Position numbers and translations under genes: made by a program
The notes under the pieces: model-generated
Seen by the model: the letters and a program-made list of their open reading frames with translations, nothing else
Told to the model about the DNA's origin: nothing
Databases searched by the model: none
In this document: positions 1 to 22,428 of the stretch, one piece after another
How the letters are laid out: the number at the start of each line of letters is the position of its first letter
Numbering within the stretch: position 1 is the stretch's first letter
NCBI GenBank assembly: GCA_964436975.1
Contig: CAYTET010000008.1
Span: forward strand, 1 to 22,428
Length of the DNA stretch: 22,428 nt
Origin: an uncultured Erysipelotrichaceae bacterium
GTDB taxonomy: Bacteria; Bacillota_I; Bacilli_A; Erysipelotrichales; Erysipelotrichaceae
Reading direction: 5' to 3'

Positions 1-414
1 GGCACGGTTGTCCAGACGGCGGCGGAAACCGACCGGATGATGGCCAATACCGATCCGCGCTATGTCTTCCTGTGCTATGACACCGGCCACTTCACATTTG
101 CCGGCGAAGACCCGCTGACCATGCTGAAAAAGTATGTTGACAGAGTCGGCCATGTTCATCTGAAGGATATGCGTCTGGACGTTGTGGCCCAGGCCCGGCA
201 GAATAACTGGAGCTTTTTAACAGCGGTCCGCAACGGTGCCTTTACCGTTCCGGGCGACGGCGGTGTTGATTTTGACCCTGTCTTCGCACTGCTGGATCAG
301 GCCGGCTACCAGGGCTGGCTGCTGGTTGAAGCCGAGCAGGATCCGGCCAAGGCCGATCCGCTGGAATATGCCATCAAAGCCCGCAAGTATATTGCGGAGC
401 ATACCGGTTTATAA
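1..414 (+). CDS. iolE: Inosose dehydratase-like sugar-phosphate isomerase/epimerase (xylose-isomerase-like TIM barrel). The 5' end is cut by the window edge.
   Basis: Frame 1 is open from base 1, with no stop before the ATG at 37, so the gene continues upstream. The C-terminal sequence GYQGWLLVEAEQDPAKADPLEY is typical of AP-endonuclease-2/xylose-isomerase-like TIM barrels. Its position directly upstream of iolB-iolD-iolG fits IolE. Confidence 0.6.
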   Translation, partial: GTVVQTAAETDRMMANTDPRYVFLCYDTGHFTFAGEDPLTMLKKYVDRVGHVHLKDMRLDVVAQARQNNWSFLTAVRNGAFTVPGDGGVDFDPVFALLDQAGYQGWLLVEAEQDPAKADPLEYAIKARKYIAEHTGL

Positions 415-428
415 AAGGAAGCTTAAAG

Positions 429-1220
429 ATGTATTTCACCAAACAATTACATAACGGTTACAATTCCTATATCGATGCAGCTGTTGATGATATGGGAACC
501 CAGATGGATGTCGGCCTGCTGCTGCTGGATGCAGATCAGACCTATCAGATCCATGACGAGCATAAAGAGACCGCCGTTCTGCTGTTTGCCGGTGACGTAG
601 ATATCAATTATGGTGATTTAGCGGTGCGGGCCGTCAGACAGGACTGCTTCCATCAGGAAGCCTACTGCCTGCTGGCCAGCGCTGGCACTTCCATTTCGCT
701 GAAAGCGCATACACACTGTGAAATCTACCTGCAGCAGACAGTCAATGAAAACCACTACGCCCCGGTCATGTATACCCCGGACAAAGTCCAGGTCCAGCAT
801 GCCGGAGCCAACGGCGAGCTGATGGGCTGCATGAGACGGGAAATCAAGACCTTCTTCGATTTTGACAATGCGCCTTTCTCCAATATGGTGTTAGGCGAAG
901 TGCTCAACTATCCCGGCAAGTGGTCATCCTATCCGCCGCATCATCATCCCCAGCCGGAAGTCTATTTCTACCGCTTCGATCATCCGCAGGGCTTCGGGGC
1001 CGGATTTGCCAACGGGCAGATCTACCAGACCGGCCAGAATGGACTTTCCGTCATCAACAACGGCTTCCATTCCCAGGTGGCCGCTCCGGGCTATGCGATG
1101 TGCTATGCCTGGGGAATCCGCCATCTTGACGGCAATCCCTGGCAGAAGACCCGGATTGATGATCCGGAACATGAATGGCTCTGGCAGGCTGATGCCAACG
1201 AGCATATTTATAAAGGCTGA
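429..1220 (+). CDS. iolB: 5-deoxy-glucuronate isomerase
   Basis: 263 aa. The cupin-type signature [20 protein letters not shown] and the overall length match the IolB/KduI family. There is an AAAAGGAAG RBS-like sequence upstream, and the gene sits between iolE-like and iolD. Confidence 0.85.
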
Positions 1221-1240
1221 GCGCCGAAAGGAGAATAAGG

Positions 1241-3169
1241 ATGAAAACTGTCAGACTTACCATGGCCCAGGCCCTGGTCCGTTTTCTGGAAAACCAGTAC
1301 ATTGCCTATGACGGCCAGCAGCACCCCTTTGTTGAGGGTGTCATCATGCTGCCGGGTCACGGCAATGTGGTCGGCTTAGGCCAGGCTTTGAATCAGGAAG
1401 CTCACCGCATGAAGGTGTGGATGGGCAAAAACGAGCAGGGCATGGCTCATACCGCCGTGGCCTTTGCCAAGCAGTGCAAACGTAAAAAGATTATCGCTGT
1501 GACCTCTTCGGTCGGCCCGGGGGCGGCCAATATGGTAACCGCGGCGGCCACCGCCACGGCCAACAACATTCCGGTGCTGATTCTGCCGGGTGATGTCTAT
1601 GCCTGCCGGCAGCCGGATCCGGTGCTGCAGCAGATTGAGCAGACCAATGATCTGTCGCTTTCGACTAATGATGCTTTCAAGGCCGTCTGCCGCTACTGGG
1701 ACCGCATTGTCAGACCCGAGCAGCTGATGAGTGCCATGATTTCCGCCATGCGGACACTGACTGATCCGGCCAATACCGGCGCTGTCTGCATCGCCATTCC
1801 CCAGGATGTCGAAGGGGAAGCCTATGACTATCCGGTCTCTTTCTTTGAAAAGAGAGTGCATCATCTGGCCCGGCGGCTGCCGGAGCCGGAAATCATCGAG
1901 CAGGCGGCTGAAGTTATCCGCAATGCCAAAAAGCCGCTGCTGATCTGCGGCGGCGGGGTCCGCTACAGCGAGGCCCATGCCGAATTCAAGGCTTTTGCCG
2001 AAGCGGCCAATATTCCCTTTGGCGAAACCCAGGCCGGCAAGGGCGCCGTGCTGTACGATCATCCGCTGAATCTGGGCGGCATCGGAGTCACCGGCTGTTC
2101 AGCCGCCAATGACATTGCCAAACAGGCTGATGTCATCATCGGCGTCGGCACCCGGTATACGGATTTCACGACTTCTTCCAAGTGGCTGTTTAAAGACAGC
2201 GCTAAATTTGTTAATATTAATGTATCAGATTTCCAGGCTTTGAAGATGAATGCGGCGGTGGCCGTGGTGGCGGATGCCAAGCGCGCCCTGCCGGAGCTGC
2301 AGAAGGCTCTGCAGGGCTACAAGGCCCCTTATACCACTGAAATCAAAAAAGCCCGGGATAAATGGTTTGCCGAATTAAAGCGGCTTGATAATATCAGTTT
2401 TGGTCCCAAATACGTGCCGGAAGTCAATGATGCCAATGCGGCTTCGGCGTTCCGGTTTGCCAAGGATATGGATGCTACGCTGACCCAGACCACTGTCGTC
2501 GGTCTGATCAACCAGGCCATTGATGCCGAAGATGTCATTATCGGCTCATCCGGCTCGCTGCCGGGCGATTTGCAGAGAATGTGGTGTGCCCGCAGTCTGG
2601 ATTCCTACAATATGGAGTACGGCTATTCCTGCATGGGTTATGAAATCAGCGGCGCCTTGGGCGTCAAATATGCCATCGGCAAGGACCATGATGTCTATGC
2701 CATGGTCGGTGACGGCAGCTTCACCATGCTGCATTCCGAGCTGCTGACAGCGGTGCAGGAGCATGAGAAGATCAATGTCTGTGTCTTCAACAACGCCAGC
2801 TTCGGCTGCATCAATAACCTGCAGGTCGGCCATGGCAATGATTCCTTATGCACGGAAGTCCGCTTCCGCGGTAAGGACGGCAAGCATTCCGGCAAGTTCA
2901 TTCCGGTTGACTTTGCCAAAATAGGCGAGGGCTACGGCTGCAAGTCTTACACCATCCATACCCTGGATGAGATGAAGCAGGCGCTGGCCGATGCCAAAAA
3001 GATTAAAGACCAGCCGGTTGTCTTTGACATCCGGGTTCTGCCCAAGAGCATGACTGAAGGCTACGGGTCCTGGTGGCGGGTCGGCGATACGGAAGTATCC
3101 AAGAACCCGAAGAATGTGGAAGCTTATCAGGATCATCTGAAGCACGTTAAAGACGCGCGCAAATTCTAA
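1241..3169 (+). CDS. iolD: 3D-(3,5/4)-trihydroxycyclohexane-1,2-dione acylhydrolase (thiamine-diphosphate enzyme)
   Basis: 642 aa. The N-terminus [21 protein letters not shown] and the blocks [51 protein letters not shown] and ETQAGKG..HPLNLGG parallel Bacillus subtilis IolD as I recall it. A TPP-binding GDGSF...NN motif is present. RBS AAAGGAGAA. Confidence 0.9.
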
Positions 3170-3189
3170 AAAAAGGGAGATACACAAAT

Positions 3190-4221
3190 ATGGAACATGT
3201 ATTACAGGTCGGTATCGTCGGCTGCGGCGCTATCGGCAAGGATCACTGCCGCCGCATCATTGAAAAAGTGCCCGGAGCCACCGTTGTCGCTGTCAGCGAT
3301 TACAATGCGGCTGCGGCCGATGAAACGGCTGCCAAGTACGGCATTAAATCCTTTGGCAATGACTGCAAGGGCATGATCGCCGATCCGTCAGTTGAAGCGG
3401 TTGTCATCACTTCAATTGATCCGACCCATCATGAGTATGTCATGGAAGTGCTGAAGCATAAGAAGTGGTGCTTCTGTGAAAAACCGCTGTCCCAGAATGC
3501 CAAGGACTGTGAGGAGATCATTGCGGAAGAGCAGAAGATCGGCCACCGCCTTGTCCAGGTCGGCTTTATGAGAAGATATGACCGCGGCTATGCTGAAATG
3601 AAGCGGATTATTGATTCCGGTGCCATCGGCAAGCCGTTAGTCATCAAGGCCTGCCACCGCAATGTTGCCCAGGGTCCCGGATTCAAGACCGAAAACGGCA
3701 TCACCAACGTCGCTATCCATGAACTGGATATCTGCCGCTGGCTGCTGAATGATGAGTATCAGGATGCCCAGGTGGTCAGAGTCCGCCAGTCATCCAATTC
3801 AACCAAGGGCTATGACAACCCGCAGGTTGTCCTGCTGAGAACCAAGAACAACTGCTTCATCGATGTTGAAGTCCAGGTTGCCGACGGCTACGGCTATGAT
3901 ATCCAGTGCGAAGTCGTCTGCGAAAACGGCACTGTCAAGCTGCCTGATCCGATGGCGGTTGTCAGAAGAGCCAGACCCGACCTCACCAAGGAACCGTTTA
4001 TTGAACAGCCGATCATGACCGACTGGAAAGAGCGCTTCATTGAAGCTTATGACATTGAGCTGTGTGACTGGGTTGATGCCATTGCCAAGGGCAAGCTGAC
4101 CGGACCTTCCGTCTGGGACGGCTATGTGGCCTGCGTGGCCGGTGATGCCTGCAATGCATCCCGCGGCACTTCGACTTTCTTACCGGTGAATACTATCGAA
4201 AAACCGGAAATGTATAAGTAG
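3190..4221 (+). CDS. iolG: myo-inositol 2-dehydrogenase (Gfo/Idh/MocA family)
   Basis: 343 aa. It has an N-terminal Rossmann GIVGCGAIGKDH motif. The blocks FCEKPL, RLVQVGFMRRYDRGY, HRN, GYGYDIQCEVVCENGTVKLPDP and GPSVWDGY closely parallel B. subtilis IolG from memory. Confidence 0.85.
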   Translation: MEHVLQVGIVGCGAIGKDHCRRIIEKVPGATVVAVSDYNAAAADETAAKYGIKSFGNDCKGMIADPSVEAVVITSIDPTHHEYVMEVLKHKKWCFCEKPLSQNAKDCEEIIAEEQKIGHRLVQVGFMRRYDRGYAEMKRIIDSGAIGKPLVIKACHRNVAQGPGFKTENGITNVAIHELDICRWLLNDEYQDAQVVRVRQSSNSTKGYDNPQVVLLRTKNNCFIDVEVQVADGYGYDIQCEVVCENGTVKLPDPMAVVRRARPDLTKEPFIEQPIMTDWKERFIEAYDIELCDWVDAIAKGKLTGPSVWDGYVACVAGDACNASRGTSTFLPVNTIEKPEMYK

Positions 4222-4228
4222 GAATTAA

Positions 4229-4277
4229 CCGGGAGGCTGCCCTGATCAAGGTGTCAGCAGCAGCCTCCTGGCTTTTG
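4229..4277 (+). terminator. Rho-independent terminator after iolG
   Basis: The inverted repeat CCGGGAGGCTGC (4229-4240) pairs with GCAGCCTCCTGG (4260-4271), including one G-U pair. Inner CTGA/TCAG pairing is possible, and CTTTTG follows. Confidence 0.6.
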
Positions 4278-4285
4278 AAAATCTC

Positions 4286-4299
4286 TGCAAACGTTTGAA
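4286..4299. promoter_or_regulatory. LacI-family operator-like palindrome TGCAAACGTTTGAA upstream of the ABC permease
   Basis: The 10-bp perfect palindrome CAAACGTTTG (4288-4297) extends to a 14-mer with one mismatched pair. It lies about 32 bp upstream of the preferred permease start at 4331. The AAACGTTT core is typical of LacI/PurR/RbsR-type operators. Confidence 0.45.
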
Positions 4300-4330
4300 T
4301 GAATTTTCATGGAAAAGGAAAGGAGCAGAA

Positions 4331-6157
4331 ATGAGCAAAAAAAAGCAGATTAAACATCCGCTAACAAAGAAGCGTCTTAAGAATTTGATCAAGAGTGTGC
4401 TTACCAATCCGTTCAATCTGATTGTCTTCATTACCCTGATTGCTTTGTTCTGTCTGATTGTCATCCCTCTGCTGCAGATGGTTTCAAATACTTTCATCGT
4501 TGCCAAATCCGAGGTGCGCCGCATCGGCCTGCCGGCTGGCAGTTTCACTCTTTATTATTGGCGTTACATGCTGTTCAGCAGCATGTCGTCATCAGTGATG
4601 TGGACACCTTTAAAGCATTCACTGGTCATCGGCATCTTTACCGTTCTGGTATCGGTGCCGCTGGGATCCATTCTGGGCTGGATTGTGGTAAGAACTGATA
4701 TGCTGGGCAAGAAGCTTATCGGCATGCTGGTCGTCATTCCTTACATGATCCCGTCATGGTGCAAGGCCATGGCCTGGCTGTCGGTCTTCCGCAACCAGAC
4801 TTCCGGATCACTGGGCTTTCTGGCCGGACTGGGGCTTAACGTACCTGACTGGCTGGCCTACGGGCCGGTGGCGATAGTTCTGTGTATGTCGCTGCACTAT
4901 TATGCTTTCTCTTATATCAACGTTTCCTCGGCCTTAAGGTCCATCAACTCTGAACTGGAGGAAATGGGCGAGATATGCGGCGCTTCCAAGCCGCAGATCC
5001 TTAAGTCGATTACCATCCCGCTGGTTCTGCCCAGCGTGCTGTCGTCCATTGTCATGACCCTGTCCAAGTCAATCGGGGCCTACGGCGTGGCGGCCAATCT
5101 GGGCAACCGCATCGGCTATTTCACCCTGGCGACCAAGATGAAGACCTTCATCAACGGCACCACCTACAATGCCGTCGGCTATGCCATGAGCATTGTGCTG
5201 ATCGTGCTGGCAGCCCTGATCATCTTCGGCAACCAGAAGATCGTCGGTGTCCGCAAGTCCTATGCCACTATCGGCGGCAAGGGCGGCCGGACCAACCCGA
5301 TGAAGTTGGGCAGTGCCAAATACTGGCTGATGGGCTTTCTGGTTATCTTTCTGTTCTTCTCGATGGTTGCCCCGATGTTCATTCTGGTCATGGAAACATT
5401 CCAGATCACTACCGGCAACGGCTATGGCGCCGACAACCTGACGCTGTATTACTGGATAGGCACGGTTGACAATGCGCCCAAATACATAAACTATCCGGGT
5501 ATATTCCGCAACCCTAATTTCTTCAAGGCCTTATGGAATACTATCCGGCTGACCTTTACCGTTTCGATTCTTACCGCCATCTGCGGCCAGTTCTTAGGCT
5601 ATATCTCAACCCGCGGACGCGGCAAGTGGTACGGCACGCTGACGGAGCAGCTGGTCTTCATTCCCTATCTGATGAGCGGCGTGGCTTTCTCCGCCATGTA
5701 TTTCTCGATGTTCTCGGTTCCGCATCTGGGCGGCCTGATTCCGTCGCTTTACGGCACCTTCGCCCTGATTGTGCTGACATCAACGGTCAAGCATTTCCCG
5801 TTTGCCAGCCGCACCGGCACAGCCAACATGATGCAGATTTCCACCGAACTGGAGGAATCCGCCACCATCAACGGAGCCAATTTCTGGCAGCGCATGGGCA
5901 AGATTGTCCTGCCGCTGGCCAAAAACGGCTTTATCTCCGGGTTTATGCTGACGTTTATCAGCGTGGCTAAGGAACTGGACCTGATCATCATCATGATGAC
6001 CCAGGAGACCCAGACCCTGTCCTATGTGGCTTTCACTTATTCACAGGATGGCTACCCCCAGATGTCAGATGCGATTTCAGTATGTGTCCTGCTGTTTATC
6101 CTGGTCTGCTATATCATCGCCAACAAACTGGGTGCTGATATCGGCAAGAGCTGGTAA
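4331..6157 (+). CDS. ABC transporter permease, fused two-domain type (iron(III)/AfuB/FbpB-like)
   Basis: About 608 aa with many TM helices. There are two EAA-loop motifs (EEMGEICGASKPQILKSITIPL and EESATINGANFWQRMGKIVLPL), showing an internal duplication of the binding-protein-dependent permease domain. The start at 4331 (MSKKKQ) is preferred over 4295 because AAGGAGC lies 7 nt upstream. Confidence 0.85.
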   Translation: MSKKKQIKHPLTKKRLKNLIKSVLTNPFNLIVFITLIALFCLIVIPLLQMVSNTFIVAKSEVRRIGLPAGSFTLYYWRYMLFSSMSSSVMWTPLKHSLVIGIFTVLVSVPLGSILGWIVVRTDMLGKKLIGMLVVIPYMIPSWCKAMAWLSVFRNQTSGSLGFLAGLGLNVPDWLAYGPVAIVLCMSLHYYAFSYINVSSALRSINSELEEMGEICGASKPQILKSITIPLVLPSVLSSIVMTLSKSIGAYGVAANLGNRIGYFTLATKMKTFINGTTYNAVGYAMSIVLIVLAALIIFGNQKIVGVRKSYATIGGKGGRTNPMKLGSAKYWLMGFLVIFLFFSMVAPMFILVMETFQITTGNGYGADNLTLYYWIGTVDNAPKYINYPGIFRNPNFFKALWNTIRLTFTVSILTAICGQFLGYISTRGRGKWYGTLTEQLVFIPYLMSGVAFSAMYFSMFSVPHLGGLIPSLYGTFALIVLTSTVKHFPFASRTGTANMMQISTELEESATINGANFWQRMGKIVLPLAKNGFISGFMLTFISVAKELDLIIIMMTQETQTLSYVAFTYSQDGYPQMSDAISVCVLLFILVCYIIANKLGADIGKSW

Positions 6158-6182
6158 TGGCTAGGAAGAGAAAGGAAACAAT

Positions 6183-7301
6183 ATGAGCAGAATCGAACTA
6201 AAGCACATTGATAAATTCTACGGTGAAAACCATGTTCTGCGCGATCTCAATCTGACTATCGAAGACGGCGACTTCATGACGCTGCTGGGTCCGTCAGGCT
6301 GTGGAAAGACCACGACATTAAGAGTTATTTCCGGTTTGGAAGAGCCGCAGAATGGTACAATGACTATAGACGGTGTTGAGATGATCAATGCCGCCGATGC
6401 ATACTTTGCCGAGCCCAGCAAAAGAGGGCTGAATCTGGTTTTCCAGTCTTATGCCCTGTGGCCGCACATGACGGTCAAGGAGAATATCGCCTTTGGTCTG
6501 AAGATTCAGAAACTGCCTAAGGCTGAAGTTGAAGCCCGCGTCAAGGATGCGCTGCGGATGATGCGGATCGAGGAATACATCGACCGCTATCCCAACGAAC
6601 TTTCCGGCGGCCAGCAGCAGCGTGTCGCTATTGCCCGCGCTGTGGCCTCCAATCCCAAGCTGCTGCTGCTGGATGAGCCTTTGAGCAATCTGGACGCCCG
6701 GCTGCGCATTGACATGCGCTCGGAGCTGCAGCGGCTGCATCATGAATTGAAGACGACAATTATCTATGTCACCCATGACCAGGTCGAAGCTCTGACCATG
6801 TCAACCAAGATTGCCCTGTTCAAAGAGGGTGAACTGAGTCAGGTGGCCACGCCCATGGAGCTGTACCGCAACCCGATTGACCTGCAGGCCGCCGATTTCA
6901 TCGGCAACCCGCGGATCAACTTCTTAAAAGGCGATGCGGAAATGAAGGGCGGCAAGCTGCATGTTCACTGCGAACTGCAGGATTACGTCTTTGACAAGGA
7001 AGACATGACCGATGAGCCGATTCCAGAAGGAAACTTTGCGGTAGTGGTAGCCATCCGGCCGGAGCAGGTTCACATTGAACAGCAGGCCAGTGCGGACACC
7101 ATGCCGGTTGAGGTTTATGCTTCCCAGCCGGCCGGTTCGGAAACCCTGGTTTCCTTAAGAGCCGGTTCATCGGATTTCTTATCCAAGGAGATTGGTCTGG
7201 CGGAATATAAGATCGGCCAGCAGGTCAATGTCAGAGTCAATCCCAAGCGCGTCAATATCTATGATGCCGCTTCAACCCGTTTGATCAAACGCGCTCAGTA
7301 A
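6183..7301 (+). CDS. ABC transporter ATP-binding protein (MalK/FbpC/PotA-like, with a C-terminal TOBE-like domain)
   Basis: Walker [10 protein letters not shown], signature [14 protein letters not shown], Walker [13 protein letters not shown], and H-loop THDQ. A roughly 130-aa C-terminal regulatory/OB-like extension is present. Confidence 0.9.
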
Positions 7302-7400
7302 GCCGGGCCCAGCCAGCCGGTATTACTGGAATAAACGCTTGATATAGCTTAGGGAAGTATTTTCAGCGCTAAAGCTGAAAGAAAGGAGAAATGTCAGTTT

Positions 7401-8639
7401 ATGAAGAAGTTTAGTGTTCTGTTAGTTGTTGCCATGATGCTGCTGACGGCTCTGTCCGGCTGCACATTTGGCACCGGCACCGGCGGCAAGACCGTTGATG
7501 CCCAGTTGGGTCCTATCTACGATGATTACAGTGATATGACCGATGAGCAGCTTTATGAATTAGCCCAGAAAGAGGGCGGCCAGATCAATATCTATGCCAC
7601 CTCTTCCAAGATGTTGAAAGAGGAAGAACCTTTTGAAACATTGTATCCGGGTCTGGATGTTGTCGTTACCGACTTAGACCAGGACGAAGTTCTGCAGAAG
7701 GCCGTTACCGAGCATAAGACCGGAAATATCACCGGTGATGTTCTGCAGGCCAAAGATGTCAACGGCGACGTTTTCTACAACTATTATGAGGAAGGCATTG
7801 TTGAGACATTCTATCCTAAAGATCTGTGCGCCTATATTGACGAAGATCTGCTGAAGTATGGTTATCCGCTGTATGCCGGCGAAGCTTTCTGGTTCTATAA
7901 CACCGAAGCTTTCCCTGACGGCTCCCCGCTGACCAACTGGTGGCAGCTGCTTGAGACCAATGCCGACGGCACCCAGAAGTTTATCATCTACACCAAGGAA
8001 ATCGGCCAGGAAACGTCTTATCTGTCCCTGTTTGCCAGTTTCATTGTCAATTCCGATCAGATGGCCGCAGCCTACAAGGAAGAATACGGCAAGGATCTGG
8101 AATACACCTATGATGCTTCGGCCTTTGATTTTGAAGCTCCGAAGAACAATGCCGGTGTCGAATTCTTATGGCGCTTCAGCCAGCTGAAGATGACATTCAT
8201 CGGCGATGGTGATGAATTGGTCTTAGCCGTCAATAACGGCAAGAGCACCGAGCATCCTACTGTTGCGTTATGCTCAGCCGGCAAGCTGGAAAACCGTGAT
8301 AAATCCGGTTATGCCATTGCCTGGTGCACCAATCTGAAGCCTTATACAGGTCTGAAGTATTGCGAATATCTGTATGTTGTCAAAGGCTGTGACAACCCGG
8401 CCGGCGCCCGTCTGTTCATCCGCTATATCACGGGTTCAGGCGATGACGGCAGCGGTTTGAAGCCGTTTACCAAGGTTGGCAACTGGCCGGTCCGCAGTGA
8501 TGTCAAGGATAAGAAGAATGAGATCACCCTTGATGAGGCCGGTGCTATTGATGCCGATCTGAAGAGCATCTATGATCAGTTCATTGATACTCAGGATATG
8601 TGGAATTACTGGCTGGATAAGAATCCCAATATGAAATAA
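7401..8639 (+). CDS. ABC transporter substrate-binding lipoprotein (family-1, iron(III)/AfuA-like fold)
   Basis: The signal peptide has a lipobox (LTALSGC) followed by a Gly/Thr linker. QINIYATSS...YPGLDVVVTDL resembles the N-terminal lobe of Fbp/Afu/thiamine-type binding proteins. It is the last gene of the permease-ATPase-SBP unit. Confidence 0.8.
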   Translation: MKKFSVLLVVAMMLLTALSGCTFGTGTGGKTVDAQLGPIYDDYSDMTDEQLYELAQKEGGQINIYATSSKMLKEEEPFETLYPGLDVVVTDLDQDEVLQKAVTEHKTGNITGDVLQAKDVNGDVFYNYYEEGIVETFYPKDLCAYIDEDLLKYGYPLYAGEAFWFYNTEAFPDGSPLTNWWQLLETNADGTQKFIIYTKEIGQETSYLSLFASFIVNSDQMAAAYKEEYGKDLEYTYDASAFDFEAPKNNAGVEFLWRFSQLKMTFIGDGDELVLAVNNGKSTEHPTVALCSAGKLENRDKSGYAIAWCTNLKPYTGLKYCEYLYVVKGCDNPAGARLFIRYITGSGDDGSGLKPFTKVGNWPVRSDVKDKKNEITLDEAGAIDADLKSIYDQFIDTQDMWNYWLDKNPNMK

Positions 8640-8656
8640 GCTTGGTTTATAATTTC

Positions 8657-8690
8657 CGGCTTGCGGGACAGTTTGCTGTCCCGCAAGCCG
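8657..8690 (+). terminator. Perfect 15-bp stem hairpin after the binding-protein gene
   Basis: CGGCTTGCGGGACAG (8657-8671), loop TTTG, then CTGTCCCGCAAGCCG (8676-8690). It lies 18 nt after the stop codon. No downstream T-tract is present, so it may act as a terminator or as an RNA-stabilising element. Confidence 0.55.
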
Positions 8691-8715
8691 CCATGTCAGG
8701 AGATAGCAGAGCTAA

Positions 8716-9306
8716 ATGGTAAAAAGAGTCGATAAAGGCAACCAGTCTTCCGCAAGAGAGAAGACGGAAACCTTCAAAGAGAAATGGACACGGCGGGGCA
8801 AAAAGTTTTTGGGCATCTTTGCGTTTACGGAAAACGGCAAGCCTAAAAGCAGCCTTTTGATTTACACCTTCTGTCTGAGCTTTGTCTTTGTGGTGCTGCT
8901 GATAGTGGCCTTCTGGTTTCTTTCGGAAGCCCAGAACGCCTATCTTACGGCGCTGCCGGTTTTCTGGACCAATCTGGCCGTATCTTTGGGCATGAGTGCT
9001 TTCTGCATGCTGACCGGCTATATAATGCACCACTTTATGAAGGACAAGCGGCTGCTGTTTGTGACTTATGTCTGGCTGGCGGTCTATGATGTTGTTACTA
9101 TCATTGCCCAGGCTATCATGCTGGCCAGTGAACCGGGCGGCTTTGGCATCTTCATGACCTTCTTTGTCTGGGTTGCCATCATTCCGGTAATATGCGGACT
9201 GTTTTTCTTCTACTGGCTGTTCAAGCGTGACTACAAGCCGCCGGTAGAACCCGGACCGACTGATCCGGTGGCAGAGACAATGAATAAATATGTCAATCAC
9301 AGGTAA
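8716..9306 (+). CDS. Hypothetical integral membrane protein (4 predicted TM helices, Lys-rich cytoplasmic N-terminus)
   Basis: Four hydrophobic segments: LLIYTFCLSFVFVVLLIVAFWFL, LPVFWTNLAVSLGMSAFCMLTGYIM, LLFVTYVWLAVYDVVTIIAQAIML and IFMTFFVWVAIIPVICGLFFFYWLF. AGGAGA lies about 12 nt upstream. The stop is 3 nt before the next gene. I recognise no family. Confidence 0.55.
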   Translation: MVKRVDKGNQSSAREKTETFKEKWTRRGKKFLGIFAFTENGKPKSSLLIYTFCLSFVFVVLLIVAFWFLSEAQNAYLTALPVFWTNLAVSLGMSAFCMLTGYIMHHFMKDKRLLFVTYVWLAVYDVVTIIAQAIMLASEPGGFGIFMTFFVWVAIIPVICGLFFFYWLFKRDYKPPVEPGPTDPVAETMNKYVNHR

Positions 9307-9309
9307 GAT

Positions 9310-10275
9310 ATGTTAAAAGTGCATTTTATCAATGTCGCCGAAGGCGATGCAACTTTATTTGAATTCAGTCAGCCTGACGGCATCTACCGTCTGCTGATTG
9401 ATGACGGCCATGCCCAGCTGGAACCGACTTCCGGCTCGGCCCGCAATACCGCCCTGCAGTATCTGCAGAACAGGCAGATCAGCCATCTTGACGCGCTGGT
9501 CATCACCCATCTGCATCTGGATCACTTCGGGGCCACGGCTGCTTTAGCCGAAAACATCCGGATTGATGATGTCTATGCTTCTTATTTCCCCCCCCGGGCC
9601 GATTCCTACATTGAAAATGCGGATCAGCCGGATAAGGAAAGACGCAAGCTGCAGGACTGTCTTGATCTGTGGGCCCGCAACACGGCCGCTTTGCGCCAAG
9701 CCGGCAGCCGGCTGCACACGGTTGACCAGGACACCAATATTGCCACCGCCAACGGTCTGGATATCAGGCTTATCTGCCCGTCGGCGCTAGCCCTGCAGAT
9801 GCAGCGCAAGCTGTTTGATGACATGTATGCCGGCAAGCCGCTTCAAGATAAGAATATCTTCTGGGCATCTAAATCCCGCAATCCGGCTTCGCTGCGTACT
9901 GAAATTGTCTATGCCGGCCGCCGCATTGAAATGGCTGCCGACTGCTACGGGCGGATCTGGGAGAATGAGGAGCTGTTGCCCTGTGACATTCTGAAGATTC
10001 CGCATCATGCCGATGCCAAGTCACTGACCGCTAAGCTGGTGGACAAACTGCATCCGCGCTATGCGGTCGCCACCTGCGGCAAGGATTACATTGAGCGCAA
10101 AGACCGGCCTTCCGCCAAGATGATTGCTTATCTGACGGCGGTGGATACCCGGGTCTATTTTACGGATTCATTCGCTTTTAACGGCCAGCCTGCAAACGTT
10201 TGGCCGGCAGTGATTTTTACGATTGACGACGATGGCACAATAAAAGCCCCCCAGAGTGAAGGGAAGAAAGGATAA
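9310..10275 (+). CDS. MBL-fold metallo-hydrolase (ComEC-C-terminal-like / beta-lactamase superfamily II)
   Basis: The N-terminus VHFINVAEGDATLF...LLIDDG and the HxHxDH motif (VITHLHLDHFG) are typical of the family, as is the later KIPHHAD. Its stop is 2 nt before the start of the following HAD gene. Confidence 0.8.
   Translation: MLKVHFINVAEGDATLFEFSQPDGIYRLLIDDGHAQLEPTSGSARNTALQYLQNRQISHLDALVITHLHLDHFGATAALAENIRIDDVYASYFPPRADSYIENADQPDKERRKLQDCLDLWARNTAALRQAGSRLHTVDQDTNIATANGLDIRLICPSALALQMQRKLFDDMYAGKPLQDKNIFWASKSRNPASLRTEIVYAGRRIEMAADCYGRIWENEELLPCDILKIPHHADAKSLTAKLVDKLHPRYAVATCGKDYIERKDRPSAKMIAYLTAVDTRVYFTDSFAFNGQPANVWPAVIFTIDDDGTIKAPQSEGKKG
10191..10204. promoter_or_regulatory. Intragenic copy of the operator-like motif (TGCAAACGTTTGGC) near the 3' end of the MBL gene
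   Basis: The 13-mer CTGCAAACGTTTG (10190-10202) is identical to 4285-4297 and contains the same 10-bp perfect palindrome. It lies 76 bp upstream of the HAD gene start at 10278. It also encodes PANVW, so chance cannot be excluded. Confidence 0.3.
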
Positions 10276-10277
10276 CC

Positions 10278-11030
10278 ATGATTACTACGGTGATGTTTGA
10301 TATGGGCGGAACGCTCGAGGATATCTGTGTTGATGAAGCCTCTAAGCAGGCCGCTAACAGGCAGCTTTATAATATTCTGCTGGACTGCGGCATGGCGGCT
10401 GATACCGACCCGGCGGTTCTGCGCCAGCAGACTGAAAAAGGCTGGATCGACTATGGCTGTTACCGCGACAGCGTTGATGTCGAACTGAAGCCGGAGCATA
10501 TCTGGTGCGATTATGTACTGAAGGGCTTTGACGTCGATATGGCCAAAGTCAAGGCTAACAGCGAAAGAATCGCCAAGATGTGGGAATTAACTTATTATCA
10601 CCGTTCGCTCAGACCGCGCGTGGCGGAAATGCTGGAAGGTCTGCAGTCATTAGGCCTGCAGCTGGGCGTCATCAGCAATACGGCCGCCATGTACCAGGTC
10701 TTCTCTTCGCTGCAGGAGTACGGCATCCGCGATTATTTCAAGGATGTGACCCTGTCATCGGTGACCGGACTGCGCAAGCCCTGCCCCGACATCTTTGAAG
10801 TGTCCCTGCACCAGCTGCAGGCTTCAGCGGATGAGTGCTTCTATGTGGGCGATACCATTTCCCGGGATATTGTCGGTTCCAAGCGGGCCGGCTTTGCCGG
10901 AGCCATCCAGATCTATTCCCATCTGACGGCCATGAAGGATATCGCGGATAAATACGAGTTCAAGCCTGACTATGTCGTCGAAGACATCTATGATGTCTAC
11001 CCGCTGCTGAAAAAAGTCTTAGGCAAATAA
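10278..11030 (+). CDS. HAD-superfamily hydrolase, subfamily IA-like (paralogue A)
   Basis: Motif I FDMGGTL (nucleophile Asp8, Gly at +2), motif II GVISNT, motif III RKP, and motif IV YVGDTISRD. An alpha-helical cap insert lies between motifs I and II. Confidence 0.85.
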   Translation: MITTVMFDMGGTLEDICVDEASKQAANRQLYNILLDCGMAADTDPAVLRQQTEKGWIDYGCYRDSVDVELKPEHIWCDYVLKGFDVDMAKVKANSERIAKMWELTYYHRSLRPRVAEMLEGLQSLGLQLGVISNTAAMYQVFSSLQEYGIRDYFKDVTLSSVTGLRKPCPDIFEVSLHQLQASADECFYVGDTISRDIVGSKRAGFAGAIQIYSHLTAMKDIADKYEFKPDYVVEDIYDVYPLLKKVLGK

Positions 11031-11050
11031 AAACCCGTGGTTACGGGTTT
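11031..11050. terminator. Bidirectional hairpin between the convergent HAD-A and lacI-family genes
   Basis: AAACCCGT (11031-11038), loop GGTT, then ACGGGTTT (11043-11050). On the minus strand it is followed by TTTTTATTT, making a good terminator for the regulator. It overlaps the regulator stop codon. Confidence 0.6.
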
Positions 11051-12081
11051 GAAGGCTGATCCGGCTTAGGATAGCCGGCTAACGGAGCGCAGGTCGACCG
11101 CTTCATCAGCGAGGGCATCAGGATCCGGTGGGTATAGCCGTCCAGATTATTCTGGATCTTGTCGACCAGGATATTGACGCATACGGATGCCAGCATTTTG
11201 ACCGGCTGTTCGATAGTGGACAGGTTGATCCGCGGCAGGGAGCTGTCCCGGATATTGTCAAAGCCTAAAAGGGAAAGATCTTCCGGGATCCGCAGCCCGA
11301 CTTCCTCAGCGGCCTGCATGACGCCAAAGGCGTTGGTATCGGTTGAGGCAAAGACGGCCGTGTAATTGCGGGGCTGGCTGAACATCTGCTTGGCCAGCAG
11401 ATAGCCGTATTTAGTGGATGAAGAAGTGAAAGTGTTGTTGCAGTACTGCGGATTCAGGCCTAAATCCTTGCAGGCCGCCGCATAGCCTTCCGCTCTGAGC
11501 TGATGGGTTATGCTGGCCTTGCGCTGGCCGAAGTACAGAATACGGCGGTGGCCCAGGCTGTACAGATATTCCACACCCATGTAGGCCCCGCGGAAATTAT
11601 CCACGGAAACATAGTTTTCCGGAGCATCGCGCATGTTCTCCCCGACAAAGACAGTGGGGACCTGGGCAATCCGCTCGCACAGATTGTCATAGCTTTCCGG
11701 TCCGACCGGCACCAGGATGATGCCGTCGACCTGCCGGCCGACCATCAGTTCAAAAAGGCTGTTCTCCTGCTGGGGGTCATAAGCCGAATTGCACAGAATG
11801 ATATTGTAACCCATGTTGCGGGCCTGCCGGTCGATATGATAGGCCAGTTCGGACATATAGGGGTTGTTGACCCCGGGCAGAATAAGACCCAGCAGCTTGG
11901 TGCTTTTGATGACCATGGCCCGGGCCACGGTATTGACCGTGTAGTTCATGTCCTTGCAGGCGGCAATAATGCGCTGGTAGGCATCCGGACTGACATTGGC
12001 ACTGCCGGACAAGGCCCGTGAGACCGTTGAATAGGATACGCCGGCCTGTTTGGCCACGTCCTTGATGGTAATTCGTTTCAT
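11041..12081 (-). CDS. LacI-family transcriptional regulator
   Basis: The N-terminal HTH is MKRITIKDVAKQAGVSYSTVSRALSG...VSPDAYQRI, followed by a periplasmic-binding-protein-like sugar-binding core. The start at 12081 (GGAGC RBS upstream) is preferred over the ORF-track start at 12162, which would add 27 non-conserved residues. Confidence 0.9.
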   Translation of the reverse strand: MKRITIKDVAKQAGVSYSTVSRALSGSANVSPDAYQRIIAACKDMNYTVNTVARAMVIKSTKLLGLILPGVNNPYMSELAYHIDRQARNMGYNIILCNSAYDPQQENSLFELMVGRQVDGIILVPVGPESYDNLCERIAQVPTVFVGENMRDAPENYVSVDNFRGAYMGVEYLYSLGHRRILYFGQRKASITHQLRAEGYAAACKDLGLNPQYCNNTFTSSSTKYGYLLAKQMFSQPRNYTAVFASTDTNAFGVMQAAEEVGLRIPEDLSLLGFDNIRDSSLPRINLSTIEQPVKMLASVCVNILVDKIQNNLDGYTHRILMPSLMKRSTCAPLAGYPKPDQPSNP

Positions 12082-12280
12082 GATAGCTCCTGTTATGCAA
12101 CAAAATGCACACGATAAACAGATTTTATGACATTTATTTGCATAATACAAGAGCCCCTGCAAATTGTTTCATTGCTCAAAACGGCCCAAAAAGGCCGTAA
12201 ATACCGTATTTTACGCTATAAAACAAGCTTGAAAAAGAACAGTCATGCCATAAATCAGGCATCTATTATGACTGAATTTG

Positions 12281-12296
12281 ATAAAAACGTTTTCGT
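12281..12296. promoter_or_regulatory. LacI-family operator-like site ATAAAAACGTTTTCGT upstream of the HAD operon
   Basis: The perfect 10-bp palindrome AAAACGTTTT (12284-12293) lies 30 bp upstream of the HAD-B start codon, in the divergent regulator/operon intergenic region. It shares the AAACGTTT core with the sites at 4286 and 10191. Confidence 0.4.
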
Positions 12297-12322
12297 TAAA
12301 CCACTTCAGGAGGGGGAAAGTT

Positions 12323-13078
12323 ATGATTAAAGCCGTCTTGTTTGACCTGGGAGGAACCCTGCACACGGCCAGCAGTCCGGCCGGCCGGCCGGAATGGTTT
12401 GCCCGCCGGCTGATTGACCGGCTGGCTGATTATGGCATCATTATTGATGTTTCCACCGCCCAGATGGCCGAAATACTGCATAATAACAGTGAGGAATACA
12501 AGCATGCCAGCGAAATTGATCTCAAGGAACTGCCGGCCGCCCGTATCTGGAGCGAATATTACCTGCGCCAGTTCAACATCAGTGAAAAGACCCTGGCTCC
12601 GATTGCCGAAGAACTGAGTTTTATTTATGATTACGAAAGACCGCTGGTCATGCGCCGGCCCCATCTGAATGAAACGATGAGCGGGTTAGCGGCAATGGGC
12701 ATAAGAATGGGCATGATTTCCAATATCATCTCCCGGTCGGTCGTTTCCCACTTTCTGATGGAATATGACATCGAAAAGTATATGGAGTGCATCGTCATGT
12801 CTTCGGTGACCGGTATCCGCAAGCCTTCGGCTGAAATATTCCGGGTTGCGGAAAAGGACATGGACCTGGCTCCCGAGGAGATGGCCTATGTCGGCGATAC
12901 GATTTCGCGGGATGTGCGCGGCGTGCGCAATGCCGGCTGGAAGATGATGATCCAGATCAACAACCCGGCGATTGCCTTTCGGGATGCCGGTCTGGACAAG
13001 GATGCGTATAAGCCTGACTATATGATCAGCGATCTCAGTGAAGTCGTTGAAATCATCCGTCAGGCCAATCAGCAGTAA
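12323..13078 (+). CDS. HAD-superfamily hydrolase (paralogue B)
   Basis: Motifs FDLGGTL, GMISNI, RKP and YVGDTISRD. The start at 12323 (MIKAVLFDLGGTL) is chosen because AGGAGGGGG lies 7-15 nt upstream and motif I then sits at the usual N-terminal position. Its closest relative in the window is paralogue A. Confidence 0.85.
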   Translation: MIKAVLFDLGGTLHTASSPAGRPEWFARRLIDRLADYGIIIDVSTAQMAEILHNNSEEYKHASEIDLKELPAARIWSEYYLRQFNISEKTLAPIAEELSFIYDYERPLVMRRPHLNETMSGLAAMGIRMGMISNIISRSVVSHFLMEYDIEKYMECIVMSSVTGIRKPSAEIFRVAEKDMDLAPEEMAYVGDTISRDVRGVRNAGWKMMIQINNPAIAFRDAGLDKDAYKPDYMISDLSEVVEIIRQANQQ

Positions 13079-13114
13079 AAAACATGGCAGCCAGATAAAT
13101 AGGGAGGTAAAACC

Positions 13115-13849
13115 ATGAAAAACAATATTGATACCATTTTCTTCGATGTCGGCAATACCCTGCGTTATGTTGTTCCCGATGCCGCCTTTTCGGCCCAGGC
13201 CGATCAGCAGCTGATGGAGCTGGTCAAGACAACCGCCAGCCACGAAGAGTTTTTTGCCGAACTGAATGCCAACTGGAAGAAATACCGCAAATGGGCCAAG
13301 GACAATCTGCTGGATGTCTCCGAGATGGAACTGTGGATGCAGTTTCTGCTGCCGGAATATGATCCGGCCATCATTGCCCCCAATGCCCCCCGGCTGACCC
13401 GGCTGTGGCGCGACCATGACGGCCGCCGGGTGCCGCATGATGATGTGGATTCTACATTGAGAGAACTGACCAACCGCGGCTACAAACTGGGCATCATTGC
13501 CAACACCATTACCGAAACCGAGATTCCGGACTGGATGTGCCATGACCAGGTTGCCGACTGTTTCAAGACGGTCATTCTGTCCTCCAAGGTCAGACTGCGC
13601 AAGCCTGATCCGGCCATCTATCTGCTGGGCGCCCGCTGCATCGATTCCAAACCGGAAGACTGCGCCTATGTGGGCGACAATGCCGTCCGGGATGTGGACG
13701 GGGCGGTTGATTCCGGCTATGGCGCCATGATCCTGTTTGAGTTTGAAGGTGTGGCCGTTGACCGGGACGGGGTATCACCCAATCACCAGCCGGATTACAA
13801 GATCGGCCATATCGGCGATCTGCTCGATCTGTTCGGGCCCAGAGGTTAA
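13115..13849 (+). CDS. HAD-superfamily hydrolase (paralogue C)
   Basis: Motifs FDVGNTL, GIIANT (Ala where the motif II Ser/Thr is expected), RKPDPAIY and YVGDNAVRD. RBS GGGAGG. It shares RGYKLGII and the YRKW cap motif with paralogues D and E. Confidence 0.85.
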   Translation: MKNNIDTIFFDVGNTLRYVVPDAAFSAQADQQLMELVKTTASHEEFFAELNANWKKYRKWAKDNLLDVSEMELWMQFLLPEYDPAIIAPNAPRLTRLWRDHDGRRVPHDDVDSTLRELTNRGYKLGIIANTITETEIPDWMCHDQVADCFKTVILSSKVRLRKPDPAIYLLGARCIDSKPEDCAYVGDNAVRDVDGAVDSGYGAMILFEFEGVAVDRDGVSPNHQPDYKIGHIGDLLDLFGPRG

Positions 13850-13852
13850 ATA

Positions 13853-14575
13853 ATGAAAGACATCAAGGGTGTTTTCTTTGATTTAGGCGGGACGCTGCGG
13901 ATTGCCCAGGAAGTTCCCGAACATATTCAGAAAGCCAAAAGGGCCATGGCTGATCTGGCCGGCGTTACTGATGAAAATGCCTTTTTGGAGATGATTGATA
14001 AACGCTATGAGCCCTACCGCAAATGGGCCATGACGGAATATAAGGAATGCGGGGATTTTGATCTGTGGCATATCTGGCTGCTGCCGGACATGCCGGAAGA
14101 AGAACTGCGGCCGGTCTGCCACCAGCTGACTTACCAGTACCGCCAGGTCAAAGGCCTGCGCCATCTGGTCACCCATGGTCTTGAAGTCATCAAAACGCTG
14201 CACCAGCGCGGCTACAAGCTGGGCATCATTTCCAATCTGATCGGTGAAAACGAAGTCGCCGACTGGCTCAGGGATGATGATCTGGCCCAATATTTTGATT
14301 CGGTAGTCCTTTCATCCATCTGCCATATCCGCAAGCCGGATCCGGCTATCTATGATATCGGCTGTGCCGAATTAGGTCTGAAGCCGGGCCAGTGCGCTTC
14401 GGTGGCCGACAATCTGAGCCGGGATTTTACCGGGGCTAAGGCGGCCGGCATCGGCGTCAATATTCTGTTCATCAGTCCGGAAAAGCTGGCCGGCAAAACG
14501 ATAACTGAAGAAAACCGCCCGGACATTATCATCAATGATTTCCTTGAATTGCTGGACCTGCCTTTTCTGCAGTAA
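13853..14575 (+). CDS. HAD-superfamily hydrolase (paralogue D)
   Basis: Motifs FDLGGTL, GIISNL, RKPDPAIY and SVADNLSRD. The start is 3 nt after the stop of paralogue C. Confidence 0.85.
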   Translation: MKDIKGVFFDLGGTLRIAQEVPEHIQKAKRAMADLAGVTDENAFLEMIDKRYEPYRKWAMTEYKECGDFDLWHIWLLPDMPEEELRPVCHQLTYQYRQVKGLRHLVTHGLEVIKTLHQRGYKLGIISNLIGENEVADWLRDDDLAQYFDSVVLSSICHIRKPDPAIYDIGCAELGLKPGQCASVADNLSRDFTGAKAAGIGVNILFISPEKLAGKTITEENRPDIIINDFLELLDLPFLQ

Positions 14576-14589
14576 GGAGAAGAGATAAA

Positions 14590-15318
14590 ATGGCTGATAT
14601 AAACACGCTGTTCTTCGATTTAGGCGATACCTTCCGCGTCATCCGTCATGATGATGAATACTCCCGGGCGGCCCGGGCGCTGATCTGTGAAAAACTGGGG
14701 GTTACCGAAGATCCGGATAAGTTCTATCATGAAGTCATCGAGCCGCGCTATGACAAATACCGGCAGTGGGCTTTGACTTATTACTGTGAAGCCCCGGAAA
14801 AAGTGCTCTGGACCCGCTGGCTGGCGTATGATTATCCTAAGGATGTCGTCGAGGCGGCGGCTTCCGAGCTGACTTTTGCCTACCGGCGCACCAAAGGGGA
14901 GCGCGTGGTTACCGAAGGCGGCATTGAAACGGTTAAGGAGCTGTTTGCCCGCGGCTATAAGCTGGGCATCATCTCCGATCTGGTCGGTGTCCATGAGGTT
15001 GACCAGTGGCTTGACCACGACCAGCTGCGTCCTTATTTCAAGACGGTGCAGCAGTCCTCGCTCTGTCTGATCCGCAAGCCCCATCCGGCGATTTACTATT
15101 ATGCCATGAATGAGATCGGCTCATCCGGGGAGCAGTGCTGCTTTGTCGGCGATAACCTTAACCGCGATATCATCGGGGCCAAGGCGGCCGGCATCGGCAT
15201 GACCATCGGGGTGCGCTATCCGGGCAAAAAAGAGCAGGAAATCACCCCGGAAAATAAGCCTGATCAGTTTATAACGCATTTTTCGCAGCTGCTGGATATT
15301 TTCCCAGCGCGCGGTTAG
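14590..15318 (+). CDS. HAD-superfamily hydrolase (paralogue E)
   Basis: Motifs FDLGDTF, GIISDL, RKPHPAIY and FVGDNLNRD. RBS AAGGAGAAG. Confidence 0.85.
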   Translation: MADINTLFFDLGDTFRVIRHDDEYSRAARALICEKLGVTEDPDKFYHEVIEPRYDKYRQWALTYYCEAPEKVLWTRWLAYDYPKDVVEAAASELTFAYRRTKGERVVTEGGIETVKELFARGYKLGIISDLVGVHEVDQWLDHDQLRPYFKTVQQSSLCLIRKPHPAIYYYAMNEIGSSGEQCCFVGDNLNRDIIGAKAAGIGMTIGVRYPGKKEQEITPENKPDQFITHFSQLLDIFPARG

Positions 15319-15332
15319 GAGGCAGATAGGAT

Positions 15333-16898
15333 ATGGAAAAAGAAATGAATCATGGCGGTGCGGCCCTGGCCAAAGCCGTCCGTAAAGCTTATGAGCAGAA
15401 TCAGACGGATTACTCACTGGCCCCGCTGTGTCTGGTTGATGAAAACGACCAGCCGGTGGGCAAAATAAAAGACGGCGATGCGGTTATCTTCTGCTGCCGG
15501 CGGGGCGAAAGGGAAGTTGAACTGACCGAAGCCTTCACCCAGCCTGATTTTGACAAGTTTGACCGGCCGTATCTGAGTCAGCTGCAGTTCGGCATTCTGA
15601 CGATGTATCATGAAAAATTCAAGAATCTGCCGATTGCCTTTGCCCCGGAGAAGGTGGTCATGCCGCTGGCCCAGGTCATAGCCCAGGCCGGCCTGACCCA
15701 GTTTCACTGCTCGGAATCCGAAAAGTTTGCCCATGTAACCTTCTTCTTCAACGGCGGCTATAACCAGCCCTTTGAAAAAGAGACGGATACCTGTGTGCCT
15801 TCACCCAAGGGCGTGCCGTTTGACACCGTGCCGGAATTAAGCCTGCCGGCCGTCGCCGCCAAGGTGGAAGAAGCCGTTGATACCGGCTATGATTTCATTC
15901 TGACTAACTTTGCCAACGGCGATGTTATCGGCCATACTTCCAACAGCGATGCCAAACTGCTGGCCGCCGCGGCCATCAGCAAGTATGTTGATAAAGTCGC
16001 CCATTATGCGCAGGATCACGGCTATTTGGTTGCCATCACGGCTGACCACGGCAACATTGAAACCCTGCGGACAGAAGCCGGCAAGCCGCATGTGGCCCAT
16101 ACCTGCAATCTGGTGCCCTTTATCGTGCTGGATCCGCAGCACCGGGAGATCAAGCTGCGGGACGGCTCCCTGAAGGATGTTGCCCCGACAGTGCTGTCGG
16201 TGCTGGGTCTGGATGCCCCGGCGGAAATGAGCGGACAGTCCCTGATTGAAACGGCTGATATCCATAACAAGAAAATGATACTGATTATTCTGGATGGCTG
16301 GGGTCTGGGCAGCCAGGATGACAATGACGCCATCTATCTGGCGGATACACCGGGCTGGGACAAACTGATGGCGGATTATCCGCATTCCAGCTTAGCCGCC
16401 AGCGGCCTGTATGTCGGCCTGCAGGACGGCAAGCCGGGCAACTCCGAAGCCGGCCACTGCAATATGGGCGCCGGCCGGGTCGTCGAGCAGGATGATGTCC
16501 GCATGGACAATGCCATCAAAGACGGCTCTTTCAAGACCAATCCGGTTTTCCTGAAGCTGATCGACCATGCCAAACAGTGCGGCAGCCTGCATCTGATTGC
16601 GCTGCTGACCGAAAAGTCCAGCCACGGCTGCATCGCTTATCCGCTGATGCTGGCGGAAATGGCTAAAGAAGTTCCCCATGTCTATTTCCACATCATCTTT
16701 GACGGCCGCAGCACCGAACCGGGCAGTGCCCCGGCGCTGCTGGAAAAGCTGGATGGCCAACTGGCCCAGATTGGAACCGGCCTGGTGGTTGACGGCATCG
16801 GCCGCGGCATTATTCTGGACCGCGACGGCAACTATGCCCGCATTGAAACGGGCTACCGGGAACTGACCGAAGGTAAGGGGATCCCTTATCATTTATAG
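15333..16898 (+). CDS. Circularly permuted homologue of 2,3-bisphosphoglycerate-independent phosphoglycerate mutase (alkaline-phosphatase superfamily phosphomutase; substrate unknown)
   Basis: 521 aa. Residues 1-305 align with the C-terminal ~290 aa of canonical iPGM through the blocks DGDAVIFCCRRGER, ESEKFAHVTFFFNGG, NFANGDVIGHT, ITADHGN, KPHVAHTCNLVPF and LKDVAPTVLSVLGL. Residues 313-521 align with the canonical N-terminal ~225 aa through KKMILIILDGWG, GNSEAGHCNMGAGR, SLHLIALL, FDGRS and GRGIILDRD. RBS AGGAGG. Confidence 0.85.
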   Translation: MEKEMNHGGAALAKAVRKAYEQNQTDYSLAPLCLVDENDQPVGKIKDGDAVIFCCRRGEREVELTEAFTQPDFDKFDRPYLSQLQFGILTMYHEKFKNLPIAFAPEKVVMPLAQVIAQAGLTQFHCSESEKFAHVTFFFNGGYNQPFEKETDTCVPSPKGVPFDTVPELSLPAVAAKVEEAVDTGYDFILTNFANGDVIGHTSNSDAKLLAAAAISKYVDKVAHYAQDHGYLVAITADHGNIETLRTEAGKPHVAHTCNLVPFIVLDPQHREIKLRDGSLKDVAPTVLSVLGLDAPAEMSGQSLIETADIHNKKMILIILDGWGLGSQDDNDAIYLADTPGWDKLMADYPHSSLAASGLYVGLQDGKPGNSEAGHCNMGAGRVVEQDDVRMDNAIKDGSFKTNPVFLKLIDHAKQCGSLHLIALLTEKSSHGCIAYPLMLAEMAKEVPHVYFHIIFDGRSTEPGSAPALLEKLDGQLAQIGTGLVVDGIGRGIILDRDGNYARIETGYRELTEGKGIPYHL

Positions 16899-16922
16899 AA
16901 GTGAGCAAAGGAGAATATAATC

Positions 16923-17645
16923 ATGAATAGTGCAGTAGATTTATCCAGTCTGACCCTGACGCCCTGGGAGATTATCATCCGGCTGGCGGGGGCCATGGTA
17001 ATAGGGGCCATCATCGGCACCGAGCGGGAATACACCCACCGGCCGGCCGGCATGCGGACCCATATGCTGGTGGCGCTGGGATCATGCGCCGTAATGGTGA
17101 CCAGCCAGCTGATGTTTGTGCAGTATCACGCTTTCGGGGCTTCCCCGGATCCGGCCCGGCTGCCGGCGCAGGTTATCGCCGGGGTTGGCTTTTTAGGCGC
17201 CGGCACGATTTTAAGGGACGGCACCTCCATCAAGGGTCTGACCACGGCGGCCAGTGTCTGGGCGGTGGCCTGTCTGGGCATTGCCATCGGCGCCGGCTAT
17301 TATATTCTGGCGGTGGCCGGTACGGCCTGCATGCTGATAACGCTGACTTTCTTTGAGTGGCTGCAGAAAAAGCTGATCCACAGCCGCTATGAGACCTATC
17401 TGTTTCTGGTGCAGTCAACCAATGTCGTGGTGACCTTAGCCCAGATCAACAAGCTGGCCATCGAAGTCGAAGCTTCCGTCAGCAGCATCCAGGTCAATGA
17501 AATAAACGATAACGGCAACTACAGCATCAACTTCCGGACTAATTTTTCCGGCCGGCATGCCTCCACGCGGATGCAGCAGTTCTTAATGGATCTGACCAGT
17601 GATGAATGCACGGTCTCCATTAAATCGGAGCAGATCAGACTGTAG
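16923..17645 (+). CDS. MgtC/SapB-family membrane protein
   Basis: The N-terminal block IIRLAGAMVIGAIIGTEREYTHRPAGMRTHMLVALGS is the family signature. It has 4-5 TM helices followed by a soluble C-terminal domain. RBS AAAGGAGAA. Confidence 0.85.
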   Translation: MNSAVDLSSLTLTPWEIIIRLAGAMVIGAIIGTEREYTHRPAGMRTHMLVALGSCAVMVTSQLMFVQYHAFGASPDPARLPAQVIAGVGFLGAGTILRDGTSIKGLTTAASVWAVACLGIAIGAGYYILAVAGTACMLITLTFFEWLQKKLIHSRYETYLFLVQSTNVVVTLAQINKLAIEVEASVSSIQVNEINDNGNYSINFRTNFSGRHASTRMQQFLMDLTSDECTVSIKSEQIRL

Positions 17646-17665
17646 CCTGTTTATCCGATAATTCA

Positions 17666-17715
17666 GGCAAAGATAACGGCTCTGGGCCAGCCGGCTGTCT
17701 TTGCCTTGTTTTATA
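17666..17715 (+). terminator. Possible leaky terminator or processing hairpin between the MgtC-family and kinase genes
   Basis: GGCAAAGA (17666-17673) pairs with TCTTTGCC (17698-17705) around a structured GC-rich loop that contains the palindrome CAGCCGGCTG. TTGTTTTAT follows. The loop is large, so strength is uncertain. Confidence 0.35.
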
Positions 17716-17737
17716 ACAAGAAAAGGAGATTTCCATT

Positions 17738-18622
17738 ATGAAGCAGCAATATGATTTAATGCTTGTCGGACCGGCTTCCCGGGACGAAAATATCGACTAT
17801 ACCGGGGCTGTCGACAAGTCCATCGGCGGGGCCGTGACGTTCTGCTCGGCTTCAGCCCAGGCGGCCAGCGGCAGTGTTTTTGCGGCAGTTGTCGCCGCCC
17901 CCAATGAGCCGGATGTCATGGATTCCATTATTCTGGATGATGATGACAAGATGCTGATTCCGTCTTCGGTAACCACCTCGATCCGCAACCAGTACTTCAC
18001 GGCGGACCGGGAAAGACGCGAGTCCAAGTGCATTGCCCAGTCTGATCCGGTCACCCCGGATAAGATTCCGGCCGGCCATTTCAAGATGTATCATTTAGCC
18101 GGACTTTTATACGGCGATTTCCCCAACGAGCTTATTGTTGATCTGGCATCCAAGGGCCAGCTGGCCGGGGATGCCCAGGGCTTTTTAAGACACAATGAAA
18201 ACGGGGCGATGGTTTTCCATGACTGGGCCGACAAAAAGGAAATGCTGAAGCACTTTGCCTTTCTGAAAACAGACGCTTTGGAAGCCCTGACTCTGACCGG
18301 CTTTGAAGACCGGGCCAAGGCAGCTGAACAGCTGTACCAGTGGGGGGCTAAAGAAGTTATGGTTTCCCATAACAGCGAGATAATGGTCTATGATGGCAAC
18401 AAGGTCTATACCTGCCCGATCAAAGCCCGCAACCTGTCCGGCCGGACCGGCCGGGGTGACACGACGACCGGGGCTTATCTGGCCCGCCGGCTGGACGGTG
18501 ATGACGTTGAAACAGCGCTGCTGTATGCGACCGCCTGTGTTTCTTTGAAGATGGAAAAAGTCGGCGTGTTCAGCCACAGCCGGCAGGATGTCTACGATTA
18601 TATTGCCCAGTTTTACCGCTGA
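17738..18622 (+). CDS. PfkB-family carbohydrate kinase (divergent)
   Basis: 294 aa. It has an N-terminal LMLVGPASRDENIDY...SIGGAV beta-strand/GG motif and a C-terminal PfkB signature-2-like GRTGRGDTTTGAYLA (the GxGD anion hole). RBS AAAGGAGA. Confidence 0.8.
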   Translation: MKQQYDLMLVGPASRDENIDYTGAVDKSIGGAVTFCSASAQAASGSVFAAVVAAPNEPDVMDSIILDDDDKMLIPSSVTTSIRNQYFTADRERRESKCIAQSDPVTPDKIPAGHFKMYHLAGLLYGDFPNELIVDLASKGQLAGDAQGFLRHNENGAMVFHDWADKKEMLKHFAFLKTDALEALTLTGFEDRAKAAEQLYQWGAKEVMVSHNSEIMVYDGNKVYTCPIKARNLSGRTGRGDTTTGAYLARRLDGDDVETALLYATACVSLKMEKVGVFSHSRQDVYDYIAQFYR

Positions 18623-18627
18623 GACTA

Positions 18628-18657
18628 AAAAGGCCGTTGCTGAAACGGCTTTTTTTA
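18628..18657 (+). terminator. Rho-independent terminator ending the HAD/mutase/kinase operon
   Basis: AAAAGGCCGTT, loop GCTGA, then AACGGCTTTTTTTAT. The stem is extendable through A-T pairs and is followed by a run of seven T. It lies 6 nt after the kinase stop. Confidence 0.7.
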
Positions 18658-18774
18658 TGATTGGTCGGCCGGATCGGTTATAGCCCCAAATCCGTTAACC
18701 GGCGCTGCGCTGTCGTCTTTAACCATTTTGTTAAGATCCGCAGTTGTAAACCTGTGATGCAGGCGTGGGCCGTA

Positions 18775-18783
18775 TGCTATAAT
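18775..18783 (+). promoter_or_regulatory. Candidate extended -10 promoter element (TGCTATAAT)
   Basis: A consensus TATAAT at 18778-18783 is preceded by TGn, about 25 nt upstream of the ADP-ribosylglycohydrolase-family start. No convincing -35 element lies at a 17-bp spacing. Confidence 0.3.
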
Positions 18784-18808
18784 GAGAGACAAACAGGAGG
18801 AATAAATA

Positions 18809-20196
18809 ATGAAGGCGTGGGAATTGGAACGTCAGAATATGGACCACAGTGTACCGGTTCATATGGCCGACAACAACGAAGAAATATGGGAAGAGCAGAG
18901 CAATGGGCCGGAGCAGGCTCAGGATGCCACCATTAAGAATTACTGGGCCAGCAAGGTCCCGGGCTCACGGGCTTCCGAATCGATTATCATCGCCGCTGTC
19001 CAGGCCATGGAAAACCGCGGCTATTCTGTTAAAAACAGCGAAGACATGTGGCTGGCCGGACTGAGTGCGGTGGCCGGCGAAGACGTTGTCAGCATGCACA
19101 AAAACTACTATAAGATCATGCAGGCCTGCCTGCAGGCGGAAAAGGATGAAAGTTCGCCGTACTGGCAGCAGCATTTCTATGATACTTTTGAAGAATACGA
19201 AAAGGCCGTCAAATTTCCCCAGGCCCGCCCGGTTGACATGGGCAATATGCTGGTTGACAAGATCGAAGCCGGCTGGCTGGGCCAGATTATCGGCGGAGCC
19301 TACGGCACCTGTCTGGAAGGGTATACCACCGACAACATCATGAAAGCCTATCCGCATCTGGATATCTACCAGCGCAAGCCGAATACCTATAACGATGACA
19401 TTACTTATGAACTGGCCCTGCTGCTGGCTTATGAGGAGAACGGCAAAGCAACGACATCACGCGACATTGCCGACGAATGGGTCAGCCGGATTGCCTTTGG
19501 CTGGTCAGCCGAGGATATGGCGCTGCGCAATCTGCGCTGCGGTATGATGCCGCCGGAGTCCGGCCGTTTCAACAACCCTTATTATGAGTGGATCGGGGCC
19601 CAGATGCGCGGGGCGGTTTTGGGCCAGCTTTATCCGGGTGATCCGTACAATGCGGCCAAAGCGGCCTGGCAGGACGGCATTATCTCCCATGCCCGCAACG
19701 GTGTCTTGGGCGAAGTGTTCAATGCCATCATGGTGGCCATGGCTTTCTACCAGAATGATCTAGACAGCTGGTCAAGGATGCAGTGGCCCTGATGCCGGCC
19801 GACAGCGAATACGGCCAGGTCGTCCGGTTTGCTTTGGAGCAGTGTGAAAACAGCGCCGACTGGCTGACCGCCTGGCGGCCCTGCGAAAAGAAGTACGAGC
19901 GCTATAACTGGGTGCATGCCTATCCCAATGCCTGCGCCGAAGTGGTGGCCTTATGGTTCTGCCAGGATGATTTCACCAAACTGCTGGTTATTTCCGGCGG
20001 CTGCGGCCAGGACGTTGACTGCAATGCGGCTCAGATTGCTACCGTATGGGCAACCCGCAAGGGCAAACAGGCTATCCCGGCCTACTGGACCGAGCCTATC
20101 GGCGACCATCTGGATACCTATGTCCGCGGCTTAAAGCAGCTGAGCATCCGCCAGCTGGCCGTCCGGACGGCGGCTGTGGCAAACCACCTGAAATAA
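18809..20196 (+). pseudogene. ADP-ribosylglycohydrolase-family gene interrupted by a frameshift near 19760
   Basis: ORF 18809-19792 carries the N-terminal family block (WLGQIIGGAYGTCLEG). ORF 19783-20196, in a different frame, carries the C-terminal block (GGCGQDVDCNAAQIATVWA). The downstream frame is open from 19759 and reads RQLVKDAVALMPADSEY, continuing naturally from ...AFYQND in the upstream frame. Confidence 0.65.
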
Positions 20197-20238
20197 AAGG
20201 GTGAAAGCGAATACAAAAAATAGACCCATTTACTTGAA

Positions 20239-20267
20239 TTGACAGGGTCGGTATTGTATTATTATTT
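20239..20267 (+). promoter_or_regulatory. Candidate sigma-70-type promoter for the BMP transporter operon
   Basis: A consensus -35 TTGACA at 20239-20244 is followed by an AT-rich stretch (TATTGTATTATTATTT) offering several -10-like hexamers at 15-17 bp spacing. The exact -10 is ambiguous. Confidence 0.3.
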
Positions 20268-20294
20268 AAGCAAACTACTCAAGAGGGAGGAAAC

Positions 20295-21452
20295 ATGAAA
20301 AAACTTTTGAAGATTGCTCTTTGCGCACTGCTGGTGTTCGGCATGGCCGCTTGCGGCACCACCGGCGGTGACACAAAAGATGATCGTATCCGTCTGGTAT
20401 ACATCATCAACGGAACCTTAGGTGATAAGTCATTCTTTGATTCCGGAAAAGAAGGTCTGGATCTTATTGATGCCAAGTATGGCGATAAGGTCTATACCGA
20501 GTATCGTGAGCTGACCTATGACGATTCGACATGGGAACAGAAGGCTCAGGATATTGTGGCTGAAGGCTGGGATATCGTTATCGCCGGCACTTATGACATG
20601 CTGGGCTATTTTGAAGGCAGCAATGGCAATGAGGGCTTAGCTACCAAGTATCCCGATACCAAGTTCTGGTTCTTTGATGAATCTTGGGATTTCACGGCTT
20701 ATCCTAATACCAACGTTTATGGCATGCTGTTCAGCCAGAACGAAGGTTCCTTCGCTGTCGGTGTCATCGCTGCGATGACCACCAAGACCAACAAGGTTGC
20801 CTTTGAAGGCGGTATGGATAACACGGTTCTGGATGACTTCTTCGTTGGCTTCTATGAGGGCGTCAAGTATGAAGCTGCTCAGTTAGGCAAAGAAATCACG
20901 GTCACTCTGGACTGGATGAATTCATTCTCTGATTCCACAGTCGGCAAGGACAAAGCCGGTGCTCTGTACAACCAGGGCTACGATGTTGTCTTCGCCTGCG
21001 GCGGCTCAGCCGGTTTAGGCGTTTTCGATGCTGCTGTTGAATACAATACGGCTAATCCGAATAACCCGGTTTATGTCATCGGTGTTGATGGCGACCAGGG
21101 TGCTTATTTCGGTTCATTATCTGATGATCTCAGCAAGTCCAAAGCCAGCTGCACTGTTACTTCCATGCAGAAGAACGTTAACCAGGGCTTCCTGTATGCC
21201 ATGGGCAAACATCTGGATAACACCCTGCCTTACGGCCAGGTTGAACATCTGGGCTTGAACGGCGGCTTCGTTTCCGCTTCCGTCAATGATTACACCAAAG
21301 CTATTCTGAGCAATGACCAGATCACATCCGTTAACGCTATTGTTGATCAGATCGTTGCTGGTACCCTGACTGTTGATTCCATGTTTGGCGATAAGGCCTT
21401 AACACAGGATCAGTTCAAACAGTTTGGCGCAGGCACTTGGGTTCAGAAGTAG
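20295..21452 (+). CDS. BMP/PnrA-family ABC transporter substrate-binding lipoprotein (nucleoside-type)
   Basis: The signal peptide has a lipobox (VFGMAAC). DKSFFDSGKEGL, GYDVVFACGGSAGLGVFDAA and VIGVDGDQ are typical of the basic membrane protein family. RBS GGGAGG. Confidence 0.85.
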   Translation: MKKLLKIALCALLVFGMAACGTTGGDTKDDRIRLVYIINGTLGDKSFFDSGKEGLDLIDAKYGDKVYTEYRELTYDDSTWEQKAQDIVAEGWDIVIAGTYDMLGYFEGSNGNEGLATKYPDTKFWFFDESWDFTAYPNTNVYGMLFSQNEGSFAVGVIAAMTTKTNKVAFEGGMDNTVLDDFFVGFYEGVKYEAAQLGKEITVTLDWMNSFSDSTVGKDKAGALYNQGYDVVFACGGSAGLGVFDAAVEYNTANPNNPVYVIGVDGDQGAYFGSLSDDLSKSKASCTVTSMQKNVNQGFLYAMGKHLDNTLPYGQVEHLGLNGGFVSASVNDYTKAILSNDQITSVNAIVDQIVAGTLTVDSMFGDKALTQDQFKQFGAGTWVQK

Positions 21453-21493
21453 AAATAATCAATATATCGGCATTATTCAATAGCTGATAAACG

Positions 21494-21535
21494 ATACCCG
21501 GCAACCTCTGACTTTACTCAGAGGTTGCTTGGTAT
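21494..21535 (+). terminator. Strong intra-operon hairpin between the binding-protein and ATPase genes
   Basis: GCAACCTCTGA (21501-21511), 6-nt loop, then TCAGAGGTTGC (21518-21528). ATACC/GGTAT flanks extend the stem, and a T-rich sequence follows. This is the usual position for a partial terminator or mRNA stabiliser after an SBP gene. Confidence 0.5.
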
Positions 21536-21575
21536 TTACTCACACGGCACACGCCTGGAAAGGGAGACAGGGCCA

Positions 21576-22428
21576 ATGGAAGATTATCTGGTGATGAAAG
21601 ACATCACTAAAGTTTACGATAACGGTATTATGGCCAATGATAAGCTGTGTTTCTCCGCCCGCAAGGGTGAGATACATGCCATCTGCGGTGAAAACGGTGC
21701 CGGCAAAAGTACGCTGATGTCAATGCTGTTCGGCATCGAGCAGCCCAATGAAGGAGATATTATCATCAAGGGTGAAAAGGTTAAACTGAGTTCACCGATG
21801 GACGCCATCAGCAAGGGCATAGGCATGGTTCACCAGCATTTTATGCTGGTGCCGTCTCTGACTGTTGCTGAAAACGTAATTTTAGGAATCGAGCCGACCA
21901 AAGGCTTGAAATTTGACAAGGAAAAAGCTATCCAGATGACAGCTGACGTTGCCAAAAAATATAATTTTGATATTAATCCGCGTTCCCGCGTTGAGGAGCT
22001 GCCTGTCGGCATTAAGCAGAAGGTAGAAATCATCAAGGCGCTGGTGCGCGGCTGCGATATATTGATTCTTGACGAACCGACGGCTGTTTTAACGCCGCAG
22101 GAGACCAAGGAGCTGTTTGAACAGCTGAAGAGCCTGCGCAAGGCCGGCCATACCATCATCTTTATTTCCCATAAGCTCAATGAAGTCAAGGAGCTGTGCG
22201 ACCGGGTCACCGTCATCAGACGGGGCAAGACCATCGGTGTTTATGATGTGGATAAAGTATCGGAAACGGATATTTCCCGTTATATGGTCGGTGTTGACGT
22301 CAGCTTGGAAATCGAAAAGAAAAAGGCCGAGCCCAAGGAAAATGTACTGGTGGTTGACAAACTGACCAGCTACAACGAAGCCGGCCGCAAGGCCCTGGAT
22401 GAAGTTTCATTCTCGGTGCGCAGCGGCG
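21576..22428 (+). CDS. ABC transporter ATP-binding protein, tandem-ATPase sugar/nucleoside type (3' end runs off the window)
   Basis: This ORF is absent from the ORF track because it has no stop codon. I translated it by hand from the ATG at 21576 (RBS AAGGGAG). Walker A GENGAGKST, degenerate signature LPVGIKQKVEIIKAL, and Walker B ILILDEPTAVL are present. The start of a second ATPase domain follows (VVDKLTSYNEAGRKALDEVSFSVRSG). Confidence 0.85.
   Translation, partial: MEDYLVMKDITKVYDNGIMANDKLCFSARKGEIHAICGENGAGKSTLMSMLFGIEQPNEGDIIIKGEKVKLSSPMDAISKGIGMVHQHFMLVPSLTVAENVILGIEPTKGLKFDKEKAIQMTADVAKKYNFDINPRSRVEELPVGIKQKVEIIKALVRGCDILILDEPTAVLTPQETKELFEQLKSLRKAGHTIIFISHKLNEVKELCDRVTVIRRGKTIGVYDVDKVSETDISRYMVGVDVSLEIEKKKAEPKENVLVVDKLTSYNEAGRKALDEVSFSVRSG

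Follow-up and report, generated by a model that had tools for sequence, protein, structure and literature searches.

What does the run of transporter, HAD, mutase and kinase genes beside the inositol catabolic (iol) genes of an uncultured Erysipelotrichaceae bacterium do, and is it a single system? The window, by which we mean the whole stretch of 22,428 nucleotides analysed, points to a tentative answer whose chance of being right we put slightly below even: the region would be one LacI-controlled regulon that imports and processes a phosphorylated inositol compound and hands the freed inositol to the adjacent iol operon. Phytate-derived (lower) inositol phosphates are most likely the substrates; the substrate, the chemistry of the HADs and the direction of the kinase reaction are what we infer.

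Every gene listed in a first-pass annotation of this DNA was found in its place, with only minor corrections of start codons. The mechanical open reading frame starts at 4295 (TTG), 12278 (TTG) and 12162 were too long, and ribosome-binding site positions together with gene calls on identical contigs moved them to 4331, 12323 and 12081. The first part of the locus reads as follows.

37..4221, + strand: iolE (3' part), iolB, iolD and an iolG-like dehydrogenase (TIGR04379 and TIGR04378, NCBIfam; TPP and GFO_IDH_MocA domains, Pfam)
4231..4268, + strand: likely terminator, a G+C-rich hairpin 3' of iolG with a T-rich stretch behind it (direct sequence reading)
4331..6157, + strand: fused two-domain ABC permease, 608 aa (two BPD_transp_1 domains; start from the ribosome-binding site and the L090 gene call)
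6183..7301, + strand: ABC ATPase with a TOBE_2 domain (domain search)
7401..8639, + strand: lipoprotein substrate-binding protein (SBP) of cluster-D (Fbp/MctA/PotF-like) fold (AF2 model and Foldseek)
8657..8690, + strand: perfect 15-bp stem-loop just 3' of the SBP gene (sequence scan)

The iol genes close a longer operon for inositol catabolism, whose upstream continuation is seen on identical contigs, and the hairpin after them, missed by a simple terminator scan, likely separates this operon from the transporter operon as a terminator. The stem-loop behind the SBP gene is likely an mRNA-stabilising or attenuating hairpin. No phytase of any known class is encoded within the window, a point against the inositol phosphate reading. 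The system is followed directly by genes encoding an ADP-ribosylglycohydrolase, ABC transporter components with a Bmp nucleoside-type SBP, and two nucleoside hydrolases.

A shared regulator is the first sign that these genes belong together.

11041..12081, - strand: LacI-family repressor, divergent from the HAD operon (domain search; start corrected to 12081)
4284..4301, no strand assigned: operator-like site 1, TCTGCAAACGTTTGAATG, ~30 nt 5' of the permease ribosome-binding site
12280..12297, no strand assigned: operator-like site 2, GATAAAAACGTTTTCGTT, ~25 nt 5' of the HAD1 ribosome-binding site
10189..10206, no strand assigned: operator-like site 3, CCTGCAAACGTTTGGCCG, within the 3' end of the MBL gene, ~80 nt 5' of HAD0

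The operator core AAACGTTT occurs at 4289, 10194 and 12285, three matches where 0.23 would be expected, and none of 100 shuffled sequences reached three. It is kept ~30-50 bp 5' of HAD1 in most related Firmicute loci, with no exact match to the core in L094 and L100. The operator-like motif proposed earlier is thus both statistically enriched and phylogenetically conserved, and the LacI protein would be expected to bind these sites before the transporter genes, HAD0 and HAD1, with release by a putative inducer.

The second sign is conservation of the genes themselves, of which the remainder are these.

8716..9306, + strand: small four-helix membrane protein, 196 aa (no family match)
9310..10275, + strand: MBL-fold metallo-hydrolase with intact HxHxDH, candidate phosphodiesterase (Pfam Lactamase_B)
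10278..11030, + strand: HAD0, D-x-G HAD hydrolase accompanying the transporter operon (domain search)
12323-13078, 13115-13849, 13853-14575 and 14590-15318, + strand: HAD1-HAD4, tandem D-x-G paralogues (domain search)
15333..16898, + strand: circularly permuted homologue of cofactor-independent phosphoglycerate mutase (iPGM) (alignment to 1EJJ)
16923..17645, + strand: MgtC-family membrane protein, recurrent but variable in position (domain search)
17738..18622, + strand: TM0415-type ribokinase-family kinase (match to PDB 1VK4/5YSP, E 2e-37)

LacI, the HAD array and the permuted mutase, joined by the kinase in Firmicutes, are co-conserved in dozens of loci of Oscillospiraceae-type Firmicutes and Anaerolineae. 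LacI, HAD1-4 and the mutase occur together in L004, L007, L012, L013, L087-L089 and 11 metagenome loci, with the PfkB kinase present wherever the contig runs beyond the mutase. Most loci reaching far enough upstream also carry the same ABC importer, the small membrane protein (a gene for 175-198 aa at the same position) and HAD0, all three of which are missing from L004, L094 and L100. As many independent contigs repeat this arrangement, with mutases 54-81% identical, the co-localisation is not chance, and a single co-regulated, co-conserved system is supported. The suggestion that mutase, HAD array, PfkB and MgtC would co-occur held for the first three (PfkB in Firmicutes); MgtC was variable.

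The tie to inositol is recurrent too. Across two phyla, the HAD-mutase operon is found next to inositol-type catabolic genes of three different sets, and in Anaerolineae the neighbours of LacI, HADs and permuted mutase are iolG/E/D/B, iolB/iolD with a transaldolase-family gene, or a UxaE/SDR/LarA-type set, in loci that also hold the same importer type. HAD domains are fused there to AP_endonuc_2 (IolE-like) TIM barrels. Together with the TM0415-type kinase and with a surface purple acid phosphatase that has the same operator in a reduced human-gut variant, these neighbourhoods bear out a functional tie between the system and inositol, as opposed to an accidental position beside iol genes.

What the importer carries is less directly read. 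Its fused permease and SBP fold agree with the earlier Afu/Fbp-type assignment, and we take it to resemble AfuABC, a sugar-phosphate importer of that type. The SBP copy in the window has no Pfam or NCBIfam match, and its homologues carry SBP_bac_1. Its AF2 model (pLDDT 87) is best matched in Foldseek by FbpA, MctA, IbpS and PotF at TM about 0.55, a likeness of fold that does not reveal the ligand. This cluster-D importer would take up the substrate. With a pI of 4.3 for the SBP and about 5 for the HADs, such acidic proteins are unexpected as binders of naked, highly anionic InsP6, and a metal complex or lower inositol phosphates would fit better.

Weak matches of the permease and ATPase to 2-aminoethylphosphonate transporter models, and weak full-length similarity of the permease to PhnU2-type fused permeases, might instead suggest that another phosphoester class is handled (nucleotides or nucleic-acid fragments, phosphoglycerates or bisphosphoglycerates, sugar phosphates, phosphonates) and that the inositol link is secondary. 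This seems to us decidedly unlikely. It could draw on the ADP-ribosylglycohydrolase, Bmp-type transporter and nucleoside hydrolase genes directly downstream, on weak HAD scores against pyrimidine nucleotidase, phosphoglycolate phosphatase and PpaX pyrophosphatase models, on the likeness of the MBL protein to ComEC nuclease domains, and on Chloroflexi loci with an archaeal-type PGM above the NCBIfam cut-off and two uridine-kinase/PRK-like kinases. However, the nucleoside operon adjoins the system in no other locus examined, all transporter and HAD matches fall far under curated cut-offs, and in two phyla the module repeatedly has inositol-type genes as neighbours. The phosphonate alternative raised in the first-pass annotation found no support, as PhnW, PhnX, PhnA and C-P lyase genes are absent; nor was any found for bisphosphoglycerates, which are disfavoured.

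Under the preferred inositol phosphate reading, the five distinct D-x-G HADs would each take off one phosphate, position by position. D-x-G-x-T was present in 129/129 HAD domains examined, the Asp+2 general acid/base being Gly in each, and the five HADs are without the usual second Asp. Each forms its own orthogroup, with 25-31% identity between paralogues and 43-74% to orthologues. Among solved structures, their closest relatives include phosphatase-type proteins (PH1655, NANP) as well as a dehalogenase-like one (PH0459). Since the general acid/base is missing and the solved relatives are of both types, phosphatase activity of the D-x-G HADs is an assumption.

Relative to iPGM the mutase is genuinely circularly permuted, and its catalytic centre is intact. 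Both halves align to the Geobacillus stearothermophilus enzyme (1EJJ) in swapped order at ~40% identity, as the permutation claimed for this gene requires: residues 16-305 correspond to 220-509 of 1EJJ and residues 312-519 to 3-213, so that the chain now begins and ends within the transferase domain, near residue 215. A fold search recovered only iPGMs, and the ~40% identity to iPGM, against E 1e-8 for phosphopentomutase, counts against a different phosphoester class. Ser62 and all Mn ligands (D12, D403, H407, D444, H445, H462) are kept, as are R153, R185, R191, R261, R264 and K336; because all phosphoglycerate-binding Arg/Lys residues are retained, the enzyme might still act on phosphoglycerate. 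Against iPGM, the permuted family has D154 replaced by Ser, F260 by Arg and Y258-N259 by Cys-Cys, with a changed 119-125 loop, all family-invariant, and in the loci examined its gene is always 3' of D-x-G HAD genes, never in a glycolytic context. Canonical iPGMs are encoded in some Oscillospiraceae genomes, including an Oscillibacter sp. (L030, L036, L064, L065), which suggests that the permuted form is a candidate specialised paralogue. We regard it as a candidate inositol-phosphate mutase that, with its intact phospho-serine and metal centre and altered substrate pocket, would move phosphate between neighbouring hydroxyls, for example shifting the phytase-resistant axial 2-phosphate to position 1.

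The gene first described only as a divergent PfkB can be named more sharply as a close homologue of TM0415 with the RxGRGD donor motif. TM0415, a ribokinase-family enzyme of Thermotoga maritima, is a PPi-dependent myo-inositol 1-kinase; its Km for inositol is 12 mM, and its true acceptor is uncertain (PMC5931981). The signature residues K171, R229, R232, D234, K265 and M266 (PMC5931981) and the inositol contacts D11, N78, Q141 and R145 are kept in the window kinase and seven relatives, and similarity to ribokinase reaches about E 1e-3 to 1e-5 only, against E 2e-37 to TM0415, a further point against other phosphoesters. A pyrophosphate-dependent, inositol-acting kinase is predicted, which would interconvert inositol 1-phosphate + Pi and inositol + PPi. 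The 12 mM Km and uncertain acceptor of TM0415 count against the inositol phosphate reading, and so does a kinase within a dephosphorylating route, which needs special explanation.

An alternative, which we consider unlikely, is that the HAD-mutase-kinase operon serves free inositol or ring-opened intermediates, not imported inositol phosphates. PfkB would then be a PPi-dependent stand-in for the missing IolC (2-deoxy-5-keto-gluconate kinase), the mutase a genuine 3PG/2PG mutase co-induced with iol-operon gap and pgk paralogues, and the HADs would clear by-products or play a regulatory part. The iol operon indeed lacks iolC, iolJ and iolA within 10 kb yet has GAPDH-like and PGK genes; in L159 PfkB lies directly 5' of iolEBDG, and four other loci (L162-L164, L169) have it behind transketolase genes; the mutase keeps its six Arg/Lys residues, and the acceptor of TM0415 is uncertain. 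Dysosmobacter welbionis offers a precedent, 2-deoxy-5-keto-gluconate 6-phosphate being an intermediate there despite the absence of IolJ (PMC13311982). However, free inositol uptake in D. welbionis is reportedly via a different, IbpA-type transporter, and this account leaves no role for five separately conserved HAD orthogroups or for an SBP-dependent cluster-D importer, a type that binds anions or cations. Importer, HADs and an EEP phosphatase share one operon in the reduced variant from human gut, the mutase is always attached to the HAD array and never to gap or pgk, and all four inositol-contacting residues of TM0415 are invariant.

The donor raises a further possibility. At least 11 loci of Firmicutes and one of Chloroflexi have a membrane H+-pyrophosphatase beside the module, and because it adjoins the kinase gene in many relatives, pyrophosphate would belong to the pathway's economy. 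Inositol phosphates could conceivably be built or remodelled from inositol with PPi as donor and serve to store or buffer phosphate and Mg2+, the HADs being PPi-dependent phosphotransferases and MgtC a homeostatic partner. The PPi-dependent type of the kinase, the recurrence of H+-pyrophosphatase and MgtC as neighbours and the two further kinases in Chloroflexi loci are in keeping with this, and D-x-G HADs could perhaps take phosphate from PPi without a general acid. We nevertheless think it very improbable: the LacI repressor, SBP-dependent importer and adjoining inositol degradation genes form a catabolic regulon layout, and the same regulon in the reduced variant includes a surface enzyme, the SLH-anchored purple acid phosphatase with the same palindromic operator 117 nt 5' of its start. 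We also know of no bacterium that stores inositol polyphosphates.

Returning to import and dephosphorylation of inositol phosphates, the accessory parts are looser. The MBL protein, closest among solved structures to ComEC MBL nuclease domains and to the Pce/CbpE phosphorylcholine esterase, is found in L012, L087, L110, L123 and L159 and missing from L088 and L089; both it and MgtC are present in the window as first noted but are variable, not fixed, parts across related loci. Recurrent parts absent from the earlier list are the H+-pyrophosphatase, a PHP esterase and the EEP phosphatase. Since PfkB, MBL and MgtC occur in L159 with iolEBDG but without the HADs or this importer, they may belong to inositol catabolism proper. 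MBL, with PHP and EEP enzymes in relatives, would supply auxiliary phosphoesterase activity, MgtC may act as a buffer for the load of Mg2+ and phosphate, and the iol operon is the presumed sink for released inositol.

No published description of such a route was found in the literature searched, the reviews and papers found on iol and phytate use do not mention such genes, and the literature found on TM0415 makes no mention of HAD, permuted-mutase or H+-pyrophosphatase neighbours. Several parts have known counterparts. With cluster D importers (FbpABC and the MctA metal-citrate system) the system shares a fused two-domain permease, a TOBE-type ATPase and an FbpA/MctA/IbpS-like SBP fold, but the SBP has ~15% identity to any solved protein, is ~70 residues longer and matches no curated family. 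The HADs share with the TIGR02253/TIGR02252 group and PH0459 the subfamily-IA fold, nucleophile Asp, motif III Lys and motif IV acidic residues, and differ in Gly at Asp+2, in scores under the family cut-offs and in being five paralogues in fixed order. The kinase has full-length homology to TM0415, with RxGRGD, K171, K265/M266, the catalytic Asp and the four inositol-binding residues in common and both genes within inositol catabolic neighbourhoods, whereas F221 is Ile/Val/Leu in the window family and its operon holds HADs and the permuted mutase, often adjoining H+-pyrophosphatase. The canonical Bacillus-type iol pathway shares iolG, iolE, iolD and iolB, but no iolC, iolJ or iolA lies nearby in this organism. 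If our reading is right, phosphorylated inositol, such as phytate breakdown products, would feed inositol fermentation by a cytoplasmic route. Like phytase-based phytate use in Mitsuokella jalaludinii (PMC7618129), it would link phytate-derived compounds to inositol fermentation; in contrast to that extracellular route, dephosphorylation would be intracellular, after import, by HAD-type enzymes.

Family searches, alignments and motif counts confirmed the components that the first-pass annotation had read from this stretch, including the permutation of the mutase, the HADs and the operators, and gave the gene layout below. LacI is the sole minus-strand gene between 37 and 21452, all others there lying on the plus strand. 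Three mechanical ORF starts were revised from the positions of ribosome-binding sites and from gene calls on 100%-identical contigs.

Gene layout (window positions, strand, product and basis)
37-4221, plus, iolE (3' part), iolB, iolD and an iolG-like dehydrogenase; family searches
4331-6157, plus, fused two-domain ABC permease; two BPD_transp_1 domains
6183-7301, plus, ABC ATPase with a TOBE domain; family searches
7401-8639, plus, lipoprotein substrate-binding protein (SBP); no match in Pfam or NCBIfam
8716-9306, plus, membrane protein of 196 aa with four predicted helices; no match in Pfam or NCBIfam
9310-10275, plus, metallo-beta-lactamase-fold (MBL) hydrolase with HxHxDH; family searches
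10278-11030, plus, HAD0, the HAD of the transporter operon; family searches
11041-12081, minus, LacI; family searches
12323-15318, plus, HAD1-4, four tandem HADs; family searches
15333-16898, plus, iPGM homologue (permuted mutase); family searches
16923-17645, plus, MgtC; family searches
17738-18622, plus, PfkB kinase; family searches

The sequence is matched by gut metagenome contigs from a Clostridia organism, and near protein relatives are labelled Oscillospiraceae, Dysosmobacter or Oscillibacter. A G+C-rich hairpin (4231-4268) lies between iolG and the transporter genes, and a convergent terminator between HAD0 and LacI was the only addition from a simple promoter/terminator scan. Right after the SBP gene and before that of the small membrane protein is a stem-loop (8657-8690) with a perfect 15-bp stem and a 4-nt loop, which may hold SBP levels above those of the downstream genes. 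Beyond PfkB, a single-base deletion breaks an ADP-ribosylglycohydrolase gene (18809-20196) into two ORFs; three other contigs, in otherwise identical stretches, have the gene whole at 462 aa, and the break reflects a real frameshift or else a fault of assembly. A Bmp/PnrA-type nucleoside SBP follows at 20295-21452 and beyond (14964-21566 on contig L001), along with its ABC genes and a pair of inosine-uridine nucleoside hydrolases. They form a separate nucleoside-use operon, and a nucleoside or ADP-ribose reading of the system was dropped because this operon is not conserved next to it in other loci. The 134-aa ORF at 21830-22234 (minus) has no match in Pfam or NCBIfam.

The inositol genes at 37-4221 are the tail of a longer operon, which continues upstream on two contigs identical to this stretch (L090/L091, 1658-12981) and reads in full GAPDH-like, PGK, split transketolase, LarA-like racemase, malic-enzyme-like, iolE, iolB, iolD, iolG. 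Of the Bacillus-type iol set, iolG, iolE, iolD and iolB are present, and no iolC kinase, iolJ aldolase or iolA dehydrogenase was found in the window or in the 10 kb upstream, where GAPDH-like, PGK, transketolase, LarA-like and malic-enzyme genes stand in place of iolC, iolJ and iolA. This gene content suggests an aldolase-independent route, in which transketolase would split 2-deoxy-5-keto-gluconate and the resulting C4 aldehyde would pass through an acyl phosphate to malate with a gain of ATP; the malate would then be racemised and decarboxylated.

The regulator has the HTH and periplasmic-binding-fold domains of a LacI repressor, and putative palindromic operators lie ahead of its likely target operons, as in a regulon. 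The operator-like core AAACGTTT occurs at 4289, 10194 and 12285, three occurrences against 0.23 expected and a number reached by 0 of 100 shuffles; the first and third sites have the 13-mer CTGCAAACGTTTG in common. Most related Firmicute loci also have this core, 30-50 bp ahead of HAD1, an exact match being absent from L094 and L100.

The label of an Afu/Fbp-type importer held up, since the fused double permease (two BPD_transp_1 domains) and an SBP with an Fbp/PotD-like fold support a cluster-D importer. The AlphaFold2 model of the SBP (pLDDT 87) is closest to FbpA, MctA (a Mg-citrate binder), IbpS and PotF, at a TM-score of ~0.55, ~15% identity and a Foldseek probability of 1.0. These are generic cluster-D matches (TM ~0.55), with no inositol-phosphate-binding structure among them, and the modelled fold and fused permease support the importer class but say nothing on the ligand. 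The alternative of phosphonate uptake had been raised because the transporter family also occurs in 2-aminoethylphosphonate use, and it was rejected: scores against the PhnSTUV system fall far under the cut-offs (PhnU2 100 bits versus 593; PhnT2 316 versus 458), and family searches of the window found no PhnW/PhnX-type, C-P-cleaving genes.

Canonical iPGMs run from the N-terminal phosphatase part through the transferase domain to the C-terminal phosphatase part. The window protein departs from this order: its residues 16-305 align with residues 220-509 of the Geobacillus stearothermophilus enzyme (1EJJ) and its residues 312-519 with residues 3-213, so bearing out the proposed permutation, with the old termini joined and new termini within the transferase domain. 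Its halves match 73 canonical iPGM loci in swapped order and 13 relatives as one colinear segment, a single colinear HSP being confined to permuted relatives. A scan of a genome collection with mutase alignment patterns also matched canonical iPGMs, permuted forms being 7 of the 80 matches listed and the other 73 serving as a control for permutation only. A fold search with an AlphaFold2 model (pLDDT 83) gives iPGMs and nothing else, each aligned over about half its length, which is what an order-dependent aligner should give with a permutant. The catalytic Ser and binuclear metal ligands are retained (equivalents of S62, D12, D403, H407, D444, H445 and H462), as are the Arg and Lys residues of the phosphoglycerate pocket (R153, R185, R191, R261, R264 and K336). 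Within the pocket D154 is replaced by Ser and F260 by Arg, and the 119-125 loop is altered; Y258-N259 has become Cys-Cys, and all these changes are invariant over 32 relatives. Judged from these residues, the pocket could still take phosphoglycerate. A literature search found no paper on a permuted iPGM.

The five HADs were likewise confirmed, with mutual identities of 25-31% and the motifs D-x-G-x-T, RKP and (G/A)D...RD in common. In HAD phosphatases motif I is DxDx(T/V), with the second Asp acting as general acid/base. All five HADs of the window depart from this with D-x-G-x-T, which puts Gly at Asp+2, and so do the related HAD domains (129 of 129). The motif III Lys and the Mg2+-binding acidic pair of motif IV are present as the invariant RKP and (G/A)D...RD, and from the latter we infer that the D-x-G HADs probably carry out phosphoryl chemistry. 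Their nearest solved relatives are PH1655 and NANP, of phosphatase type, and the dehalogenase-like PH0459 (D-F-V-G-T). For the MBL hydrolase the closest are two kinds of phosphodiesterase, the nuclease domains of ComEC and Pce, a phosphorylcholine esterase.

The divergent PfkB proved to be a full-length homologue (E 2e-37) of Thermotoga maritima TM0415 (PDB 1VK4, 5YSP), a pyrophosphate-dependent myo-inositol 1-kinase (Nagata et al., PMC5931981). Donor use in TM0415 is determined by an RxGRGD motif together with K171, a third basic residue, and F221 and M266, large residues that occlude the ATP pocket, and inositol is contacted by D11, N78, Q141 and R145 (PMC5931981). Across the window protein and seven relatives RxGRGD (R229, R232 and the catalytic D234) occurs as an invariant GRTGRGD, K171 and M266 are kept, the F221 position holds the smaller but hydrophobic Ile, Val or Leu, and all four inositol contacts are invariant. 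On this alignment we identify it as a predicted PPi-dependent inositol kinase of the TM0415 type within the ribokinase (PfkB) family. The Km of TM0415 for inositol is 12 mM (PMC5931981), and the true acceptor may therefore differ.

The first-pass annotation had made its proposal depend on co-conservation, and searches anchored on the mutase and on PfkB showed that the gene set does recur across loci, in three architectures, so that this test does not refute it. The core recurs; MgtC and MBL, which had been counted among the components, are recurrent but optional.

Architectures of related loci
G1 (the window, L004, L007, L012, L013, L087-L089 and 11 metagenome loci): a transporter part of permease, ATPase, SBP, small membrane protein, (MBL), HAD0 and (MgtC), with LacI divergent; a second part of HAD1-4, permuted mutase, (MgtC) and PfkB
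G2 (18 human-gut loci): HAD1-like, permease, ATPase, SBP, (EEP), HAD0-like and MgtC in one operon; PfkB-LacI-PHP esterase on the divergent side
G3 (8 loci): PfkB with iolEBDG, MBL and MgtC (L159), or after transketolase genes; no HADs

A membrane H+-pyrophosphatase adjoins PfkB in at least 11 G1 loci. Butyricicoccus pullicaecorum (L008) has the permuted mutase beside a single HAD, and a homologue of the SBP occurs in the Dysosmobacter/Oscillibacter group. The G2 loci lack the mutase and HAD2-4, and 9 of the 18 encode an EEP-family phosphatase; L136 (1565-16631; also L127, L137 and L141) shows this reduced human-gut variant with two HADs, importer, EEP and MgtC in one operon. One G2 species also encodes, after the G2 genes, a 1045-aa purple acid phosphatase with an SLH anchor, with a perfect palindromic operator copy 117 nt upstream of its start. 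This surface enzyme is limited to the reduced variant of that one human-gut species, the variant being without it in L111, L114, L118 and L147. Family searches of the window found none of the known phytase classes (histidine acid, beta-propeller, PTP-like, purple acid).

The Anaerolineae loci combine LacI, the HADs and the permuted mutase with an archaeal-type phosphoglycerate mutase and the same importer type (L172 8485-16789, L174 8484-16798, L173 8434-21530). HAD domains there are fused to one another or to an IolE-like TIM barrel, L173 encoding HAD-HAD and HAD-AP_endonuc_2 proteins, and L172 and L174 carry two extra proteins of 400 aa whose C-terminal domain is uridine-kinase/PRK-like and whose N-terminal half has no assigned family. 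The module lies beside iolG/E/D/B in L011, beside iolB/iolD, a transaldolase-family gene and an H+-pyrophosphatase in L173, and beside a UxaE/SDR/LarA-type set in L172.

Taken together, the HAD-mutase operon is found in two phyla beside degradative routes of inositol type, three different ones in all, and its product is most simply read, from gene neighbourhood, as inositol or a closely related cyclitol. The importer, which depends on an SBP and is of the charged-small-molecule type, the five HAD orthogroups, each conserved separately, the additional phosphoesterase folds (MBL, PHP, EEP) and the co-regulated surface phosphatase of one G2 species point to an imported, multiply phosphorylated inositol compound. 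Candidates that abound in gut, rumen, digesters and sediments are the inositol phosphates derived from phytate. The interpretation in the first-pass annotation is partly supported, and its inositol-phosphate idea is the best-supported reading, through the nearby inositol routes, the importer and the HAD orthogroups; we propose it tentatively, as a candidate substrate a little short of an even chance. Charge analysis is a weak point for it, all proteins, SBP and HADs included, being acidic. A second weak point is that PfkB, MBL and MgtC could instead be part of iol catabolism itself, as G3 loci carry them with iol genes alone. In one such locus (L159, 3001-17670) the TM0415-type kinase is the first gene of an iolE-B-D-G operon; ahead of it lie genes for LacI, an MBL hydrolase, a tripartite transporter (TctCBA) and a protein of 525 aa without a family, and after it come those for an Fe-alcohol dehydrogenase and MgtC.

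Under the inositol-phosphate reading, an as yet unproven scheme would have the five HADs take off the five equatorial phosphates, the mutase shift the axial, phytase-resistant 2-phosphate to position 1, and the TM0415-type enzyme act on Ins(1)P. PPi-dependent kinases are typically reversible, and PPi-phosphofructokinase runs in reverse in gluconeogenesis. By our own estimate Ins1P + Pi -> inositol + PPi is thermodynamically feasible at high Pi and low PPi, and it would explain a PPi-hydrolysing ion pump in the operon. The D-x-G HADs, being without the water-activating residue, might hand their aspartyl-phosphate to Pi rather than water. That ester-bond energy of inositol phosphates is conserved as pyrophosphate, by the reverse TM0415-type reaction, and drives the co-encoded membrane H+-pyrophosphatase seems to us improbable. 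If true, phytate-derived phosphate esters would be an energy source for a fermenting anaerobe, beyond phosphorus and carbon, and the recurrent H+-pyrophosphatase makes the idea directly testable.

Organic phosphorus in seeds, feed, soils and sediments is mainly phytate and lower inositol phosphates, of which gram amounts reach the gut. In the known bacterial use of phytate, phytases that are secreted or sit at the surface act first and the inositol is then taken up. The system described here is widespread, given its presence in prevalent butyrate-producing Oscillospiraceae relatives of the gut (the Dysosmobacter/Oscillibacter group) and in Anaerolineae. Published work on phytate and inositol in the gut covers the secretion of phytases, the uptake of inositol and its fermentation of iol type (PMC7618129, PMC12482443, PMC13311982), the HADs, the mutase, this importer and the PPi kinase having no mention in these three papers. 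D. welbionis is reported to ferment free inositol via 2-deoxy-5-keto-gluconate 6-phosphate without IolJ or IolA (PMC13311982), and an IbpA-type inositol transporter is said to be used. Our literature search on HADs, mutase, ABC importer and PPi-kinase in phytate and inositol metabolism found no published description of the system, an undescribed variant among pathways that break down organophosphates and inositol, with two uncharacterised enzyme groups and an orphan PPi kinase. If the inositol-phosphate reading is true, it would give functions to the D-x-G HADs and the circularly permuted iPGM and a physiological setting to the PPi-dependent inositol kinase, and a cytoplasmic route of this kind would alter which gut and digester organisms get credit for phytate turnover.

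Follow-up and report, generated by a model that had tools for sequence, protein, structure and literature searches.

An array of HAD-IA paralogs with glycine at the Asp+2 position in a gene island of gut bacteria, and its possible role in inositol phosphate use

Five related genes in a stretch of DNA from an uncultured Erysipelotrichaceae bacterium (the window; all 22,428 nucleotides of positions 1 to 22,428 of contig CAYTET010000008.1, assembly GCA_964436975.1) encode proteins of HAD subfamily IA in which Gly replaces the second, acid/base Asp of motif I (Asp+2). The genes belong to an undescribed gene island that is present in many gut bacteria; we found no paper on the DxG HAD family or on the island. 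The explanation we favor, and to which we give an even chance of being right, is that the five proteins dephosphorylate imported inositol polyphosphates successively and in a position-specific manner, and so feed inositol catabolism. We infer the substrate from the gene neighbors alone, and likewise infer the order of the steps, the role of the Gly and the direction of the associated kinase.

The five HAD genes and their motif I

The genes, here called HAD_A (10278-11030), HAD_B (12323-13078), HAD_C (13115-13849), HAD_D (13853-14575) and HAD_E (14590-15318), all lie on the plus strand, and HAD_B starts with the ATG at 12323, with a ribosome-binding site, GGAGGGGG, 7 nt before it. The Pfam HAD models (PF00702 / PF13419) match all five ORFs with E-values of 1e-15 to 1e-18, and all five products are members of the HAD superfamily, the sole deviation listed being the Ala of motif II in HAD_C (Ser in A, B, D and E). 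With the NCBIfam model TIGR01549, for which the threshold for HAD-IA assignment is 23.3 bits, copies A to E score 46.3, 36.8, 29.0, 35.6 and 42.5 bits, and in the AF2 model of HAD_D (pLDDT 96) a helical C1 cap (helices 22-99) is inserted between strand 1 and the core; these scores and this model place all five copies in subfamily IA. Each cap has 8-15 conserved Arg, Lys or His residues. None of the five has a signal peptide, motif I begins at residue 8-12, and, judged by sequence, the five are cytoplasmic HAD-IA paralogs.

Motif I reads FDMGGTL, FDLGGTL, FDVGNTL, FDLGGTL and FDLGDTF in A to E, respectively. Because phmmer aligns the FDLGGTL of HAD_B with the FFDLDDTL of PH1655 (2hoq), and the FFDLGGTL of HAD_D with the FFDLDNTL of NANP (2gfh), Gly occupies the Asp+2 position; the canonical DxDxT acid/base set is thus absent from the five copies and from all of their orthologs. 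The nucleophilic Asp, the Thr at +4, the motif III Lys (in RKP) and both motif IV Asp residues (D8, T12, K167, D192 and D197) are invariant. These findings agree with the original prediction, which had listed the same ORFs and exactly these motif I strings and had held the motif to be unusual. They also agree with its division of the copies into two subclades: pairwise identity is 31% for A-B, 45% for D-E and 34% for D-C, as against 25-28% across the subclades, and the strings it had quoted (VTGxRKP, YVGDTISRD, RGYKLGII, RKPxPAIY and YR(K/Q)W) are all found in the copies.

Each copy represents a separate ortholog group, with members in 44-73 genomes at species level that are 55-75% identical. 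Within all five groups, across ~70 species of gut and rumen Clostridia, Gly+2 is invariant; FDMGGTL, for instance, is found in 44/44 orthologs of HAD_A. When clustered at 50% identity, the DxG HAD-IA clade comprises no fewer than 258 clusters, and DxGxT occurs in ~112 motif I matches among 150 family representatives. On this comparative evidence, Gly+2 is the hallmark of an uncharacterized HAD-IA clade, and the five-copy array is not a chance pattern. That the catalytic HAD residues other than Asp+2 are kept in ~70 species (with Ala in motif II of HAD_C) points to active enzymes, probably with five non-redundant roles.

Gene neighborhood and regulation

The order of a LacI-family regulator gene followed by B-C-D-E and a gene for a permuted iPGM-like protein is fixed in 92/92 related loci, this being the number with enough sequence 3' of HAD_E; co-occurrence of the array with the permuted mutase, which the original prediction had raised, thus holds across genomes. 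In the window the circularly permuted iPGM-like metalloenzyme gene (15333-16898, plus strand) comes directly after HAD_E. Fourteen active-site residues of this protein do not vary, and Ser stands in place of D154 in 66/66 sequences; since every 2- or 3-phosphoglycerate-binding residue except D154 is retained, the protein could be an ordinary phosphoglycerate mutase. It is followed on the same strand by genes for an accessory MgtC-family membrane protein (16923-17645; found in 26/56 loci) and for a homolog, with a PfkB fold, of the pyrophosphate (PPi)-dependent kinase TM0415 (17738-18622). More generally, a PfkB gene lies 3' of the mutase gene in 41/56 loci and a membrane H+-pyrophosphatase (PPase) gene in 26/56; membrane H+-PPase is encoded in 34 related loci, and no PPase gene is present in the operon of the window itself.

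The PfkB protein matches TM0415 with an E-value of 2e-37. Judged by the residue data for the TM0415-type enzyme (PMC5931981), it retains the inositol-binding residues D11, I76, N78, S89, L116, Q141 and R145, the PPi residues K171, R229, R232 and M266, the RxGRGD motif (RTGRGD in 53/53 orthologs) and the catalytic D234, the only replacement among the aligned residues being F221 to Ile. These residues identify it as a TM0415-type kinase, with the activity predicted accordingly. A pair of PfkB and TIM-barrel genes recurs in 7 related loci.

HAD_A ends an importer operon, all on the plus strand, which here follows iol-type genes in the order IolE-B-D-G. The window edge leaves the 3' part of a gene for an IolE-like inosose dehydratase (1-414; Pfam AP_endonuc_2; the full 300-aa gene is present in L086), which is followed by genes for an IolB-like protein of the KduI/IolB family (429-1220; PF04962, E 6.5e-46), an IolD-like thiamine-diphosphate enzyme (1241-3169; TPP_enzyme N, M and C domains) and an IolG-like inositol dehydrogenase of the GFO/IDH/MocA type (3190-4221). 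IolG homologs occur in 13 related loci (13/59 of those with the permease), directly upstream of the permease gene in the gene orders inspected. IolC and IolJ are missing from the iol string of this genome, which instead includes transketolase, LarA-like and malic-enzyme-like genes. The upstream operon is headed by GAPDH-like and PGK genes.

The importer itself consists of a fused two-domain ABC permease (4331-6157; 608 aa, BPD_transp_1 twice), an ATPase with a TOBE_2 domain (6183-7301) and a very divergent lipoprotein solute-binding protein, or SBP (7401-8639), with no Pfam match and a lipobox, LSGC, read from the sequence. In the AF2 model of the SBP (pLDDT 85), Foldseek finds a fold like those of IbpS, MctA (Mg-citrate), FbpA and PhnS, and on this model the importer is an FbpA/MctA-like ABC system, a type that carries anions or metal chelates. 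The invariant residues of the SBP include many Tyr, Trp, Asp and Glu but only ~10 Lys or Arg, a composition that would equally suit a neutral polyol or a metal complex as ligand. Next come genes for TM196, a four-helix membrane protein of unassigned family (8716-9306; no Pfam match; in 107/164 related loci), and for an accessory metallo-beta-lactamase-fold (MBL) hydrolase (9310-10275; in 39/164 loci). TM196 lies between the SBP and MBL/HAD_A in the gene orders inspected, with one exception (L063).

The gene for the LacI-family regulator (11041-12081, minus strand; 346 aa) is divergent from the HAD operon and convergent with HAD_A, from which it is separated by a hairpin (11031-11050) that is terminator-like on the minus strand. 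A LacI-type operator-like palindrome, TTTGATAAAAACGTTTTCGTTAAA, is located at 12277-12300, upstream of HAD_B, and two sister sites lie in the promoter of the operon whose last gene is HAD_A (1286-1305 and 1470-1490 of L086). The operator core, AAACGTTT, is present in the LacI/HAD_B intergenic region of 60/65 related loci. As had been proposed for the array, it is thus plausible from these sites that one LacI-type regulator controls both the HAD operon and the importer operon.

Further genes are found in independent, distant loci that likewise encode DxG HADs and homologous importers. L088 and L091 have permease homologs that are 37-41% identical; L088 encodes two PiT carriers and an RxGRGD PfkB, and L091 encodes PiT-PhoU-PiT, a PHP protein, a metallophosphoesterase, an IolE-like TIM barrel and a beta-propeller phytase (PF02333), the phytase gene being seen in this locus only. 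A soluble PPase adjoins PfkB in L089, which also encodes an EEP-HAD fusion, and L094 has six HAD domains, two mutases and an IolG-like gene. Fusions of a HAD with an IolE-like TIM barrel also exist. The Dysosmobacter locus adjoins pstB-phoU-phoPR.

Candidate substrates and chemistry

The importer type, the iol genes, the inositol kinase homolog, the phosphate and pyrophosphate genes, the extra phosphoesterases and the phytase of one distant locus provide the context for inositol phosphates. In the route we propose, the LacI regulon would comprise the HADs, the ABC importer, the permuted iPGM-like mutase/phosphatase, the TM0415-type kinase and IolG/E/D/B, and its likely substrate would be phytate from plant food, or lower myo-inositol phosphates that remain once the phytases of other gut microbes have acted. 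The five HADs would be Mg2+-dependent phosphoryl-transfer enzymes that act through an aspartyl-phosphate intermediate and remove five phosphates, the proton otherwise donated by Asp+2 coming from a neighboring phosphate of the substrate, for which the Gly would make room. The mutase would then shift the last, neighborless phosphate, and the kinase, running in reverse (InsP + Pi -> inositol + PPi) and pulled by pyrophosphatase, would remove it, so that the freed ring could enter inositol fermentation. Of the two options that the original prediction had offered, successive steps on one multiply substituted substrate is by gene context the better fit.

Parts of this proposal sit less easily. Gly+2 would not be predicted for an inositol phosphate phosphatase, because an inositol alkoxide has to be protonated as it leaves; for the same reason a substitute acid must be postulated, and to invoke substrate-assisted catalysis here is ad hoc. 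The suggestion of the original prediction that the leaving group requires no protonation gains no support from these data. That Gly+2 is compatible with phosphatase activity is nevertheless shown by YihX. Moreover, because the number of HAD domains varies from 3 to 6 among loci, with an ACDE set in 17, the sum of five plus one phosphates is not general, and only operation in reverse would explain why a dephosphorylation route includes a kinase.

The same genes could instead serve the dephosphorylation of some other organophosphate or of a set of unrelated sugar or acid phosphates (for example phosphoglycerate-type compounds, glycerophospho-inositol breakdown products or sugar bisphosphates), with the inositol genes incidental, as would accord with the retained phosphoglycerate-binding arginines of the permuted iPGM, the GAPDH-like and PGK genes, the presence of IolG in a minority of related loci, and MBL, PHP and EEP partners that could be phosphodiesterases. 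The Km of the kinase for inositol, furthermore, is 12 mM, and the authors of that work doubt that inositol is the true acceptor (PMC5931981). We nonetheless find this unlikely, because the links to inositol recur independently: the TM0415 acceptor pocket is fully retained, IolE/IolI-like TIM barrels adjoin the HAD or are fused with it, IolG-like genes are found in L094 and 13 other loci and a phytase in L091. In addition, the gene orders of related loci show no conserved nucleosidase, glycosidase or GlpQ-type gene within the island. Import of free inositol, its phosphorylation by the PPi-dependent kinase, and action of the HADs and mutase on phosphorylated intermediates of a variant pathway without IolC and IolJ would account for the make-up of the iol string and for the sugar-like pocket residues of the SBP; the related Dysosmobacter welbionis, for one, ferments free myo-inositol without IolJ (PMC13311982). 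However, five to six distinct phosphatases are hard to justify for the intermediates of one pathway, phosphorylation followed by dephosphorylation would be futile, the modeled SBP fold is of an anion/metal-chelate rather than a sugar class, and the PiT/PhoU exporters and phytase of distant loci suggest that much phosphate has to be handled, which together make this possibility very unlikely.

Two further readings concern the chemistry. The DxG HADs might be phosphotransferases rather than hydrolases, passing a long-lived aspartyl phosphate to Pi or another acceptor to yield PPi, from which an H+-pyrophosphatase would generate ion-motive force and thereby conserve the bond energy of the crowded phosphates of phytate. 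Gly+2 is invariant across a clade that retains every other catalytic residue, related operons encode PPi partners (the TM0415-type kinase, membrane H+-PPase in those 34 loci, soluble PPase by PfkB in L089), and a PPi-hydrolyzing enzyme co-expressed with a PPi-consuming kinase makes little sense unless PPi is a product; by analogy with the P-type ATPases (DKTGT), an aspartyl phosphate without a general base could be long-lived. Against this, the leaving group still has to be protonated when the phosphoenzyme forms from an ester, YihX, which also has Gly+2, is by annotation a plain hydrolase, the window's operon lacks a PPase, the PiT/PhoU carriers of distant loci suggest release of free Pi, and we know of no HAD-IA enzyme that forms PPi; we regard phosphotransfer as quite unlikely. 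The wider scheme, in which the DxG HADs and a reversed PPi-dependent kinase pass phytate phosphates to Pi, PPi drives an operon-encoded H+- or Na+-pumping pyrophosphatase, and gut Clostridia harvest energy, carbon and phosphorus, is in our view also a long shot; if true, it would add a sixth structural class to the enzymes that degrade phytate and reveal a novel mode of substrate-level energy conservation. HADs lacking Asp+2 include dehalogenases and phosphonatase, and L-2-haloacid dehalogenases are among the structural neighbors of the HAD_D model, but non-phosphoryl chemistry, such as C-X cleavage of a dehalogenase-, phosphonatase- or azetidine-hydrolase-like kind, is extremely improbable. 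Scores against L-2-haloacid dehalogenase (TIGR01428) are 22-49 bits versus a cut-off of 125.4, motif I is DxG rather than DxYGT, and the Mg-binding motif IV, (G/A)DxxxxD or more fully (G/A)Dxxx(R)D, which dehalogenases lack, is invariant; PhnX (DxAGT with a Schiff-base cap Lys) is absent among the NCBIfam matches listed, no cap Lys is invariant in the five copies, and all of the neighbors handle phosphate.

Comparison with known families and systems

The original interpretation, then, survives in its loss of Asp+2, its subclades, its plausible control by one regulator and, as the better-fitting option, its successive steps, and gives way in the dehalogenase, phosphonatase and YihX-type placements it had suggested. 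Two other placements it had named also fail: scores are 58-73 bits for REG-2-like HADs (TIGR02252; cut-off 155.2) and 26-59 bits for the soluble epoxide hydrolase N-terminal-like phosphatases (TIGR02247; cut-off 125.4). It had rightly named YihX, an alpha-D-glucose-1-phosphate phosphatase of HAD-IA, as a Gly+2 enzyme: the E. coli protein begins MLYIFDLGNVIV. YihX resembles A to E in Gly+2, fold class, motif III Lys and motif IV Asp, but is 18-23% identical to them, has a shorter cap and Val in place of the Thr at +4, and is encoded by a single gene, neither in an array nor in such an island; as regards family membership (NF006991, at most 34 bits versus an equivalog cut-off of 295), only Gly+2 is in common.

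The best sequence and structure matches of the window HADs are with the TIGR02253 group (PH1655, PH0459, NANP (HDHD4) and YfnB), at phmmer E-values of 1e-9 to 1e-10, Foldseek E-values of ~1e-12, TM of ~0.6 and ~20% identity. Both have a four- to five-helix C1 cap, whereas that group has the canonical DxD (FFDLDDTL, FFDLDNTL) where the window HADs have DxG, and scores for TIGR02253 (CTE7) membership are 80-115 bits versus a cut-off of 169.75. P-type ATPases likewise form an aspartyl phosphate with no acid/base at +2, the phosphoenzyme being stable until a separate group activates water; unlike the window HADs, they are membrane pumps with Thr rather than Gly at +2, and the likeness is one of analogy only. 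In Thermotoga maritima, the TM0411-TM0416 cluster, in which the TM0415 kinase gene is next to that for the TM0416 TIM barrel, has a kinase of the same type with identical acceptor and PPi residues; to our knowledge it contains no HAD array, permuted iPGM or FbpA-like importer.

The closest functional counterparts are MINPP and the known phytases of the histidine acid, beta-propeller, cysteine/PTP-like and purple acid classes. A to E, whose fold is not one of the four known for phytases, may do the same job, stepwise dephosphorylation of InsP6. Known phytases, however, are secreted or periplasmic single enzymes, one of which does most of the steps, whereas here several predicted cytoplasmic HADs per locus would act behind an importer.

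Motif I and family placement of the five HAD copies

The five ORFs, HAD_A (10278–11030), HAD_B (12323–13078), HAD_C (13115–13849), HAD_D (13853–14575) and HAD_E (14590–15318), encode proteins of 240–251 aa, every one of which matched Pfam HAD models with E values of 1e-15 to 1e-18 and passed the cut-off of the NCBIfam HAD-IA model TIGR01549. From A to E, their motif I strings are FDMGGTL, FDLGGTL, FDVGNTL, FDLGGTL and FDLGDTF, exactly as listed in the original prediction, which had ascribed a DxGxT motif to every copy. In phmmer alignments these strings lie opposite FFDLDDTL of PH1655 (2hoq) and FFDLDNTL of NANP (2gfh); the register is therefore secure, and Gly replaces the general acid/base Asp. 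An alignment contradicting the predicted Gly at +2 was looked for, and a shifted register with Asp at that position was ruled out by the same two alignments together with the family-wide motif count. The nucleophilic Asp, the Thr at +4, the motif III Lys and both motif IV Asp residues are invariant in A–E. In copy C the motif II Ser/Thr is replaced by Ala (GIIANT), with a Thr two residues further on, and this Ala is kept in at least 95% of 73 orthologue sequences. The proposed division into two subclades is borne out by identities of 31% between A and B and of 34–45% among C, D and E. Each copy forms a separate orthologue group (55–75% identity) in which Gly at +2 is invariant. The genes from B to E are spaced by 3–36 nt, and a strong ribosome-binding site precedes B. 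Judged from their sequences, A–E are intact cytoplasmic HAD-IA enzymes that lack Asp at +2 and represent five non-redundant lineages.

Among curated NCBIfam models, only the generic HAD-IA model was reached, and no equivalog or subfamily. Scores against TIGR02253 were 80–115 bits (cut-off 169.75), and those against the REG-2-like, sEH-N-like, YihX, dehalogenase, PpaX and phosphoglycolate phosphatase models were all far under threshold, which removes the first four of these as the homes that had been suggested for the array. The AF2 model of D (pLDDT 96) has an ordinary HAD-IA core and a helical C1 cap, and Foldseek returned generic neighbours only, at ~20% identity (PH0459, PH1655, NANP, YfnB and haloacid dehalogenases). 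A search of 1.84 billion representative proteins with a profile built from the five copies recovered at least 258 sequence clusters at E ≤ 1e-30. Among the best 150 of these 258, ~112 motif I matches read DxGxT and DxD occurred in only one N-terminal motif, so that Gly at +2 emerges as the distinguishing mark of an unnamed HAD-IA clade of considerable size. By these profile scores the proteins belong to HAD-IA, yet to none of its described families. A metagenome scan for distant A-type copies gave close relatives only (53–66% identity), and thus added variants and no new lineages. Natural fusions of DxG HADs also occur (P0299, P0301 and P0323, of ~560–573 aa; P0272; P0254), the partner being an IolE/IolI-like TIM barrel, an endonuclease/exonuclease/phosphatase domain or a second, degenerate HAD domain that carries FDAGDIL and has lost motif IV.

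Composition, regulation and spread of the island

In an orthologue scan of one genome per species, D was found in 74 MAGs, placing the island in at least 74 species-level genomes; its carriers belong to the Oscillospiraceae, Christensenellales and Lachnospiraceae and come from guts or material of humans, mice, rabbits, ruminants, horses and chickens (birds). The order LacI(−), B-C-D-E is fixed across related loci. A neighbourhood profile had been proposed as a check on whether the array accompanies the permuted mutase, and it does: the circularly permuted iPGM-like gene (piPGM, 15333–16898) comes after E in 92/92 loci with enough sequence. Among 56 loci, the genes downstream of piPGM include a PfkB kinase in 41, MgtC in 26 and a membrane H+-pyrophosphatase (PF03030, ~700 aa) in 26. 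In many related operons (L083–L085, 14038–16152, and 32 of the loci L009–L082), the gene for this H+-translocating enzyme has MgtC on one side and the PPi-type kinase on the other, or comes right behind the kinase; it is absent from the window's own operon. Copy A always closes an importer module, in which a fused permease, an ATPase and a solute-binding protein are joined by a four-helix membrane protein and, in some loci, an MBL hydrolase. The membrane protein of the window (8716–9306) has 196 aa, four predicted helices and no Pfam family; it is kept in 107 of 164 related loci, its homologue standing between the solute-binding protein and MBL/HAD_A in the printed gene orders with one exception (L063). 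In other species, the importer was preceded by heterogeneous genes, among which no further conserved partner was found. The ADP-ribosylglycohydrolase, Bmp lipoprotein and nucleoside ABC genes downstream have no counterpart in 74 related genome loci and are therefore placed outside the system. The first of these (18809–20196) is broken into two ORFs by loss of a single A at ~19762 (CTAAGAC to CTAGAC). Contigs L001 and L003, identical apart from this, encode the intact product of 462 aa; the split reflects either pseudogene formation or an error of assembly.

An operator-like palindrome of LacI type, resembling TGAAAACGTTTTCG, is located at 12277–12300, 23 nt upstream of B. Two further TGAAAACGTTTTCG-like palindromes (1286–1305 and 1470–1490) lie in the promoter of a long iol/importer gene string on sequence L086. 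Because such palindromes stand upstream of both operons, the two seem to make up a single regulon. A 14-nt operator consensus, TGAAAACGTTTTCA, failed across species, with only 11/66 loci matching. An 8-nt core, AAACGTTT, is present in the LacI/HAD_B intergenic region of 60/65 related loci and almost absent elsewhere in 1.16 Mb. A hairpin with an 8-bp stem (11031–11050) sits precisely where the convergent HAD_A and LacI genes meet, with one stop codon on either side, and probably terminates both transcripts.

The long string (L086 1658–12981), which lies upstream of the window and overlaps its positions 1–4221, begins with GAPDH-like, PGK, split transketolase, LarA-like and malic-enzyme-like genes, continues with IolE, IolB, IolD and IolG, and in this genome leads into the importer; neither IolC nor IolJ was found in it. 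We speculate that the string may encode a modified form of inositol breakdown: transketolase would split 5-dehydro-2-deoxygluconate, and a C4 aldehyde would be oxidised to malate with a gain of ATP. As read from the gene arrangement, the HAD genes are co-transcribed with the importer, the PGM-like enzyme, the PPi-type kinase and inositol catabolic genes, and these are probably co-regulated.

The PfkB kinase (17738–18622) matched TM0415 of T. maritima with an E value of 2e-37. TM0415 is a pyrophosphate-dependent kinase that converts myo-inositol to Ins(1)P in vitro, with a Km for inositol of 12 mM, and its authors doubt that inositol is the true acceptor (PMC5931981). In an alignment read by eye, the window kinase keeps D11, I76, N78, S89, L116, Q141, R145, K171, R229, R232, D234 and M266 of TM0415 and the diagnostic RxGRGD, which reads RTGRGD in 53/53 orthologues. 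In piPGM, residues 10–305 correspond to model positions 211–504 and residues 312–519 to positions 3–213; all 14 of the catalytic and substrate-binding residues of B. stearothermophilus iPGM that were compared are kept, and D154 is Ser, invariantly so in 66 orthologues. Searches with the solute-binding protein sequence (7401–8639) gave no significant match in the PDB or Pfam, and a predicted structure was therefore used. The AF2 model (pLDDT 85) resembles IbpS, MctA (a Mg-citrate binder), FbpA/FutA and PhnS (a phosphonate binder), a predicted fold of the anion or metal-chelate class.

Distant clade members (30–35% identity) occur in loci with homologous importers (permease 37–41%, ATPase 45%, solute-binding protein 26%), and these related islands are loaded with extra phosphoesterases and proteins that handle phosphate or pyrophosphate. 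L088 combines an RpiR regulator, the importer, a HAD-HAD fusion and a HAD fused to an IolE-like TIM barrel with two PiT phosphate carriers, a PfkB with RSGRGD and an MBL hydrolase. L091 contains PiT-PhoU-PiT, the importer, a HAD-HAD fusion, PHP, a HAD, a TIM barrel, a metallophosphoesterase and a beta-propeller phytase (PF02333). An EEP-HAD_A fusion, MgtC, PfkB and a soluble pyrophosphatase are found in L089, and L094 holds an IolG-like gene, LacI, three HADs, a permuted iPGM, an archaeal-type PGM, a PRK-family kinase, a further HAD, the importer, a HAD-HAD fusion and a TIM barrel. In a Dysosmobacter genome the island adjoins pstB-phoU-phoPR. Human gut metagenome contigs L152–L173 have four HADs only (A, C, D and E), with no B and no nearby PfkB; their C-D-E-piPGM operon is inverted, right behind HAD_A, and a PHP phosphoesterase follows the LacI gene.

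A candidate route for imported inositol phosphates

From this context we give about even chances to a scheme in which imported inositol phosphates are dephosphorylated stepwise by A–E and then handled by the mutase and a reversed kinase. The imported compound would be a cyclitol bearing several phosphates, in the simplest case phytate or lower inositol phosphates, the latter being abundant in grain-fed guts, and A–E would remove its phosphates one position at a time. Each cap has 8–15 conserved basic residues, which could bind the remaining phosphates, and Gly at +2 might make room for a vicinal phosphate that also gives the proton. The last phosphate, having no neighbour, would be shifted by the mutase and taken off by the kinase in reverse. 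From textbook hydrolysis energies, we estimate this step to be a few kJ/mol uphill under standard conditions and feasible at high Pi with PPi held low by pyrophosphatase. The weakest links of the scheme are the identity of the substrate and the role of Gly.

The intact phosphoglycerate-binding site of the mutase would suit another organophosphate, such as a phosphoglycerate-type compound, as the substrate; given the repeated links to inositol, we regard this as rather unlikely. If the HADs instead passed phosphate to Pi, making PPi for the H+-pyrophosphatase, both Gly at +2 and the pyrophosphatase genes would find their best account, but such a transfer is without precedent among HAD-IA enzymes and we think it unlikely. 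Import of free inositol, with the HADs acting on phosphorylated intermediates of a variant inositol pathway, would fit the missing IolC and IolJ and the sugar-like residues of the solute-binding protein; as it leaves five to six phosphatases and the phosphate exporters without account, it seems quite improbable. Dehalogenase- or phosphonatase-like chemistry is contradicted by the Mg-binding motif IV and by every neighbouring gene, and we consider it highly improbable.

Significance and comparison with known systems

Phytate is the chief phosphorus store of seeds and a major dietary component. A 2025 review names Mitsuokella jalaludinii as the sole isolate from the human gut with known full phytate dephosphorylation, notes that faecal communities commonly achieve it, and asks for the missing degraders to be identified (PMC12482443). 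In the literature searched we found no HAD-type phytase and no cytoplasmic inositol phosphate route, including a multi-enzyme one fed by an importer, and the D. welbionis inositol paper (PMC13311982), without its supplements, does not mention the island genes. What is new here is a variant of HAD-IA enzymes inside an undescribed gene island. With importer, regulator, operator and enzyme set defined, the island is a concrete, testable candidate for gut phytate degradation; the system is common in gut Clostridia and sharply bounded, and, with its function inferred from context, bears on which gut bacteria degrade phytate. It ties the TM0415-type PPi-dependent kinase to a pathway, and should its function differ, it would still be a well-delimited, widespread regulon centred on phosphate and pyrophosphate. 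The DxG HAD-IA clade also offers a clean system for studying HAD chemistry with Gly in place of the textbook general acid/base.

Known phytases belong to four folds, and A–E to none of them. E. coli YihX, annotated as a glucose-1-phosphate phosphatase, likewise has Gly at +2, its sequence containing the DLGNV motif named in the original prediction, but it is only 18–23% identical to A–E and has the Gly alone in common with them. The PH1655/NANP group shares the fold of A–E, whereas its motif is DxD instead of DxG.

Follow-up and report, generated by a model that had tools for sequence, protein, structure and literature searches.

A circularly permuted subfamily of cofactor-independent phosphoglycerate mutase homologues and its gene cluster

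Cofactor-independent phosphoglycerate mutase (iPGM), familiar from textbooks as an enzyme of glycolysis, is a drug target for which many structures have been solved; its transferase domain is inserted into an alkaline-phosphatase-like domain. A first-pass annotation of a 22,428-nucleotide stretch of DNA from an uncultured Erysipelotrichaceae bacterium (the window) described one gene whose product carries the two halves of this enzyme in swapped order. The locus raises two questions: whether such a permutation is real and inherited, and whether the protein is still the phosphoglycerate mutase of glycolysis. Taken as a whole, our results are likely to be best explained by a fixed iPGM permutant with a specialised organophosphate role.

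Chain order and junction of the permuted protein

The gene and its parts, in the numbering of the window, are listed below; Gs denotes the iPGM of G. stearothermophilus (1EJJ).

15333..16898, plus strand, including the stop codon: permuted iPGM-family protein of 521 aa (ORF list, order-swapped 1EJJ alignment, split Pfam and TIGR01307 matches, AF2 model)
15378..16247, plus strand: residues 16-305, matching Gs 220-509: transferase domain (second part), then phosphatase domain (C-terminal part) (i-Evalue 9.1e-53)
16248..16265, plus strand: residues 306-311 (ETADIH), the linker that fuses the old termini, lying between the two HMMER segments and aligned in neither
16266..16889, plus strand: residues 312-519, matching Gs 3-213: phosphatase domain (N-terminal part), then transferase domain (first part) (i-Evalue 4.4e-40)

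The phmmer search against the PDB returned two non-overlapping, order-swapped matches to 1EJJ and no collinear alignment, which bears out the swapped order. The canonical succession of N-terminal phosphatase part, transferase domain and C-terminal phosphatase part was not found in the query. Only Gs 214-219 were left unaligned, and the total lengths are close (521 aa versus 511 aa), in agreement with the earlier statement that nothing is lost or duplicated. The new termini fall at Gs 213 (C) and Gs 220 (N), positions that are neighbours in the parent chain; the two ends thus match one loop of the transferase domain, with the old termini rejoined, as had been proposed. All the sequence blocks that had been quoted are present. 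The short linker is present as well, but its letters had been given as TADIHN, and the alignment gives ETADIH.

Profile searches gave the same picture. The Pfam models Metalloenzyme (6.6e-54) and iPGM_N (6.8e-40) were each split into two stretches, and iPGM_N profile positions 2-129 were found at the C-terminus of the query. TIGR01307 was likewise split into two matches, with query residues 10-305 corresponding to profile positions 211-504; the two stretches sum to a score of 465 against a cutoff of 330, while NF003897 scored 378, below its cutoff of 862. Both halves are strongly homologous to iPGM by Pfam, TIGR01307 and phmmer, so the possibility that they are unrelated to it falls away. The product of 15333-16898 is a clean circular permutation of iPGM, in which one loop of the transferase domain is cut (Gs 213/220) and nothing is lost or duplicated.

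Canonical GpmI/iPGM enzymes (TIGR01307; 1EJJ, 1O98, 5KGN) have the same two domains, at 35-40% identity to the permuted protein, and share with it all Mn/Zn ligands, the Ser nucleophile, eight of nine substrate contacts and two hinge crossings. In the canonical enzyme it is the phosphatase domain that is interrupted, whereas in the permuted protein this domain is contiguous and the transferase domain is split. The permuted chain starts in a transferase-domain loop at the surface, runs through the contiguous phosphatase domain, passes a fusion of the old termini of about six residues, and finishes with the first transferase part. In a mapping of the query onto the Gs domain limits, the chain still crosses twice between the domains at the hinge positions, and for this reason the open/closed mechanism should be intact.

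The AF2 model was confident (pLDDT 95, pTM 0.88), including the linker. When this model was searched with Foldseek, which is order-dependent, about 300 of 521 columns were aligned to canonical iPGMs (TM 0.39-0.53); all 22 significant matches were iPGMs, and no full-length match was found among solved chains. Archaeal ApgM (PF10143) and the phosphopentomutase DeoB share the core fold, the metal site, the Ser/Thr phospho-enzyme chemistry and the placement of a cap domain in the core, but their similarity to the permuted protein is weak (E 1e-6 to 1e-8, far below cutoffs) and the cap domain differs.

Distribution and origin of the permutation

Independent ENA and Logan assemblies contain the identical protein on 19 contigs. 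Four of these contigs match one another letter for letter across the junction DNA (16200-16320), and in two of the four the gene differs at other places, by synonymous changes only. More than 120 clusters at 90% identity are collinear with the query at 67-100% identity, covering 97-100% of it, and the permuted order was present in at least 16 of the top 150 representatives at 50% identity, with identity down to 36%. Family members have the cut point and the presence of a linker in common; the linker varies in sequence, and by a few residues in length, between conserved flanks. The permuted gene was located in 22 genome loci, including Chloroflexota, and the labelled taxa of the homologues include Oscillospiraceae, Christensenellales, Chloroflexota, Pseudomonadota and Ca. 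Desulfofervidus. The search for homologues thus returned the same order across a deep family, with conserved neighbourhoods.

The permuted iPGM is therefore a whole subfamily and no one-off, and we are close to certain that its permuted order is genuine and has been conserved. The unusual order itself is all that speaks for an assembly chimera, or for two partial iPGM genes in tandem that a frameshift has fused, and this reading is refuted by the independent contigs with their identical junctions, by the collinear clusters and diverged representatives that share the junction, and by an AF2 pLDDT of 95 through the linker.

In a neighbour-joining (NJ) tree, 28 of the 30 permuted sequences formed one main clade (bootstrap 200/200). 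The tree did not recover monophyly of all permuted sequences (8/200 bootstraps), because the two others, P0131 and P0182, grouped with canonical enzymes. No shared indels that could mark a single origin were found outside the termini. Duplication/fusion intermediates were also sought among longer homologues (550-2349 aa) and rejected, because each of these has one N-part and one C-part in the canonical order.

P0182 (L029) and P0131 (L027) are cut in the same loop as the query, and their old termini are likewise fused. However, they are 44-45% identical to canonical enzymes versus 37-39% to the main permuted clade, and, unlike that clade, they have the canonical residue at no fewer than 10 of the 12 signature positions described below, including D154, E231, N259 and M404. 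The permutation may have arisen a second time in these two proteins, or they may be a basal form that evolves slowly. The existence of a natural, ancient and widespread permutant means that the two-domain fold of iPGM tolerates re-threading, by which the "inserted" transferase domain becomes the split one.

Our literature searches found no paper on a permuted iPGM, which is consistent with the earlier remark that the permutation is undescribed for this family. The permutation is not mentioned in a 2025 survey of 338 reviewed iPGAMs, and neither Pfam nor NCBIfam has a dedicated model for the permuted form.

Substrate pocket and gene neighbourhood

Nine residues contact PGA in the canonical enzyme: S62, H123, R153, D154, R185, R191, R261, R264 and K336 (PMC3886921). 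In our query the first segment (residues 16-305) carries R57/R60 (Gs R261/R264), K131 (K336), D197/H201 (D403/H407), D238/H239 (D444/H445) and H256 (H462), and the second (residues 312-519) carries D321 (D12), the nucleophile S371 (S62), H431 (H123), R459 (R153), S460 (in place of D154), R491 (R185) and R497 (R191). Eight of the nine contacts are thus kept, the exception being the following codon.

16710..16712, plus strand: codon of Ser460, at the position of the canonical substrate-contact residue Asp154 (column counts)

The metal ligands (D12, D403, H407, D444, H445 and H462) and the nucleophile S62 are invariant in 30/30 permuted sequences including the query, as are the equivalents of H123, R185, R191, R261, R264 and K336; the R153 equivalent is kept in 27 of the 30. 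Position 154 is D in 42 of 43 canonical representatives, whereas the permuted sequences (n=30) have S in 24, G in three and D in three. It belongs to a 12-position signature of the main clade that includes D154S, E231Y, H128Y and N259C. Conservation of the signature columns among canonical enzymes exceeds 85%; 11 of these columns pass the conservation filter, and H125, which is variable in the permuted clade, was added as the twelfth.

The permuted gene also differs from canonical iPGM in its surroundings, a non-glycolytic, LacI-linked cluster with the following members.

37..4221, plus strand: myo-inositol catabolic genes iolE (cut at the window edge), iolB-like, iolD and iolG-like (IolD 896 bits against a cutoff of 715)
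4295..8639, plus strand: ABC importer, whole (Pfam, NCBIfam)
4295-6157, plus strand: fused double permease of the importer
6183-7301, plus strand: ATPase of the importer, with a TOBE domain
7401-8639, plus strand: lipoprotein substrate-binding protein of the importer
8716-9306, plus strand: conserved protein of 196 aa
9310-10275, plus strand: MBL-fold hydrolase (Lactamase_B match)
10278..11030, plus strand: first HAD-IA paralogue, with motif I D-x-G-x-T
11041..12162, minus strand: LacI-family regulator, divergent within the cluster (346 aa, 11041-12081, in identical public contigs)
12278..15318, plus strand: four tandem HAD-IA paralogues directly 5' of the permuted gene (12278/12323-13078, 13115-13849, 13853-14575 and 14590-15318)
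16923..17645, plus strand: MgtC/SapB-family membrane protein, a variable member of the cluster
17738..18622, plus strand: PfkB kinase of the TM0415 type, predicted to be PPi-dependent and to act on myo-inositol or an inositol-pathway intermediate (1VK4/5YSP, E about 2e-37)

Synteny of this cluster is conserved in about 20 loci, plus L039 and L041. The ABC importer accompanies the permuted gene in Bacillota, in Chloroflexota and on one contig labelled Pseudomonadota; a profile of its substrate-binding protein hits FbpA-like binding proteins (E 5.6e-10), a placement at class level only. The 196-aa protein, with no match in Pfam, NCBIfam or the PDB, and the MBL-fold hydrolase have orthologues within the cluster in other genera. 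The LacI regulator is 67-73% identical in most Bacillota loci, and each of the tandem HADs has its own orthologue in other genera (60-75% identity). An H+-PPase is present in 10 of the 22 loci. A second species (L039/L040) has the same iol block upstream of its cluster, and iol genes are adjacent in two of the three species with a readable upstream region. Two distant members of the family (L031 and L036) have a GDPD and the same ABC transporter beside the permuted gene, and L031 contains two paralogues in one locus. A Chloroflexota locus contains kinases, UxaE and an ApgM-type mutase, the last of these two genes downstream of the permuted gene. No characterised inositol-phosphate enzyme was found within the cluster.

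All five HAD paralogues have the D-x-G motif. Since Gly takes the Asp+2 position, we considered that they are not phosphatases. E. coli YihX, a glucose-1-phosphatase, has the same motif, and the first HAD weakly matches the NCBIfam model of YihX; the idea was dropped on these grounds.

The PfkB kinase was compared with TM0415, the PPi-dependent myo-inositol kinase of Thermotoga maritima, whose signatures are the donor residues K171, F221, R229, R232 and M266 and the inositol contacts D11, N78, Q141 and R145 (PMC5931981). Our alignment keeps D11, I76, N78, S89, L116, Q141, R145, K171, R229, R232, D234 and M266. Four of the five donor residues are therefore identical and the fifth (F221 to I) remains hydrophobic. 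D234 and every acceptor residue are conserved, and both proteins have the motif GRTGRGD. This kinase is a close relative of TM0415, and the locus has adjacent inositol catabolic genes, as does T. maritima TM0411-TM0416. However, that operon as listed (PMC5931981) contains no iPGM-like gene, unlike the cluster described here, whose iol genes are of the IolG/E/D/B type, unlike those of the T. maritima locus.

Possible roles of the permuted enzyme

With the metal ligands and the Ser invariant, and the Arg, Lys and His contacts invariant or nearly so, phosphoester binding and transfer to Ser371 are expected, and the protein is very probably a catalytically competent phospho-Ser metalloenzyme. It would bind an anionic phosphoester and take the phosphate onto Ser371, from where the phosphate would go to a neighbouring hydroxyl if the protein is a mutase, or to water if it is a phosphatase.

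The change of Asp154 to Ser, the 11 further changes at canonically conserved positions and the cluster context together suggest that this enzyme probably has a specialised, non-glycolytic role, as an organophosphate mutase or phosphatase, and is not a housekeeping phosphoglycerate mutase. The word "homologue" in the first-pass annotation is therefore right, and "phosphoglycerate mutase" may not be the function, given the changed pocket and the non-glycolytic cluster.

An alternative, which we regard as unlikely, is that this is simply the glycolytic iPGM of the organism in permuted form, the permutation being neutral and the pocket changes being lineage drift. The eight kept PGA contacts, the full set of metal ligands and the TIGR01307 score above cutoff are in line with this and with ordinary 2-PG/3-PG mutase activity. 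In L039, gap (GAPDH) and pgk lie on the strand of the permuted gene, about 20 kb upstream, and the gene of P0182, with its canonical pocket, adjoins the PGI gene among housekeeping genes and overlaps the stop codon of this glucose-6-phosphate isomerase, which suggests that the permuted fold can serve glycolysis. Against drift, the 12-position signature is fixed in the main clade, at canonically conserved columns that include the contact residue D154. Moreover, the synteny across phyla is with an ABC importer, HADs or GDPDs and LacI, with no gap-pgk-tpi-eno operon, and one locus has two paralogues.

We consider it similarly improbable that the protein is a dedicated phosphatase without mutase activity, in which loss of Asp154 would leave the phospho-Ser to hydrolysis and which would act as a sixth phosphate remover beside the five HADs. 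The residue at position 154 is S or G in 27 of the 30 permuted sequences, the alkaline-phosphatase-type core is intact, and the cluster is rich in phosphohydrolase-like genes (the five HADs and the MBL-fold protein). But the whole transferase domain is strongly conserved, including the Arg cluster that holds the dephosphorylated substrate for re-phosphorylation, a pattern not readily expected of a plain hydrolase, and D154 is described as a contact residue only (PMC3886921).

For the specialised role that we favour, the permuted enzyme would reposition or remove a phosphate on an imported, multiply charged organophosphate. The leading candidate substrates would be an inositol phosphate or a cleavage product of a glycerophosphodiester, and the product of this step may feed inositol catabolism. 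A substrate of the inositol-phosphate type is a tentative proposal, drawn from the pocket and the neighbouring genes; the invariant Arg cluster would fit a carboxylate as well as extra phosphates.

A more specific scheme, which we consider a long shot, would be an inositol-phosphate phosphomutase. An imported inositol polyphosphate such as phytate would be trimmed by the HADs, the permuted enzyme would shift the last, phosphatase-resistant phosphate to the position that the TM0415-like enzyme uses, this kinase-type enzyme would work backwards (InsP + Pi to inositol + PPi), and the co-encoded H+-pyrophosphatase would use the PPi. If this were so, part of the energy of the phytate phosphoesters would be conserved and inositol would enter the Iol pathway. 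More generally, the combination of an FbpA/AfuA-type importer, five HADs, a PPi-dependent inositol-type kinase, an H+-PPase and Iol enzymes points to an undescribed PPi-linked organophosphate route. Searches of the literature on iPGM-like phosphatases, on Asp154, and on inositol-phosphate importers or pathways were negative, and a 2025 review of inositol-derivative metabolism in the gut mentions no mutase, haloacid-dehalogenase-type hydrolase or ABC-transporter route.

Public records label the permuted proteins as plain phosphoglycerate mutase or gpmI, and because the TIGR01307 cutoff is passed, the main clade is annotated automatically as gpmI. Both pocket and operon point to another substrate, and a glycolytic step may therefore be assigned wrongly when metabolism is reconstructed for Oscillospiraceae of gut and rumen or for some Chloroflexota.

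Swapped order of the two iPGM halves

The circular permutation of the iPGM homologue in the window is real and conserved. Its gene is an uninterrupted ORF (15333..16898, + strand) in the window ORF listing, and all the motif blocks quoted by the first-pass annotation were found in its 521 aa product. When this protein was used as a phmmer query, the only PDB sequences matched were iPGMs, in two stretches apiece. Query residues 312-519 aligned with residues 3-213 of Geobacillus stearothermophilus (Gs) iPGM (1EJJ; i-Evalue 4.4e-40) and query residues 16-305 aligned with residues 220-509 (i-Evalue 9.1e-53). The order is therefore swapped, far beyond chance, with no collinear match to the canonical enzyme. 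Both Pfam models were split into two stretches as well, the best being 105-294 for Metalloenzyme (profile 65-251 of 252) and 392-516 for iPGM_N (profile 2-129 of 217), and TIGR01307 placed query residues 10-305 on profile positions 211-504. The earlier claims that nothing was lost and that the chain was cut in one loop and rejoined at the old termini also held. Only six Gs residues (214-219) are unaligned, the length is nearly unchanged (521 aa versus 511 aa in Gs), the ends correspond to Gs 213/220, and a six-residue linker (306-311, ETADIH) connects the canonical C-terminus to the canonical N-terminus.

The AlphaFold2 model, for which a 30-sequence family alignment was the input, had a mean pLDDT of 95 and a pTM of 0.88, linker included. 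In this model a helix (residues 9-21) begins at the new N-terminus, and a helix (501-513) plus a short strand (517-519) make up the new C-terminus, which places the cut in a strand-helix loop of the transferase domain. Foldseek against the PDB gave 22 significant matches, every one a canonical iPGM, and no full-length match to any solved chain. The matches spanned only about 226-344 of 521 columns (TM 0.39-0.53), which is the expected outcome of an order-dependent aligner on a permutant. With Gs domain limits that we take to be 1-76 plus 311-511 (phosphatase) and 77-310 (transferase), the alignment makes the phosphatase domain contiguous in the permutant (about residues 105-385) and divides the transferase domain between both chain ends, with both inter-domain crossings retained.

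Misassembly at the junction was excluded. Independent ENA and Logan assemblies contained 19 contigs with the identical protein; the junction DNA (16200-16320) was identical in four of these contigs, in two of which the differences elsewhere in the gene were all synonymous.

Spread, active site and phylogeny of the permuted family

Homologues with the same order were numerous. A word-indexed search returned >120 90%-identity clusters with 67-100% identity, collinear over 97-100% of the query. An exhaustive HMMER scan found 16 full-length single-stretch, i.e. permuted, representatives among the best 150 50%-identity representatives, down to 36% identity, which is as far from the query as canonical iPGMs are. 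The N-terminal helix, C-terminal end and linker position coincide in 31 aligned permuted proteins, in which the linker is short, variable in sequence and differs in length by a few residues. Loci with the permuted gene occur in Oscillospiraceae, Lachnospiraceae and Clostridiales MAGs, in one Christensenella-labelled MAG and, at 57-58% identity, in Chloroflexota. The clusters also have named members, among them a Pseudomonadota bacterium and Ca. Desulfofervidus auxilii.

For comparison, 30 permuted sequences were put back into canonical order and aligned together with the Gs sequence and 43 canonical representatives. The metal ligands and nucleophile (D12, S62, D403, H407, D444, H445, H462) were invariant in all 30; the phospho-Ser metallo-centre is intact. 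Nine residues contact 2-PG/3-PG, namely S62, H123, R153, D154, R185, R191, R261, R264 and K336 (PMC3886921). Eight of the nine are conserved in the permuted proteins. Position 154 is D in 42/43 canonical sequences, versus S in 24, G in three and D in three of the permuted ones; the query has Ser460 there. Eleven signature columns, in which canonical enzymes are at least 85% conserved and at least 70% of the permuted sequences have another residue, were found: V64A, V122S, H128Y, D154S, M189L, W195Y, E231Y, N259C, D263E, T334S and M404V. H125, variable in the permuted clade, is a twelfth signature position. The pocket of the main clade is changed. Two of the signature changes remove acidic side chains, which would suit a bulkier or more anionic ligand.

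In the NJ tree, 28 of the 30 permuted sequences formed one clade (bootstrap 200/200). The other two are cut in the same loop:

P0131, L027 4041-5585: permuted iPGM with canonical pocket signature
P0182, L029 8001-9626: permuted iPGM with canonical pocket signature

Both have the canonical residue at at least 10 of the 12 signature positions, and share 44-45% identity with canonical enzymes versus 37-39% with the main permuted clade. The P0182 gene overlaps the stop codon of glucose-6-phosphate isomerase (PGI) and has housekeeping neighbours; this protein has the look of a glycolytic enzyme in permuted form. Both proteins may be glycolytic permutants, and may represent a second origin of the permutation or a basal form. 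Either the permutation arose once, in ancient times, and the main clade then neofunctionalised, or it arose twice independently at a favoured loop. No helpful shared indels marking a single or double origin were found, nor any duplication intermediates in the longer homologues.

A conserved gene cluster around the permuted gene

The permuted gene belongs to a run of same-strand genes in the window:

37-4221: iolE (cut), iolB-like, iolD, iolG-like
4295-8639: ABC importer (fused double permease, TOBE ATPase, lipoprotein binding protein)
8716-9306: 196-aa protein without assigned family
9310-10275: MBL-fold hydrolase
10278-11030: HAD1
11041-12162 (-): LacI regulator, divergent
12278-15318: HAD2 to HAD5
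15333-16898 (+): permuted iPGM
16923-17645: MgtC
17738-18622: PfkB kinase

The ABC binding protein is of the FbpA-like class (E 5.6e-10), to which AfuA, a sugar-phosphate binder, also belongs. The PfkB is a close relative of T. maritima TM0415 (E about 2e-37): every inositol-contact residue, the catalytic Asp and four of five PPi-signature residues are conserved (F221 is I). TM0415 is a myo-inositol 1-kinase that depends on PPi; its true acceptor may be an intermediate of the inositol pathway (PMC5931981). Since no IolC-type kinase was seen with the iol genes within the window, the PfkB might take the place of IolC in a PPi-dependent manner.

Comparison of the cluster proteins with 22 genome loci by tblastn showed conservation almost gene for gene (transporter, HAD1, LacI, HAD2-5, permuted iPGM, PfkB). 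The importer/HAD/PPi-kinase surroundings of the permuted iPGM, linked to a regulator, are conserved. For each HAD a separate orthologue exists in the related loci (60-75% identity), in other genera, so all five are old and individually maintained. Motif I is D-x-G-x-T in all five HAD-IA paralogues (10278-11030, 12278-15318), with Gly in place of the usual general acid/base Asp+2. A membrane H+-pyrophosphatase, absent from the window, lies inside the cluster in 10/22 loci in two arrangements, adjoining PfkB or the permuted iPGM:

L007 12505-14592: H+-translocating pyrophosphatase; also in L001, L003-L006, L009, L010, L021, L022

The iolE-B-D-G block upstream of the cluster recurs in a second species (L039/L040) and was not found before the cluster in a third (L041). 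In L039 (1-4731), this block is directly preceded, on the same strand, by genes for GAPDH, PGK, a split transketolase and a LarA-like protein.

Distant main-clade members are still associated with the same fused-permease ABC transporter. GDPD glycerophosphodiester phosphodiesterases adjoin their permuted genes in two loci: L031 (9001-18093) has two permuted paralogues, two GDPDs and one PfkB, and L036 (9001-16038) has one GDPD and the transporter. The 196-aa protein (8716-9306) had no Pfam, NCBIfam or PDB match; its gene always follows the binding-protein gene, even in L031 (161 aa, 28% identity). In the Chloroflexota locus L019 (Chloroflexia MAG), HADs and the transporter lie near the permuted gene, which is followed (11575-16250) by a PRK-like kinase, an archaeal-type ApgM mutase, a second PRK-like kinase and an RpiR regulator. 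UxaE, an SDR, a LarA-like gene, a 6PGD-like gene and PfkB are upstream on the other strand.

Proposed function and genes further downstream

The permuted protein is in the iPGM superfamily and should work like an iPGM, and it scores above the TIGR01307 cutoff. Two features set it apart from GpmI proper, its non-collinear order and its incomplete set of contact residues, and its score with the stricter equivalog model NF003897 (378) is below the cutoff of 862. That it is merely a permuted glycolytic iPGM, the main rival, is in our judgement improbable. We propose instead that the enzyme would still transfer phosphate through Ser371, on a substrate that is probably not (only) phosphoglycerate and could be an imported, multiply charged organophosphate tied to inositol metabolism. 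It would either move phosphate to a neighbouring hydroxyl (mutase) or hydrolyse it (phosphatase); conservation of the entire transferase domain makes us prefer the mutase. The link to PPi-coupled inositol-phosphate use is more speculative.

The first-pass annotation was aware of no description of the permutation in this enzyme family. Full-text searches, in which most subscription journals were not covered, gave no mention of it, and neither did a survey from 2025 of 338 reviewed iPGAMs; the permutation may still have been described before. Pfam and NCBIfam returned no model specific to the permuted form, and public records name the protein plain phosphoglycerate mutase. The permuted iPGM matters for annotation as well as for enzyme evolution.

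Downstream, an ADP-ribosylglycohydrolase gene (18809-20196) is broken into two ORFs (18809-19792 and 19783-20196) because of a 1-bp deletion (A missing between 19761 and 19762) relative to public contigs that are otherwise about 99.9% identical. In those contigs it is one 462-aa gene, and the split reflects either a mistake in assembly or a pseudogene of this strain. A separate nucleoside-type block follows (20295-21452, continued in L023 14964-21566), comprising a Bmp/PnrA binding protein, an ABC ATPase, two permeases and two inosine-uridine nucleoside hydrolases.

Follow-up and report, generated by a model that had tools for sequence, protein, structure and literature searches.

A circularly permuted enzyme of the iPGM family with an altered substrate pocket, encoded in an inositol-linked gene cluster of gut bacteria

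We describe an enzyme of the bacterial iPGM structural family, P0001, whose two halves are swapped by circular permutation, whose catalytic residues are intact, and in whose substrate pocket the canonical Asp154 has been replaced by a fixed Ser together with changes at neighbouring positions. It is encoded in a 22,428-nucleotide stretch of DNA from an uncultured Erysipelotrichaceae bacterium (contig CAYTET010000008.1, analysed as a whole and called the window below), where it belongs to a conserved gene cluster that co-occurs with the inositol-catabolic gene iolD, in a genome that carries a separate canonical iPGM. The link between this cluster and the inositol pathway is well supported. For the reaction and the substrate of the permuted enzyme we infer something more tentative, namely that P0001 is a phosphomutase for imported inositol phosphates, with iPGM-type chemistry retargeted, a reading to which we give about an even chance. 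The features of the window on which the argument draws are collected in Table 1.

The permutation is seen directly in an alignment to the iPGM of B. stearothermophilus (1EJJ), in which residues 16-305 of P0001 correspond to 1EJJ residues 220-509 and residues 312-519 to 1EJJ residues 3-213. This bears out a preliminary description, made from the letters of the window, that had called the protein a permuted mutase. All of the motifs quoted there are found in a single ORF, and their pairings with canonical motifs agree with the 1EJJ alignment; the location assigned to them, 16605-16820, holds for TEKSSHGC and FDGRS and fails for CRRGER and for all of the metal and nucleophile motifs, which lie outside it. 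Set against GpmI/GpmM (TIGR01307; PDB 1EJJ/1O98, EC 5.4.2.12), to which it is about 35-39% identical in each half, P0001 has the same two-domain fold, Ser nucleophile, two-metal ligand set, Lys336, His123 and five substrate arginines, but its halves are swapped, with new termini in the transferase domain near residue 215, it carries eight fixed substitutions, and it is an accessory paralog in a non-glycolytic cluster.

Profile and structure searches place the protein in the same family. Both PF06415 (the iPGM_N transferase domain) and PF01676 (the Metalloenzyme phosphatase domain) are far over their cut-offs. TIGR01307 reaches 465 bits, summed across two stretches, against a cut-off of 330.65, which is the likely source of the database name phosphoglycerate mutase; NF003897 stays under its cut-off (378 vs 862 bits). 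Two features of the GpmI equivalog, an Asp at position 154 and the canonical linear order of the chain, are absent from P0001. An AlphaFold2 model has a pLDDT of 87 and a pTM of 0.84, and the best Foldseek and VIA matches are iPGMs, each search aligning one half only and not the full permuted fold. At least 119 further proteins cover 97-100% of the length of P0001 at 67-81% identity. An assembly artefact or chimera is ruled out by the more than 120 homologs that are colinear over the full permuted length, together with the confident model.

Table 1. Features of the window discussed in the text (residue numbers of P0001 unless given as canonical).
Feature	Position	Strand	Basis
Myo-inositol catabolic genes iolE (partial), iolB, iolD, iolG	1-4221	+	profile search; identical order in G306
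ABC importer: two-domain permease, ATPase, family-1-type solute-binding protein	4295-8639	+	conserved alongside mutase
Fifth HAD-IA hydrolase	10278-11030	+	profile matches
LacI-family regulator, divergent from HAD/mutase operon	11041-12162	-	locus annotation
Four tandem HAD-IA hydrolases, immediately upstream of permuted gene	12278-15318	+	profile matches
P0001, circularly permuted iPGM-family enzyme, 521 aa	15333-16898	+	profile matches, 1EJJ alignment, AF2 model
Y27, replaces canonical Glu231 (116/127)	15411-15413	+	alignment
CRRGER: N259C, new Arg56 (F260R), R261 = R57, D263E, R264 = R60	15495-15512	+	alignment
Metal ligands D197, H201, D238, H239, H256 = canonical D403, H407, D444, H445, H462	15918-16103	+	alignment
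GDVIGH	starts 15918	+	ORF
ADHGN	starts 16041	+	ORF
VAHT	starts 16092	+	ORF
Linker, aa ~306-311 (about six residues), canonical C-terminus to canonical N-terminus	16248-16265	+	match to 1EJJ breaks off after aa 305 and resumes at aa 312
ILDG	starts 16287	+	ORF
Metal ligand D321 = canonical D12	16293-16295	+	alignment
GNSEAGH, nucleophile S371 = canonical Ser62	16437-16457	+	1EJJ alignment, homolog alignment
TEKSSHGC: His123 kept (H431); V122S, S124G, H125C	16608-16631	+	alignment
FDGRS	16698-16712	+	ORF
S460, replaces canonical Asp154; sole altered residue among nine published contacts	16710-16712	+	alignment
IGRGIILDRDGNY: R185 = R491, R191 = R497 kept; M189L, W195Y	16797-16835	+	alignment
MgtC-family membrane protein	16923-17645	+	profile match; in cluster of many relatives
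PfkB kinase, homolog of PPi-dependent myo-inositol kinase TM0415, GRTGRGD motif	17738-18622	+	E 2e-37

The nucleophile Ser62, Lys336 and all seven metal ligands are kept in P0001 and are invariant in 120 close homologs as well as in distant permuted representatives. The preliminary description had expected as much of the nucleophile and the metal ligands, and by sequence the conservation supports an active phosphoserine/two-metal enzyme of the AlkP type. Nine substrate contacts have been published for iPGM (S62, H123, R153, D154, R185, R191, R261, R264 and K336; PMC3886921), and eight of them, among them His123, all five contact arginines and Lys336, are retained (S371, H431, R459, R491, R497, R57, R60 and K131). 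With eight of nine contacts kept, the earlier statement that Asp and His residues near the phosphate-binding ones have been exchanged overstates the change. The canonical set has Asp at position 154 in 126 of its 127 representatives; all 120 close homologs have Ser there, a constancy that rules out a sequencing error at this site. In the canonical enzyme we take D154 to be the general base for the acceptor hydroxyl.

The other altered motifs are equally constant. SSHGC, FDGRST and CCRRGERE are invariant across the 120 homologs, which share at least 67% identity, and therefore reflect neither drift nor sequencing error. The changes fixed in close homologs are D154S, E231Y, N259C, F260R, V122S, H128Y, M189L and W195Y, with F260R introducing a new invariant Arg that adjoins R261. 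Three further changes carry little weight, since canonical enzymes themselves vary at H125 (70/127) and at D119 (69/127; Glu in P0001) and D263E is conservative. Judged from the alignment, the pocket alteration is narrower than the listed motifs imply, with D154 to S460 as the decisive change; the loss of two acids (D154 and E231) and the gain of one Arg (F260R) would suggest a more anionic ligand. If we call canonical-conserved the 82 columns in which 90% or more of canonical enzymes agree, 66 of them are unchanged in the permuted set and 16 switch, in most cases to a different residue that is itself invariant. Switches are commoner in the transferase domain, at 10/28 against 6/54 (Fisher p about 0.016), and enriched around the seven contacts of that domain (p about 0.04), both being post hoc comparisons with approximate domain bounds; around all nine contacts the enrichment, also post hoc, is not significant (p = 0.39).

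In a quick tree, a well-supported branch (SH-aLRT 99) separates the permuted proteins whose pocket is altered from the rest. Three further proteins, P0131, P0135 and P0182 (L032:4041-5585), are permuted yet have a canonical pocket, D154 included, and fall outside this branch. They rule out that permutation is always coupled to the pocket change, and hence permutation and retargeting are separable; they may be housekeeping enzymes or represent a stage through which the clade passed earlier. The node that bears on a single origin of the permutation has a support of 26 in the quick tree. The distribution of the permuted gene is patchy: it occurs in 2 of 200 and 2 of 250 genomes of two clostridial family samples, and no junction-spanning match was found in the 299 other scored genomes of the class to which the source genome belongs. 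The canonical-order iPGM of the source genome, which has GNVHSH, LDGRD and FRGDR, is split across contigs C74 and C3; among 19 carrier genomes, a single query detected a canonical iPGM clearly in 10, partially in 2 and not in 7.

Further from P0001 the neighbourhoods diversify. Independent members of 55% identity adjoin iolB and iolG/iolE-like genes; they also have as neighbours an ApgM-type mutase and P-loop kinases, both adjacent to the permuted gene in L025, L028 and L049. In the Chloroflexia-type clusters L025:11575-15217 and L028:2442-4873, the genes after the permuted one encode the ApgM-type mutase and uridine-kinase/PRK-like P-loop proteins of about 398 aa with a long N-terminal extension. 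Altered-pocket members that are more distant still adjoin glycerophosphodiester phosphodiesterases (GDPDs), other ABC importers or unrelated genes, so that several organophosphates are probably handled across the wider clade. In P0123, which is GDPD-linked, the pocket is a different one (DGSD). At L029:8073-19093 two different permuted iPGM paralogs, each beside a GDPD, flank a related ABC importer, and one of the two has R153 replaced by Ser and D154 kept.

The best solved relative of the kinase encoded downstream of P0001 is TM0415, which PMC5931981 presents as a PPi-dependent myo-inositol kinase whose true acceptor may be a related compound. Of the PPi-donor signature, K171, R229, R232 and M266 are identical and F221 is replaced by Ile, and we count the signature as present; in an alignment to 5YSP all four myo-inositol contacts (D11, N78, Q141 and R145) are kept, and GRTGRGDT is present in all listed homologs. 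In all five HADs motif I has the DxGxT form, without the second Asp that is usual there, and relatives keep it so. For the solute-binding protein, searches of PDB and Atlas gave no ligand clue, and its single-sequence fold has a pLDDT of 36. A search of the source genome found no membrane pyrophosphatase. At 18809-20196 of the window an ADP-ribosylglycohydrolase-family gene is divided between two ORFs of 327 and 137 aa that overlap, which suggests a frameshift. Elsewhere in the source genome (G000) lie paralogs of the importer's permease, ATPase and binding protein, on contigs C5 and C95, and of the MBL-fold gene, on C10.

Much of this arrangement recurs in a context set of 20 GTDB loci, mostly from rumen and gut Oscillospiraceae, Lachnospiraceae and other Clostridia, with one from Chloroflexia. 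A HAD gene stands immediately upstream of the permuted gene in all 20; a TM0415-like PfkB kinase is near it in 17, an ABC importer in 13 (several of the remaining loci being cut by contig ends), and a membrane pyrophosphatase, beside the kinase, in 10. The inositol gene iolD is over cut-off in 18 of the 19 carrier genomes and in five of them it is on the same contig, no more than about 15 kb away. Blind family samples contain iolD in 3 of 200 and 34 of 250 genomes, and all 4 carriers there are iolD-positive; the naive chance of this overlap, about 3e-6, overstates the case because the genomes are not independent. Because the carriers are relatives of one another and the cluster moves as one unit, this co-occurrence ties the cluster, not the permuted gene alone, to inositol. 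The Chloroflexia carrier is without iolD; there the permuted gene lies beside an ApgM-type mutase and hexuronate genes, and the cluster adds a PiT phosphate transporter. In one locus (L015:6690-7682) the array is interrupted, between two of its HAD genes, by a gene for a PTP-like phytase (PF14566) whose HCxAGxGR loop is intact and which has no evident signal peptide; this single case accounts for the one carrier genome in 24 in which such an enzyme was found. A sugar-isomerase-like TIM barrel gene (PF01261), possibly encoding an inosose isomerase or epimerase, follows the kinase at L012:10036-10902, L022:13243-14106 and L041:5340-6266.

In the scheme that we favour, the ABC importer would take up phytate-derived inositol phosphates and the five HAD phosphatases would strip phosphates from them. 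The permuted two-metal enzyme, acting in the cytoplasm, would receive a phosphate on S371, allow the substrate to reorient, and return the phosphate to a neighbouring ring hydroxyl in a ping-pong reaction. Isomers that the HADs or the PPi-type kinase cannot use, for example those bearing the phytase-resistant 2-phosphate, would in this way be turned into usable ones, and free myo-inositol would then pass to IolG/E/D/B. The imported compound, the substrate, a mutase rather than a hydrolase outcome and the ring positions interconverted are, in this scheme, what we infer. Precedent in the superfamily for a ring-shaped substrate comes from DeoB, which has an AlkP core, forms a phospho-enzyme intermediate and acts on a cyclic sugar phosphate. 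With P0001, DeoB aligns over the core alone (Z about 10.6-10.9, 16-20% identity), the transferase domain of P0001 being that of iPGM_N, and DeoB family HMMs are far under cut-off (32.8 vs 254 and 25.6 vs 256 bits). Ins(2)P accumulates in bacterial phytate breakdown (PMC7618129) and is a natural candidate substrate of the permuted enzyme. A bolder form of this scheme would make it an energy-conserving intracellular phytate pathway: the mutase would funnel isomers such as Ins(2)P to one that the kinase accepts, the kinase would run in reverse (InsP + Pi -> inositol + PPi), and the PPi would drive a membrane H+/Na+-pyrophosphatase. This bolder form seems to us unlikely.

Two properties of the protein count against the favoured scheme. 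The canonical iPGM pocket is small and buried (PMC3886921), and with the five contact arginines kept a C3 acid phosphate still fits, which weighs against an inositol phosphate; the loss of D154 could also impair mutase activity. Further points against the scheme are the Chloroflexia carrier without iolD, the distant altered-pocket members beside GDPDs or unrelated genes, and the non-significant enrichment around all nine contacts. The preliminary description had proposed phosphomutase chemistry on a substrate other than 2-/3-phosphoglycerate. Its view of the substrate is favoured by the loss of D154, the separate canonical iPGM and the non-glycolytic, inositol-linked cluster, although the loss of D154 does not settle the mutase outcome and may instead mean a phosphatase. 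Without D154, water could hydrolyse the phosphoserine as in alkaline phosphatase, which would make P0001 an inositol-phosphate phosphatase and the sixth phosphatase of the cluster. The position of the gene is in keeping with that role, since at nearly every locus it comes straight after four HAD hydrolases, as is an AlkP-type metal centre left intact while the presumed acceptor-activating Asp is gone, and the inositol association is explained equally well. A hydrolase would, however, sit oddly with the strict conservation of the whole transferase domain and its arginines and with five HADs already in the cluster, and we consider it rather unlikely.

A mutase or transferase could also act on a phosphate that is not a cyclitol, be it of the bisphosphoglycerate/cDPG type, a phospho-sugar acid produced when inositol is broken down, or a glycerol phosphate, for which glycerophosphoinositol could be one source. 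P0001 retains His123 and all five contact arginines, the loss of D154 with the gain of an Arg would suit a second phosphate, and neighbours of a matching kind do occur, ApgM and P-loop kinases in three loci and GDPDs in L029. Yet the annotated neighbours in close loci include no cDPG synthetase, 2PG kinase or GDPD, the pocket of the GDPD-linked P0123 differs, and the inositol-kinase homolog and the phytase insertion would be left unexplained; we hold this account to be improbable. Were P0001 simply a second phosphoglycerate mutase of the ordinary kind, sharing the regulation of the cluster and with a neutral permutation and neutral substitutions, its TIGR01307 score, its eight retained contacts, its 66 unchanged columns and the 7 of 19 carriers with no second copy detected by one query would all follow naturally. 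What makes this decidedly unlikely is the presence of D154 in nearly every canonical enzyme and in the three permuted proteins with a canonical pocket, the canonical iPGM already present in the source genome, the lack of any core glycolytic gene among the annotated neighbours of the permuted gene, and a distribution too patchy to reach the other scored genomes of the class. A catalytically dead protein with a binding or regulatory role, to which the loss of one presumed catalytic Asp might point, can hardly be right: mapping the pocket onto 1EJJ, a check proposed in the preliminary description, finds neither the Ser nor the metal ligands lost, these and Lys336 are invariant, and 194 alignment columns are invariant across the 120 homologs.

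Two known systems help to place the cluster. The myo-inositol cluster of Thermotoga maritima, as far as the available text of PMC5931981 describes it, shares the TM0415-type PPi kinase and the inositol-catabolic context; here the kinase is accompanied by five HADs, the permuted mutase, MgtC and, in many loci, a membrane PPase, none of which that text mentions. The gut bacterium Mitsuokella jalaludinii converts phytate to inositol, with Ins(2)P as an intermediate, and then catabolises it (PMC7618129), but it does so with a periplasmic phytase, whereas among the 24 carrier genomes a PTP-like phytase was found in the single one given above. The word mutase is absent from two recent papers on gut inositol and phytate, as it is from PMC7618129, and the literature searched, with most subscription journals outside its scope, held nothing relevant on a permuted iPGM or an inositol-phosphate mutase.

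The database name phosphoglycerate mutase is probably wrong for these permuted proteins. If the favoured reading is true, P0001 would be an inositol-phosphate mutase, an activity of which we found no report, for gut bacteria or otherwise, and the cluster would be a candidate route by which rumen and gut Clostridia, mostly without a PTP-like phytase, import phytate products and dephosphorylate them; gut isolates with phytase activity yet no known phytase gene have been described (PMC12838507). Because some permuted proteins have a canonical pocket, the family also lets the effect of circular permutation be told apart, in a natural setting, from that of a change of specificity.
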